Positions 1-64,000 of a stretch of 64,000 nucleotides of DNA are shown here, piece after piece; within the stretch, counting starts at the first letter, position 1; every line of letters begins with the position of its first letter. Origin of the DNA: a virus. Its lineage: Duplodnaviria > Caudoviricetes. The notes under the pieces were generated by a model. The model worked only from the letters and a program-made list of their open reading frames with translations, was not told the DNA's origin and searched no databases. Position numbers and translations under genes: made by a program. The stretch lies in IMG/VR virus record IMGVR_UViG_2645728028_000002, positions 64,001 to 128,000 of that record. One strand, given 5' to 3'.

Positions 1-2
1 AT

Positions 3-1601
3 AATAATCCTGATTTTTTCCCAACTCCAATAAAGTTAATTCATAAAATGTTATCTAAAATTGATTTTAGAACTATCAAAACAGTACTTGAGCCATCAGC
101 AGGAAAAGGGGATCTTGTAGAGGCTATAACAAAAAAGTTTGATTATAGCCAGAACAGGCATTATAACAATAAGAAATACGACATTGACACAATAGAACTT
201 GATAACAACCTACAATACATATTACAGGGTAAAAAACTTAGACTTGTACATGATGACTATTTAACATATAACACTTATAAAAAATACGATGCTATTATAA
301 TGAATCCTCCTTTTAGTAATGGCGATAAACATTTATTAAAAGCAATTGAAATGCAGCAATCAGGCGGCAAAATTGTTTGTTTGTTAAACGCTGAAACTTT
401 AAAGAATCCTTATAGTAACATAAGAAAAGAATTAATTAAACAATTACAGAAGTATAATGCTGAAGTAGAATATTTGGAGAATACATTTTTAGAAGCTGAG
501 AGGAAAACTTTTGTTGAAATCGCTTTAATATATATTGATATTCCTAAAATTGAATATAACAGCGTTATTATAGACGAACTGAAGAAAGAGGAAATATATA
601 AAACTAATAACCAGTATACAAGCGATAAATTAATCAATTCAGATTTTATAAAAGGGATAGTGGAACAATACAATTATGAAGTAAAGGCAGGTTTAAAACT
701 GATAAATGAGTATAACAGCCTTAAGCCGTTAATGCTGAAAAGTTTTAAGGATAATTCTAATCCAGTGTTAAAGTTAGAACTTGAATATGAGGATGAAGAG
801 GGAAGCAGTTTAGAGAATGCCTACATTAAACAGATCCGGTCAAAGTATTGGCAAGCGTTATTTTCAAATGATCAATTTATGGGATTGTTTACAAGCAACT
901 TAAAGCAAAAGTATATGCAGCAGGTACAAGAATTAAAGGATTATGACTTTTCATTATATAACATTTACACTCTAAGAATTCAACTTAGTAAGGAAATGAC
1001 TCAAGGGGTAGAAGAAACAATTTTAAACTTGTTTGAAGAATTCAGCCACAAACATTATTATGACGAATCATCAAAAAACATTCATCTATATAACGGCTGG
1101 AAGACTAACAAGGCATACAAGATTAATAAGAAAGTTATTATACCTTTAAATGGTTTCAGGGACTTACAATATTCATGGGGAAGATATGAGCCTACAAATT
1201 ATAGGGTTTTAGACAAATTAAAAGACATTGAAAAAGTATTTAATTATTTAGATGGAGGCACAACAGAGGAAATTGATATAACAGACACCTTAAAAATGGC
1301 TGAGCATTATGGAGAGACTAGAAAAATAGATTTAAAGTATTTTTACATCACATTCTATAAAAAAGGCACATGTCATATAGAGTTTAAAAACATGGAATTG
1401 CTTCATAAATTTAATTTATTCGGCAGTCAGAAGAAAAATTGGCTTCCTCCTTCTTATGGGAAAGTTAAATATAGCGATATGACACCAGAGGAAAAAGCAA
1501 CAGTAAACGAATTTGAAGGAGAACAGTCATATAACAAGGTAATGCTTAATAAATCATACTACATTATGGATACAAGCGAATTATTGAAATTAACATCATA
1601 A
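3..1601 (+). CDS. Amino-type (N6A/N4C) DNA methyltransferase with DUF4942-like C-terminus; 5' end outside window
   Basis: Frame is open upstream of 48 (NNPDFFPTP); motif I LEPSAGKGD; catalytic MNPPF; C-terminal YKKGTCH typical of DUF4942 MTases. Confidence 0.8.
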   Translation, partial: NNPDFFPTPIKLIHKMLSKIDFRTIKTVLEPSAGKGDLVEAITKKFDYSQNRHYNNKKYDIDTIELDNNLQYILQGKKLRLVHDDYLTYNTYKKYDAIIMNPPFSNGDKHLLKAIEMQQSGGKIVCLLNAETLKNPYSNIRKELIKQLQKYNAEVEYLENTFLEAERKTFVEIALIYIDIPKIEYNSVIIDELKKEEIYKTNNQYTSDKLINSDFIKGIVEQYNYEVKAGLKLINEYNSLKPLMLKSFKDNSNPVLKLELEYEDEEGSSLENAYIKQIRSKYWQALFSNDQFMGLFTSNLKQKYMQQVQELKDYDFSLYNIYTLRIQLSKEMTQGVEETILNLFEEFSHKHYYDESSKNIHLYNGWKTNKAYKINKKVIIPLNGFRDLQYSWGRYEPTNYRVLDKLKDIEKVFNYLDGGTTEEIDITDTLKMAEHYGETRKIDLKYFYITFYKKGTCHIEFKNMELLHKFNLFGSQKKNWLPPSYGKVKYSDMTPEEKATVNEFEGEQSYNKVMLNKSYYIMDTSELLKLTS

Positions 1602-2481
1602 TAAAAACAAATAATTATATAGGTATGGAGAGTTTTAAAAGGCTCTCTTAACCTTCCAGAAACTCATATAACAGTTATTAACTTAAATCACCAACTAAAT
1701 GAAAGGAGATAACCGAAAATGAAAACATGCAAAGTATACGACTTTACAGCACACAGAGAAAGTAAAAAGAAAGAAGAGGAAAGCCAGCAGCAAGATAAAA
1801 GTTTATCTTTGTTCATTTCAGCGGTTATTCCTTTCATGGATAGAAAAGATCAGGAGCGACTAGCGCAACATAAAGAGGAATCAGAAGAATTTATGTATAT
1901 TATTAGCGATATTATGATGAAGGCTGCAGAGCAGAGATATAAACAGGGATAATGCTATAACAGCTGTATAAGGTGTGAACTGGACTATTTAAAGGGTTAG
2001 GGGTAATTACGATAATATGAACATTTTAGAGCAAATACAGAAGCAAATAGAGCAATCAGACTGGTCGAAAATAATTAAACAAGAAACAGATAAGGAGGAG
2101 AAGAAGAATGATAAAGAAGATTAATATATTTCTATTGTTGTTACTGGCTGTATTGTTTGTGTATTTGAATAACAATTTAAACAATGAATTAGCATATTCT
2201 CAGGAACAGAGTGAATATATAACCTTTGAGTATGTCATAACTGATATAACAGCCAAAGGGGAATATTATGGCAGATCTACAAAGGATAATACAGGGATTT
2301 ACTTTACAGATGAGAACCTGCAGTCAGATCAAATTATAAGGAAAGGAGACAAGATACAGGCAACTTTTGAACGTGATTCTAGGATTGATGGCATAGTTTC
2401 TATAGAGGTTAAAAAGTAGGAAAATCTGTATAACAGCAAGAGGTTTTCAGAGCTGAATCATTTTGGAAACTCATATAACAG
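555..2481 (+). repeat. Cluster of eight same-strand TATAACAG octamers
   Basis: Exact copies at 555, 711, 1277, 1667, 1956, 2245, 2429, 2474; two extend to GAAACTCATATAACAG (1659, 2466). Confidence 0.8.
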
Positions 2482-3289
2482 CGAGACTAAAATATCACTA
2501 GGACTTTTTGAGACTAAATTTCTACATAACACAACTTACATTTTATCACTACGATTTTTAGGGAGGTAATATATTATGAGACAAATAGAAAACATTTGGA
2601 CATTGGTTTATAAAGAAAAGAATGAAGATCCACATGCACACAGTTATACATCTGAAAGTGATGCACTTGAAGCTAAAGAATTTATTTTAGACGCTGACGG
2701 TGGAGAAACATTTGATGGTAGCATAGTTGAAATAGAATGGTGCTATTTGATTCAAGGTAAACTAATAATTAAATCAATTTAAAATTAACTTTTTAACGAG
2801 AAAAGGGGGTTACATATTGAATCAATATATTATTGAATTAACAAGGAATATCGGAATAGGTAAAGATATAATTAATTTCTTTACTAACAGAGGATATAAG
2901 GTTGTTTGGGAAGATCGGGATGCAATGCCTAAAACATTAATAATTGAATCATCACATCATTGTATTGAGGACATCAAGAATCTTAAATACGTATCAGATG
3001 TAAAGGAAGTAAGAACAGGTAGTATATTCGTATAAACTACACATTTTATTAGATATCTAAGGAGGAAAGTATGATAAAGAAACTACAGGCAGTTTTTGAA
3101 TATTTATGGTACTCATTATTTATACATATCCTGTTATTAGGATTTATTTATACGACAAATGAAGGCAAATTATATAACTTATGGACTATCTTTATTACAT
3201 TTCCTTTATTTGCGATTTGCCTTTATAAAATTAATACGCATTTTAAGAAAGGTATGGATCAAATGAAAGATTCTTTGAAGAATAATTAA
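1719..3289 (+). CDS. Five small hypothetical proteins (1719-1952, 2108-2419 with N-terminal hydrophobic segment, 2576-2782, 2817-3035, 3071-3289 membrane)
   Basis: ORFs each preceded by a purine-rich RBS. Confidence 0.7.
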
Positions 3290-3460
3290 GATAAAAACTA
3301 ACTTTCATTAAGAGCCAGTAAAAGGCTCCTTCTTTCTGAAGGTGCGTTAAATTTTATTATAACTTTTTATAAAAATTTACCAAAACTCTATTGACCAAAG
3401 GAAAACTTTGTTATAACATCATTATTGTAAGAAATAGCAAAACAAACAAAATTTGGAGGT

Positions 3461-4156
3461 ATGTGGAAGATGGGATTGTTCACGAGTAAGATAGCTATTG
3501 GAGTTTTAGCAGGTGGATTTACATTAGCTGGTGCAGGGTTATTGTTCAACGGAAGTGAGACTTTAGAGAGAGCCAGTTCATTTGTTCAGGATGCCGGAAA
3601 TAAAATTACACAATTTGAAGTTGCAGAAAACGCACTCCTCGATAAAATTTCATTCTTGAAGAATGATGCTAACTCTAAAATTGAAGCAGCAAACGCAACT
3701 ATTGCAGATAAGAAAGCAGAAATTGAAGGATTGAATACACAGATCACTGATTTAACATCACAAAGAGATGCCTTAACTGCAGAAGTTGCTACACTAGAAA
3801 CAGAGATTACTAATTTAACAGCAAGCTTGAATGATGCTAATGCTAACCTTGAAGCTACTCAAGCAGCATTGGATGAAAAAACAGCTCAGTATAATGCGAA
3901 AGTCACTGAGTTACAAAAAGCCAACAACACAATTGCAGAACTTAATAACTTGCTAGTTTGGGCTAAGAACAAAGCACAAGAAGCTGATAGTCATGTGGCG
4001 CAACTTGAGGCTGAAGTCCAGAAGGCTAACGCTGAGGTAGCAGCTCACGGTGAGGTAGTTGAACAAGTCGAAACACAAACAGAAGGAGCAGATCCACTGA
4101 GTCAGGAAGAAGTTGATGCCGTTGATACAACTATTGCTGACGTTGATACAGAATAA
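3461..4156 (+). CDS. Membrane-anchored or exported coiled-coil protein
   Basis: Hydrophobic N-terminus (IAIGVLAGGFTLAGAGLLF) then long Ala/Glu/Gln heptad region; SigA-like promoter TTGACC...TATAAC upstream. Confidence 0.7.
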   Translation: MWKMGLFTSKIAIGVLAGGFTLAGAGLLFNGSETLERASSFVQDAGNKITQFEVAENALLDKISFLKNDANSKIEAANATIADKKAEIEGLNTQITDLTSQRDALTAEVATLETEITNLTASLNDANANLEATQAALDEKTAQYNAKVTELQKANNTIAELNNLLVWAKNKAQEADSHVAQLEAEVQKANAEVAAHGEVVEQVETQTEGADPLSQEEVDAVDTTIADVDTE

Positions 4157-4226
4157 TTCTCTAATGTATAATGAGGATAGGGTGAGGGTTATAACTTCAC
4201 TCTATTTTCTTATAAGGAGAGAGTTT

Positions 4227-4454
4227 ATGGAGGTCGAACGCAAAATAAGGAAGATTGGTAACTCATCTGGTATTATCCTCCCAACTGATTATTTAAGATA
4301 TATTGGAGTAGAGATCGGGGATACGGTATATATAACTATGGAAGAGAATGAGATCAGGATCAGAAGTGAAAAAGGAAAAGAAACCAATGACGAGTTTAAA
4401 GATAAAGTGTTAGCTATAATTGAAGAATACATGGGTAAAGAAGAGTCTAAATAG
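4227..4454 (+). CDS. AbrB/MazE/SpoVT-family DNA-binding protein
   Basis: RKIRKIGNSSGIILP...IGDTVYI motif; RBS AAGGAGAG before ATG 4227. Confidence 0.85.
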   Translation: MEVERKIRKIGNSSGIILPTDYLRYIGVEIGDTVYITMEENEIRIRSEKGKETNDEFKDKVLAIIEEYMGKEESK

Positions 4455-4468
4455 GCTCTTTTCTTTTT
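4441..4468 (+). terminator. Intrinsic terminator
   Basis: AAGAGTCTA-AA-TAGGCTCTT followed by a T-rich tract. Confidence 0.7.
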
Positions 4469-4509
4469 GGATTAATTTAGAAAAAGTTAAAAGTAAATGA
4501 AAATAATGG

Positions 4510-4538
4510 TTGATTAATATGAAATAATTTTATATAAT
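4510..4538 (+). promoter_or_regulatory. SigA-type promoter with embedded repeated operator (ATAAAATAATTTAATA family)
   Basis: TTGATT-17-TATAAT with ATGAAATAATTTTATA in the spacer. Confidence 0.65.
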
Positions 4539-4571
4539 TAAATTAAGAAGTAAAACAAAGGAGTGATCAAG

Positions 4572-7500
4572 ATGACTTATGAAGAATATGTCTTAGATGT
4601 ATTTACGGAGCATCATTTATCTGTGGGGCAAGACTTAGAGGAAATTAAAGATGTTATTAGGGAAGCTTCTTTTAAAAAAATTGAGAAATGGTTAACTAAA
4701 ATAGGGTATGATCTTAATGAATACAATTCATTATAAAAATTTGATTTAAATGGTAAAATTATCTCAACTACAAGTGAAAGGATGATAAAAATGTATAAAG
4801 TGTATGCGTTGGATTTTGATCAAACAAGAGTGATTAACATTATTGATACTATTGAAGAAATTAAGGAATGGGCAGAGATTAATGGCTATACAATCACTAA
4901 AATTATCAATAGGAAATCAAAACAAATCATAAAATTATAGGGTAGGCTAATTGTATAACTTAGAATAAAATTTCCCTTTTATGGAGAATTATTTGGTAAA
5001 ATTTAATTAAAAAGGAGAGAAAAAAATGGCTGCCGATTACTTAACACATATTAATGATGAGGATCTTATAAAACTTTACGAAGAAATTGGAGAAAGAAGA
5101 TCATGTGGAGACTTTAACCAGCGAGATGAAGATATTCTAGTTGTTTCTGCAATGTCAAAAAGAAAATTAATTCACTTGTCAAAATTCAATAGAGGCTTAC
5201 CTAAATCAGAGAAATGGCGTTAAAACCATTTTCCAATAAAACTTCTCTTTTAATGGGAAAAGGAGGAAAGAAAATGCTTGAAGGAAATACAATTAAATTT
5301 GGACATGGGACTGTACTGGTATATTCAAGTCAGTTAACAAGGAAGGTGATTTTAGAATTTATTCAACCACCAAAGCCAGTAGGAAAACTGATCAAAGAAG
5401 ATATTGAAGATGTTGTAGTTTTAGACTCAATTACATTTGATTATGGAAAAGATATGAAGCCATTTTATGAAGAATTGCAGCAAGTAAGTGAAAATAATAC
5501 TATCTTAGAATTTAGAGGATATGTATTTGATTTCTCTAACTACAATCCAGCATCAGTAGAGGTTTTAATGGGTGGATTTAAACGAGCAATTACAGGAAAT
5601 ACACTGACGTTAGCTTGTTAAATAAGGAGGGTATAAATGATTACAAGTGGAATGTTAGAAGAGCTTCTTGAGAACATCGATAAACCAAAGCAGCCAGATC
5701 TAATTGTAGAACAAAAGAAAAATAAATACATTGCCTACTTTAGAAAGAGTCCTCAAAGAATTGGGTTTGGAAATTCAGAAGTTAAAGCATTGGAGAATTT
5801 AAAGAGTTTATTAGGATAGGGAGGAAATTAAAAATGCATAAAAAGGTTAAGTTACATGGATGCGAGTTATATGAGATCACATTAGGAGAGAAGAAATATA
5901 TTTGCACAATTGAAAATGTAGATATGAATGAATATTACGCATATCATGAAAGAGGAGAAGGAACTTCAGTAGCTATGTTAAATACAGTGGATATTGTTGA
6001 ATTAATGACAACTGGAAGCATTGACAGAAAACATATGACTGTAAAGCCATATAATAAGTAAATAAAACAAGTCTCTTATCGCAATTTCACATCATTACGT
6101 GCAACTGCACGATATGATAATCACTATATAATAACTATTTTAAAGGGAGAGAGAATAATGAAAATCTTATTAATCGAAAATGAAATTGTTAACTTTCTAC
6201 ACGTAAATAACATTAGACCAGCACTGAATCCAAGTAGTAAAATGTATAAAATCAAGGTTGAAATGGTAAACGGATCTGCATTTGAAACATTAGATAATTA
6301 TACAAAAGGTGAAGCAGAAGAAAAAATCCTTGAGATTTCAGCTCTGTTAGCAAGTAGCCAAAATGAAGTAATTATACAGTAGGGGGGTGATTAGTGTGTT
6401 GTTAAATCCATGGGTATGGGACTCTGCAGCGCAAGAAAAGTATCCAGACAGGGTTACAGGTGAATCAGTACCATTAGAATATCTAAATGAAGGCTATTCA
6501 GAATATTATCCATATACAAGCTGGATTACTAAAGGGTACGTTAAACGAATTGAATTAAAGGAATATGCTACAGAGTTACTATAAGGAGGGTTAATGATGG
6601 GTGAGTTAATATTTGGAATAGTGTTTATCAGTTTGTTTTATGTGATTGCTGCAGTATGTACGATGTTTAAATTAGATCCAACAAAATTATTTAAAATAAA
6701 TTAATCAAATATAATATACAAATAAAAGTTAAAGTGGTATAATTTACATATCAAGTAAAGGGAGAGGATAATATGAAATTTAAGAAAGAATTTATTTTAA
6801 AAAGACAAGGATATGATCCAGTTAAGGTAGTTGTAAAAATTAACGACAACAACATTTACATAAGAACATTCGCAGAAATTCACTTTCTAGATCTTGCTCA
6901 CTTATTATGTGAAAAAACTCCACTATTAGAAGTAGTTTACGAGAGGTCAGCACCTTACAAACTTGTTAAAACTAAGCATAGAGAAGGGGATAAATTCTCT
7001 TACAAAGAATATGGCTTAACTTATTTGCTCATTAAAGATGGAATAATTAAAGAAGAAACCAAACATCTTATTAATTTACACACAGTTAATACAAAAGTAA
7101 AAGGAACTAGAAATATGTTTATTCCAGACTTATTGCTGGTTATGCAGGATTACGGATATGTAAAAGAAACTGGTAGTGGTAAATTTAAAGCAGCTAGAAA
7201 ATTCAGTGATCATGTTGTATTTGAAGATCTAACATTTAGTCCAGAAAATTTAAGAAATCAAGGATTTATTATTCCTAAAAAGTATGAGGAGAAATTTGCT
7301 TTAAAATTCTAATTTTATACAGAATAGGGGAAGGTATATGAATAAATTTACATGGAAAAACGTAATTCATGGTGAACATGCATTGAGATTTGGACATATT
7401 GATAACTTCTTTAATCAAATTGTTGTACCTTCTGGTTATCCATACTTTATTTGGAACGATATAATTTATAGGGTTGAGGATAGATATAGTAAGAATCGCT

Positions 7501-7983
7501 TTACAGATACAGGTTGCACAATTAATGATATAGAAGGATAAAATGCTGATTGTATTATGAAAGGAGTATTCAAATGAGAATTATTAACGAACACTTTGAT
7601 CCGTTTATGTCATTAGTAAACTATGATTATACAACGGATGAATATATTATTGTTACACAGGAATGGGATAAACACGCAGGAAACTACTGGGGAAGAAGTG
7701 TAGAGGAATTTAAAAGTCAGGAAGAAGCCGAAAAGTGGTTGAAAGAATATAGAAAACAAATGGAAATTGAGGAGCACAACCAAATAAAAATCTGATTTTA
7801 AGGGGAAAGGATGTGAAGATAATGGTCATGTTTGTACTTCATGAAGATGGCTCTGATTTCTTTAATTTTAATATTGAACCACGACAATATAAAAAAGGGG
7901 AAATCATTGAACATGAAAGACTTGAGGGCAAGTTTAAAGTTTTGCACACTGACTTAGTTACGGTAACGGTAAAGCCAGTCTAA
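4572..7983 (+). CDS. Run of ~14 small hypothetical proteins (incl. 4572-4736, 5026-5223, 5274-5621, 5637-5819, 5834-6061, 6158-6382, 6387-6584, 6773-7312, 7338-7541, 7574-7795)
   Basis: Co-oriented ORFs with RBSs; many delimited by the junction palindrome. Confidence 0.7.
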
Positions 7984-8014
7984 ATAATATATCCATTTTA
8001 AAGGGAGGAATTAA

Positions 8015-8674
8015 ATGAATATAGACCTGTTAATTGATGCAAAAGAAAAGAAGTGTACAGATTGTCTTGAAGCTTTCCCTGCAACGGAAGAATATTTTTA
8101 TAAACAAAAGACTCATACGAAAACTAAGGGTACATTTTATAAGTTAAGTTCTCATTGTAAGACTTGCACAAAGAAGCGAACACTAAAATATCAACAAGAA
8201 AATCCAGAGAAACATAATGAGGCACAAAAGAAATATCTGTACGGTACAGTAAAAGGAAGAGAAACAAGAAAAAGAAATTTGGATAAATGGGTTTTAAACG
8301 GAGGATATAAAGATTGGCAACAGAATAATAGAGATAAAATTGTAGAATATAACAAAGATAGAAGACATAAGAATCATGATATAACTGATCAAGAATGGTT
8401 TGAATGTCTCGATTTCTTTATGAATTCGTGTGCATATTGTGGAATATCTGAAAATGAAGCGTTAATCTTATATAATCAAAGATTAAACATGGAGCACGTA
8501 GATGATGACGGGGCTAATGACATAACTAATTGTGTTCCTGCTTGTAAGAGTTGCAATAGTAAGAAGTGGACTTTTGAATTGAATGAATGGTATAACACCG
8601 ACAATCCAGTGTATAGTAAAAGAAGATATAATAAAATAATCAAGTGGCTATTAAGTTTCACAAAGAAAGATTGA
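8015..8674 (+). CDS. HNH endonuclease (paralogue 1 of 3)
   Basis: N-terminal CxxC pairs; CAYCG...EHV...GANDITNCVPACKSCNSKK. Confidence 0.88.
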   Translation: MNIDLLIDAKEKKCTDCLEAFPATEEYFYKQKTHTKTKGTFYKLSSHCKTCTKKRTLKYQQENPEKHNEAQKKYLYGTVKGRETRKRNLDKWVLNGGYKDWQQNNRDKIVEYNKDRRHKNHDITDQEWFECLDFFMNSCAYCGISENEALILYNQRLNMEHVDDDGANDITNCVPACKSCNSKKWTFELNEWYNTDNPVYSKRRYNKIIKWLLSFTKKD

Positions 8675-8705
8675 TTTCATTACAAATAAAAAGGAGTGAT
8701 TTACA

Positions 8706-11700
8706 ATGAATGGTGAATGGACGTATGCAAACTTAAATGGTGAATGGGAACATGAATCATATTACACAAAGGAAGACGCTGTTCAGGCAGGAAGACTGGA
8801 GTTTAATGGAGAATTTCTTGTTGGACAGTTGAATGGTGATGACGAGGAATTAGAATACTTGGTTGAAAATATTGAAGAAATAGAATAAAAAATATAATTT
8901 ATTTGAACTGTTGTCAGACTATTTTCAGAAAGGATGGCTTAAATTTGGCACTATGCGATGAATGTCAAATGAATAAGATTCCGAGTGGTTGTGGAGTTGG
9001 TGTTAAAGATTATGAAGTTGTTAAAGGTGTTGGGGTAGTATCCTGCAAATATTTCATGGAGATTAATGGGGACTTAGCAAAAGCTCAGAAAGTCAAAAAT
9101 GAAATTCACGTAAAAAGATATAGTTACTGAATAAAATGAAAGATATATAGTGACGCACTAGACATAAAATGTGCATTAAGGAGGAATTGAGATTGAATGA
9201 TTTCTTAAATACAGTATCTTTCATAATTTTTATGCTAATCGTTCTTGGAGTTATGAGTTATGCACTAAGTATTTAACTAAGAAGCACTCCAGATTGAAAA
9301 ATAAATTTGATTTAAAATCCATTTAGGATGTGATCCGATGAAAATAAATCAAAGGGTATTAGTTACTGAAGAAGAGAGTCCATTTCACAATAGGGAAGGG
9401 GTAATAACTCAGATTCAGAAATATTACATTACTGTGCAGCTTAATAACTTTCCTTGTGAAATGAAATTTACTGATGATGAATTAACTGTGTTAGAGGATT
9501 CCACATGTACGCTGTAATTATAAGAACAAAGCGAGGCTATGAACTACAATATAAAGATGATCTAGCAAGTGAGAATGTAACTGGGAAAGAGTATTCGAGC
9601 AATGATGAAATATTGAAACGATCACTGACTGCAGATTGGCAAGAAAGTAATGAAGAAAATGTACTTTGGGTGGCAAAATTGATTGACAATTAATATAAAA
9701 TAATCTAATATTATAAATAAGAACAAGTTGAAAAATAAAAACAAAAATTATTATCCTTAATCACCAATAGGCGAATCCCTCATATACTACAGTATAAACC
9801 ATGAGGGAGAGATTAATATGAAATTACAAGCATTGAACATTAAGAAGTTAAGAAAGAAAAGTATTGCAGCAATTAGAGATATCCTGAAGGCATATAACTT
9901 GAATTATTCTATTGCAGATGACAAAGATAAACTTCTCAGTAAGGTTGAAGAGATCCAGCATTACAGTAGGAAGATAAAAGTGTACTCACGGTATGAAATG
10001 TCCATGTAGTTGAAAAATAACAGCTTTAGTTATTAAAACAACAAAGGAGAGTTTCAAATGATTAGAGTTAGATATGATATCCCTATTGATGAGTATTATT
10101 TCATCCCTACTGGATCAGAAGTTAAATATCTGGGTACTGAGAAAGGATTCTCTGTAATAGAATATAATCAAATAAAGTATGTAGTGAATGAAGGGTATTT
10201 AGAGAAGGTTGAAGCGTTAGTTGGTTAGCTGCAAGGATTTATTCCTTGCGGTAAATCCATAAATGATTATGGGATTACTGGAAGGAATAAGGTAAAATAT
10301 AACTAAATAATATAATCATTTTAATGGGAGGTTTATAAATATGATACCCGATATCTATGTGGATGAATTATATTGTATAAACTGTGGAAGTGAGGAACTG
10401 TCTTGTGAAGGTTCTTTTCCAAGTGGAGATGAATTCATATGCAAAGAATGTAATGATGTCAACTGGGTAGTAAGAAGGAATGACTAAATAAAAGAATCGT
10501 TTTATAAGAATATAGAGGTGAGGAATATGGATAGTCAAATCAACGATTGTTTTGTTGATATTGTTGGTAGAAAGCCTACAATTAGGGAAATGTGGTACAT
10601 CACTAACAATCTACCTAAAGAAGTTTATCAACTTTCAAAGCAGTGGGGATCAAATGATACTGAAGTCGCAGTTTAATTTTTAGGTGGATAAAAGACAATA
10701 AAGATGTAATTTGCAATTAAGAATTATTACATCGTAAATTGGAGGCATTATCAATGAACACTGAAAATAAGCAATGTATTTTTGAAAATTGTAAAGAGGG
10801 GGTTAGATCAAAGGGACTTTGTAAAAACCATTATGCTAATTATATTTACACTAGGAAGACTAAGGGAATTGATTCAGTTGAAGATTATCTAAGGCTTAAG
10901 AAAAATGAAGAAAAAGAAACAAGCAGTAAATTAAGAGAGCAATACAAATCTCTTGAGAGATACGCTGCGGGAATAAACACAGGGACTAATGCGGGGAGAA
11001 GAGAAAGAGGTAATGCAGGTAAATACAAAAAGAGTGTGATTAATCCTGTGTCAATTAAGAAATCATTAGAACGATTGGATGATTAAAATAAAAGAAATCT
11101 TTCTTAGTGATTTGTACCTTCTAGGGAGGCTGTAGAGTCCTCCATCTGGTTTCATTTCTGAGTTTATAGTTTTGGTTTGAGCGATACTGGTCATATCGCT
11201 CCTGCCTAGAGGGTATGAATCGCAATAAAATTTTAGATTGATTCGAAAAAGGAGTGAAATGAATGAGAATTGACTATAACCTTGATGTTAATTCTTTATT
11301 GGAAATGAGTCAAAGCAATGCATATTTAGAAAAAGGAGATTCTGTTATTATAATGGATAGAGAAACTGGCGAACGTGTAAAAGCAAAAATCATTAATATA
11401 AAAAAGGATGGAACTTATATTCTAAGTAGATATTAAAGAAGCCAATAATTAAATCGACTTCTTCATCCCACAATTACTACACTCTCTAAGGAATTCACCA
11501 TTACCAGCTTTAGATTTAAAATGTGAGTTACCGCAGTTATCACAGCGTCCAGCTTGTTTATCAGGTAATTCCTTATAGGTGTAAACTTTATCAAGATCAA
11601 TATTATTGTAATCGTATTCCATGATGTCACCCCAGAAGATAATATATCACATGAGATAAAGGAATAAAATATTTGTTTTATAAAGGAAGTGTTAGCTTTG

Positions 11701-11958
11701 AGAGAAACGATAGTAAATGACTGTGTGGACAATGAAAAGACTTGCTCATGTGGCAATAAGGCTGTTAAAGAAGTTAAAGATCCTGAAGACTTTATTACTG
11801 GTAAAATGGCAGCATATTATTGCTCCGATTGTTTTGAGAAATGGAAAGATAGTAAAGAACCCAATCCAGAAGAGGATTTAGATTTTCTTATAAGTAAAGG
11901 TATTGATCCAGTAGAAGCTGAGAAAATGATTAGTCTCATTCACAACAGAAACAAATAA
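8706..11958 (+). CDS. Run of small hypothetical proteins (8706-8888, 8903-9130, 9505-9693, 9818-10009, 10739-11086 Cys/His zinc-finger-like, 11689-11958 and several <60 aa)
   Basis: Co-oriented ORFs with RBSs. Confidence 0.65.
9683..9711 (+). promoter_or_regulatory. SigA-type promoter with repeated operator
   Basis: TTGACA-17-TAATAT containing ATAAAATAATCTAATA. Confidence 0.6.
11107..11223 (+). ncRNA. Candidate structured non-coding RNA (multibranch fold)
   Basis: 19-bp closing stem 11107-11125/11205-11223 (4 G-U pairs on the + strand); internal hairpins GGAGG..CCTCC and GAGCGATA/TATCGCTC; GC-richer than surroundings. Confidence 0.55.
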
Positions 11959-12005
11959 AACCTGCTTTAAGTGGCGACTCAAGGCAGGTAATATCTATTA
12001 AACAA

Positions 12006-12164
12006 TCAAGCTATTTCATCGTACCAATCAGTTTCAATGATATCCAGAACATCTAACTCTTTCTTAGATCCATCAGGGAATTCAAAAATTAACGTTCCTT
12101 TCACTGGTAAATTTTTATCAAAGACTTTTCCTACAGCGACAACTTTAATCTCGGCTACATCCAT
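12006..12164 (-). CDS. Small 52-aa protein divergent from the XRE gene (not in ORF track)
   Basis: MDVAEIKVVAVGKVFDKNLPVKGTLIFEFPDGSKKELDVLDIIETDWYDEIA; RBS AAAGGGAG. Confidence 0.65.
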   Translation of the reverse strand: MDVAEIKVVAVGKVFDKNLPVKGTLIFEFPDGSKKELDVLDIIETDWYDEIA

Positions 12165-12291
12165 TGCTTAATCGCTCCCTTTTGCGTTAAAATACAATTA
12201 GTAAATCTTAGTAACACTATCTGTAACTAATTATAGGACGAATTGGAAATAAAAACAATCACAAATAGTTTAATATAGACACACAAAATGG

Positions 12292-13011
12292 GTGTATGGA
12301 GTTGAGAGCATGGAAGTATTAGCTAAAAGATTAAAGTGGCTGCGAAATAAGGAAAGGTATTCTCAAAAGGAAATGGCTGATAAGATTGGTATGACCCCAA
12401 GTGGATATCAGAAGATTGAGTTATCAGAGCGAGATCCTAAGCTCGATGTATTGGTAAAATTCTGCGACATATTTAATGTTAGTGCAGACTTTCTTTTAGG
12501 TAGGGAAGATGATTTTGACTCTTTATATTCTCAAAGGAATGCTTTTCATATGTTAGAGATGAAATTAGCAACATCACTAGTGGAGAAAAAGACTTATGAA
12601 AAGAAAATTAGCGACCTAAGAGACGATCTTATAACTTCTGCTAAAAAGAAAGGATTTGCAGATGAAGAGACATTAAGTATATCTCAGGTATTAGACGAAT
12701 GCATTGCAGTCCATAAAACTTTATCTGAAGAAATCAGTAGGATGAATGATAGGAAACTTGAATTACTTTCTGAGTATATAAAAGAGTTCTTAGAAATTCC
12801 AGATTCAAATGGGGTTGCTGACCGTATTATTTCTAAGTATGCTCCTTATACTGCCTATATTCAGATGACACTGTTTGATGAGAATGAAATACACTTACAT
12901 GGAACTGAAATAGGAAGCTTAGGGCATTTAGGATCGTTTATGTCTTATAAGGAAGCTGAAGATTATCAAATAGATATACTGAAGAGATTAAACGGTACTA
13001 TAAAACAGTGA
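12292..13011 (+). CDS. XRE-family HTH regulator with C-terminal extension
   Basis: LAKRLKWLR..YSQKEMADKIGMTPSGYQKIE..ERDP..FNVSADFLLG. Confidence 0.9.
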   Translation: MYGVESMEVLAKRLKWLRNKERYSQKEMADKIGMTPSGYQKIELSERDPKLDVLVKFCDIFNVSADFLLGREDDFDSLYSQRNAFHMLEMKLATSLVEKKTYEKKISDLRDDLITSAKKKGFADEETLSISQVLDECIAVHKTLSEEISRMNDRKLELLSEYIKEFLEIPDSNGVADRIISKYAPYTAYIQMTLFDENEIHLHGTEIGSLGHLGSFMSYKEAEDYQIDILKRLNGTIKQ

Positions 13012-13473
13012 TTTCATTTGGATTTTATAAGGAGTTTTAGCAGCATGAATACCTATTTTGTTAAAGTTTTTAACGGTTATAGGCTCATACATGACGAAGT
13101 TTATTGTGCAGCCAGTAAGAATGATGTTTTAAAAAGTCTGCTTATTGGCTGTGTAATAGATCAGTATACTAAGATTTTAATAGAAGAATGAATTATTGGA
13201 AAAACATTCTGTTTTTCCTTGCGTAATATAAAATAATTTGATAATATAAAGGAGAGGTTAGAAATGGAAAATAAAGATGTTAAACAAGGATTGATCATGG
13301 GCTGCATTCCCTTCCAGAGCTTTCAAGAGAAACGTAAAATTATTCATCAATTAAGGTCAGAGTTTCGCCCTAATCTGCGAATTTGGGAGGAAAATAATAT
13401 GATTACTTATGAATCCTTCACTTCTTATAACTAGACATTCATTTAAGAATAAATAGCAAAATACATAAATAAT

Positions 13474-13525
13474 ATAAAATAATTTAATAAAAACTGTTGA
13501 CTAGCACAAGTTATTGTTGTAAGAT
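13474..13525 (+). promoter_or_regulatory. aimR promoter with upstream repeated operator
   Basis: ATAAAATAATTTAATA at 13474; TTGACT 13497, 17 bp, TAAGAT 13520. Confidence 0.7.
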
Positions 13526-13562
13526 TAAGGTAACAAATTAACAATAAAAGGGTGACGAGGAA

Positions 13563-14732
13563 ATGGATCAGCGATTAACTATTAAACAATTTATCTTAAA
13601 TGAAATTGAAATTAATCCAAGAGGTTATGCTAAAACATTATCAAACATTGCTGGTTACGGTGATAACTCTGGTAACTTCACGAGAATTTTAAAAGAATCA
13701 AAAAAAGAGTTTGATAAGTTTCAAGGTTTGCTTGATTTAGTATCCTATGTGTTTAAAGATGATGAAATTGCCGCCATGATTCGTTACTCAAAAGAAATTG
13801 ATCCGAATAAGAAAACAGCAAGACAAATGTTAGAGTACTTAGCAATTAATAGGGAGTTTGAAGCATTTAATGAACTGTTAGCTTTGATGGAAAATTGCTC
13901 AAATAAGGAAAGTAGGGAATGGGCGAAAGTTTACAAATTGCAATACGAATATCAATTAAGTAGTACACCTGAGCAGTACAATGATCTAGTCAAAAAAGTT
14001 TCTGAAACAGTTGTTACAGTACCAGAACTAAAAGTGTATAAGAACTTACTATTAAATTATTGTTATAATCAAAAGCAAGATTATGTAATGACATTTTCAC
14101 TTGAAAAAGAAACTAGACAAATGATTAGTGATCTAGAAGAGGATTACATCTACAGAATGTATCAGCTAAGATTAAATGAAATAATGTCATATAATTATCT
14201 AAGAGTAATGAATAATCCAGAGTTAGCTAGAGAATATGCAATGAATGCGTTAAATGAAGAGGACTCGTCACCAGCGTTTAAAGCTTATGCATATTTTATA
14301 AAAGGCTATTCATACATGTTCATTTCATTAGAAAAATCAGAAAAATACTTACAACTGAGTAAGTCCCTGTACATTCAATTAAACAGAAAAAAAGACGTAG
14401 AAGATATTGAGAAGAAAATTGAGTTTATAAAGGTGTATTGGGGTAATTTCACTGGTGAAAACTGTGCGCACACAGTTAACGAAATTCTAAGAAAGATAAA
14501 AAATGGAATAGATGTTTCCAGTGACTTAACTGGAGTTACTGAAATTGATCCTGAGTTAAAACTATTTTTGGAAGGATTAAATAGCAACAGCACAAAAAAG
14601 CTAATGTTGTCTTTAATTAAATATACTAAAAAGAACGATTACTTTCTTGCCAATTTGTCTAAAATTGAATTATTAAAACGTGGGGAAGATCAAGATATAA
14701 TTGATGAATTAACCACCTTCAGATTGGCTTGA
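13563..14732 (+). CDS. aimR: AimR arbitrium peptide receptor (RRNPP family)
   Basis: 389 aa, N-terminal HTH-like region and TPR-like helices; KKTARQMLEY, SNKESREWAKVY, GYSYMF segments match AimR; immediately followed by a signal-peptide ORF. Confidence 0.9.
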   Translation: MDQRLTIKQFILNEIEINPRGYAKTLSNIAGYGDNSGNFTRILKESKKEFDKFQGLLDLVSYVFKDDEIAAMIRYSKEIDPNKKTARQMLEYLAINREFEAFNELLALMENCSNKESREWAKVYKLQYEYQLSSTPEQYNDLVKKVSETVVTVPELKVYKNLLLNYCYNQKQDYVMTFSLEKETRQMISDLEEDYIYRMYQLRLNEIMSYNYLRVMNNPELAREYAMNALNEEDSSPAFKAYAYFIKGYSYMFISLEKSEKYLQLSKSLYIQLNRKKDVEDIEKKIEFIKVYWGNFTGENCAHTVNEILRKIKNGIDVSSDLTGVTEIDPELKLFLEGLNSNSTKKLMLSLIKYTKKNDYFLANLSKIELLKRGEDQDIIDELTTFRLA

Positions 14733-14751
14733 AAGGGGGTGAAATAATAAT

Positions 14752-14871
14752 ATGAATAAACGTACTTTTATTTTCGCAATCGTATGTGTTGCTGCAGTTG
14801 TAGCAGGGTTTGCATTTGGTAGTGATTTAATGGGAGCTACATATTTGGCTGATCCTAAACCGGGTGGATGA
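14752..14871 (+). CDS. aimP: AimP arbitrium pro-peptide (39 aa); predicted mature peptide DPKPGG
   Basis: MNKRTFIFAIVCVAAVVAGFAFGSDLMGATYLADPKPGG; Sec signal peptide; RBS AAAGGGGGTG; directly after aimR. Confidence 0.9.
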   Translation: MNKRTFIFAIVCVAAVVAGFAFGSDLMGATYLADPKPGG

Positions 14872-14900
14872 TTTTTAAAATAAAATAATCAAATGTGTTT

Positions 14901-14940
14901 TAATGGGTGCTATCTTATAGATAGTGCCCATTAGTATTTT
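14901..14940 (+). terminator. Terminator-like hairpin after aimP
   Basis: TAATGGGTGCTATCT-TAT-AGATAGTGCCCATTA then GTATTTT. Confidence 0.7.
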
Positions 14941-14998
14941 ATAAGAACTAATCCAAAAATTTAAAAATAAAAAATTGGACTAAAAGGGGAAATGAGAA

Positions 14999-15193
14999 AT
15001 GAAAAACACTGAGTACACTTTGAGAAAATTACAAGCAGCCTATTTAAAAGTTACTTTAAGAAAAGAAATGGGAAACAATGAAGAGACATGTATGTATTGC
15101 TGGAATTCTGGTTGTGGTTGCGATTCAAAAAGTAACGTAAAAACTGATTCATTTATCAGTCTAACTACAGCGAGTGAATTCAAATATGCATAA
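14999..15193 (+). CDS. AimX-position small Cys-rich protein
   Basis: Position after the aimP terminator; RBS AAAGGGGA; CMYCW..GCGC. Confidence 0.55.
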   Translation: MKNTEYTLRKLQAAYLKVTLRKEMGNNEETCMYCWNSGCGCDSKSNVKTDSFISLTTASEFKYA

Positions 15194-15196
15194 GGG

Positions 15197-15238
15197 GTTT
15201 AGATGGTGTTAAGAAACTGATCTTAATTCCATCTAAAC
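15197..15238. promoter_or_regulatory. Long inverted repeat after the aimX-position ORF (terminator and/or AimR box)
   Basis: GTTTAGATGG-N22-CCATCTAAAC followed by a T-rich tract. Confidence 0.55.
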
Positions 15239-15762
15239 TTATTTTAGTTTTTATTAAAATTATTTAATTTAATACTAGACAATTGGAACTACAACTGATA
15301 AGATTAGAGTAGTTAATAAAACTATTTCTAAGGAGGTGTGTCTCAGTGTCTAGTACAGTAGTTTCATTGAGAATATATAAACTTGAGAAACAATATAAAG
15401 ATCATTATAGAACAACTTATGCAAGCTGCGCTAATTTTGGATCAGTAAAGGATGCAGGAGTATTTAAAGCTAAAGTAAAAAGAACACCAGAAGAGATTAA
15501 GAAAGAACTTACATTGGGTTACATGAAACTACTATCAAATAATCAAATAGGGAGTGTTGGTTGTGAAGGTTGAGATTAATGGGGAATTGATTGCACCTGA
15601 AGGAATGACACATGAAGAACTGTTAGATTTATTGTTTAGTGAGTTAAAAAGTAAGGGTGTGCATTTTCGAGGAGAGACTAAGCAGGGGAATTAATACATA
15701 AGAGTATAGATGGACTGTCTTAAAAATTATAATTTTATAAGGAAATGGGGTGAGAATTAACC

Positions 15763-15957
15763 ATGTCTGAATATGAAAAGTGTAAAAGTGACATTGTGTA
15801 CTTTGCTGAGAAGTTTTTAGATTGTACTTTAGCTGAATGGCAAAGAGATTTACTGAGAAGATTTCATAAAGGTGAAGAGTTTATTTTCTCTAGAACAGGA
15901 AAAGGTAAGAAGATGGTTATTTCTGCAATGAATCAGTACAACAAAGTATTTAAATAA
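15763..15957 (+). CDS. Small protein resembling an N-terminal fragment of a large terminase
   Basis: CKSDIVYFAEKFL..LAEWQRDLL..FSRTGKGK (adenine-binding Q motif and Walker-A-like). Confidence 0.45.
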   Translation: MSEYEKCKSDIVYFAEKFLDCTLAEWQRDLLRRFHKGEEFIFSRTGKGKKMVISAMNQYNKVFK

Positions 15958-15971
15958 AAGGAGGTATTTAT

Positions 15972-17690
15972 ATGGAAGAGTACTATTTAATCTTTAATGA
16001 TGGAGAAGAAGAAATTCTTAAGTTACATGTTTACCATGAAGAACACTACGCTAAAGAAGAAATTTATACAATTGTAAAAAAAATTAGCAAAAAATGCTTT
16101 GAAAAGTATGGGGAAAATGTAGAGGAATGGCTTTATAAAAATTACATTCAATATGCCCTTACTCATGATTATGATTTTACTTATAATCAACCAGTAAATA
16201 TTTTTAAGTATGAAATGACAGATAAGTATTTGGATTCATTAAATTAGAATATAAGATTTTATAGGAAAGGAGAAAATCCAGTGGAGTCTTTATTTAAAGA
16301 AGAAAGTATAATTAAATCAAAAACTAAAAAAGTGGATTCAAAGGTGATTCTGCAGTTCAAGTCTTTAGGTTTAGATTTTCATCCAGACACATTTGAGCAT
16401 TTTAGGGGAAACGACTCAATTTATTTAGATGCGTTGAGGGAGATTGATACTCATATAAGAGCAACCAAAGATCCAGTTCCTTTTATTATTGATACATTGA
16501 AAAAGACTTTGCCAGAATATAATGATCAGCACACAAATAGGTTATAATCATTACGGGTGATTAGAATGAATAAAAACGACTTAGCAAATAATCTTACTAC
16601 ATTACTGAATACAAAATTAGACTATTCAGGTGAATTTAACACGCTATTCTTCATCGAAAAAGATCAAAATGGAACGGTAATTAAATTTCTAAATAAAGAC
16701 CACTATAACTACATATTGAAACACTTGAGAGGTGAGCTGGTTGATGTAATTGGTGGAGAAGTAAAAGTAACTCATTTAAATCTTGAAACATCTCCAGTCA
16801 CTATGAAGAACTTCGAGAATGCTAAAGGAATAACAGTTAGACCTATTAGCCCAATTAAGAAAGAAAAGGTTGAGTTGCCTACAATAAGGAATAGAACAAT
16901 TAAGGAAATAGAGAAATTTTTGTCTGATGAATTTCATGTGCTTATGGAAAAACAGCAAGAATTAAGAGATCAGCATGAAGACTATATTGAAAAATTGCAA
17001 TATGCATATAACTATGGGGAGGTTGGATTTCTTGTCAAACTAAATAGCTATCTGCAGAAAATTAAAGATTATGAGGAGGAGTGAAATATTGATAGCTAAA
17101 GATGAATATGTTTTGAAGAGAATCAAGTCGACTGTTAATCATCATATTGAGAAGAAATCAAAATTAAATCCAGATAGTCTAATGAATTATATCGAACAAT
17201 TAGAGTTTGACTATGATATGGAGAAAGCATACAGACCTGAAGTATTAATGAAGGAGAATGACAATGAGTAGAAAAGGAATGGATATCAAACAACTGAATG
17301 AATTTATGAAGAAATGCAGCGAGAAATATAATGTAAGATATGTAACTCCAACTATTCATCCAAAATTTAAATCAGCTGTTGCAGTCACAATACATACCAG
17401 TGATGAGAGTATGGAATTTACAATAACAAATAATCCTGATGAGAATTTTGATTTGAATCAATCAGTTAATAAGTATCTAGATAAGTTGAATTAATTAAAT
17501 GTAGGAGGTTTGTAATGTATAGGTGTTATTTAAACGGTAAATTTTACGGCACTGGAAACTTAAAGTATATGCAGGAGTTATTTGTTGATTATGTAGTTAC
17601 TTGTGAGATGTATGGAAAGAATCAGGCTGAATTTAAAATCATAAAGTTGTGGAATGAAGGCGAAGAACCAATAGGGACTACTGATGTCTA
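15972..17690 (+). CDS. Hypothetical proteins (15972-16247, 16281-16547, 16557-17084, 17071-17271, 17258-17494, 17515-17691)
   Basis: Co-oriented ORFs with RBSs. Confidence 0.65.
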
Positions 17691-17722
17691 AATAAATTAT
17701 CAGCTTTATAAGGAGTGATATT

Positions 17723-18433
17723 ATGAGGAAAGATTCATTTAAAGCATTGGTAGGATCACACAATTACAATCTGAACACGGATGATTCCGATAAAGACTAT
17801 AAGGTTTTCTTTTATCCATCATTCGATGACTTGTATTCAGGAGAGAAGTATTCTAAAGTAATGACTGGAGAAACAGAAGATGTTGAGTATCATGATATCA
17901 GGAAGCTGCCTGATATGCTGTGGAAGAGCAATGTGAATTTCTTAGAAGTTTTATTTTCAACTGAAATAATTGAATACGATGGGCTATTTAAAGAGATACA
18001 AAGCAAACGTGAGTATATCGCAAGTATGAATCTACCTTGTCTATACGATGCTTGCATGGGAATGTATTTTAAGAAAAAGAAAGAATATGAAAGAGATGTG
18101 TTAAAAGGTGAATGGAAGAAAGTATACAAGCATGTAATGTCAGCAGTAAGAATTGTGGATTTCTTACAAAGATATGAAAGTTCAAATTGGAACTTTTCTA
18201 AAGCTATTACATATCAAGATCATGAGTATATGAGAGGTACATTATTAAATATTAGAAATGGTCAATATCAATCTGACAATGAGTTGGATGTTTTTATTGA
18301 AGGATCAGAAAAACTTATGGCTGCCATTAAGGGTGTGTATAAGAACAAGAAAGAAGATTTAACAACTAAGGAATGGCTCTATAAGACTGTTAAATGGGAA
18401 GTTGAAGAGAAAATATTTATGGAATTGCAATAA
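17723..18433 (+). CDS. Pol-beta superfamily nucleotidyltransferase (RlaP/YcgL-like)
   Basis: VGSHNYNLNTDDSDKDYK (GS...DxD). Confidence 0.8.
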   Translation: MRKDSFKALVGSHNYNLNTDDSDKDYKVFFYPSFDDLYSGEKYSKVMTGETEDVEYHDIRKLPDMLWKSNVNFLEVLFSTEIIEYDGLFKEIQSKREYIASMNLPCLYDACMGMYFKKKKEYERDVLKGEWKKVYKHVMSAVRIVDFLQRYESSNWNFSKAITYQDHEYMRGTLLNIRNGQYQSDNELDVFIEGSEKLMAAIKGVYKNKKEDLTTKEWLYKTVKWEVEEKIFMELQ

Positions 18434-18467
18434 AACATTTATATTATCGTGAATTGGAGGATATAGG

Positions 18468-19817
18468 ATGAATTTTAAAAGTATTGATCTTGTATTGGAA
18501 AACTGTGAAGTAATAACAGTTGAACGTAAGTATATGGGGCATCTTTATATGTCGAACTTTAACACTACAATTTCTAGGCATGATAAAAAACTTTTGAGCA
18601 GCGAAGTGGTTAATGAGTTTGCAATAGAAATACACAGAAGTTTAGACGAAACTACAAATAAACAAGGATTGTTTGATAAGTATAGTCCAATTGAGAGGTT
18701 GAGAAAGTATTCTGACATAACGCAAATTGAAATTACATACGAAGATAATAGCAAGAAGCATGTCTATACTCATTGGCATGATGAAGACGAATATGATAAT
18801 AGGTATCAAAAAAGTAAATTAAATAATTTTGGAGATTTATATATTGTCATTTCTGAAGCTAAGGATATTGATTACTATTTTCAAGATGAGACAATAAACG
18901 ATTCAGATATGGTGGAATGGAACTGGGACAATTTTAAGGAGGGTAAGTTGTGACTGGTTATTATGTTTTGGCTTCCGTTGAGTGTAATATGATTTATGCT
19001 ATGCACAATAAAGTATACCTAACTGAAGGAATGGCTAGAGGCGCTTTGAAGTTACTATGTAAGTTTAATAGAAATAAATATGAAAATTATGAGGTTTGGG
19101 GAATAAGTGACTTAACAAAAATCACTAAGAAATGATCCATTTATAGGAGGAATATATAATGAGTAAAGAAACATGGAACAAAGGTTATCAAGAGGTCAGA
19201 AATGTTATTCATAACGAGATAGGTATAACAAAGGAAGAAGTATTGAAAGTATTTCAACAAGTAGCAAAAGACGAAATTCAAAAGATTGTTTCTGAGAAAA
19301 GTGGGTTTATCTATCAATCTATAAAGGAAATAATTAGTCACGAGATGATAAAGGCAATTCAAGATCACAAATATCCAAAACTAACAGGGAGCCTGTGGTA
19401 TTATGGGCATGAAGGAAGAGGTATAGACACATTTAAAGATTATGTGTCAGGTGTGATGAAAGAAGAGATAGTGAAAACTTTAAGTGAGCAATTTGAAATT
19501 AACCTAAATGTAAATAAAAAGTAGATTTCATGGTGAAATGAGGGGAAGAAATGAGTAAAGCAATTAACTCAATAAATAAAGTCATTGATGAGGTTAGAAT
19601 ACTTGAAGAAGAAATTAGAGAATTAAAAAGAGACAAAACACAGGCTGAGGCTTTTTGTGCAACTGTGATAAAGAAGTATGGAGAGAAAGTTGATATTGAG
19701 ATAAATTTACTTGAAATTTTTAAGAGTGATTTTGAAAAAGTCAAACTTTATCCGACTGTGGAAAGTAAATTGAATGTTAAAGTGAAATATATTGAAGAGA
19801 AAGATGAGACAAATTAA
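18468..19817 (+). CDS. Hypothetical proteins (18468-18953, 18950-19135, 19159-19524, 19551-19817)
   Basis: Co-oriented ORFs with RBSs. Confidence 0.65.
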
Positions 19818-20161
19818 TTTATCTCATCCATAAGTTTAATAATCAAATTCAATTGTTCATCAGATAGTTTCCTTGCCTTAAGTAATAATTCCTGTTCTGT
19901 CTCACTTAACACTTTATCAGCGCTATTATTAGAATTTACATAACCAGTTAACACCATCAACTCATCATAAGATACGTTAAGAAGATGCTGCGAAAGAGTT
20001 TTCAGTGTCTGAGGATCAGGTTTCTGAGTATTGTTTTCAATTCTAGTCACAGTTGCATTAGATATTCCAGATTTAATTGCAAGTTGTCTAGCACTTTTAT
20101 ACCCACTAGAGATTCGAATTTGTTTAAAGGATTCACCGAAAGTATTTTTCATATTTATCAC
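19814..20161 (-). CDS. XRE-family repressor-like HTH
   Basis: FGESFKQIR..SARQLAIKSGISNATVTRIE..PDPQTLKTL..VSYDELMVLTGY. Confidence 0.88.
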   Translation of the reverse strand: MINMKNTFGESFKQIRISSGYKSARQLAIKSGISNATVTRIENNTQKPDPQTLKTLSQHLLNVSYDELMVLTGYVNSNNSADKVLSETEQELLLKARKLSDEQLNLIIKLMDEIN

Positions 20162-20199
20162 CAGATTAATTTTAACATAATGGAAGGTGAGGTGAGAAC

Positions 20200-20553
20200 T
20201 TGTTTAAAGTTGTGGTTGCTGGAGGAAGAGATTTTAATGATTATGAGTTACTAAAAGAAACATTGAATCACCTATTACAAAAGAAATTACCTGATGTTGA
20301 AATTGTCTCTGGAGCAGCAAGAGGAGCAGATTCACTTGGAGAAAGATACGCACAAGAACTTGATTTAAGTTTACATAGAAAACCTGCATATTGGGAGAAA
20401 TTAGGCAAAAGTGATGGATACAGAAGAAATGCTGAAATGGCTAAATATGCAGATGCAGCAGTTTGTTTTTGGGATGGAAAAAGTAAGGGAACTAAACATA
20501 TGATTGACCTAGCTGAGAAAGAAGGATTGCAAATTAAAGTAATTAAATATTAG
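20200..20553 (+). CDS. DUF2493/SLOG (YspA-like) protein
   Basis: KVVVAGGRDF..IVSGAARGADSLGE..RRNAEMA..FWDGKSKGTKHMI. Confidence 0.85.
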   Translation: MFKVVVAGGRDFNDYELLKETLNHLLQKKLPDVEIVSGAARGADSLGERYAQELDLSLHRKPAYWEKLGKSDGYRRNAEMAKYADAAVCFWDGKSKGTKHMIDLAEKEGLQIKVIKY

Positions 20554-20823
20554 GGGAGTGTAAACATGAAGTATGAGACTTATGAACAAGTAACAAGTGC
20601 CTTTAAGAATGAAGGGTATAAGATCTTGGCAGAGAGTAATGACTTATCTTGGGTTTATATGTATAAAATTGATCAGATTAGAAAAAATGTGACACTTGTT
20701 TCTTGGTATGAATCTGATGGAGAGGTGCAAAGAATTTCAAATATTGAAGACTTTTTATTAATGGATATATTAGATGAAATGGGTTATAAGGGATCTATTT
20801 CACTATAATAGAACGATTTTATC

Positions 20824-21282
20824 TTGAAAGGAGAAGAAATGAAATTAATTTTTCTTGATATAGATGGAGTTATGAATAATTGGATCGAGAGTCAACCATC
20901 AAACAAGCACGAGAGTTTAGAGTTTGCTTCCAGTTGTGTGGAAAATCTCAAGTATATTTTAAAGGAAACCAACGCAAGAATAGTTGTTTCATCAACTTGG
21001 AGAATTGGTGAAACTGAAAAGACACTTAAGGATAAAGTATTTAAACATTATGATCTAGAAAAATACATACTTGATGTTACTCCAGTTTGTTGGGAAGAGC
21101 CAAGAGGCGTTGAGATTGCTTCATATTTAGCAAGTTTACATATCTGCAATGTCGAAGGAATAGTAATCTTAGATGATGATTCAGATATGGAGGATTTAAA
21201 GGATTATTTAGTGAGAACAGATCCAAAATACGGATTGACTAAAAAAGACGCTGAATTAGCAATTCAAATCTTAATCAAATAA
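20824..21282 (+). CDS. HAD-superfamily protein (Swiss-army-knife HAD type)
   Basis: IFLDIDGVMN, IVVSSTWR, RGVEI, VILDDD. Confidence 0.85.
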   Translation: MKGEEMKLIFLDIDGVMNNWIESQPSNKHESLEFASSCVENLKYILKETNARIVVSSTWRIGETEKTLKDKVFKHYDLEKYILDVTPVCWEEPRGVEIASYLASLHICNVEGIVILDDDSDMEDLKDYLVRTDPKYGLTKKDAELAIQILIK

Positions 21283-22664
21283 TGCTTTTAAAGGAAGGAG
21301 GAGATATATATTATGTGGCTAACATTTTGGGAAGCACTTTCTCAATCTAAAGAAGGTGATGTAATCGAGTGTGAAGCAATCTACAGTAACATAGTTAACA
21401 ATGGGGATTATACGTTCATGTGGGAAGAAGAATGGAAACCAGTTGTTTTAAGAGGAGAATATATAGGAATGAAGTGGAGAATAAAATAATCAAACAAGGG
21501 AGCATACATATGAAGACGATGGATAAGAATCTGTTCATTAAATGGGCAACTAAGCGTATGGAGTTTCTAAAGGATAGAATTGATAGAGATTTTGGTGGAG
21601 GCTTGGTTGATGATTTAGGAAAGTTTAATGAGATTAAGATGATCAAGGAAGCTGCTGAACGTGGTGAGTTTGATATAAAGGTTTGGGAGTGATACATAGT
21701 GACGTTATGGTTCATGTTTATGGCTGGAATATTGTATTTGTTTAGACTTGATGAACTAGCAACTAATGGAGTAAATGAGTTAATAGGAAAGAAATTTACA
21801 ACATCAATTTACTGGTTAACATTTTTAGTTATCGGATTAGTGTTGGATATTGTTTATGGGATTGTGAATTTATTCAGTTAAAATCTTTATTTTACTTAGA
21901 AAGGAGTGAGAAAAATAATACATTTAGCTGCTATTTTAATAGGTATTGTAATTATAGGAGCGATAATTTATTTATTCAACAAACCAGAAATCTTGTTTTA
22001 CATAGTTATCGGTTGTTTTGCACTAGGATTTGCTTATATCTTGGGTGGATCAATACTAGGAATTTTATAGATAATAACAGTGTTTTATAAGGAGTTGATA
22101 TTATGACAAAAGAAGAATTATTAAATAGAAAAGAAGCATTAGAATTAGAAATTCAAAATATAGAAAAACAGCTAAGAGTAATGACCAACCTAGAAAAGCC
22201 ATATGTAGCAAATGTTTCAGCCTATAGCGGTCATTACTCTATGCAATACAAAACAGAAGCACAAGCTAGAAAGAAACTTAATGAATATGCAGCTAAAACA
22301 TATTTCAAAAATGGATTAAATTATGGAGTGTATCTGTATAAATGGAATGAAGATGGATCTAAAACGTTACTAGAGAGTATCCCATTAGGACGAAAGAACT
22401 TTGAGCCTAGTTTAGATTAAGATAATATTCATGTTTTATAGTGAGGAGAGTGAAAAATGGTTAATATTCTATACAGTATAGTAGGAATATTTATTATCTA
22501 TATAGTTATTGCGATTTTGTGGCAGCTAGCAGAATTAAGACTTTATGGAAAAATAACTCCAAGAAAATTAGATGGTTTAGTAGCAATAATTCTGGCTGTG
22601 TCACTGTTCTTTAACTTAAAATAGTGATATGATACAAATAGTTACTAATCTGAGGTGATTATTT

Positions 22665-23018
22665 GTGACAAAGTTTAAAGATAATCTTTTAATACTTAGA
22701 AAAGATAAGGGTTTAACACAAGATGATGTTGCGCAATATTTGCAATTATCTAGACCTGCATATAGCAGGTATGAGACTGGTGGAGCAGAACCAACTATAG
22801 AAAATCTAATGCTGCTTGCTGATCTATATAATATATCTCTAGATGAATTAGTGGGTAGAGATTTTAAACAAGATAGTAAAGGGCTGCAAACCATACTTGT
22901 TAGAAAACAAATCGATATTCAGCTTAGAGGAATTCTACAAGAAACAATTAAAGAAATAGTTGATGAAAAAGAAAATGAAATTCGAGACACTGTTTTAAAG
23001 AAATTTGGGTTGCAATAA
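22665..23018 (+). CDS. XRE-family HTH regulator
   Basis: LTQDDVAQYLQLSRPAYSRYETGGAEP..ISLDELVG. Confidence 0.9.
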   Translation: MTKFKDNLLILRKDKGLTQDDVAQYLQLSRPAYSRYETGGAEPTIENLMLLADLYNISLDELVGRDFKQDSKGLQTILVRKQIDIQLRGILQETIKEIVDEKENEIRDTVLKKFGLQ

Positions 23019-23041
23019 AAGAAGACATTTATTAAGAATTT

Positions 23042-23070
23042 AAGATCTGCAGCAATGTGGATCTTTTTAT
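23042..23070 (+). terminator. Intrinsic terminator ending array 1
   Basis: AAGATCTGCA-GCAA-TGTGGATCTT plus T tract. Confidence 0.7.
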
Positions 23071-23264
23071 TTTGGTTAAAATAAGTAAAAGTTTCTTAGA
23101 AAAACATTCCAATTTTGCTTTACAGAAATATTGGATTAGTGTATTATGTAACTATAAGATAAAATAATTTAATAAATTTGAATAAACGTGTTTAACCTGA
23201 GTATAATATAGGTATATAGACAGAGAGAAAATAAAACTATTTGGAGATTAAAGGAGAGACAATT

Positions 23265-23405
23265 ATGCTTGCAGACGTTTTTGGATACATTAGAAGGAAC
23301 ATTCACAACTGGAATTCTTACCAAATTAAGAAGTCATTAAAGGAAATTAATCAAACGAAGCTACTATTAGAGAAAAAATTAAAAGAACTGGAGGAGGCTG
23401 TTTAA
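23265..23405 (+). CDS. 46-aa leader ORF of the repression operon (not in ORF track)
   Basis: MLADVFGYIRRNIHNWNSYQIKKSLKEINQTKLLLEKKLKELEEAV; RBS AAAGGAGAG. Confidence 0.6.
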   Translation: MLADVFGYIRRNIHNWNSYQIKKSLKEINQTKLLLEKKLKELEEAV

Positions 23406-23406
23406 A

Positions 23407-24456
23407 ATGTTGGCTCAAAATGTAGTTAAACTTAATAACTCTAAGATATATGATCAGATACAGAAATACTTAGATAAACACAGTTATAATAGTGAAAGTA
23501 CAAAAACAGCATACTTAAATGACATTAAATTATTCTTTAGGATTATTAAAAACAAAGAAATTGAATACTTAACAATTGATGACGTACAAATAACCTTGGA
23601 TGATTTCGAAGACTTTATTAAGTACTTATATGACTGGAAAGACGAAGAGGGAAATAAGAAATATGTTAATAAAACAATTAACAGAAAAGTTTCTGCTGCT
23701 AAAGGATTAATTAAGTATTTATCAGCAAAAAAAATTAATGGAGAATATATTGTAAAAGATATTTCATACTTTCCAAATATAAATTCTTTACCTGAATCAA
23801 AGAACCAACACGGAGTTTTAGAGGCTAGTGAGGTATTTGAAATGGCTGAACTTGCTCTGGGAGAGAGGGAAAAGGGAGAAATAAAGCGATTAGCAATTTT
23901 GCTTTCATTAGATAGCTGCATAAGAAAATCAGCTTTGCTATCTCTTAAATGGTCTAATTTCATTGAGAAAGAAGATGGATACTTACTTCAAGGGGTAGAC
24001 AAAGGGAATAGTGATTTCAGACAATTAATATCTAAAGAATTATATAACGAATTGTTATCCATTAGGACTAAATCAGACTGTGTATTTGATATTAGCGCAG
24101 ATTCTTTGGATGGAATGTTCAAACGATTACGTGAAAAGATGAAGATTGAACCCAATAGAAGAATAGTGTGGCATTCTATACGTAAATCAGGAATAACTTA
24201 TAGATATAGATTAACTGGAGATATATTAGAGGCAAAAAGAGCAGCTAATCATGCGAATATTACCACAACCCAGATATACCTAGAAGAAGAGGATTATGGA
24301 GCAATGGGAGCTGTTTCATCTAAAGGATACCTTGACATGGATCTATATAAAAAAGTTGATCATGAAATATTACTTGAAGCAATTGAATTGATGAAGAAAG
24401 ATGCTAAGTTGATTCTAAATATGAAAATAAAGGAAATTTTAAAACAAAATAATTAA
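23407..24456 (+). CDS. yopP: Tyrosine recombinase, YopP/SroD-like, catalytic residues intact
   Basis: SAM-like N-domain; CIRKS (R), VDKGN (K), HSIR (HxxR), ANH (H), TTTQIY (Y); position before yopQ/yopR-like genes. Confidence 0.82.
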   Translation: MLAQNVVKLNNSKIYDQIQKYLDKHSYNSESTKTAYLNDIKLFFRIIKNKEIEYLTIDDVQITLDDFEDFIKYLYDWKDEEGNKKYVNKTINRKVSAAKGLIKYLSAKKINGEYIVKDISYFPNINSLPESKNQHGVLEASEVFEMAELALGEREKGEIKRLAILLSLDSCIRKSALLSLKWSNFIEKEDGYLLQGVDKGNSDFRQLISKELYNELLSIRTKSDCVFDISADSLDGMFKRLREKMKIEPNRRIVWHSIRKSGITYRYRLTGDILEAKRAANHANITTTQIYLEEEDYGAMGAVSSKGYLDMDLYKKVDHEILLEAIELMKKDAKLILNMKIKEILKQNN

Positions 24457-24464
24457 CAGAATGG

Positions 24465-24524
24465 TTTACATTCCTGTCTCATTAATTTAGAATTGAGATA
24501 TACGCTAACGCATAATGAGACAGG
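24465..24524 (+). promoter_or_regulatory. Internal promoter overlapped by a 12-bp perfect inverted repeat
   Basis: TTTACA-17-TAGAAT; CCTGTCTCATTA (24473)-N28-TAATGAGACAGG (24513). Confidence 0.65.
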
Positions 24525-24548
24525 GAGTTAATTGGAAAGGAGATTACA

Positions 24549-25904
24549 ATGAAAACTGCTACAAATAGAACAGATTTAGAGCAAACTTTATCTGAAGTAA
24601 TTAAATCAGCAAAACTTAAAAGAAAGAACAATCGTGATACAGAGGATATTAAGGAATATTTAAATAAGAACTATGATATATTCTCTGGTGATATTCAAGG
24701 TTGGATTAATGATCCGGAAGGCGAATTACCTAATTTAGATATAAGAGAGTTATTTTTATTAACTGAGCAAGTTTATGCTAAAACAGGTAATTTATCAATC
24801 AACCCTGAAGACTACTTTACTGAGGCAGAAATTAAAGAAGCAAGACAATTTAGCGGAATAATGGAACAAAAAGAAAACGAAATTGATTTTCCAATAACTG
24901 TTCGGAACGCAACAATAGTTGGTAATAGTGCATATATGGTAACACTTGATATTAAGACAATTGATCAATTAATTGAAAATCAGTTACTTCATTATAACTA
25001 TGAACTACAACGTGAACATAAAATTGTAAAAAGAAAAGATAAAGTAATCATTGAACCTACATTAAATATGAAAAATGTTAAAGAGATCTCGCAGCATTTA
25101 ATTGAGGGAACATTAGTTCCTACAGTATTAGTATTTAATGCTGCTACTCGTTCAGCAGACAAAGGTACAGAATTAGTATTTGATCCTAAAAAACTAGAAT
25201 TAACTATCACTAAAGGAACAAAGATGGACATTGTAGATGGATATCACCGATGCAGAGCTTCACAAAATGCATTACAAGTTAATCCAGATTTGAATTTCAA
25301 TTTTGCAGTATTAATAACAAATTATTCAACAAAAAAAGCCCAGCAGTATCAGGCACAGCTTGCAAAGGCTACGCCTATATCTAAGACACGTATTCAAGAA
25401 CTAGAAGCTAATCGACTAAGTGATACTGTCGTTCAACAATTAAGAGAAGAAAGTGATCTGAGAGGAAAGATATCTCAAACAAACAGAATTCATACAATAG
25501 GTGATGAATTAGTTGCATATAATGTATTAGCAGATACAATTGATGAGCAATTTAAAATGGAAACAAGAGCTGATGCAGCAGATGTTGGAGATTATCTAAC
25601 TGAATATTTCAATTTTGTAATTGGATCTTATCCAGATGAATTTGTTAATAATCCTAATGAAACAAGAAAAGAATCTTTAATCAACGATAACAATATGTTT
25701 GTTGGATATATTGTTCTAGCAAGAAGAATGTTGGAAAAAGATATAAAACCTAAAGAAGTTAGAAAGTATTTAAAGAATATAGATTTCAATAGAGATAATC
25801 AATTGTGGCAAGAAATTGAAGTACTAAATAATAAAGGCAATATTGAGAATACAACCAAGGCTAGAAAAGCCATTAGAGAATATTTTGATCAATTAGATAT
25901 ATAA
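24549..25904 (+). CDS. yopQ: DndB/DGQHR (ParB-like) domain protein, YopQ/SroE-like
   Basis: YNYELQR, IVDGYHR motif; SPbeta synteny. Confidence 0.78.
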   Translation: MKTATNRTDLEQTLSEVIKSAKLKRKNNRDTEDIKEYLNKNYDIFSGDIQGWINDPEGELPNLDIRELFLLTEQVYAKTGNLSINPEDYFTEAEIKEARQFSGIMEQKENEIDFPITVRNATIVGNSAYMVTLDIKTIDQLIENQLLHYNYELQREHKIVKRKDKVIIEPTLNMKNVKEISQHLIEGTLVPTVLVFNAATRSADKGTELVFDPKKLELTITKGTKMDIVDGYHRCRASQNALQVNPDLNFNFAVLITNYSTKKAQQYQAQLAKATPISKTRIQELEANRLSDTVVQQLREESDLRGKISQTNRIHTIGDELVAYNVLADTIDEQFKMETRADAADVGDYLTEYFNFVIGSYPDEFVNNPNETRKESLINDNNMFVGYIVLARRMLEKDIKPKEVRKYLKNIDFNRDNQLWQEIEVLNNKGNIENTTKARKAIREYFDQLDI

Positions 25905-25952
25905 GAACAAATAATGGAGATTTTTAAGACAAAAATATAGGGGTAATCTAAT

Positions 25953-26930
25953 ATGAGTAATAAAATATATAATTTAGATATTAAAGAGAAATTTCTATCC
26001 ACTTATGAAAATGAACAAACACAAAACACTTTGAAATATGTTTTTTACAGATCATATTCTGCAGAGGAATTATTAGAAAAAGACCTATATGATTTTACCA
26101 GCGATCAAATAAAAAAAGTAATAAAGAATACTAATCCACATTCATTAGTTACTGCAAAATCAACTACAAGATTTATTACACAGTATATCTCATGGGCAAT
26201 AGGAGAGGGTTTGAGAAGCAACCTAAATCCTTTAAAGGGTTTGGATGACTCATTTTATGAAGGATTAATCGATAAGACTAAGAAGATTCATTATAGCAAA
26301 GAAGAATTTATAGATCTTTTAGAGAAGTTACCTAATGCTCAGGATCAGGCTTTCTTAATGTTAATGTTCCATGGGATTATTGGTAATAAATTTGAAGAAC
26401 TTAGAGAGTTAAGCTATAACGATATTGATTGGAACAATAATAAAATAACATTAAGAAAACGTAATAACCAAATAATTGAAGTTGATGATGTAACTATGCG
26501 CTATCTTGAAAATGCTCATAAGCAGCAAGTTTATTTTACCTACAATGAAAAGAATGGTGAACATAGTGAGCGAGAACTATTACCTAATGAATATATCTTC
26601 AAAAGTTTAAAAAGCCCAAGAGCAAAAGAAGGAGAATCAGTTACACAAGCAGTACTGTATACTAGATTAACTAATATTAAGAAAGAATTTGATCTAGAAT
26701 ATTTAACACCAAATGCGGTTAAACAGTCGGGAATGATTTTTATGGCTGTTGAGCTATATAATGGGAAGCGGGATAAGTTAGAATATGAAGATTTTGAGAA
26801 AATAGGAAAGAAATTTGATTATTCAATGCTAAATAACAACGGCTACCAGTATTATAATACAACACTGATGAAGGAATTTTGCAATTCCAAAAATAGCAAA
26901 GAACTATACGACATAGAAATTGAATATTAA
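25953..26930 (+). CDS. yopR: Recombinase-fold master repressor, YopR/MrpR/SroF-like
   Basis: YNLDIKEKFL, EELLEKDLYDF, NAQDQAFLML, TPNAVKQSGM; integrase fold lacking R and HxxR; synteny. Confidence 0.82.
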   Translation: MSNKIYNLDIKEKFLSTYENEQTQNTLKYVFYRSYSAEELLEKDLYDFTSDQIKKVIKNTNPHSLVTAKSTTRFITQYISWAIGEGLRSNLNPLKGLDDSFYEGLIDKTKKIHYSKEEFIDLLEKLPNAQDQAFLMLMFHGIIGNKFEELRELSYNDIDWNNNKITLRKRNNQIIEVDDVTMRYLENAHKQQVYFTYNEKNGEHSERELLPNEYIFKSLKSPRAKEGESVTQAVLYTRLTNIKKEFDLEYLTPNAVKQSGMIFMAVELYNGKRDKLEYEDFEKIGKKFDYSMLNNNGYQYYNTTLMKEFCNSKNSKELYDIEIEY

Positions 26931-27319
26931 TTCTCAAAAAATATCCCTGATCCATTTTCAGGGATTACATAAAACTTAATGCAAAATAATCAATTATAAG
27001 TTAATGGTGTTTAATTGTTTTTAAAACTTATTGAAAATAATTAAATGTTATTAACTAGGAAAGATATAATAACAGAAAATTACTTTCATTCCAATTTTAC
27101 AAAATTAAAAAATTGGATTTAAAATCAGAAGAGATATGAAATTGTCAATAAAAAAGTTTTACTTTAGACACATTTTTAACAAATTCGACAAAATAAGACA
27201 AAGACACAATGGAAAAACTGTAGTAATATGTAAATATTAGTTGGCTTTTCTAAATGGAAGTTCACTATTTAGTGAATGGTAGGAAAGGACTAGGCATAAA
27301 ACCTTAGCCCTGCTCACCC

Positions 27320-27577
27320 TTAGAGTTTCCATTCATACAGATCATCAATTGAACATCTTAATACATTGGCAATTATTTTAGCATTAAATAATGACATTGT
27401 TCTGGAATTGCTAATGTATTCATTGATTTGCTGCTTTGAAATACCAGTTAATTCTGAGAGTTCAATTTGAGACATATCTGCTCTTTTTATTAAATCTAGG
27501 AGTAAGCATTTTCCGATTATGTCTTTTGGCATCGGAAAATCCTCCCAATTAAGAAATTTTAAGGCAATTGTTATCAT
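27320..27577 (-). CDS. yopS: XRE HTH protein, YopS-like
   Basis: GKCLLLDLIK..SQIELSELTGISKQQINEY..IDDLYEW; convergent after yopR as in SPbeta. Confidence 0.75.
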   Translation of the reverse strand: MITIALKFLNWEDFPMPKDIIGKCLLLDLIKRADMSQIELSELTGISKQQINEYISNSRTMSLFNAKIIANVLRCSIDDLYEWKL

Positions 27578-27634
27578 ATCAGTTTATGGATTTAAAGACA
27601 ACTTTAAATATGTAATATTTTCTAATTTAACACA

Positions 27635-27695
27635 TTGTGTTCTATTGCCGTTCGGTTTATAATAGAATTACGAACAAATAGCGAACATTTGTTCC
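27635..27695 (+). promoter_or_regulatory. Promoter with LexA (DinR) SOS box
   Basis: TTGTGT-17-TATAAT (27635-27663); CGAACATTTGTTCC at 27682-27695 matches CGAAC-N4-GTTCG; extra half-site CGAAC at 27671. Confidence 0.75.
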
Positions 27696-27774
27696 TTGTA
27701 AATAGGAGGCGGATCAAAAATTTAACAAGGGTTTAAGTTACAATGGGGATAAGTTACTATTATTCATTAATATA

Positions 27775-28002
27775 ATGGGGGAAATAAAATTGAAAAACAC
27801 TGCTATTGTAAGGCTATCACTTGAGCTGCATATCGAGACGGACTTTGATTTAAGAACACTGGTAAATAAACTTCATCCATCAACGGTTGTAAACTTGAAG
27901 GTTGCAGAAATTCTTTCAGCAGATGGTAGCGTACATAATTCAGAAAATGCTACATTGCTGGAGTCCGAAATAATAGAGTTTGAGGATAATAGTGAAGAAT
28001 AA
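27775..28002 (+). CDS. Hypothetical protein, probably SOS-controlled
   Basis: ORF downstream of the SOS box; followed by hairpin GTCACT..AGTGAC. Confidence 0.6.
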   Translation: MGEIKLKNTAIVRLSLELHIETDFDLRTLVNKLHPSTVVNLKVAEILSADGSVHNSENATLLESEIIEFEDNSEE

Positions 28003-28223
28003 AAAATAGTCACTAAGCTAGACACTCAGTGACAAAGTGGATATGTACCAGTTAATTGGCAGTTAACTGTTTATGTTAAAACAATATTAACATAAAAGTT
28101 AGTAAATTAGAATTACAATAATGTAACAAGTTGGTCAAAAAATTATTACATTATGTATAGAATATATGCATTTTTCTTTGTGCATAATATCAATACACAA
28201 CGTAGTAAAGGGTTGATATATAT

Positions 28224-28700
28224 ATGCCTTGGGCTAAAAGAGCATACGAAATAACATTGAAGGTTTACAAAGAAGCACTGGCTGACTTTGTGACGCATCC
28301 AAGAAATGAAGATTTAATCATAAAGGAATGGCTTGTTAGAGCAGAAGTTCTTAAGCATAATTTTACAAAAAGACAATTTATCATTTTAAATTTTATTTAC
28401 ACATTATCATTTACGTATGGTAAAGAACATGCTATTATTCCGAAACTTCAGGACTTCGAACTGGCAGGAATATCTAAAAAGCACATTACTGAAGAATTAA
28501 GAAAACTGGAAGCAATGAATGTAATTTACTGCAATAGGAATGAAAAGCTGTATAAAATTGAAGAGCCTAGATTTTGGAATGTTCCATATAATGTTGGTTT
28601 TAACGATGACAGATCCAGAGAACTATTTCTTCTTAATTTAAAACATGCTGGTGTGGATATTCAGCCAATAGTTGAAAAGTTAAAAGAGATGGGTTACTGA
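28224..28700 (+). CDS. Winged-helix protein resembling phage replication-protein N-terminal domains
   Basis: FTKRQFIILNFIYTLSF..LAGISKKHITEELRKLEAMNVI. Confidence 0.5.
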   Translation: MPWAKRAYEITLKVYKEALADFVTHPRNEDLIIKEWLVRAEVLKHNFTKRQFIILNFIYTLSFTYGKEHAIIPKLQDFELAGISKKHITEELRKLEAMNVIYCNRNEKLYKIEEPRFWNVPYNVGFNDDRSRELFLLNLKHAGVDIQPIVEKLKEMGY

Positions 28701-28927
28701 TATTTTTTTTTACACAACGTCCCCAAAATAGGGACTCTGAAAATGGGAGTAACTTACGAACTAAGACAAATCTCACAATAATAATTAGCAGCTCATCAAT
28801 GTATCTACATCAATGTTTTATAGGTATATTTGGTGAGCTTTTATTATTGTAGTAAAATTAAATAATTATATAAAATCAGTGTTTTATCGGATGGGGGAAT
28901 TAAGTTATAAATAATTGGAAAAAGTTG

Positions 28928-28956
28928 TTGACTTCTAAAATAAAATAATTTAATAT
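28928..28956 (+). promoter_or_regulatory. SigA-type promoter with repeated operator, heading array 2
   Basis: TTGACT-17-TAATAT containing ATAAAATAATTTAATA. Confidence 0.75.
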
Positions 28957-29194
28957 AAAGATAGTTAATGAACGGGAGAGGTGATAAAGTGTTAGCGCTG
29001 AGATACATACAAACACTGATCAATAACGGACAACAAGCGTTCGATAAAGTAAACAAAGACAATAATGAAATTACTGAGTTGGATATTCAGCAAGCTTTAG
29101 GCTTACTTGATCTTGAGAGGGACTTAGAAGCAGCTAAGATATTGCTTAGGGAAGAATTGAAGGAAAGAAGATTAACAAAGGAGGATGGTTTATA

Positions 29195-29929
29195 ATGAAA
29201 TATATGCATGATGTATGGGTAAACTTCTTTGAAAGAGAGGAAAATGGATATAACGTATGTGAATTTCATGAATGGAAAAAGGACGATAGTGTAGAATTAA
29301 TGGATCAAATACCGTTATTAAGAGTCGATAGTGAACTATATAACTATTTATTAAACAGTCTTCAACAAATTCCACAAGAAATACTAAACTTAGTAAGGAA
29401 TAAATCTTATCTTAGAAAGAATCACGAAAGAGTACGAGTGGAATATGGATTTATTATTACAGATGGTTTTGATGTATTGGCAATAGAAACTGAAGGATAT
29501 GATTTCCCACTTAAAAAGAGTAAATTGATTCCAAGGCAAAGTAGACTTGCTTTAGAATTGGCAGAAGTCAATGATTCAGTAATTAAGATGCCAGACAGTC
29601 TTTCTGTTAACAAGGAATATAACTTGCTCTCACCTGATCCAGCTACTATGCAGGGATTGACAAGAAAAGAGCGCTCACTAAAGCAATTACTTTTTATAGG
29701 CTTATGCGATCTTAAAGAAAGTAGAAACTTAGATAAGCTGAGATACGTGTATTCAGAATTTAATATTAATAATTATTCAAATGTAAAAGAATTTGATTTC
29801 GATGAATTGTTTAATGCGTTGATGGAAGAAGTGTCAGATGGATGGTCAGAATCGCATAATGAATTCTGCAAGTTAATTACATATGGTCAAATACATTTAG
29901 AAAAATTATATGAAATCCAATCAAAATAA
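29195..29929 (+). CDS. yjbA: YjbA/DUF3603 family protein (host homologue = MdfA, forespore ClpC adaptor)
   Basis: YMHDVWVNFFEREENGYNVCEFHEWKKDDSVELMDQIPLLRV..KKSKLIPRQ..LLSPDP..GLTRKERSLKQLL. Confidence 0.85.
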   Translation: MKYMHDVWVNFFEREENGYNVCEFHEWKKDDSVELMDQIPLLRVDSELYNYLLNSLQQIPQEILNLVRNKSYLRKNHERVRVEYGFIITDGFDVLAIETEGYDFPLKKSKLIPRQSRLALELAEVNDSVIKMPDSLSVNKEYNLLSPDPATMQGLTRKERSLKQLLFIGLCDLKESRNLDKLRYVYSEFNINNYSNVKEFDFDELFNALMEEVSDGWSESHNEFCKLITYGQIHLEKLYEIQSK

Positions 29930-29968
29930 AATAAAAAGGCGATTTGATTTGAAAAAGGAGATGAAAAA

Positions 29969-30547
29969 ATGGCAGGTCATGAAAAGGTATTTAAAGGAGT
30001 TGCAATTGGTAGATATTTTGATGAACCAGAAAAGTTATCTAAGGATCTTCAGAAACATGTTAAAGGCGATGTTGTATTCTTCTGCGTAGGTACTGACAGA
30101 AATACAGGAGATTCATTTGCTCCATTTATAGGAACATTTCTAAAGGAAAAAGGATATGAGAATGTGATTGGTACAATTGATGATCCTGTACATGCTACTA
30201 ACCTTGATGAGAAGATTAAAGATATTCCAGAAGATAAAACAGTCCTAGCAATTGATGCTTGTATGGGAAGATTAAAAAGTGTTGGGAATATTGTTTTGAA
30301 CAGTGGAGCTTTACGTGCTGGAGCAGGAGTAGGGAAGGACTTAACACCTGTTGGAGATTTTCATATCCAAGGTATAGTAAATGTTGATGGAGGGTTTAGT
30401 GGGGAGTTAAGTGCGATGATTTTAGGTAGCACAAGATTGTCATTTGTATTAAATCTTGCTAAACAATGTGTAGCAGCAATTGAAGAATCATTTCCATTAC
30501 ATAATGAAGAAACTGATACTAAACCGTTAATGAAAATAATCAAATAA
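29969..30547 (+). CDS. yyaC: Spore protease YyaC family
   Basis: CVGTDRNTGDSFAPFIG, GTIDDPVHATNL, AIDACMG, GAGVGKDLTPVGD. Confidence 0.88.
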   Translation: MAGHEKVFKGVAIGRYFDEPEKLSKDLQKHVKGDVVFFCVGTDRNTGDSFAPFIGTFLKEKGYENVIGTIDDPVHATNLDEKIKDIPEDKTVLAIDACMGRLKSVGNIVLNSGALRAGAGVGKDLTPVGDFHIQGIVNVDGGFSGELSAMILGSTRLSFVLNLAKQCVAAIEESFPLHNEETDTKPLMKIIK

Positions 30548-30771
30548 AGGAGGTTTGTTAGAATGGTGGTGCAAAGCGAAAAAGGAAATAAGATTGGTAA
30601 AAAGATTGAGGATCTTATGGAATCTTTAATTTGTGGATTTGAAGAAGATGAGGAAATGTTGGAGCGTGAAATTAATAAGTTGCAGGAACAGTATTTCGCC
30701 ATTGAGGGAAGATACTTTAGATCAGTATTGGAAAACTAAATAATAAGATTGCTTATAGGAAGGATGGAAAT

Positions 30772-32690
30772 ATGAGAAAATTATTTAAGGAAGATGAATT
30801 TGACAGGATAAATGCAGAACTGGTAAACAGTATCATTCCTGCTGAATCCCTAAATGGTTATTTTAACTTAGGAGTAGCACAGACTTTAAGTACTCTAACT
30901 GATATCGCTAACCAATACATTAATGGACAATACAGCAAAGAACTAGATGCAGTAGACTTGAAGAAAATTATTGTTGAGTTAATGTGTCAAAATAAAGAGG
31001 CAAGGACTTACTTTGATAGATTAAGAAATGATGGTATTAAATTAAATCATGAGGATTTCAGTTAATAAGATTGTTTTATAAGGAGTGTATATAATTGAAT
31101 GAATTGAAGGTTGCGCTGGATAGTTATTTTGAATTTAGTCCTAAAGCAAAGGAAATAAAAGATTGGGCAGGCTGTAACTACTATGTTAATAGAGGCAATA
31201 ATGATTGTGAGCCAATAGGTACTGCTACATCAATGCATGATTGCTTAGATTGTGAAAGAATTGATTATTGTAAGATTAAGATGAGTGCTCCAATTTGGGA
31301 AATAAATGACGAAAGAGTTAAAGAGTTAAATAAAAAGTGGAGAGAAATGCACAGTAAATAAAACATACATTTTATAGTAAATAATTTAACAAAAAGGAGT
31401 GGACATGGTGCTAAATGAGACACTTGATAAATTAATACAGGAAGAAATAGATAAAGGTATTGAAGAAATTAAAGATGATTATTCGAGAGTAAAGAGCGAT
31501 TTTGATAATCTTAGGAAAAAATTAAGAGAAAAAACCAATGAAGTTAATGGTCTAAAAAGACTTGAAGATCAAATGAATGTGTTTAAAACTTTTCAAGACA
31601 CAATTAGCAAGGATAATATTGAGGAATTAATTCATCACTTAAACATGGAGCAGCAGGAAATTGACTTCAATGGTATGGATTCAGATAGAATTCCAGTTTG
31701 GTTTAAACTTTTATGTACATATTATCATGATAAAGAAAAAATATTTGAAATTATGGACTTGTTTAACATCACATATCCTAGCTGGGCGAAAACATTTAAA
31801 ATGCCATTCGATTATGGAAAAGAAGAATTAAATTTAGTATTTGAATATTTGGGTAAGATGTACGTGTGTAACGGACAAATTTTCAGTGGAAACATGGGAT
31901 TCTTCTTTACATATCAAAATAGATATAATGGTGATTTAGAAGCTTTATTTAGAAAAGAGTCTTACGTGGAAATTCCTTGGAATTTGTTATTGCAGAATCC
32001 ATTACTTACTACAGAGGAGTATTTTTCTAAGATTATCAAAGCATTAAAAGAAAAACGATATCACTCAGAGTATTTTTTCATGATACAAAACTATCAAGAG
32101 CTAACAAAAGAGCAAGTAAATCTGATCGCGGAACACCTTCCAACAACCCAACTTTACAGTTATCACACAAACTTCTTAAGCAAGAACAAAGGAATTTTCA
32201 AAGTTCGCACAGACTTAGCAGAAATGTTTAAAGATAGGATTAAGAATAATCACTATTCTGAATTCCACTATTTAAATTATCCAATTGAAATGCAAAAGGT
32301 ATTTGTATTGAAAGAGTCACTGAGTGGAGATAGGTATACATTCGAAATGGTTAAAAATATGGATATCAGCGTTGAGGATAAAGTTGAATTATTAAGTAAG
32401 ATTGCTACTAATCTACTTAATAAGGAGAATTAAAGTTTTAATAAAATGCGAATTTCATTGGGAAATGGAGGTGCAAAATGAATAAATATAACGTATCTTT
32501 TTCAATGTTTCCAATAGTAAATAATAAAATAACGTCAAAGGGTCACTTCTCCAACTGTAAAACTAGTATCCAAGGTAATACATTTGATGAAGCAGTAGAG
32601 AATTTTAAGAAGCAGAAACTTGAAGAGGGCTGGGCAATTGGATTTTTAGTTGAAGGAGATATTTCTAAGGTTGAGTTTTTTGACATATAA
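30772..32690 (+). CDS. Hypothetical proteins (30772-31065, 31095-31361, 31399-32433, 32478-32690)
   Basis: Each preceded by a junction palindrome and an RBS. Confidence 0.7.
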
Positions 32691-32694
32691 AAAA

Positions 32695-32714
32695 GAGGGG
32701 AAATTAATCCCCTC
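32695..32714. terminator. Terminator hairpin between convergent genes
   Basis: GAGGGGA-AATTAA-TCCCCTC with an A tract on the left. Confidence 0.65.
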
Positions 32715-32719
32715 ACAAA

Positions 32720-32959
32720 CTAGTGTAGTTGGCTTTGATTATTAACAGTTTGGTTGATCAATACAGGATTAACAACTTGTTCTTGGGACATCTCAACTAA
32801 TTGCTGCTTACCTAGTTCAATTAACTTCTGAGTAATTTTCCCACCGACTGCACCATTCATACGAGCAGTTGTATCAGAACCAAGTTCAATACCCATCTCA
32901 GCAGCAGTTACACGTTTTAGTTGTTCAAGAGCCATTTCAATAGTTGTTTGATTCATCAT
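32720..32959 (-). CDS. Alpha/beta-type small acid-soluble spore protein
   Basis: ALEQLK..AAEMGIELGSDTTARMNGAVGGKITQKLIELGKQQL; RBS AGGAG. Confidence 0.9.
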   Translation of the reverse strand: MMNQTTIEMALEQLKRVTAAEMGIELGSDTTARMNGAVGGKITQKLIELGKQQLVEMSQEQVVNPVLINQTVNNQSQLH

Positions 32960-33069
32960 ATTGTATCAACTCCTGTAAGTTATTCAAGTCATGTTCGACT
33001 TGTTACTCTTAGTATAAATTAATTTAGTATATGAGTATATAGATGATAAAAGGAAAAGGAGGAAGTTAA

Positions 33070-35020
33070 ATGATTGATTTATTATTAAGTAAATTCGAGG
33101 AAGCAGGAATACCATTACAAATAACATTGGACTTTGATAAAGAAGCTACAGTTCATGCATTTGATCTAAATAGAGAATTACATTTAACAACTGGTAATAC
33201 TCTATTTAGCGCATTAGAAAAAATGGCAGAAAAATTGCTTTAAAAGAGTTATTTTAACATAAAAAAGGAGGATTAAAAAATGGATCAAGTGTTAATGTGG
33301 GTTGACCAAGAATCACTTAAAAAATTTATTAGAGGTGAAGAGTTTACAGCTTGGAGTGATCAGGGTTCATCTGAACTTGTTCAGGTTTCTGTTCCATCTA
33401 AGGCAATAGCTACCTTTGAAGAGAAATCGGGAAGTATTCAATTTAACTTATTTAAGAAAGAATTATGGTAATTAAGGAGGAAATCAATATGGATATTTTC
33501 AGACACAAATATCACACAGTTTACAAGTTATCTAAGAAATTGTTTTTCTTTAAGCAGCATACAAAAATGATCTTTTGGCACAAAGGAAAACTAATTAAGA
33601 ATCACAGATTTATCATCAAACCACATAAGCAATGGGAATTTTTTCACTGGTTCATTAGGCAACCTTACTTTTATTTTGAGCGGAACAATAGTGGAATTTA
33701 CATAGGAACACCAAATAAGTATTTTCAGATTCAAAAATCTTATCGTTAGAGGTGAAAATCATTGTCAAAATGGGAGAAACGTGCAAAAGAAATCATAAGC
33801 AATGAGAAAAAGAAACATGTTGCAGTGTATGAGTTAGGCAAAAGAATTTATAAAAAGACGCATGGATTTAATCCAGTCAATAAAGAATTACTCAGAAAAG
33901 AAATTATGGAAATTTGTAATAGTGCGGACTTAATTGATTCTCTTGTATCTGAGGTGGATTTTCAACCACGCTTTAAGCAGAGCAATGATGAAAGTGATCA
34001 GTTAATTACTATTTACATCGAGGGAGATTTTAACGGTTCAATTAAATTAGAAACGGGTGGTGGAACAAGGAATACGAATGACGGTAAGATTCCTATATTC
34101 TATGCTTGGTCTACTACAAGTGAAGTGACATCTCTAAAGGAACAAAAATTGCAGGAATTTTACAAGCAATACAAAGATAGTTCCGTTGAGAAATTAATTG
34201 ATCTAGCATTAGAAAATAAATACTTTCTTACATATGAAGACTGTTATAAAAATTATGAGATTTGGCATAAGGAACCCTCACAATATGGATCTTCTATCAA
34301 AGGTGAGTTAAAGTTTTTTGACGAACAAGAGGATAGCCATCGCTACAAAGAGAAATATAACAATCTTAAAAAACTAATGGATAGCAGTGATATAAAAAAA
34401 TTTGCCGAAGAACATTTATACGCAAAAGAAGAATCATATACATATGAATGGACTGAGTATAAACTGTAGGAGGGTGTAGGATGAGTAATTATAAAATGAT
34501 TTTATCCAACTTAATTAAAAGTTTTTACTATCAATTCCCTAATAAAATTCAAATTAAGTCTGATCAAGAAACTATTAAATTTGAACTCGATTACTATGCT
34601 GCAGAAAAAGTTGCTAAAAAACTTAATCGAGTGTATTACTTTGGCACAGAGGTTAGGTTTAACAATGAAAGGGAGTTTAGAGAAACTTATAAAGAATTAT
34701 TGAAAGTGAAGAGAGCTTTGAAGGAAATCTATACACAATAAAACAGTTCATTTATTGGAAATTTAGGAGGAATAATAATGAAAGAAATTGACGATTTGAT
34801 TATTCGTCTTAGAGGCGAAATGTCAACTAGGATTGATGACAGGGATATTGTGGATATTTTAGAAGTGCTGCAAGATGCAAATGAGTATTTTGAAGCCATA
34901 GCAGAAACAAGTGTATTATATGGAAATCTTGTTGCAAAGTATGAAAAAGCATTAAAAGAAATAGCAGAAGAAACAGGAACGCCATACGCAAGAATTGCAA
35001 TCAAAGCATTAGAAAGTTAA
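33070..35020 (+). CDS. Hypothetical proteins (33070-33243, 33280-33471, 33465-33749, 33762-34469, 34481-34741, 34778-35020)
   Basis: Co-oriented ORFs with RBSs. Confidence 0.65.
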
Positions 35021-35164
35021 AAGGCAATAAAAAGAATGATGAATCAGTTCTGTTAAAGTAATACATAAATGGGCATAGGCGTTCACACATTCTATCCAGC
35101 ATACAACACCACATACATCACAACCACATATTATGTACTATCAAAAGCGAGAGGGAGATAGTAC

Positions 35165-35320
35165 ATGAGAAACTTTGAAACAATATTAAATAAATTAACA
35201 GTAAGTGAGAATGCCGATAATAAATGTCCTTATTGTTGGGAAGCAGCAGCGAAGACAAATGATGAGTTGTATTGTGAAGAATGTAAAATAAAGGTGGGAG
35301 AATGTTGTGAACTTATCTAA
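35165..35320 (+). CDS. 51-aa zinc-ribbon-like protein (not in ORF track)
   Basis: MRNFETILNKLTVSENADNKCPYCWEAAAKTNDELYCEECKIKVGECCELI; RBS GAGGGAG. Confidence 0.65.
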   Translation: MRNFETILNKLTVSENADNKCPYCWEAAAKTNDELYCEECKIKVGECCELI

Positions 35321-35633
35321 ACAAAAGGTTAAATACATCTGTGAAGTAAATAAGGATCTGGGAATTGAAGAATATTATAAGCAAGTTTACTTATCTGATT
35401 TACAAATGTGGGGAGTAAAGAGAAAGATAACTAAGAAGACTTTCCTTAAAAAAGAAAAAGAAGGTCATCCAGTTAAATATTATAAGGCTGAAATTGACTT
35501 CAATGAGATTAAGGGAACGCTTGCTGATATTTACAGTTTAATTGATTTATCTCTGCAGACAAGGGATAAAGAATGGTTTACCAGTTTAATAAGAAGAAAA
35601 AATTTAATATTAACAGTTTTATATGGTAACTAG
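35307..35633 (+). CDS. IDEAL-domain protein
   Basis: C-terminal LIDLSLQTRDKEWFTSL. Confidence 0.65.
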   Translation: MNLSKQKVKYICEVNKDLGIEEYYKQVYLSDLQMWGVKRKITKKTFLKKEKEGHPVKYYKAEIDFNEIKGTLADIYSLIDLSLQTRDKEWFTSLIRRKNLILTVLYGN

Positions 35634-35674
35634 ACAACCACAACAACATATACTGTATCATTACACTTTAAGGA

Positions 35675-35926
35675 GTGATTGATATGAGTATGAAATTGAG
35701 GCTGCAGGAATGGAAAAAGAGAAATCCATTAAAGATATACAGGAAGGAAGAAGGATTATCTCAGCCTGATTTAGCTGCTATTGTGGGTGTCAGTGTATAT
35801 ACAATACAAAGATGGGAAGATGGAGCTGTAAGTCCTTCTGGTGAGAATGAGGTTAAGTTGGGAAAGTTGATTGAGGGTTTTAGTGATCAATGGAATGAAT
35901 GGAAAAATAATAAACCTAGTCTGTGA
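35675..35926 (+). CDS. XRE/Cro-type HTH regulator
   Basis: LKIYRKEEGLSQPDLAAIVGVSVYTIQRWEDG..P. Confidence 0.88.
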   Translation: MIDMSMKLRLQEWKKRNPLKIYRKEEGLSQPDLAAIVGVSVYTIQRWEDGAVSPSGENEVKLGKLIEGFSDQWNEWKNNKPSL

Positions 35927-36503
35927 GGGAGTGTGAAATACTCTCTTGCAGATATATGAGAGGTGAAATATGTGAACGAACAACAATTTATATATGGTAA
36001 GTTAAATCAACTTCAAGAGCAAGTGAATTTCCTTACCGAAATGCTGGAAAAGCAAAGTGCGGTGATGGGGAACGTTTTAGGAATCATTGAAAAAATGCAG
36101 TCACCTGAATTTGCAAGTAGACAAGTTAAGACTGCTCAGATGTTGGACATTCAAGATAAATTAAAATTTATTAGAGAGTTAAATAAATAACCAAATAAAA
36201 ACGATATTTTATAAGGAGGATACTAATGAGTAACAAACTTGAAGACGTTAAGGAATATTTACTAAATGGTGAAAGTTTCAGCAAAGATGATATTATTAAC
36301 GACATGTTGATTGAAACTTTCCGACAAATGTATGGGAAAGTGGAACATGATACACCATTATCTGCAGATGAAATATCACTGCATTGGGGAGATCAGTACA
36401 TCACAGACTTAGAGGGTTTTTTGAGTCACTTCTATAGATTTTTGATGATTAAGGTTGGTAATACAATTGACTCATTCAAATAAAAGCAGTCTTATATTGG
36501 GAT

Positions 36504-37166
36504 TTGAGAGGTGATACAATGAAATTATGTTCAGATTGCAAACTAGAAAAATCTGTAGATGATTTTTATTCACAAGAAAAGTATAGCAAGAGAAAAGGAA
36601 AATATATTTATTATCAGCCTTATTGTAAAAATTGTGCAACATTAAGAGTTTTAAAATGGGAAGATAATAACCGTGAAAGAAAAAATGCAAGAATGAAAAA
36701 ATGGTCAAGTAAACCAGAAAATATCCCTACGTTGAGAAGAAATCAGAAGAATTACAGAATGAGAGGGAAGCAACTTGAATGGCAAAGAAATAATAAGGAT
36801 AAATTGAGAGAATATAATAAGAAAAGAGAAGAAAAAATACATAAAATAACTGATCAGGAATGGAACGCTTGTAAAAATTATTTTAATAACGAGTGTGCAT
36901 ATTGTGGTATGACTTACACGGAGCATAAAAATCAACATAATCAAGATTTACATAGAGAACATGTGGAGCCAGAAGGAAAAGATGATTTATCAAATTGCAT
37001 ACCATCTTGTAAGAACTGCAATAGTAGCAAAGGAACAAAATTAATAAATGAGTGGTATAATATCTCAAACAAGAAATTTTCAGTAGAAAGGCTTACTGCA
37101 ATTAATAAATGGCTAAATGAAGACTATAAGAAATACATGGAAAATAATGCTTGCTTTTTAATATAA
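36504..37166 (+). CDS. HNH endonuclease (paralogue 2 of 3)
   Basis: CSDC..CKNC; CAYCG..LHREHV..DLSNCIPSCKNCNSSK. Confidence 0.88.
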   Translation: MRGDTMKLCSDCKLEKSVDDFYSQEKYSKRKGKYIYYQPYCKNCATLRVLKWEDNNRERKNARMKKWSSKPENIPTLRRNQKNYRMRGKQLEWQRNNKDKLREYNKKREEKIHKITDQEWNACKNYFNNECAYCGMTYTEHKNQHNQDLHREHVEPEGKDDLSNCIPSCKNCNSSKGTKLINEWYNISNKKFSVERLTAINKWLNEDYKKYMENNACFLI

Positions 37167-37211
37167 AATAATTTAATATTAAATTATCAAATAAATAAAG
37201 GGGTGAACTAA

Positions 37212-37367
37212 ATGAACACATACGGTATATATTTTATTTTAAATGATGGGATGGTTAAATTGGTAAAGCTGCAAGCACTGAACAAACAAGAGGCAATTGA
37301 GGCAGCACTAATTGACAATGATGTTGATGATCTGGGCGTTAATGAAATTCAAATCAGATTGCTTTAA
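37212..37367 (+). CDS. 51-aa hypothetical, paralogue of 40661-40816 (not in ORF track)
   Basis: MNTYGIYFILNDGMVKLVKLQALNKQEAIEAALIDNDVDDLGVNEIQIRLL. Confidence 0.75.
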   Translation: MNTYGIYFILNDGMVKLVKLQALNKQEAIEAALIDNDVDDLGVNEIQIRLL

Positions 37368-37423
37368 AAGTTGAGTTTTATCGTGATTAATACTAGATCA
37401 AAAAAACGTAATCAGAAAGGAAG

Positions 37424-39265
37424 ATGAAAATGGTCAAATATTCTATGTATGCAATTTATAACGAGGATGACGATTTTTGGTTTAATTTCGAAATGGACGG
37501 TTGGGTTGACCAGTTTGAATTAGAAGGAGATTGCTTACTGCCAACAGAAGATATGGCTCAAAACTTCATTGAAGAAAACTTAGAAGGTGAATCAGTCAAA
37601 GTTTATAAAGTTGAACTTGTTGCTACTGGTAGTTACGAATATTCACCTGTTCAGTAGTGAGTATTTCGATAAAACTGTGAAGCTACAAAAGATATCTTTT
37701 ATAGAAAAATTAGAGGAGGAAAGAAAGTGAAAAAGATTGGTGTATTTTTAGAAGGTGAATTGGTATCTGATTATCCGTTTGATTATATTGGAGGTGTTGA
37801 GGCTCTTAATGACGCTAGAGAATTCACAAGTGACTCTGGAGTATTTCATGAAGTGAAGATTTTCGAAGAAAAATAAGATAATAGGTATATTTTATTTAGA
37901 ATAGGAGGGATTAAATGAACGAGGAAATTAAGTTTTTAAAAGATTTACAACAAGAACTAAATACACAAGACTATGATAGTCAAGCAGCACCAAGATTCTG
38001 GACTGTTGGAGACTACAAGATGGTGACTTGCTTAGATGGCTGTCAAGATGATTATCACGTTCATGCACCTGACAGAGAGTATTACGGTGAAATCAATTCT
38101 TTACTGAAAGATATTGAGGATGAATTGGATGAACTACCAGAGGAAGCAATTGAAGAATTTAAAGAAATAAGCTGCGAAGATTCAGCAATGGATTGGATCA
38201 AGGCGCATTATGATGAAGATGCCTACTTAATTCCTGTAAGAAAAGAGCATGTCATTCATCCAAATACAATGTTCTTAACCAAGGCAGAAGCTAAAAGACA
38301 TATAGAGTTAAACCATTATCATTATTCACCAGAAGCGCATACATACGCAATGACAGCTTGGAGAGCACCAAAAGTTGAACGGCTATTAAAGATCTTAGAG
38401 TCATTTGATTGGAATTCATTGGAGGTGAAATAGTGGAGGTAATTGCAACTGCACACCTTGAATACTGGGATGGGGAATCTCTATCTGGTGGATCTGAAAG
38501 GTTAGAGATTATTGTTAAGTTTAAAGAAGCAGGTAAATTCCTAAAAACGAAAATAGTTCATTCACTAGCTAGTACAGCTCGAATGAGAAGTGGATATGCT
38601 TCTTATCAAAACTATAAAGAATATATAAAGGAAGTTGAAAAGTATTTGGATGATCCATATTTGGTTAAGAAGGAGGCTGAATATTTGATATTAAAACACT
38701 TTGCTGATAAATATTCTGATGAAAAGAAAGTTGATAAAAAGAACAATATTCATAAGAGGATTAAAGATGTCGGAAAATTAGAGATAAAAGTAAAGATTGA
38801 TTAAGATAATATCGTGTATTTATTTGGAGGTGAGATTTTGAAAGCTAAATTCAATTGTTATTACGAACGTGATGAAAAAGGAATTTATATGGAAGTTGAT
38901 ACAGAAAGTTACACTAATCTTGTTGGATTCACTTTCTGTGTCGATTTTAAAGCAGAAGGTGAAGTTTGTCTCGAAGAAAAAGAAATTGAATCACTTATAG
39001 AAATCTTGCAAGCAAAGCTAAAGAAATAAGAATTTCAAATAATATTATCTTTTTATCTGGAGGTGGAGTTGTGAGAGAATCAAGAAATGGGTTAAGACCC
39101 ATAACTGCAAAACAGTACAATAAAGAACTAAAAGGGTATCTGATTTGCTTTAACCAAGAAGGAAGTTTAGAGGATGGTATTGGCTTGTATGCTGCAATTG
39201 AACTTGAGGATGGATCAGTAACTCAAGTTGATGCATATAATGTGAAGTTTGAAGATATTAAATAA
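37424..39265 (+). CDS. Hypothetical proteins (37424-37657, 37728-37876, 37915-38433, 38409-38804, 38814-39029, 39071-39265)
   Basis: Co-oriented, mostly palindrome-bounded ORFs. Confidence 0.65.
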
Positions 39266-39315
39266 CTAAATAAAACAATTATTATAGATTATTTATATAA
39301 AGGAGAGTTTAGTAT

Positions 39316-40062
39316 ATGTCAATTAATAGTTATGTAGATGGAATACTAGAATCATACAAGAGGTTAGAAGAAGAGAACGATAAATTAAAATTAGAATTGA
39401 AGATGCTTAAAATAGACAGTATGCAATTGTCTGATTTACTAACGGATGAAGAAGTGATTTTGAAACAAAATCCAGTATTAATAAATAACGTACTAGATAA
39501 AATCTCAACTATTGAAAAACCTTTGAATAAAAGAGCTGTGTTAATCGCTATTGCAGATTGTTCAGGATCAATGGGAATCTGGGAAAAATATATGGGAAAA
39601 TCTTATCTAACTTGGGTTAAGGAACTACTAAATAAAAAATATTCTCACGTTGAGGAAAGATTTTTACTCCATCATACAGAAGCAAAGGAAGTAACTTCTG
39701 AAGAATTTCACGGAAAAGGTGAAGGTGGAGGAACTATTGCTTCAACTGGGATTAAGTTAACTAGCTCAATAATTGAGGAGTATAATTATGAGGATATTGA
39801 CGATATCTTTGTGGTATATATTACAGATGGAGATAATTTAACTTCTGATTGTCCTCGGTTCAAAAAATTACTTACAAATAGAGTTTTAAATAAGGTTGAG
39901 AATTTTACATATTTTGAAGTAAATCAATATAATAGGCACTCTACATTAAGAACTTCTGCACTAAAGGATATTAAGCAAGAAGGGTTTAAACAAGTTGTTT
40001 TATATGACAAGAATGATATGAAAGCAGCTGTGGATAATTTTCATAGTGAATTAACTAAATAA
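39316..40062 (+). CDS. YhbH/YeaH (DUF444) vWA-domain homologue
   Basis: DCSGSMGIWEKY..KKYSHVE..HHTEAKEV..GEGGGTIAST..TDGDNLTSD..YFEVNQYNRHSTL. Confidence 0.8.
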   Translation: MSINSYVDGILESYKRLEEENDKLKLELKMLKIDSMQLSDLLTDEEVILKQNPVLINNVLDKISTIEKPLNKRAVLIAIADCSGSMGIWEKYMGKSYLTWVKELLNKKYSHVEERFLLHHTEAKEVTSEEFHGKGEGGGTIASTGIKLTSSIIEEYNYEDIDDIFVVYITDGDNLTSDCPRFKKLLTNRVLNKVENFTYFEVNQYNRHSTLRTSALKDIKQEGFKQVVLYDKNDMKAAVDNFHSELTK

Positions 40063-40097
40063 AACAATGTTTTTATAAAAAAAGGAGTGGAGAATTA

Positions 40098-43000
40098 ATG
40101 GAAATGGTTAAAGAGTTATCCGCACAGGTTCATGTAGACAGGGCAACACTAGTATTCGTGAAAATTACAGAAATGATTTTTGAAATTAAGAAAGATAGAA
40201 ATGAAGAATACTCTGGTGCGAAGTATGTTAATTCAGATGATGTGCTGAACTCATTAAACAACAATTTTAAAGTTGTTGTTTTGAATAAAAAGGATCAGTT
40301 AATACATAAAAATTTTTAATTATTCAGAGGTGGGAATATGTATTATGTAACATATAAAAATTACGAAGACATGTATGTGTTTGAATTGCCAAAATACACA
40401 GAGGAAATAGGGAAATTGCTAAAACGATTTGTAGGTTCATATTATGAAATTGAAATGGTCTTCAAGGGAGAGAAAATATTCAGCAAAGAATACAGAATTG
40501 AAAATACTGATGAATTCCTTAAGGACAGAAAATGGGAAGTTGAGCAGGGATGGTATGATGAACTAGATGAAGATGGATCAGGATTGAGAGACTTTATCAA
40601 ACTAAAAGAATTAATCAAATAAAACTTACCTTTTATAGTGAATTAAAGGAGAGAAATATAATGAAAAATTATGAAATTAAATTTCAGCTAATGGATGGAT
40701 TAACAAGGATAGTAAAACTTCAAGCGATATCAAAGCATGATGCAATGGAAACGGCATTACTTGATAATGATTTGGATGATCTTGGAATAAGTGAAATTAA
40801 GATTACAGTTCTATAATAAAACGAATGTTTTATTAAGAAAGGAGGATATTAAATGAGTAGTGCAGCAGAAGAGTTTTCAGCAGCATTTATAAATTGTGTT
40901 AATGCTAAAAGGAAACTAATCAAAGAAAATATACCTTACTATATCAAGGTTAATCCGAATTATTTTAACACTTTTATAAACGAACGACAAAATAGTTCTG
41001 GTGAATTTAGTTACACTTATTCTTCTGATGGATCACATTATGTCTATCATGACTTTCTTGATGATACCTATGAAGTACCTTTGATTCTTGATGATAATGT
41101 AGAGAGTTTCAAAGAGGTCTTTAAAACAGAATAAAAAGAAATAAGGGAGAGGGGAATACTCATGAAGAAACACATTAAAAAGAGATATACCCGAATCCTC
41201 CAGAAAACATTATTAATCATAGCCTTAGTTCTACTACTGATCTTGCTATTTGGATTCGTTGATGATTTGTTGAATAAGCTGGATGTGCTGATTAAATTAA
41301 CTGAGCAGCAATCAGGTCAAATTGGAACACTTGAACAGGAAGTACATAGTTTAGAAGTTGCTAATGCAAGGTTGGAGAATGTAGTTACATATCAGCATCA
41401 ACAAATACAGGAACTAAAAGTTGAAGGGAATACAATCAAAGTTGATCTAAGACCAAATGTAGTTAATGTGCCAAGTGATTTACATAATGAAATAAACATA
41501 CATAAAGAAGAAACGGAAATACATAAGAAGTTTGACATACTGCATGATTCTCCAACAATAGCTGCTGGATTATTGTCTACAATATTAATGATTAAGGGTG
41601 TTATTGGTGTTTTTGTGCCAGCGATACCTTAAGGGGAGGGGATTATTCTTGGAGAGACACTATATAGAAGAGAAATTGAAGCAATTAGTGGAGGAACTGT
41701 CAATCATCTCTAAAAAATCTGGTCTTATTTTAGAATGTGATCCGAGTGGAGGAATTAATGTTCTTACCATGGATAGATATGATGTTGGATATTTATTTTA
41801 CGACAGTGATGCAGGAAAATATCAATATATATTTGAACCAAACTTACCAAAAACCATTTAATATGTAAATTTTATAGGGAGTGATCAAATGAATTTATTT
41901 AAAAGCAGCAAAGTAAATCTTCATCCGATGGAAAAGATAGGAATACTTTTAACAACAGGATTTACCTCTTTTGTATTCTTTATTTTTGGAAAAGCAATTT
42001 TACATATTACTGATAATTGGCAGGGGAATGTATCTGGATATGGTCTTATGGTTACATCCATTGTACTTATGTGTCTTGTGTATACAGCTTTGCATGGTAA
42101 AGGGATGAATAGAGAGGTGAAATGATGGATTTAGAGATTAATAAACTCATGGAAAGTGAAGTAGAAGAAATCAGAGACATTGCCTCCCTTCTATATGACA
42201 GTAATCAGAAAGGCTTATCTGAGTCTGATACATATGATTTAGCTGGGTTACTGCTCGGTCTTAATGCTAAACTGGATACTTTTGTTCAGGAGGAGACTAA
42301 TAAGATCTACATGGAAGGCTTTAATGAGGGATATAAGGAAGCTAAGGATACATACCAGAATTGTCTTTATTTAAAATAGGAGGCAGGAAAAATGAAATGT
42401 AGTAATAAGTACTGTTTGTGGAATGCGTATGATCAATGTTGTCCAGACGGTGAAGAAGCTTATAATAATGCCACACCTAATCAATTAGATTGCCCTTCTT
42501 CTTTAAGAAGAGATTTTCAAAGTCAGTTATACGCATTAGTAGAAGAATGTGAAGGCTTGCTGCAGAAAAGAAATATGAGGGAACTGATTGAGATTAGGAA
42601 GTTCATTGAGGCTCAGAGAAGTTAGATTAAAATGATGATTTTAAAGGAGGAGATATGTCTTGGAAAAATTGACAACAGGACAAATGATTGACCGATTGGG
42701 AATAGATGATACAGCTACAAATCAGGACGGTTATAAGGTTGGTTATGATCATAAGGGGAACTTGTTGATGTGGGGACAGCACGAATCTAAACCCGATAAT
42801 AGGGAAGGAAATGATTTTCTAGTATATCTCTCTTGGGTTAAAAATGATTCATGGATAATCAATTACAATTTTGTGGGTTTTGAAGAAGCGCAAACAGCTC
42901 ATGCAAATGAAAAGAAAACAGTGATATACTGGCACGATGAGGAAACACAGTATAAGTTTGTTTATGGTGAATACGGACATTTTAGACAGCTTGCGAATGA

Positions 43001-43832
43001 TGGAATTGGACTTGAGGAATTGACGAACGGAAAATGGATTATTGAAAACTGACTTTGTGAAAAACTACCACCTATAAACACTGATTTAACAACATTATTA
43101 TCATTAATTCACAAACTATTTTACAATAAAACTATACTTTTATAAGGAAATAAGGAGGAATTCTAATGGATAAGAACCTTGCAATTAAATTATTGAAGGA
43201 AATGAATAAAACCGCAGATGAATTAACAGTTGTGACAAGGCTTTATTTTAATAATGATAATGACTATGTACAGGGTTTTTCGTTCTTTGCAAATGAGGAA
43301 TATATGAGCGAAGGGTTGCTGGAAGCACTACAATACGGACAGACACTTACCACTGATCAAGAGGAAGAACTAAGACAATATTTAATTGAAAAACACATTT
43401 GAAAATAATATAAAATAATTTAATAAAAAGTATTGACCAATATAAAATAATTTAATATACTAAGAGTAGCCAATGAGGAAAGGGGTGAGCAAAGTGAAAA
43501 TCTTAGGACTCACAAAAGAAGCTTACAGAGAGTATAAAGGAACAACAAGAGATAATCATAAGACATCTTATGATCAAGCCAGAAGGAAACTGACAAGAAA
43601 CGTAAAGCTGGGAGAAAAGCAAAAAAGTTTGTTCAACTGGTTAAAAGGGCAGCAGGAATACATATATGGTCAGTTAAAGATAGTAGTTAAAGAGGATACT
43701 ATTATCGAAGTGGAAAATGATAAAAAGCATGAGATCAAAGACTGGGTGAAAGATGAAGAGGAATATAATCATCTTTCCAAGAAACTGAACATCAAAGATT
43801 ACAAGAAAAAGAGACATAATAAGGTAAGCTGA
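40098..43832 (+). CDS. Hypothetical proteins (40098-40319, 40338-40622, 40853-41134, 41162-41632 membrane coiled-coil, 41598-41861, 41889-42125 membrane, 42122-42379, 42392-42625, 42660-43052, 43166-43402, 43473-43832)
   Basis: Co-oriented ORFs with RBSs. Confidence 0.65.
40661..40816 (+). CDS. 51-aa hypothetical, paralogue of 37212-37367 (not in ORF track)
   Basis: MKNYEIKFQLMDGLTRIVKLQAISKHDAMETALLDNDLDDLGISEIKITVL. Confidence 0.75.
   Translation: MKNYEIKFQLMDGLTRIVKLQAISKHDAMETALLDNDLDDLGISEIKITVL
43054..43143. repeat. Extended att-like element, copy 1
   Basis: TTTGTGAA..AAACACTGATTTAACAACATT..TTCACAAAC-TATTTTACA-ATAAAA CTATAC TTTTAT. Confidence 0.7.
43410..43461 (+). promoter_or_regulatory. 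SigA promoter with two tandem operators, ahead of the replication operon
   Basis: ATAAAATAATTTAATA at 43410 and 43442; TTGACC-17-TATACT. Confidence 0.8.
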
Positions 43833-43847
43833 GGAAAACAGTAAAAG

Positions 43848-43936
43848 TTTGTGAAAAATGAATTGCTAAAACGTTGATATATAAAGGTTTTGGAAACTGA
43901 TTTCACAAACTTTTTACAATAAAATGAGCTTTTTAT
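43848..43936. repeat. Extended att-like element, copy 2
   Basis: TTTGTGAA..AAACGTTGATATATAAAGGTTT..TTCACAAAC-TTTTTACA-ATAAAA TGAGCT TTTTAT. Confidence 0.7.
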
Positions 43937-43978
43937 CTAAAATAAATTAATTAGGGAAACCGAGGAGGAATTATACAT

Positions 43979-45319
43979 ATGGCATTGAAGAACAGAACAA
44001 CTATTAAACTAAACAAAAAGCACGAAGGAAAAGAATTCCGAAATGAGTTCCGATTTGTAGGTTTGGTTAAACCTGTACGAAAAAAAGAAGTAGATGGTGA
44101 TAACTGGTTCGATGTTCCGTTCTACCAAAATACTAAAACTCAGACAAAAAAAGATCGCAGAGTACTTCAATTCAACGTTGAAACTGCTTATCGTAATGAA
44201 TTAAAGGTAGAACTTGCAGGAATGGAAAAAGACGTAGCTTATATCTACAGCTCAAAACATAAAAAATCTGCTCCAGTAGATTGGAATGATCGAGAAAATA
44301 AAGCAGCTTATCCAGATGAAACCTACCATTACATTCAACAAGAATGGGATAAAACTGAAGCAATTAGCAAGTATCTTGTAGAGGGCATGTGGGTAGATGT
44401 AAGAGGTCATTATGAATTTGACAAGTTTGAGAATGATGAAGGTCAAGAGTTTAAGTCAGTTAAAAGGATTATTGACAATGTGTATCCATTAAAAAATGGT
44501 GAAGTTGAAATTAAAGGATTGAAAAAAGACGATGCTTTCAGAGTTTACGATTCTGAGTCTGAAGGCATTCAACTTGGCTTTGGTAAAGCTAATGACGAAG
44601 GTGTAGCAGCAATTAAAGTGGGATGGTTAAATCCTGAAGGTGGAGAATTATTTGTTTGCAAATTAGACGGTGAAACAGAAGGTAAGCGAACAAAGCTTGA
44701 GTACACAGAGGATGGCGTTGAAACTGATCGAATTACAGTTAGAAACAATGTAACAAATGACATTCAACTAATTGCTCTTGATGGTAAAAAAGAATACGTT
44801 CCATATGTGAGAAACTTTAAGTCACCTGATTTCTTTGAAGTAAACTCATTTGAAATGCAGATTGGTATAAAGAGTACCTATCAAGATGAACAAACAAAAG
44901 ATACAAAAGTAAACGCTGTGTATCTTGCTTATGGTAAAGAGAAGAGTGTGCCAAAAGACGTAGAATTAACTGTTTATCACAAAGAAGCTGAAGAAGGTAA
45001 AACTCCATTCGCAGATGCTTTTGCAAGGTTAAATCGCTTAGATTTCTTAGTTGTAGAGGGTATTGACAATAATCGAGCAGAGTTTGCAATGGTTGAAGTT
45101 GAAGAGTCAGAAGATGATAATCCATTTGAAGATGTAGGAGAAAAAGTAGCATCTTATGAGCAAGTTTCTACTGGTACTAAAAAAGGATTAGAAATTCTAA
45201 CTTATGTCGGTGGTACATATAAAAAAGAACTGCTAACTGACGAGGAAATTACAGAAGAGCAGCAAAATGAAGATCCTTTCTCAAGTGTAAATATCTCAGA
45301 TGATGATCTTCCGTTTTAA
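43979..45319 (+). CDS. SSB-like protein with acidic DDLPF tail
   Basis: C-terminal ISDDDLPF; first gene of the replication operon. Confidence 0.65.
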   Translation: MALKNRTTIKLNKKHEGKEFRNEFRFVGLVKPVRKKEVDGDNWFDVPFYQNTKTQTKKDRRVLQFNVETAYRNELKVELAGMEKDVAYIYSSKHKKSAPVDWNDRENKAAYPDETYHYIQQEWDKTEAISKYLVEGMWVDVRGHYEFDKFENDEGQEFKSVKRIIDNVYPLKNGEVEIKGLKKDDAFRVYDSESEGIQLGFGKANDEGVAAIKVGWLNPEGGELFVCKLDGETEGKRTKLEYTEDGVETDRITVRNNVTNDIQLIALDGKKEYVPYVRNFKSPDFFEVNSFEMQIGIKSTYQDEQTKDTKVNAVYLAYGKEKSVPKDVELTVYHKEAEEGKTPFADAFARLNRLDFLVVEGIDNNRAEFAMVEVEESEDDNPFEDVGEKVASYEQVSTGTKKGLEILTYVGGTYKKELLTDEEITEEQQNEDPFSSVNISDDDLPF

Positions 45320-45368
45320 TAGTAATTAATTTAATATTTGTAAATAGATATAAAATAAAATTCTAGGA

Positions 45369-46535
45369 GTGTTGTATATAATGGCAGGATTTCGTAAAAA
45401 AATCAAAAAGAATGTTCCACGGGTTGAACTACAATCAATTATTACACTTGTTGCTGGAGGGTATAAGACGGGCAAAACCCGTCTTTGGAAAGAAGTAACT
45501 GAATTACACTATGCTGATCCAGAAGAAGCGCTTTTACTTGCTTTTGAAGATGGGTATGAAACATGGGAACTAGATAACATTGTCCCTCTACACGAGGAAG
45601 GAACAGATAAAGACCTTTGGAAAGTTTGGGAGTTCTTTAAAAAAGAAGTTGTACCTGATCTTGTGCAAGAAGCAAAGACAGGGCGAATTGTAAAACTGAT
45701 TGGTGTAGATACTGCAGACCGAGCAATTGATGCTTGTAGTGCATGGGTTCTTCACAACAGAACAAAAAAATACGGAAAAGATTTTGTTTCCCTCCAAGAT
45801 ATTTCAGACAGTACAAATGAAAATGGTTGGACAGCTCTATTCGAAGAATTGAGAAAGCCATTTGACACATTGAAAAATGCAGGTTATGGATTGTTCTATA
45901 TTGGATGGACAAAGGAAAAAGAAACTACATTACATAATGGATTAAAATATAACTCAATCCAATTGATGATGAATAATACTGGGAAAAAAGTGTTTGAATC
46001 TCAAGCAAGTTTAATTTGCTGCTTATTCAATGAAACTACAGTATATGATCGCAGTGGTAATGAGCTTGAAGAGAATGTGAAAGACAAAAAGAAACGTGAT
46101 GTGGCTAGTAATTTCCACGATACTAAAACAATGATGTACTTTAGACCATCTGAATTTGTTGAAATTGCTGGAGGACGGTATACTGATTTACCTGAGAAAG
46201 AAGAATACAGTGCAGAAAGCTTCCTAAAGGTATTTGAAAATGCTGTTAATGGACAGTTAAAGAAAACAAAGAAAACAGTTGAAGAAATTAAAGTGGATGA
46301 AGAAAAAGATCGTCAAGAAAAGGCTAACGAGTTAGCTGATAAACTTGAAAATAACCCTTCTGATGTAATGGAACAAGTTGCTGAAGTAATTGCAAAAATG
46401 AATCCAAAGCAAAAGCAGGAGGCTGCTGCTGGATTTGAAAAAGAATTCGGAGTAAAGAATTATAAGCAAGAAGAAGGCAACTTAGAAAATCTCAAAAAAG
46501 CATTAGAAATTGTTGAAAACATTGTAAGTAAATAA
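45369..46535 (+). CDS. AAA/P-loop ATPase (Sak4/YorG-like)
   Basis: AGGYKTGKT Walker A; LLAFEDG; IGVDTAD. Confidence 0.75.
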   Translation: MLYIMAGFRKKIKKNVPRVELQSIITLVAGGYKTGKTRLWKEVTELHYADPEEALLLAFEDGYETWELDNIVPLHEEGTDKDLWKVWEFFKKEVVPDLVQEAKTGRIVKLIGVDTADRAIDACSAWVLHNRTKKYGKDFVSLQDISDSTNENGWTALFEELRKPFDTLKNAGYGLFYIGWTKEKETTLHNGLKYNSIQLMMNNTGKKVFESQASLICCLFNETTVYDRSGNELEENVKDKKKRDVASNFHDTKTMMYFRPSEFVEIAGGRYTDLPEKEEYSAESFLKVFENAVNGQLKKTKKTVEEIKVDEEKDRQEKANELADKLENNPSDVMEQVAEVIAKMNPKQKQEAAAGFEKEFGVKNYKQEEGNLENLKKALEIVENIVSK

Positions 46536-46545
46536 TTTAACAAAC

Positions 46546-46575
46546 ACAGGGTAGGTAAAGAATTATCTACCCTGT
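46546..46575 (+). other. Intergenic hairpin
   Basis: ACAGGGTAGGTAA-AGAA-TTATCTACCCTGT. Confidence 0.55.
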
Positions 46576-46597
46576 AAATTTATAAGAAGGTGAAATA

Positions 46598-47194
46598 ATG
46601 AAGGAAGTAAAATGTACGTGGTGTAAAACAAAAGATAAAAAAGAGGAAATGAAGGTTGAAGAAAAAGGTACTGGTAAATTTAATAAAAATGGTACGGAAA
46701 AAATGGTGAGAAAATACTTCCATAAAGAATGTGAGATTGAATTTATTAAAGATAAAGAAATGAAAAAAAAGGAATTAGTTGAACTTGATTTATTATACAG
46801 TTTTCTTAGAGATCTACATAAGATTCAATTTCTAGATGGGCGTATGATGGAAAAGATCCAAGATTTAAGAAATGGAACAATAAAGATTGACGGTAGGAAA
46901 ATTAATAAATATAAACAAGGTGTTACGTATTCCCTTATGCTGGAAACGTATCAATATATCCAGCAGAAAATTGATTTCATTTTAAATTCAAATCAATTTA
47001 AAGAAAAGTGGAATGAGTTTTCTTATATTTTTGGTACTATGGTTAGAAATATCAATACTGTTCAAGAAGCAGAAAACAGGAGAGTGATAACGGAGAAAAT
47101 TAACCGAAACATTAAAGTAGATAAAGAAACTGTTGAAATTGAAGTAAAGAAAACACAGAAAAAAGATGACTTAGACATATCTGATTTTCTATAG
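46598..47194 (+). CDS. YorH-like replication-associated protein (CxxC...HxxC)
   Basis: KCTWCK..FHKEC; C-terminal DISDFL; precedes the helicase. Confidence 0.55.
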   Translation: MKEVKCTWCKTKDKKEEMKVEEKGTGKFNKNGTEKMVRKYFHKECEIEFIKDKEMKKKELVELDLLYSFLRDLHKIQFLDGRMMEKIQDLRNGTIKIDGRKINKYKQGVTYSLMLETYQYIQQKIDFILNSNQFKEKWNEFSYIFGTMVRNINTVQEAENRRVITEKINRNIKVDKETVEIEVKKTQKKDDLDISDFL

Positions 47195-47206
47195 AGGGAT
47201 GATAAT

Positions 47207-48709
47207 ATGAAATATATTAAAGAATTTATTGAACCATCATACATACACGAATCATTGCTTGTTGGATACTTATGGGCTAACCCAAGTTTATTCCAAAAAT
47301 ACCGAACACATAAGGTTACACAGGAGACTTTTACAGAAGCAGTTTGGTACTTTTATTTTACTGTAGGTAAGCAGATGTTTGAGAATGGAATTAGAGATTT
47401 TGATGACAAAACTACATACGCATTCCTAGTATCTAGACCAAAAGAGAAAAATAAAAAGAGTTATATTGATGCCTATAATGACTTTGGTGGCTATGATACT
47501 ATTTCAGAACTAATGGAAGCATGTAAGAGCGATAGCCAGAATGATGAATATCATTTTAGTGAAATCCAAAAATACGAGAGTCTTAGAAAGTTACAAAAAG
47601 ATTCTTTAATAAATGTTGAGGATAGACTTCTTGTTGAAAAATTATTAAAGATGACATTAAAACAAGTGCAGCTTTATATAACTGTAAAACAAAAAGAAGC
47701 TTTCTCACATATCAATTCTGGAGATGTTATAGAGCATGATTTAGTTGATGGTTTAGATGAAACTATTGAGGATTTGAACTCAGGTGAATCAATGGGATCT
47801 CCACTACATGACGCACCAAGATTAAATAGAAAAATCAAAGGGTGGAAAAACGGCTCACTTTACTATCTTGTTCTTTCATCTGGAGTAGGTAAATCTTCTA
47901 TTGCAATGGAAAAATTCATCCTTAGTTTGTTTGAAAATCAAGAAAAAGCGTTACTTGCCATCAATGAAGAAAGTGTAAAAAAGTGGCGTTCTCTTTTATT
48001 GGCGACAATAAGTGCAAAAATAAATAAAAAGCCTATTAACCGAGAGAAAATGTTTGAAGGTAATTTTCAGCAAGACATGTTAGATAAATTGGAAGCAGCC
48101 AAACAATGGGCTTGGAAACACGGTCAAGGACTTGTAAAGACTCTTGAATTAAAGAAATATAGGGTAGAAGACATTCTTAGCCGAGTTGAATTATACAGAC
48201 CAAAAGGATATACAAAATTAATTATTGATACATTTAAGCCTGACAGATCCTCCACTGACTTAGCACGATGGGAGTCATTTTCAAACTCAGCGCAAGAACT
48301 ACACGACTTAATTAAAGAGGATAACTACAATGTGGGTACGCTTGCTACTGTTCAGCTAAAGTTAGGAAAAGAAACCAGATACTTAGACTTGGATAGTACA
48401 GGTAAATCAATGGAGATCAATGAGGTTGCTGCAGTTGTAATGATGGGCAGGCTACTATTTGCAGATGAGTATCAAGATGAGAAAAGTAAGTTTAAATTAA
48501 AGCCGTACAATTACAAAAAAGACGAATTGACAGGCGAATGGTTTGAGGAACCTTATAAATTAAATGATAAAAAGACATACTTAGTTCTTTTTCTTGCTAA
48601 AAATCGTTTTGGCAGTGAAGAAGAGCAAATTATTTACGAAGTAAACTATGAAATAAACTCATTTAAAGAGGTAGCATTTGTGAAAGTTCCAAGATACGGA
48701 GGCATGTAG
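47207..48709 (+). CDS. DnaB-like replicative helicase (YorI-like)
   Basis: SSGVGKSS Walker A; IIDTFK; ATVQL; KNRFG. Confidence 0.85.
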   Translation: MKYIKEFIEPSYIHESLLVGYLWANPSLFQKYRTHKVTQETFTEAVWYFYFTVGKQMFENGIRDFDDKTTYAFLVSRPKEKNKKSYIDAYNDFGGYDTISELMEACKSDSQNDEYHFSEIQKYESLRKLQKDSLINVEDRLLVEKLLKMTLKQVQLYITVKQKEAFSHINSGDVIEHDLVDGLDETIEDLNSGESMGSPLHDAPRLNRKIKGWKNGSLYYLVLSSGVGKSSIAMEKFILSLFENQEKALLAINEESVKKWRSLLLATISAKINKKPINREKMFEGNFQQDMLDKLEAAKQWAWKHGQGLVKTLELKKYRVEDILSRVELYRPKGYTKLIIDTFKPDRSSTDLARWESFSNSAQELHDLIKEDNYNVGTLATVQLKLGKETRYLDLDSTGKSMEINEVAAVVMMGRLLFADEYQDEKSKFKLKPYNYKKDELTGEWFEEPYKLNDKKTYLVLFLAKNRFGSEEEQIIYEVNYEINSFKEVAFVKVPRYGGM

Positions 48710-48724
48710 CGAGTAGGTGAGAAT

Positions 48725-49792
48725 GTGTCGGACTTACAAGAAATAAAGAAAAGAATACATAATGAAGGTAAGATTGAAGAAGTTTTAGAGATGTTAGATT
48801 GCTGGAGCATTAACACAGAACAGAATGGGAAACTTTATGTTGCTGGCTTACCCGATGGAGATAATGAACGAAGTGTACAAGTGAAAAATAACGAGTCACT
48901 AATCAGTCACATTCGATCTAAAGGCGTAGAAGGCAGTATATTTGATATTGTCAGTTACATTGTATTTAATGCGGACACAAAAGAAAAAAGAGATGACTCA
49001 TTATCTAAAAGTAAGTTTTGGATTTGTCAGAAATTGAATTATCCAGAATACATAGATGAATTCTATAGAGTTACATCTGATGTAAAAGCAGAAAAGCCAC
49101 AATTCAATTCTTGGTTAAAGAAAGTTAATCAAACAAAAGAGATTATAATTGTAGAAAATAACGTTTATCCAGTCAATGTACTAAGTAACTTTGGGACAAT
49201 TCCCTATAAGAAATGGGTAGATGAAGGGTTATCTATAAAAACTCAAAAAGAGTTTCAGGTGGGAATAGATGTAAAAACTGAGCGTATTACCTTTGCTGTT
49301 CATAATAAAAATGGTGAGCTAATAGGGGTGAAAGGGAGATACTGCGGTAGCGATAAGAAAATTGAAGATCAATACAAGTATCTCTATCTCCTTCCTTGTA
49401 ATAAATCAATTGAATTTTTCAATCTGCATAGAGCATTACCTCATATAAAAAATAAGAAAGAAGTAATTATTGTCGAGGGTGGAAAAACCACCATGTATCT
49501 TCATCAGTGGGGCTATAAAAATAGCATAAGTATTGAAGGAGATAGTTTGTCAGAATATCAGATACAAATATTGAAAAGTTTAGGGTTGGATATTAAATTT
49601 CTTTTTGCTTACGACAAGGATAAAGATGCTGCATTTATTGTACAAGAAGCGTCTAAATTAAATGGTCGAATGAAATATGGAATATTCGATAGGGATAACA
49701 TGTTAACGGATAAGGACTCTCCAACAGATAAAGGAAAGTTAGTCTGGGAGAAATTATACAGCGATTTTCAATTTAAACTAAGGTTGGGATAA
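48725..49792 (+). CDS. DNA primase, TOPRIM domain (YorJ-like)
   Basis: GELIGVKGR, IIVEGGK, FAYDKD. Confidence 0.82.
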   Translation: MSDLQEIKKRIHNEGKIEEVLEMLDCWSINTEQNGKLYVAGLPDGDNERSVQVKNNESLISHIRSKGVEGSIFDIVSYIVFNADTKEKRDDSLSKSKFWICQKLNYPEYIDEFYRVTSDVKAEKPQFNSWLKKVNQTKEIIIVENNVYPVNVLSNFGTIPYKKWVDEGLSIKTQKEFQVGIDVKTERITFAVHNKNGELIGVKGRYCGSDKKIEDQYKYLYLLPCNKSIEFFNLHRALPHIKNKKEVIIVEGGKTTMYLHQWGYKNSISIEGDSLSEYQIQILKSLGLDIKFLFAYDKDKDAAFIVQEASKLNGRMKYGIFDRDNMLTDKDSPTDKGKLVWEKLYSDFQFKLRLG

Positions 49793-49793
49793 T

Positions 49794-51482
49794 ATGCAAT
49801 ACACATTAATTGGGGATAATGATTACCTATTTAGTCCTGTAGATACAATCTTTAAAAATAGAGGGGTAACGAATAAGGAAGATATTTTAAATTTAGATGA
49901 GTCTAAATGTCATAGTTATAAGTTATTAAAAAATATAGAGAGAGCTGCAGATTTATTAATTCGACATATCAATGAGGGCAGTGAAGTATTTGTTCAGGCA
50001 GATCCAGATTGTGATGGTTATTCTTCAACTTCAATGATAATTAATTATATAAAAAAATCTTTCGGTAAGTGTAATTTAACTTGGCACTTACCGAAAGGAA
50101 AAGAACACGGTGTTGAAGTGAAAAATGTACCAAATAATACTAAATTGGTCATAATTCCAGACTCAGGAAGTAATCAATATAAAGAACACAAGGAATTGCA
50201 GGAAAAAGGAATTGATGTAATTGTACTTGATCATCATATTTGTGAGGAAGAATCTAAAGATGCAATTGTAGTTAACAATCAATTATCACCTCTCTATCCT
50301 AATAAAAATTTATCTGGTGCAGGTATAGTGTATAAATTTTGTCAAGCTCTTGATGATAAATTAGGTCTTAATAATGCCGACAACTATTTAGATTTATTAG
50401 CTATAGGAAACATCGGAGATATGATGGACTTGAGGGAACCAGAAACGAGATATCTCGTTAAACGGGGATTGGACAATATTCAAAATCCAATGTTAAAGGA
50501 AATAATTAAAAAACAAGATTTTTCAATGAAAGGGACAGTGAATATTCACAATGTAGGCTTTTTTGTCTGCCCATTAATTAATGCAGGGGTTAGATTTGGT
50601 TCAAATGAAGACAAGAAACAACTAATGGAAGCCTTGTTAGAGTCTAAAGAAGAAGTTTATTACAAAAAGAAAGATGTATATGAATCCATACAGGAAGCAA
50701 CGGCAAGGAATCTAGGTAACTTGAGAAATAGACAGAATACAGCAAGGGACAATAGTACAGAGAAGATTATTAGTATAGTTGAAAGTAGTAATCTAAAAGA
50801 ACGTTCTATTATTGTTGCCAAAGTTGGTGATTTTCTTGATAAAAGCTTAACAGGATTAGTGGCAAATAATCTTGCGAAAAAGTATAAAAAACCTGTTGTT
50901 CTGTTAAGAGAAAAGGAAAACGGTATTTTCACTGGATCAGCAAGAGGATACGATAAAGGTAATATCAAAAACTTTAGAGAACACCTACTTGATACGGATT
51001 TATTCAACTTTTGTGAAGGTCACGATAACTCATTTGGTGTTGAAATTGAAACAGAGAGACTTAAAGAGCTTGAAGATTTACTTTTAAAAACTAAAGAAGA
51101 GTCCACAGGTACAGGAATTGAAGTTGATTTTGAAATTCCTTTCAACGATATTGATAAACAATTGGTTCTAGAGGTAGGAGAATATAAAAATGAGTGGGGA
51201 TCGACTATACAGGAACCCAAAATTATTTATAAAGGTTTGACTGTTGCAGCAAACGATATTTCTCTTATTGGAAAGAAGAAAAATACATTAAAACTCATAG
51301 TAAATGACATTGAATTCATTAAATTCTTTGTAAAAAAAGAGGAATATGAAACGCATTTCAGTGAGGGTGAAACTTTTTATATAGATGTAATAGGAAAGTG
51401 CTCCATAAATGAATGGAACGGTGTTAGAACCCCACAAATCGAAATATTAGAATATAAAGTTACTGAAACCTTGTTATTCTAA
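49794..51482 (+). CDS. RecJ-like DHH ssDNA exonuclease (YorK-like)
   Basis: DPDCDGYSS, PDSG, LDHH, LSGAG, GSARG, EGHDNSFG. Confidence 0.9.
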   Translation: MQYTLIGDNDYLFSPVDTIFKNRGVTNKEDILNLDESKCHSYKLLKNIERAADLLIRHINEGSEVFVQADPDCDGYSSTSMIINYIKKSFGKCNLTWHLPKGKEHGVEVKNVPNNTKLVIIPDSGSNQYKEHKELQEKGIDVIVLDHHICEEESKDAIVVNNQLSPLYPNKNLSGAGIVYKFCQALDDKLGLNNADNYLDLLAIGNIGDMMDLREPETRYLVKRGLDNIQNPMLKEIIKKQDFSMKGTVNIHNVGFFVCPLINAGVRFGSNEDKKQLMEALLESKEEVYYKKKDVYESIQEATARNLGNLRNRQNTARDNSTEKIISIVESSNLKERSIIVAKVGDFLDKSLTGLVANNLAKKYKKPVVLLREKENGIFTGSARGYDKGNIKNFREHLLDTDLFNFCEGHDNSFGVEIETERLKELEDLLLKTKEESTGTGIEVDFEIPFNDIDKQLVLEVGEYKNEWGSTIQEPKIIYKGLTVAANDISLIGKKKNTLKLIVNDIEFIKFFVKKEEYETHFSEGETFYIDVIGKCSINEWNGVRTPQIEILEYKVTETLLF

Positions 51483-51506
51483 ATAGAAAAGAAATGAGGT
51501 GAAGAA

Positions 51507-53807
51507 TTGTTAATTCAACCTAAGTTAGAGACAGAAGTAACAAAAAAGTATGAAAAACATTGGACTGATAATTTTGATGATATCGAAAGACTGTTTATAA
51601 AAGATACCCCAAAGTTAGGGGTATTTGATGCCGAAACAACTGGACTACATATTAAAAAAGATAAACCTTTTATGTGGGTATTTGGATGGCTGTTACCAAA
51701 AGAAAAACAAACTAACGAATTAAAAGGAAGAGTTTTTGCTTTTGAACATGATTTAGTTCTTTTAGTAAAAATAATTAATCTATCAAAAGAAATAAAAATG
51801 CTTGTAGGACATAATGTAAAGTATGACCTACACATGCTAATCAATGGTGGGGTAGATGAAGAAATTGTCTACGACTTAAAGAATATCTCTGATACAATGG
51901 GAATTTGCAGAATGTCATTCGATGCTGTTTCAGCTAGAGATGGAGGAGACATGTTGGGGCTAAAAAAAGTCTCTGAAAAATATATTGATCCAAGAGCAGC
52001 CGAATTTGAAAAAGAAGTTAAGAAGGAATTAAAAAGAATTAATGATGCAAAACGTGTAGTATTAAAGGATTTACTTAAACCTTATAAAGATATCGGATGG
52101 GGCTTAGGAAAGATAAAGGAAGCTTACAAAGTTAAAAAGAGAAATGAAATGGACATGTTTACAAAAGAGCGTAAACAAAGATGGCTTGAAATACCAAAAG
52201 AAATTGAAAATTTATATTTCAATTGGCTTGAAGAACACCCTTTTGCCGATTACTCTGAAGTTGATAGAAATATTATGATGGAGTATGTTCATGGTGATGG
52301 TATTTACACATTAGAACTTGTTGAAAAGTTTTATCCTACAGTATTACAAAGAAAGCAGAAAGAATTATTTGAAAAAGAAAATAAATTGATAATCGAATTA
52401 TTAAAAATGGAACGTGTAGGCATGACAGTAAATATGGATTACCTAAAGGAATGTTTTGAGAAATGTGATAATGAAATTCAGAAGCTTTATGAAGAATTGT
52501 GGAATATAGTTGGAGAGTTTTTTACTGTCTCACAAGAGAAAGTTATTGCGGATTATTTTGAAAAGTTGCTTGGTGAAAGACCCTCTTCAACAGATAAATC
52601 CTTCTTGAAAAAGCATAAGGAAGATCGAGTTTCACAATTAATCACTAGGTTAAGACGATTAGAAAAATGGCAATCCACATACATTTCAAGAATAATTGAA
52701 GTTGCTGAATATGATGGGAATTTCTATACTCAATATGGCCAATTCAATACTGTCTCTGGGAGATTAGGCTCTGATGCACAGCAGTTTCCAAAGGAAAGGA
52801 TTCTCTCAGAAGAAGGAGAAAAATACGAAAAGGAACACGGAGAAGGAAAAGCGCCTGTGGAGATGGAAATCTTTTCACCAAGAAGAGCGTTTATTCCTAG
52901 AGGTGGGAAATATGGTAAGATTGCTTATTTTGACTTGTCTCAAATTGAGTTAAGGGCACAAGCAAACTACACTATGCTTCTAGGCAGACCTGATCTCAAC
53001 TTATGTCGTGCATACATGCCTTATAAATGTAAGCATTATAAAACAGGAGAAGAGTATAAGTACGACACTAAAATTGAACGTATGAGATGGATCGAAAAGA
53101 AAGATGATGGAACATCAGTGTGGTTAATGGAGGACGGTTCACCTTGGGTTCCTACTGATGTTCATAGTGAGACTAGTCACAATACACTGATCGCTTTGGC
53201 TTATAAATGTGCAGAAAAGTATAAAGAATACTTTCATGATACAGAGTCACCAGTTGATGAAAAATCATTCAAAAAGTTTTGGAGATACATAGGAAAAATG
53301 TTTAACTTCATGCGTAACTATGGTGGAGGAGCAAAGAAAGCCTCTGAAGCTTTAGAAGTATCAATGGAAATTGCAAATGCATTAGTTTCTGGCTGGTCTA
53401 GCACATTCCCTGAAGTGGCGTATTATCAAAAAATGGTAGGGAGTAAAGTACAAAAGGCTAATCATGCTACAAACATGTATGGCAGAGTTTACTATCTGTC
53501 AAATACAGAAAAGGCTTATAAAGTTGGAAACTACCTTGTACAAGGCTCATGTGCAGATATGCTTAAAGACTATGTAGTTAGAATCGGTGAATGGTTGAAA
53601 CAAAATAAATGTAAGACATTGTTTTTAGCTAATATTCATGATGAACTCCAATTCCTTGTTTATGAAGGAGAGGAATGGATATTTCCATACATTAAGCAGA
53701 TCATGGAAGACGTTGATTGGATGAAAGTACCTGTAGTTGTTGACTTGGAGATAACTGAAACAACATGGGCAGATAAAAAAGAAGTTCACATTGAATTGCC
53801 AGCTTAA
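51507..53807 (+). CDS. polA: Family-A DNA polymerase with 3'-5' exonuclease
   Basis: DAETTG, HNVKYD, TVSGRL, DLSQIELR (motif A), KMFNFMRNYG (motif B), IHDEL (motif C). Confidence 0.92.
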   Translation: MLIQPKLETEVTKKYEKHWTDNFDDIERLFIKDTPKLGVFDAETTGLHIKKDKPFMWVFGWLLPKEKQTNELKGRVFAFEHDLVLLVKIINLSKEIKMLVGHNVKYDLHMLINGGVDEEIVYDLKNISDTMGICRMSFDAVSARDGGDMLGLKKVSEKYIDPRAAEFEKEVKKELKRINDAKRVVLKDLLKPYKDIGWGLGKIKEAYKVKKRNEMDMFTKERKQRWLEIPKEIENLYFNWLEEHPFADYSEVDRNIMMEYVHGDGIYTLELVEKFYPTVLQRKQKELFEKENKLIIELLKMERVGMTVNMDYLKECFEKCDNEIQKLYEELWNIVGEFFTVSQEKVIADYFEKLLGERPSSTDKSFLKKHKEDRVSQLITRLRRLEKWQSTYISRIIEVAEYDGNFYTQYGQFNTVSGRLGSDAQQFPKERILSEEGEKYEKEHGEGKAPVEMEIFSPRRAFIPRGGKYGKIAYFDLSQIELRAQANYTMLLGRPDLNLCRAYMPYKCKHYKTGEEYKYDTKIERMRWIEKKDDGTSVWLMEDGSPWVPTDVHSETSHNTLIALAYKCAEKYKEYFHDTESPVDEKSFKKFWRYIGKMFNFMRNYGGGAKKASEALEVSMEIANALVSGWSSTFPEVAYYQKMVGSKVQKANHATNMYGRVYYLSNTEKAYKVGNYLVQGSCADMLKDYVVRIGEWLKQNKCKTLFLANIHDELQFLVYEGEEWIFPYIKQIMEDVDWMKVPVVVDLEITETTWADKKEVHIELPA

Positions 53808-53961
53808 GGAGGTGTGAAGTCCAATGATATCAAGGCTAAAAGACAGTATAAATCACTATAAAATTAAACTTTTATCTCAAGAGTCAATGCTGCTGGAATC
53901 AGTGTTGATATTGATCTCATTTATTATTTTGATCGGAGTTCATAATTTTGCAAAATAAGTG

Positions 53962-53990
53962 TTGTAATATCAAATAATTTAACATATAAT
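53962..53990 (+). promoter_or_regulatory. SigA promoter with repeated operator
   Basis: TTGTAA-17-TATAAT with ATCAAATAATTTAACA. Confidence 0.6.
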
Positions 53991-54041
53991 AAAATTAATC
54001 AAATAAGAAAGGAAGTGATGAGCCTAACCTTGGCAAGTTAG

Positions 54042-54696
54042 GTGATCAATATGAAACTAAAACATCCAGTTAGCGCAAGTATTATTGGGGGTTTACTGAT
54101 AACTAATATTGTTACTGGTTATCAGTTTTCCTCAGAATATCATAAACAAGAGTTAGAGATTCATAAGAAAGAGGAGACCATAAACAGACAGCAGGGAAGT
54201 ATATTTGAGAAAAATAGCTTGTTAGAGAAGCAGCAAGGTGAACTGAATACATATAAAGAAACTGAATCAAAATTAAATAATCAAATAAATATAAAAGACG
54301 ATGAAATTAATAAACTCAAAAAACAACTTGAGGAGACAAAGAAAAGGGAGAAGGAGTCACCCTAGAAAACAAGTTGTGAGTAGAGGGAAAGTTTCAAGTA
54401 AGCAATATTTTGAAGTCACAGCTTACACTGCAGGCTACGAATCAACTCAGAAGCGTAAAGGCGATAAAGGGTACGGTATTACAGCTAGTGGGACTACAGT
54501 GAGTGAAGGGCGTACAGTGGCATGCCCTAAATCTATACCATTTGGAACTAAAGTAAATATTGAAGGGGTGGGACTAAGAATTTGTGAAGATCGTGGGAGT
54601 GCCATAACTAACGGACATTTAGACGTCTATATGGGTAGTTTAAGTCAAGCACAAAAGTTTGGTAGAAAGGTGTTGTCAGTGGAAATTTTAAATTAG
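54042..54696 (+). CDS. Membrane-anchored coiled-coil plus 3D-domain (lytic-transglycosylase-like, YorM-like) protein split by a +1 frameshift at 54360-54363
   Basis: ORF1 (TM + coiled coil) ends CCC TAG; +1 frame continues PRKQVVSRG..VTAYT..GITASG..EDRGSAI..HLDVYM. Confidence 0.8.
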
Positions 54697-54708
54697 GAGG
54701 GAGATTAA

Positions 54709-55227
54709 ATGCAAGTAATTTACGAATATAAAATAGGTGACGAAATTAGAGTAAATAAAAAAGCTAAAGCAGGTATGCCTAACTATGTTGGTAAAATAGG
54801 GAGAGTTATAGGATTCATTTCAAATGGTTCTTTTGATTATGAAGTAGCATTTGATCAGCATACTTATGGAAAGTTCAAAGAGGAAGAGATTGATTTGTAC
54901 GTTGGAGGAGATATTATGGAGAAAAATTATTTTGAAGAAAAAGGCTTAGAAATTGGCAAGTTGGTTAATAAAAAACAAGCAGCATATGGGGATTCGATTG
55001 GTAAGACGAGTAAGTTAATGAAGGTGTTCCTTGAAGGATATAAGAATGAAGATAATACATATACAATTCCAGAAGAATTATTGGATCACATTTTACTTCA
55101 AGTAAGGATTATAGACAAACAAAATAGAATTTTCTCGAATCCAAAAGGAGATTTAATGCAGGAAAATCCATATGCTGATACGGTTGGATATTCATTATTG
55201 GGAATGAGAATGGCTGAACAAAAATAA
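54709..55227 (+). CDS. YorP-like SH3-type N-domain fused to a nucleotide-modification-associated (DUF1599-like) domain
   Basis: VGKIGRV..FDYEV..FKEEEI, then KKQAAYGDS..DKQNRI..ENPYADTVGY. Confidence 0.55.
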   Translation: MQVIYEYKIGDEIRVNKKAKAGMPNYVGKIGRVIGFISNGSFDYEVAFDQHTYGKFKEEEIDLYVGGDIMEKNYFEEKGLEIGKLVNKKQAAYGDSIGKTSKLMKVFLEGYKNEDNTYTIPEELLDHILLQVRIIDKQNRIFSNPKGDLMQENPYADTVGYSLLGMRMAEQK

Positions 55228-55428
55228 TAGTTTTAAAGAGAGTGAGATGATACCTATCTTTAAATACATAGCATACGTTGTAGATACTGCTACTTTCAAT
55301 TTCTATTACAAATGGTTTTATGGGTCAGATATTCGCATATTTGATAATTGTAGCTGGATTGCTTATAAGAGGAATTTACAATAATACAACTCATTTATTT
55401 AGAAATAATCAAACAAGGAGACATACAT

Positions 55429-56175
55429 ATGAACAGATCAAGAGTAAGACAACAAAAGGTTAAGGAACTGGTCACTCAGTTTCCTTTCCTTACTGAAAAC
55501 ACAAATCAACTTGTTACGTATTATTGGAGCCATGTAGAGGGAGCAAAGGATTTCACGGATGTGCTAATGTGCTCATCTTCAGAAGCTATCACAAGAGCAT
55601 TTAGACGATTGGTTAAATCAGGGGAAATTGTATTGTCTAAGGAAGAAAAAGAAAGAAGGCAGCAGTATCAGGAAAGTTTTAGGGAAGATTATCAACCAAT
55701 TTAAAGGAGGAAATTAATTATGATGTTATTTTTAACACTGTTCTTTTTGATTTACTATGTAGTTCTTTTAGTGAAAGGAAACTTCTTTCAAGGTGTCAGA
55801 ATTGCAATGGGAGAAGATGAAATTAAGAAACAGAAACTAGGAATGGATAATTATAAGCCTGATAGTGATTTAGTAATTAAAACATTACTGCTGATGCTTT
55901 TTATTATTCCTTTCTCGATTACCATAATTATTTATCTATGCGTTGCTACACAATATGATCTTTTAAAGTACCCAACACTGGGCTTGTTAGTCTATTACAC
56001 AGTTTCTCTAATGTGGGGATTTATCAAAGGAAAAACAAAAATCGATTTATCATCTGAAGACAAAATTGAAAAATATCGTAAGAAGCTGCAAAGAAAAAGA
56101 ACACTAAAGGGAACATTACTTCAATTGATCTGGGTTGCTTATTTTGGGTACATGGCTTACATGCTCGTACTATAA
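55429..56175 (+). CDS. Hypothetical (55429-55704) and 4-TM membrane protein (55720-56175)
   Basis: RBSs; hydrophobic segments. Confidence 0.65.
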
Positions 56176-56569
56176 AATAAGTAAATAAAACAGGAGTTTT
56201 ATAGTGAGCATTAGACACATATTGTTCACTAAAGGAGGCAAGGGGAAATGCACAAAGAATGCGTGAAATGCGAAGGTATATTCCAGTATAACGAGCAAAT
56301 TTATTTAGATATTAACAATCAATCTTATTGTGAAGCCTGTTATAAAGAAATGCAGAATAGAGGTGAGTAGTAGTGTTTATGGAGACAAGAAAAGTACTTT
56401 GGGAATACGAAGATAGACTAGATATAGATGTAACCGAGGGAATGTTTCGTACTAGTAAAGTTATAGATGGTGTAAGAATGTACCCTTATATATTGATTGA
56501 TTTTGGTATGTATTTTTTAGAACAGTGATGCACAATACGAAGATGTAACGCAATCAAAAGAATATTTGA

Positions 56570-57307
56570 TTGGGAAATGAGGTGGTTAAAATGCCAAAAT
56601 TATCTCCAGAAGAAAAAGAAAGGCGAAAACAAGAAAGAAATCAAAGACGATGGCTTGAGACTCACAAAATTTTCAATGATATAACTTATAAAGTTTGCAC
56701 AAATTGCTCTGAATGGTTTGAGATGAATGATGAAAACTTTTACATAAATAAGAGTAATAGTTTAGATGGATATCACCCTTATTGCAAACAATGCTCAAGT
56801 AAGAAAGCAAAGAAATGGTGTGATGATAATCCAGAGATCACTAAAGCTGCTAAACGTAAATATAATAAATCTCCTAAAGGTAGACCTAAGTTAGCAGCAA
56901 ATGCACAGAGACAGAGAGAAAATGGTGACTACTATAAGTGGAGAAGGGAGAATAAAGAGTATCTTTATGAATGGCGAAGAAAAAGAGACATGAATAAAAA
57001 ACATGAAATATCTGCAACCGAATGGGAATCCTGCAAAAAATATTTTAATGACTGCTGCGCCTATTGTGGAATCACAGAAGAACAAGCAAGGGATGATCAA
57101 GGACAAAATCTACATAAAGAACATGTAAACCATCGTGGAGCAAATGATTTATCTAACTGCATACCTTCATGTAGAATTTGTAATTCAAGTAAGTGGGCTA
57201 AAGACTTTGATGAATTTTACAATAAAGACAATTTAAATTTTACTGCTGGAAGACTACATAAAATTAGAAAATGGCTAACTGAGGATTATTTGCTATATAA
57301 AGAGTAA
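56570..57307 (+). CDS. HNH endonuclease (paralogue 3 of 3; likely start ATG 56591)
   Basis: CTNC..CKQC; CAYCG..LHKEHV..GANDLSNCIPSCRICNSSK. Confidence 0.88.
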   Translation: MGNEVVKMPKLSPEEKERRKQERNQRRWLETHKIFNDITYKVCTNCSEWFEMNDENFYINKSNSLDGYHPYCKQCSSKKAKKWCDDNPEITKAAKRKYNKSPKGRPKLAANAQRQRENGDYYKWRRENKEYLYEWRRKRDMNKKHEISATEWESCKKYFNDCCAYCGITEEQARDDQGQNLHKEHVNHRGANDLSNCIPSCRICNSSKWAKDFDEFYNKDNLNFTAGRLHKIRKWLTEDYLLYKE

Positions 57308-57541
57308 ATCCCAATCTAATCAAGATTTTATAGGAAGATTAGGAGGTTATTAGATGAAACCTATAGATAGAAATTCATTGAATGAAAAAAGAGATGAGTT
57401 AATGATACAACTACTGGAAGAAGGTTATACATCGAAAGAACTGTCAGTAATTTTCAATAAGCATGTACTTGATATAGAAGAAGTATTAGAAAAGAAAGGC
57501 TACGGCTTAATAAATAAAAATAATTAAATAGGAGTGAATAA

Positions 57542-58492
57542 ATGACTAAACCCAAAGTGATATCACTATTCAGTGGTGCAGGTGGAATGGATTTAGGATT
57601 TATCAATGCTGGATTTGAAGTAGTTTGGGCAATTGATTTTGAGCCAGATGCCTGTGAGACATATAGCAAAAACATTGGAGATCATATCGTCTGTGAAGAT
57701 ATTACTCAAGTAAAAACTGAAAATCTTCCAGACTGTGACATTATTATTGGAGGATCACCATGTCAAGGATTTTCTAATGCAAACAGACAGACAAACTTCC
57801 TAGATAATCCTAAGAATTTAATGGTGAGAGAATACATACGTGTAGTAAAAGATAAGCAGCCAAAAGTATTTGTTTTAGAGAATGTTCCAAGATTGCTGAC
57901 TGCTGGTAAAGGTAAATTCTTAAATGAAATTAAAGAACAATTATCTAATTATCACATAGAAGTTAAAGTGTTAAATGCAGTTGATCATGGAATTGCACAA
58001 AAGAGGAGAAGAGCAATACTTATAGGCAGCTTAATAGGAGAAATAAAACATCCAGTTGCTAAAAAAGAAACAATGACTATTCGAGATGTGCTTACAAACA
58101 TTTCTGATGAGTTACCAAATCAGGATGAATACAGGGCATCTAGAGAATCAACTATTGAGAAAATGAAATTAATTAAACAAGGTGACAATGTACATAGTTT
58201 ACCAGCTTCATATAATGTTAGTCCGAATACTCATGAGAATGTGTATAGAAGGCTGGATTTAAATGAACCATCACATACTTTAGCTCATGCAGGAAAAACA
58301 GTTACGATTCATCCAACAGAAGATAGGATCATCTCAATAAGAGAAGCAGCAAGAATACAGTCATTTCCTGATGACTTCACCTTTTATGGGGATTTAAATA
58401 GTAAGTATCAACAGTTGGCAAACGCTGTCCCACCTAAGATGGCTGAAGAAATTGCAAAAGAGATACATAAGCACATACATAATAAGAACTAA
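57542..58492 (+). CDS. C5-cytosine DNA methyltransferase (orphan)
   Basis: FSGAGG, GGSPCQGFS, ENV, QKRRR, REAARIQSFP, ANAVPP. Confidence 0.95.
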   Translation: MTKPKVISLFSGAGGMDLGFINAGFEVVWAIDFEPDACETYSKNIGDHIVCEDITQVKTENLPDCDIIIGGSPCQGFSNANRQTNFLDNPKNLMVREYIRVVKDKQPKVFVLENVPRLLTAGKGKFLNEIKEQLSNYHIEVKVLNAVDHGIAQKRRRAILIGSLIGEIKHPVAKKETMTIRDVLTNISDELPNQDEYRASRESTIEKMKLIKQGDNVHSLPASYNVSPNTHENVYRRLDLNEPSHTLAHAGKTVTIHPTEDRIISIREAARIQSFPDDFTFYGDLNSKYQQLANAVPPKMAEEIAKEIHKHIHNKN

Positions 58493-58536
58493 TTTAATAT
58501 AAAACTTCAATTTTACGGGGAAAAGGGGAACGAAAT

Positions 58537-59109
58537 ATGAGTCGAATTGATGTAATGGTTGACATTGAAACATTAGGAACAGGATCTAACGCAACTATAT
58601 TCCAAATAGCTGCAGTTGCTTTTAACATTGAAACAGGTGAACATTGCTCAAAATTCAATATGATTGCTGATATATCTAAGAGTAGAAAATTAAATGTTGA
58701 CGGTTCAACTCTCAAATGGTGGCTAAACACTAATAAGGAATTATTAACTGACTTGCTAAATAAAGGTGAAGAATCGAGTGAGGATTTACTTTCTAAGTTC
58801 AATAATTGGCTTATGTATTTAACTTCTGATCTTAGAGATATTTATTTATGGGGAAACGGTATCTTATTTGATAATAAAATGATTCAACAGCAATTAACAG
58901 ATTCAGGAGAAGTATATCCTATTTTCTATAAAAATGACCGAGATGTAAGGACGATTGTAGATTTAGCAGGAAAGAAGCTAGGTATTACCGAGCAAGAATT
59001 AAAAGATAAGTTTAAGGATGACAAATTAGTTCATCATGATGCATTCGATGACGTTAAGTATCAGATTAACCTAGTAGCGGGCTGCTACAAATTATTAATT
59101 AGTAAATAA
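58537..59109 (+). CDS. DEDDh 3'-5' exonuclease (RNase AS-like)
   Basis: MVDIETLG, WGNG..FD, RDVRT, HDAFDD. Confidence 0.85.
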   Translation: MSRIDVMVDIETLGTGSNATIFQIAAVAFNIETGEHCSKFNMIADISKSRKLNVDGSTLKWWLNTNKELLTDLLNKGEESSEDLLSKFNNWLMYLTSDLRDIYLWGNGILFDNKMIQQQLTDSGEVYPIFYKNDRDVRTIVDLAGKKLGITEQELKDKFKDDKLVHHDAFDDVKYQINLVAGCYKLLISK

Positions 59110-59167
59110 TTTATTATAAAATTTAGGTTTTAAAGTAAAATATAATCCAAATAAGGAGCTGATAGCA

Positions 59168-61582
59168 ATGAAAGGAGAACGGAAATTTGAGTTAGGGGAT
59201 CGAGTGTTAATCAAATCTAAAGGTAAGCAAGGTAATATTAAGGAATACAGAATTGAAGGCTCTGTAGACAGTAAAGGTAACATTACAGAAACCATTAAGT
59301 ATTCAGTAAAATATGGACAATACTTGAAAGAATGGTTCACTGAGGATGAACTGCAGTATCCAGATTCATTTGATAATGACTTTGAGAATGGATTACTGGA
59401 TCTCCTTATTGATGTGAATCTAAAAGAAAATAAGTTAGATAATGTGAAAGAATTACATAAGCAGAAAGAGAAATACAAGAAAGGGTGATTCAATGTCTCA
59501 GTTAAATGAAGATAAAAAGACTCTTTTATTGCAAGAAATGGATGAATTAGATGAGATGACTTATAAGTTTGTTTCTTGTTTAGAGGATCACGATGGTATC
59601 TGTGAGAAAGAGTGGGCAGAATTAGATAAGAAATATTTAAAGTTACAGGGAAAGATCAGGACAATTAAAGAGGAAATTGAATATACAAATTTCTTAAAAT
59701 AAATTAATCAAAACCTATTGACTTACAAAATAAAATAATTTAATATAAAAGTAACCTGATAGAGCAGCTAAAACAAGTTGCTCTATCTTACTAAGTGAGG
59801 TGATATTAGATGAACCAGACAAGTAAAGTTATTGAGTTAAGACTAAAGATCGAAGCTTGGAAAAAGAAGATTGAACATGCTGAAGCTGAACTAGACATTC
59901 TATATCATAAGTTAGATGAAGTAATGGAGGAATCATTAGGCAACTGATATAATCATCTTGGGTGATTAAAGTGAGAGCAAATATACCAGATGAATTAATA
60001 AAAGCAATTAATGAAAAAATTTACTTGGATCTAGAACTACATATATTGCAGAAGAAATTAACTGAAGCTAATGATCAAGGCAAAGAAGGGTTTGCGGAAT
60101 ATTTAAATAAGGTGATCTTGAAAGTAATAAGCCAAAGAAGATCCAATAATGAATATCTACGCAAACATGGAGTTAAGGTTAGAGAGCCAGAAGAATTAGA
60201 CGATATGTTTGTGAGATATTACTATTCAGTTCAAAGTGACTTAGGTGGATATAAGGAAGGTTACGAGCAATTCTGGAAGTCGGCTATGACATATAATCTT
60301 AGGAAAAGAATGAATAAATACTTTAATTTTAAAGGAGGGTAAGGAATGCTGCTAAAATTAGATGATCAATTTCGCTGCACCAGCGATAAATATAATTGGA
60401 TCTTAGAAAAATATGAACCTGTGCGAGACAGAAAAAACAAAGAAATTATTACGGGCTATGAATGGAAACAAATTGGCTGGTTTGGTACTAACCTTGCACC
60501 AGCAATTAAAAAGTATGTTAATGAAAAGATTAAAGACTCTGACACACTTGAAGTTAAGGAATTGCTTGTTAAGTTGGATGAGATAAAGGCTCACATTGAC
60601 AAGGTAGTTAAGAAAGAAAACATAGACTTTGTTTACACAGGTAAGAAAGACGATGAGTGAATCTTACTGTGATTTATGTAAGGAATTTGTCTCTGGAACG
60701 GTTCAGACAGTAAAAATTCTTGATAATGATCAGAAGACAAGTCATTACATATCGGGTCATGTAAGCTGCACTGAGGATATTTGGAAGCAAATACAAGAAA
60801 TGAAGGACTTTAATAAGAAATCACTGTCTAAGGTGCTAAAAGAATTAAATATAGAATAATTTAATAAAAATACTTGTTTAATATAAAATAATTTGATATA
60901 TTTTAAGTATCATATTGAAAGTGGTGAGAACAATGTAGTTCATTGAGTAACACCTTCACATGCAAGATCAATAAAACTACAAAACATAGAATAGGAGATT
61001 ACTAAACATGAAAAAGAATAAAAATTTTAACCCATTTGGCACTAAGAAAGAATTTAAGAATGTAGGAGTAGAAGGAAAATTTGATCCAGTTAAAACATTC
61101 TACGGAACAATCTCAACTGAAAACGGAAGCTTCCTTACTACATACCAGACACATACTCGCTCTGAAGCAGTAAGCATTTTCGAACAGGAAGCTAAAGTAA
61201 TGGGTGGTAAGCTAGACAGGTTCGTTGGAGCCTTTAAAAAATAAATAGGGGTGAAGAAATGGAAGGAACTTTTGCTAATAAACGATTTGTTGGGCAAAAG
61301 ATTGTGGCGCAAGAAGATGGAACATTACTTACTCAATTTGGAGACTTTCCAGTTAAGAAGGGTGAAATTATTTTTAAACCCTTAAAAGGAGATCCAGTAG
61401 TTGTTCCTGAGAATTATTTTAATGAAAATTATACACAGGTAGAAGCTGCAAATAAGGAAAAAGTAAAAGTCAATCTCGATGAGATGGCTCGTGGATATAT
61501 GGAAATGGGATATTTAAATCAAAAAGAAGATGAGAGTTACATAAATGAGCTGAAAGAATTAAGTAAGAATAAAGCCTTTTAA
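59168..61582 (+). CDS. Hypothetical proteins (59168-59488, 59493-59702, 59962-60342, 60346-60660, 60653-60859, 61008-61244, 61259-61582)
   Basis: Co-oriented ORFs with RBSs. Confidence 0.65.
59718..59746 (+). promoter_or_regulatory. SigA promoter with repeated operator
   Basis: TTGACT-17-TAATAT containing ATAAAATAATTTAATA. Confidence 0.75.
60851..60902 (+). promoter_or_regulatory. Promoter with two operator copies, upstream of the nrd region
   Basis: ATAGAATAATTTAATA 60851; TTGTTT 60874; ATAAAATAATTTGATA 60883. Confidence 0.6.
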
Positions 61583-61602
61583 TATAAAATATACAAATGT
61601 AG

Positions 61603-61839
61603 GTGAATTTAAAAATGATGAAAATGTACACGAAAACAGTATGCCCTAAATGCATGGTTGCTAAATCCTTTTTTGATAATAACGATATACTTTATGAGGC
61701 AATCAATTTAGATCAGAATGAGTCAGCAAGAGATGAATTAGTTAGTAAAGGATTTATGGCAGCCCCAATTGTAGAATTCGAAGGTAAATATTATACAAAT
61801 ATGAACGAGTTTCAAGAACTAGTTGATCAATTATCATGA
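61603..61839 (+). CDS. nrdH: NrdH-like glutaredoxin
   Basis: YTKTVCPKC..GFMAAPIV; upstream of nrdI. Confidence 0.85.
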   Translation: MNLKMMKMYTKTVCPKCMVAKSFFDNNDILYEAINLDQNESARDELVSKGFMAAPIVEFEGKYYTNMNEFQELVDQLS

Positions 61840-62201
61840 TTGTTTACAAATCAAGGACAGGTAATGTAGCAAGCATTGTATCAAAACTAAATCTTCCTAA
61901 CGTTGAAATTAGGGAGGGTTTAATTGTTGATAACCCATACTTTCTGATTACTTATACTGATGGATTGGGAGATGTCCCTAAAGTAGTTGAAGACTTCTTA
62001 AAAGATGAAACTAATCAACTTAATCTTAAAGGGGTTATTGCCTCTGGTAACGTAAACTTTGGTCTGTATTTTTGCAAAGCTGCAGACTTGATTTGTGAAA
62101 ATACAGGCGTTCCCATCATTAGAAAAATTGATTTAAGAGGTACGAAAGAAGATATTGAAACAATTAAAAAGCAATATAATCTAGAGGTGATGAGTAAATA
62201 A
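61836..62201 (+). CDS. nrdI: NrdI flavodoxin
   Basis: SRTGNV, ITYTDGLGDVP, GVIASGNVNFG. Confidence 0.92.
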   Translation: MIVYKSRTGNVASIVSKLNLPNVEIREGLIVDNPYFLITYTDGLGDVPKVVEDFLKDETNQLNLKGVIASGNVNFGLYFCKAADLICENTGVPIIRKIDLRGTKEDIETIKKQYNLEVMSK

Positions 62202-64000
62202 TGAAGGAATATTTAAAGTTAAACAATGAGGTATTAAATACTTATACTCTTACAGGTAAAATTGATAGAGAGAAAGATAAAGAGGCTGCTAAGGTTTACT
62301 TCCTAGAAGAGATCAATAAACAGACAGTATTCTTTCACAACCTTAAAGAGAAACTTGATTATTTAGTGGAAGAAGAGTATTACGAAGAAGGATTCCTTGA
62401 TAAGTATGACTTTAAGTTTATCAAGAAAATTTTTGATATTGCTTATGGTTATAAATTTAGATTCCCTTCCTTCATGAGTGCCTTCAAATTCTATAATAAC
62501 TATGCTTTAAAAACAAGAGATGGAAAGAATATCTTGGAGCGTTATGAAGACCGAATGGCAATCATAGCATTGTACTTAGCAAATGGCGATAAGAAATTGG
62601 CAGAGAAGTCAATTCGTCATATGATGGAGTCTTATCAAACGGCAACGCCAACGACACTCAATTGTGGAAAGAAAGCAAGAGGAGAGTTTGTATCATGCTT
62701 TAAGTTGATGGTGGATGATACGATGAATAGTATCTCTCACAACATTGGTAATGCTCTACAACTCTCAAAGCTTGGTGGCGGAGTAGGTATATCATTAATT
62801 GATTTAAGGTGTGCTGGAGATCCAATTAAAGAAATTGAGAATAGAGCAAGTGGTGTAATGCCAGTAGCGAAACTTCTCGAAAATAGCTTTAGTTATGCTA
62901 ATCAACTAGGATCAAGAGCAGGTAGTGGAGTCGTTTGGTTAAACATCTTTCATGGGGATATTATTGACTTCCTTTCTGCTAAAAAGCCTAACGCAGATGA
63001 AAAAATTAGATTAGCAACCTTATCTACTGGAATTGTAGTGCCTGACATATTCTTTGAACTACTTAAAGAAGATAAAGATGTATACTTGTTCAGCCCATAT
63101 GATATCTATAAAAAATATGGTAAACGAATGTCTGAAATCAATATGTCAGAAGTTTATTATGCACTACTTGATGATCCAGACATTAGAAAACTTAAAAAGA
63201 TTAACTCACGTAAACTATACACTGAAGTTAAAAAGACACAGATTGAATCAGGATACCCATTCGAAATGTTTGAGGATAACGTAAGGAAAGGTAATCCATT
63301 AAACAGTGTCGGCAAAGTAAAAATACTAAATCTGTGTACTGAAGTTGCACAGAATCAAGAAACATCAATAATTACTGATTATGATGAAGTGGATATCATT
63401 GGTGAAGATGTATCCTGTAACTTGGGATCTGAAGACATACATAAATCAACTAAGTCAGAAAATTTCGGAGAACTAATTGAAACATCTGTTGAATTGCTTA
63501 CTGCAGTCTCAGATATGACAAATATCTCAAATGTTCCATCAGTATCTAAAGGTAATAAGGAAATGCATTCAGTTGGATTAGGTGTAATGAACCTGCATGG
63601 TCACTTAATGGATAATTCAATCCAATACGGTGAGGCAGAATCCTTGAACTTTGTTGATGTGTACTTTGCTGCATTGAATTATCACTCTTTAAGAGCATCA
63701 AATAATATAGCAAAGAAAAGAAAGAAAACATTTAAAGGGTTTGATAAGTCAACTTATGCTACTGGTGAATACTTTGATTGGTATTTAAATAATCCAATTG
63801 AAATTAAATATGATGTAGTTAAGAAAGCACTAGGAAATATTGAACCAGTCACAGTTGAACAATGGCAACAGTTGAAGAAAGATGTCATAGAGCATGGTCT
63901 GTATCACTCTTATAGACTCTGTGTTGCTCCAACAGGAAGTATTTCTTACGTAAGGTCAGCGACAGCTTCAATTTCCCCTATCACTGAAAGGGTAGAGGTT
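62201..64000 (+). CDS. nrdE: Class Ib ribonucleotide reductase alpha subunit (3'-truncated by window; not in ORF track)
   Basis: MKEYLKLNNEV..FPSFMSAFKFY..LERYEDR..ATPT..VSCF..GGGVG..NLCTEV..CNLGS..APTGSISY. Confidence 0.95.
   Translation, partial: MKEYLKLNNEVLNTYTLTGKIDREKDKEAAKVYFLEEINKQTVFFHNLKEKLDYLVEEEYYEEGFLDKYDFKFIKKIFDIAYGYKFRFPSFMSAFKFYNNYALKTRDGKNILERYEDRMAIIALYLANGDKKLAEKSIRHMMESYQTATPTTLNCGKKARGEFVSCFKLMVDDTMNSISHNIGNALQLSKLGGGVGISLIDLRCAGDPIKEIENRASGVMPVAKLLENSFSYANQLGSRAGSGVVWLNIFHGDIIDFLSAKKPNADEKIRLATLSTGIVVPDIFFELLKEDKDVYLFSPYDIYKKYGKRMSEINMSEVYYALLDDPDIRKLKKINSRKLYTEVKKTQIESGYPFEMFEDNVRKGNPLNSVGKVKILNLCTEVAQNQETSIITDYDEVDIIGEDVSCNLGSEDIHKSTKSENFGELIETSVELLTAVSDMTNISNVPSVSKGNKEMHSVGLGVMNLHGHLMDNSIQYGEAESLNFVDVYFAALNYHSLRASNNIAKKRKKTFKGFDKSTYATGEYFDWYLNNPIEIKYDVVKKALGNIEPVTVEQWQQLKKDVIEHGLYHSYRLCVAPTGSISYVRSATASISPITERVEV

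Follow-up and report, generated by a model that had tools for sequence, protein, structure and literature searches.

An 18-bp palindrome at accessory-gene junctions of SPbeta-like phages coincides with mosaic boundaries and may serve as a joint for module exchange

The window, i.e. the whole 64,000-nt stretch of phage DNA analysed here, carries three arrays of small ORFs, separated by a yopP-yopR region and a replication operon. Within the arrays, the palindrome ATAAAA-N6-TTTTAT recurs between the ORFs. The arrays and the genes relevant for the discussion are listed below.

2779..23032, + strand, Array 1: about 27 junction copies (up to two mismatches) and about 53 small + strand ORFs
13563-14732, AimR (Pfam match), inside Array 1
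23407..24456, + strand, YopP-like tyrosine recombinase, 349 aa, with R173, K199, H256, R259, H282 and Y291 all present
24549..25904, + strand, YopQ/SroE-like DndB/ParB-fold protein (context)
25953..26930, + strand, MrpR/YopR/SroF-like repressor with a recombinase fold (context), which reads a different element (PMC10516654)
28870..43936, + strand, Array 2: about 21 junction copies, with 9 perfect copies, and about 40 ORFs
53858..60881, + strand, Array 3, following the replication operon: about 6 junction copies

The palindrome occurs far more often than expected by chance, as a previous sequence-only reading of this DNA had proposed. Exact copies number 14 in the window, compared with 0.20 expected from dinucleotide shuffles (maximum 1), and with at most one mismatch there are 40 copies compared with 3.5 (maximum 9); allowing two mismatches gives 81. 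Enrichment was confined to the 6-bp spacer, since other spacers within 0-20 bp gave 0-1 exact copies, and no copies were obtained with the alternative arm arrangements scanned in the window. The enrichment also holds against the AT-rich intergenic background: the intergenic DNA alone (9.8 kb) contains 11, 30 and 52 copies at zero, one and two mismatches, and per-segment shuffling yields 0.04, 0.85 and 8.5, respectively. About 57 copies with up to two mismatches are located at ORF junctions and several more are wrongly buried by the ORF calling (e.g. 10488 and 11664), so the earlier figure of about 65 sites is reasonable. All 13 perfect copies reported previously were recovered at their coordinates, but that list was incomplete, the copy at 59512 bringing the number to 14. 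No description of the motif was found in the searchable literature. The perfect sites, together with two imperfect ones discussed below, are the following.

4965..4982, perfect site, spacer TTTCCC
10488..10505, perfect site, spacer GAATCG, left arm abutted by a TAA stop
11664..11681, perfect site, spacer TATTTG
23015..23032, one-mismatch site, ATAAAA GAAGAC ATTTAT, with the stop codon of ORF 22665-23018 in the left arm
28870..28887, perfect site, spacer TCAGTG
31358..31375, perfect site, spacer CATACA
33240..33257, two-mismatch site, TTAAAA GAGTTA TTTTAA
36195..36212, perfect site, spacer ACGATA, right arm abutted by AAGGAGG
40059..40076, perfect site, spacer CAATGT
40619..40636, perfect site, spacer CTTACC
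40816..40833, perfect site, spacer CGAATG, with extended palindromic flanks (TCTAT...TAAGA)
43126..43143, perfect site in a composite element, preceded by TTCACAAAC-N-TTTTACA
43919..43936, perfect site preceded by the same composite element, TTCACAAAC-N-TTTTACA, and followed by the replication operon
53858..53875, perfect site within a doubtful 44-aa ORF, with the PolA stop 51 nt upstream
56185..56202, perfect site, spacer CAGGAG
59512..59529, perfect site within ORF 59493-59702

The junction copies are unevenly distributed, with 27 at 2700-23100, 21 at 28800-44000 and 6 at 53850-62200. As had been claimed, none was found in the yopP-yopR region (23100-28800) or the replication operon (44000-53850), where the only matches (24778, 25960, 47593 and 51656) are coding, have two mismatches and look like chance occurrences. 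The nrd genes, likewise reported earlier to be devoid of sites, and most of the late operon also lack them. Thus, the variable arrays are dense in sites whereas the conserved yop and replication operons have none.

The sites have a longer consensus, T[T/C]NNN-ATAAAA-N6-TTTTAT-NNN-GA, in which two positions of the right flank are conserved, the G at +21 (24 of 34 sites) and the A at +22 (32 of 34). The element can be described as two mirror-image 11-bp half-sites, T[T/C]NNNATAAAA and its counterpart, flanking a free 6-bp spacer and covering about 28 bp in total. Its position relative to the genes follows the proposed order of stop codon, site, ribosome-binding site and ORF: the upstream stop is a TAA within the left arm in 12 of 34 sites and lies inside the site or at most 9 nt away in 24 (12 + 12), and the first SD-like core follows 0-12 nt after the right arm, also in 24 of 34. 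Both examples given for this layout, the TAA in the left arm at 23015 and the AAGGAG adjoining TTTTAT at 36195, were correct. About half of the junctions between small accessory genes carry the palindrome and the other half do not. Intervals between consecutive sites contain one gene in 27 cases, two in 10, three in 8 and more in 9.

The element is phage-specific and conserved across SPbeta-like phages of several genera, and host DNA is not enriched for it. In the 5.7-Mb genome that contains the window, 19 of 25 exact copies fall within the prophage to which the window belongs (about 145 kb, SPbeta-like, Bacillus), and in another genome (G019) 12 of 13 are found in a second SPbeta-like prophage. 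In SPbeta itself, 13 copies are exact and 25 have one mismatch. Goe11 contains 16 exact copies compared with 1 for a control pattern, and at YopP-family loci the count is 9 in Bacillus sp. and 6 in Neobacillus, compared with 2 for the control. No such enrichment was seen at 78 loci around generic Xer-like genes (in total 82 compared with 76).

The ends of homology blocks were mapped among seven SPbeta-clade phages. Such ends were situated at most 16 bp from a site in 103 of 369 cases (28%), as compared with 2.5% for random positions and about 10-10.5% for random intergenic positions. A block end was present at 76 of 134 junctions with a site and at 82 of 369 without (odds ratio 4.6), and among small-gene junctions the corresponding numbers were 27 of 48 and 20 of 99, although Fisher tests overstate the significance because the compared genomes are related. 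Identical 18-mers are joined to several differing left and right genes (e.g. SPbeta 86073, 88399 and 69423), and most pairs retain the spacer (39 of 43 right-only pairs, 29 of 35 left-only pairs). Spacer identity at orthologous joints thus persists even when one or both flanking genes differ, whereas within one genome only 7 of 6927 site pairs have matching spacers. On the right-hand side, boundaries are concentrated at the final base of the right arm and not along the leader, while about half of the left-only boundaries are found at the SD/ATG, outside the core site. Several anchors are conserved whole, including leader and SD, and shared blocks retain complete sites at both ends. In phi3T, the endpoints of one deletion coincide exactly with the left arms of two sites that differ in their spacers.

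Since DNA identity to the nearest relative is about 70-78%, only three junctions are informative for the lineage of the window itself, and in comparison with the relative L147 they repeat the pattern of a kept site with one or both flanks changed. The 18-mer at 23015 recurs identically in L147 with an unrelated left flank; site 31358 and its leader up to the SD are 90% identical although the ORFs on both sides encode unrelated proteins; and at 33240 the left flanks share 97% identity and the spacers agree, while the right arm and right flank differ.

Boundaries of gene gain, loss and replacement between close relatives are thus found at the sites much more frequently than elsewhere in intergenic DNA, and this coincidence, together with the swapping of sites between genes, supports the earlier description of the sites as joints between accessory genes. 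The expectation that breakpoints would fall within the 6-bp spacer was not borne out, as spacers are intact and divergence begins at the outer edges of the 18-mer or at the SD/ATG. Many other block ends are located at an RBS/ATG without a site, or within genes, so gene-boundary mosaicism in these phages does not need the site, and since the site fills most of the intergenic gap, selection for ORF integrity would place some boundaries there anyway.

We lean, with some reservation, towards the explanation that the element is an exchange joint for ORF modules, a site of about 28 bp in double-stranded DNA, recognized by a dimer specific for this phage family. Most likely, such a dimeric protein would bind the two 11-bp half-sites of an element that occupies the space separating the accessory ORFs, each translated on its own, in SPbeta-like phages. 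In the course of evolution every slot would retain its own site and spacer, often with a short leader up to the SD, while the ORFs flanking the retained site are replaced by crossovers inside the conserved arms or at the arm edge. The sites would then cause exchange and not merely mark its boundaries. Exchange may proceed via YopP, an orphan tyrosine recombinase, or through short-homology recombination between anchors that are nearly identical; the latter, acting at conserved intergenic anchors, accounts for the same patterns.

A possible but rather unlikely alternative is that the palindromes are operators or intercistronic signals only, bound by a protein of phage or host that controls transcription or translation of the next ORF, perhaps by silencing or road-blocking in the lysogen. 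Swapping at ORF boundaries would then reflect illegitimate or short-homology recombination plus selection for intact genes, and the site would merely be what lies at the swap boundaries, with no dedicated enzyme, as for the promoter-early stem-loops (PeSLs) that serve as a precedent (PMC2839356, PMC4122927). The fixed position with respect to the stop codon, with the SD following after 0-12 nt, would fit such a role, as would the reported activity of yopP, yopQ and mrpR in lysogeny (PMC10516654) and the paralogue MrpR/SroF, which has a recombinase fold and only binds DNA (PMC10516654; 10.1101/2025.11.27.690993). The block ends at site-less RBS/ATG and the wholly conserved anchors are also in line with it. 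On the other hand, the sites are absent from operons for which regulation would be most expected (the replication, yop and nrd operons and most of the late one) and from half of the junctions, boundaries are about five times commoner at junctions with a site than at matched ones without, and right-hand boundaries pile up at the end of the right arm instead of spreading over the leader.

It is unlikely, in our estimate, that exchange is dedicated site-specific recombination in which a YopP (SroD) dimer binds the 11-6-11 sites and exchanges strands at the spacer borders, although YopP is a candidate reader or enzyme. The geometry of the sites fits, and the R-K-H-R-H-Y set, complete in the YopP of the window, shows little or no variation across 49 family members. 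Moreover, SPbeta is integrated by the serine recombinase SprA, which leaves YopP with no known substrate (PMC8612738, PMC10516654). Because spacers differ between slots, neighbouring sites could not delete the intervening genes, and because orthologous slots share a spacer, co-resident phages could swap cassettes in register; if so, the system would be a natural counterpart of recombinase-mediated cassette exchange with heterospecific lox sites. The phi3T deletion is also consistent with this mechanism. In contrast, phages in which Lys replaces Arg II (the SPbeta-type YopP allele of SPbeta, Goe13, Goe14, L8 and L2, and also L148) still keep sites and mosaicism, about half of the left-only boundaries, being at the SD/ATG, lie outside any core site, and YopP accompanies all other SPbeta core genes, so that co-occurrence, its sole link to the sites, does not single it out.

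A transcribed hairpin, or a target for an RNase or RNA-binding protein, that processes or stabilizes polycistronic early mRNA is very improbable. All sites are intra-operonic between ORFs with the sigma-A-like promoters as separate elements, a GA is conserved 3 nt past the right arm, two sites are annotated as stem-loops in the SPbeta GenBank record, and a few sites with extended flanks fold well (-8.5 kcal/mol for 40816). However, of six folded sites, four reached only -0.3 to -2.4 kcal/mol and three did no better than shuffled sequence, variants in the arms show no compensatory changes, flank pairing equals the base-frequency expectation, and an Rfam search gave no match. The palindrome is thus conserved as sequence and not as structure, which points to a dimer on duplex DNA.

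A strict integron, with attC-type single-stranded hairpin sites, an IntI-like enzyme and a primary attI site, can practically be dismissed in spite of the embedded stop codons, the promoterless ORF arrays and the nearby tyrosine recombinase, since the 6-bp arms of A and T form unstable hairpins, covariation and structure-only conservation are both absent, the sites cover 18-28 bp and not 57-141 bp, several operator-bearing promoters drive the arrays in place of a single attI-like site or a Pc arrangement, and shared blocks keep a whole site at each end and not one per cassette. From the earlier proposal of an accessory genome built of 1-3-gene modules exchanged at these sites, the units and the boundary coincidence stand, a tyrosine recombinase acting on the sites is a candidate mechanism, and the analogy with integrons finds no mechanistic support.

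Among known systems, SPbeta-like phages contain another repeated element, the SPBRE/SroF box, which is read by the tyrosine-recombinase-fold protein MrpR (YopR, SroF), in phi3T as a 26-bp A-tract box bound by a monomer (PMC10516654; 10.1101/2025.11.27.690993). The SPBRE occurs in about 7-10 copies at promoters and varies between phages (ACAAATACAAAWAATATGTATA in SPbeta, ATAAAATAATTTAATA in this window), whereas ATAAAA-N6-TTTTAT has 40-80 copies between ORFs and is the same in all these phages; identity of the two was rejected on sequence, copy number and location, even if they are sometimes adjacent (upstream of SPbeta aimR and yosX). The PeSLs of T4-type phages are likewise short conserved intergenic repeats between small accessory ORFs in hyperplastic regions, bound insertions, deletions and replacements between close relatives, and have been proposed to allow modular shuffling (PMC2839356, PMC4122927). 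They are promoter-plus-terminator units of roughly 50-70 bp acting through general recombination (PMC2839356, PMC4122927), whereas the present 18-28-bp palindrome with its free 6-bp spacer is neither a promoter, the sigma-A-like promoters with their operator being located elsewhere, nor a stable stem-loop.

The arrangement of two inverted half-sites, each about 11 bp long, on either side of a 6-bp spacer resembles that of loxP, FRT and dif, and the many copies flanking small gene modules resemble the pdif modules of Acinetobacter plasmids. Here, too, a nearby gene encodes a tyrosine recombinase whose active site is complete, but the role of this enzyme is that of a candidate, XerC/XerD orientations do not alternate, and, in contrast to dif/pdif, the spacers all differ within a genome and the host chromosome is not enriched for the motif. 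The arm sequences are presumably also unlike dif. Integron attC sites share the promoterless ORF arrays, the overlap with the stop after each ORF and the presence of a tyrosine recombinase. However, attC acts as a folded single strand and is defined by structure, whereas the phage element, poor in folding, free of covariation and accompanied by neither attI nor Pc, is defined by its sequence.

Exact copies of the palindrome ATAAAA-N6-TTTTAT occurred 14 times in the 64-kb window, as compared with 0.20 expected and a maximum of one in dinucleotide shuffles. With mismatches counted over the two 6-bp arms, there were 40 copies at up to one mismatch (3.5 expected) and 81 at up to two. All 13 perfect sites listed in the sequence-only reading of this DNA were verified as exact copies, and the fourteenth lies at 59512, within an ORF. 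When spacers of 0-20 bp were tried, 6 bp was the sole enriched length (all others gave 0-1 exact copies), and four alternative arm arrangements gave no copies in the window. Since the G+C content of the window is only 31%, enrichment was retested in the 9.8 kb of intergenic DNA alone, with segments shuffled separately. The excess over an AT-rich intergenic background persisted, with 11, 30 and 52 copies at 0, 1 and 2 mismatches, respectively, against 0.04, 0.85 and 8.5 expected.

The motif belongs to the phage and not to its host. In the 5.67-Mb genome assembly (40% G+C) the prophage forms a block of about 145 kb with 31-33% G+C, and this block holds 19 of the 25 exact copies of the whole genome and 55 of the 203 one-mismatch copies, leaving six exact copies in the host chromosome outside the prophage. 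SPbeta has 13 exact and 25 one-mismatch copies, in early and late regions alike, often as a longer palindrome, TCTAAATAAAA-N6-TTTTATTTAGA, and two sites are annotated as stem-loops in its GenBank record. The related phage Goe11 has 16 exact copies versus one for the reversed control pattern, and a second SPbeta-like prophage, in genome G019, accounts for 12 of the 13 exact copies in that genome. In a Bacillus sp. and in Neobacillus paridis, 21-kb loci that encode YopP-family proteins contain 9 and 6 copies, respectively, versus 2 for the control. On the other hand, 78 loci around generic Xer-like recombinases, including those of AT-rich clostridia, exhibited no excess (82 versus 76 for the control); a narrower YopP profile search of the genome contigs gave two true family members, and the remaining loci served as negative controls. 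When viral contigs were scanned with a 14-base form of the motif, the matches listed were mostly single chance matches. The arms are unchanged between phages without detectable DNA similarity, whereas the operator of the repressor MrpR differs. The motif is thus real, phage-specific and kept across genera, and no description of it was found in the searchable literature.

An alignment of 34 junction copies gave the extended consensus T[T/C]NNN-ATAAAA-N6-TTTTAT-NNN-GA, with G at +21 in 24 and A at +22 in 32 sites; the left flank, being coding sequence in most cases, is less well conserved. With T[T/C] and GA placed 3 bp outside the arms, each half-site measures 11 bp. In 12 of the 34 sites the TAA of the left arm is the stop codon of the upstream ORF, in 12 further sites that stop lies at most 9 nt before the site, and in 24 there are 0-12 nt between the right arm and the first Shine-Dalgarno-like core. 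About 57 copies are situated at ORF junctions and a few more are buried by ORF calls, the use of maximal ORFs underestimating gaps and hiding some junction sites. The regions concerned are the following.

2779-23032, + strand: first array of accessory ORFs
23407-24456, + strand: yopP, 349 aa (also SroD), in the YopP-YopQ-MrpR region (23.1-28.8 kb)
28870-43936, + strand: second array of accessory ORFs
44.0-53.85 kb: replication operon
53858-60881, + strand: third array of accessory ORFs

The proposed layout of modules of one to three genes was borne out: the intervals between successive sites hold one gene in 27 cases, two in 10, three in eight and more in nine. The reported gaps in the site distribution were also found, with no junction copies in the YopP-YopQ-MrpR region and none in the replication operon. 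Since the sites are absent from conserved operons and dense in variable arrays, a link to gene turnover is favoured over a purely regulatory role, although this link could run either way.

The window represents an SPbeta-like early region encoding AimR, a YopP-like integrase, a YopQ/DndB-like protein and MrpR (also YopR or SroF, a repressor with recombinase fold), and its PolA shares 80% identity with the PolA of Goe11, Goe12 and Goe14. A different, operator-like repeat, ATAAAATAATTTAATA, overlaps sigma-A-like -35/-10 pairs (e.g. TTGACT-N17-TATAAA at 28925-28960) in seven promoter regions, upstream of aimR, of the yop operon and of array heads.

13474, 23159, 28940, 43410, 43442, 59730 and 60883: operator-like repeat ATAAAATAATTTAATA

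This repeat resembles the phi3T SroF box (10.1101/2025.11.27.690993) and not the SPbeta repeat SPBRE, and it is probably the MrpR/SroF operator of the window phage, analogous to SPBRE. As the promoters are separate elements overlapped by ATAAAATAATTTAATA, the palindromes lie within operons and are not promoters themselves. A composite element, present at 43054-43143 and 43848-43936, consists of TTTGTGAAAAA, about 54 bp further on its inverse TTCACAAAC, then TTTTACA and directly a perfect ATAAAA-N6-TTTTAT; one of the two copies heads the replication operon. Sites with a comparable left flank also occur in the G019 prophage and in the closest relative of the window, L147, where the site is at 9607 and precedes the yop operon.

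The palindrome is conserved in sequence and not in structure. Arm variants are uncompensated (ATAATA is combined with TTTTAT five times in the window, and ATAAAA with TTTTAA thirteen times in SPbeta), and the arms and flanks pair just as often as base frequencies alone would predict. Among six sites folded as RNA, four had minimum free energies of -0.3 to -2.4 kcal/mol and three folded no better than shuffled sequence, and Rfam at gathering thresholds gave no match to the site. Conservation of the palindrome as sequence, together with its strict spacing, speaks for a dimeric protein reading the site on duplex DNA, rather than for an RNA hairpin or a folded strand of the attC type.

The sequence-only reading had proposed that the sites are joints at which accessory modules are inserted, excised or reshuffled. 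A close DNA relative of the window was not found among 60 related genomes, nor by megablast in a phage collection, and an exact-protein look-up with a mid-array ORF gave no match; the best relative, L147, has a YopP that is 87% identical and DNA that is only about 70-78% identical. We have therefore examined the prediction among close relatives sharing the motif: the 60-134 kb stretch of SPbeta and its homologous counterparts in Goe11, Goe13, Goe14, phi3T, SPbetaL8 and SPbetaL2 were compared with one another by all-against-all blastn. After removal of redundancy there were 369 homology-block ends, 103 (28%) of them within 16 bp of a site centre, as compared with 2.5% of random and about 10.5% of random intergenic positions. 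A block end was present at 76 of 134 junctions with a site versus 82 of 369 without (odds ratio 4.6), and for junctions of 15-120 bp between co-directional small genes at 27 of 48 versus 20 of 99 (odds ratio 5.1); the compared genomes are related, so that p-values overstate the significance and the result is best judged by its effect size. The starts of blocks concentrate where the left arm begins, at its first base, and their ends either at the final base of the right arm or 7-8 bp past it.

Individual sites behave in the same way. For the SPbeta site at 86073 (spacer GATGCA), comparison of the seven phages shows one 18-mer joined to three different genes on the left and three on the right, and the sites at 88399 (AGACTG) and 69423 (TGCATA) likewise keep their 18-mer, spacer included, with differing genes on both sides. 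On the left side, the drop of identity to background comes precisely at position 0; on the right, identity falls within or just past the right arm, or else at the Shine-Dalgarno sequence or ATG. Several times the site and its leader to the Shine-Dalgarno sequence (about 31 bp) are conserved as a unit between unrelated ORFs. A deletion in phi3T relative to SPbeta (yoqH-yoqI) runs from one left arm to that of the next site, with the downstream spacer retained. The window lineage and L147 have sites 23015 and 33240 in common, but the left flank of the former and the right flank of the latter are unrelated; site 31358 with 26 nt of leader is 90% identical in the two, although the ORFs on either side encode unrelated proteins. 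Taken together, the comparisons support the site as a joint of accessory-gene modules. Breakpoints within the 6-bp spacer, as anticipated for crossover there, were not seen, the spacers being intact. Among site pairs sharing the right flank alone, 39 have the same spacer, four have spacers with 1-2 differences and none has unrelated spacers; among pairs sharing the left flank alone, 29 have the same spacer and six do not. Partner sites of a tyrosine recombinase share their spacer, but identity in 68 of the 78 one-flank pairs would be predicted by common descent as well. Within genomes spacers differ, with matches in 7 of 6927 site pairs. The site takes up most of each gap it occupies, and 44 of 72 SPbeta block ends lie away from sites, many at the RBS/ATG or inside genes, indicating that mosaicism at ORF boundaries in these phages also occurs without the motif.

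The yoqX-yoqY slot, with an ACGATA-spacer site at its downstream border, contains the anti-Gabija gene gad1 in SPbetaL2 (L019:32009-32902), phi3T_128 (L016:28916-29803), probably gad1, in phi3T, a different 1.2-kb gene in Goe11 (L001:6607-7800) and Goe14, and nothing in SPbeta; anti-defence genes thus occupy site-bounded slots. In the window, two paralogous ORFs of about 220 aa and about 67% DNA identity, 8015-8674 and 36504-37166, belong to different arrays and are each preceded by a site (7984 and 36480), and the pair appears to be either an old duplication or a between-slot transfer of a module. A 517-aa protein encoded at 48-1601 combines an N-terminus resembling N6-adenine methyltransferases (Dam/MTS, below Pfam cut-offs) with DUF4942. 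A Pfam scan of 45 ORFs showed, dispersed among the accessory genes of the arrays, three HNH endonuclease genes, a C5 cytosine methylase, a Spo0E-like protein, RNA-repair-type domains (RlaP, HAD_SAK_2) and a protein with MazE/AbrB fold.

Two mechanisms fit these data. One is short-homology or homeologous recombination between near-identical intergenic anchors, the palindrome being kept by some other binding function; recombination of this kind has been proposed for the PeSLs of T4-type phages (PMC2839356, PMC4122927). The other is site-specific exchange at the sites by the candidate enzyme YopP. Strand exchange would then take place at the spacer borders. This mechanism is in line with the full R-K-H-R-H/W-Y active-site set of the window YopP (R173, K199, H256, R259, H282 and Y291), invariant or nearly so across 49 homologues, and with the fact that phage integration is carried out by a serine recombinase and YopP has no role assigned to it (PMC8612738). 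Furthermore, slot-specific spacers would bar deletion within a genome yet permit in-register exchange between genomes. Against it, the SPbeta-type YopP (L003:28691-29767; also Goe13, Goe14, SPbetaL8 and SPbetaL2) has HSFK instead of the family HxxR, with Lys replacing Arg II (R259), so that catalysis in the model phage SPbeta may be reduced or altered. Arg II is kept in the YopP of phi3T, the window, L147 and L149, and is Lys in that of L148; phmmer gave no match of YopP to solved structures. If YopP/SroD, an orphan tyrosine recombinase of the lysogeny operon, did read the sites, a prophage and an incoming relative could trade single accessory genes, anti-defence genes such as gad1 included, slot by slot; this would need no flanking homology and would leave each phage's own arrays undeleted. 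We regard it as rather doubtful that SPbeta-like phages use such in-register cassette exchange at about 40-80 heterospecific sites with identical arms, slot-specific 6-bp spacers and YopP/SroD as reader.

Three known identities did not fit. SPBRE, the published SPbeta repeat and operator of MrpR (PMC10516654), has the form ACAAATACAAAWAATATGTATA when derived from ten published MrpR targets in SPbeta, and differs from ATAAAA-N6-TTTTAT. A promoter of the phage RNA polymerase YonO is rejected by its single start site, at one late operon (PMC5467207), versus sites mostly in early arrays. Palindromes of the REP/RAYT type form stable hairpins and come with an HUH (RAYT/TnpA) transposase; here the hairpins are unstable and no HUH/transposase family was present, either among the 25 most-matched of 38 Pfam families in 45 larger ORFs or among 10 ORFs Pfam-scanned separately.

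SPbeta and phi3T are model phages for arbitrium signalling and anti-defence gene discovery, and their variable genes, Gad1 included, sit in exactly these arrays. A conserved and easily scored junction element would explain how single genes are shuffled with gene order kept in 130-kb phages, would make it possible to delimit the accessory cassettes of new genomes by rule, and would offer the conserved YopP a testable substrate. Should the YopP link be true, a system of heterospecific recombination sites would be known from phages for the first time, and Bacillus genome engineering could use it as a ready-made toolbox; should it be false, there is still an undescribed, genus-spanning putative protein-binding motif at mosaic joints, comparable to the PeSLs.

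Of the known systems, the suggested integron analogy breaks down on structure, given the marginal hairpins and uncompensated variants: attC is a folded single-stranded hairpin conserved in structure, whereas the window site has no such conservation. An integron platform consists of intI, attI and Pc heading a single array, whereas in the window there are three arrays, with conserved operons between them, and they are transcribed from several operator-bearing sigma-A-like promoters; a distinct attI-like site was not found in the window. With the PeSLs the site shares the trait that conserved intergenic repeats border indels and replacements between close relatives, but a PeSL comprises an early promoter and a stem-loop terminator, and the window site has no associated -35/-10 and an unstable stem-loop. 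The B. subtilis dif, in the sequence we take it to have, matches the site at about 5 of 11 positions per arm, and the geometry of the site agrees with that of tyrosine-recombinase core sites (lox, FRT and dif), with their inverted arms of about 11-13 bp around a spacer of 6-8 bp.
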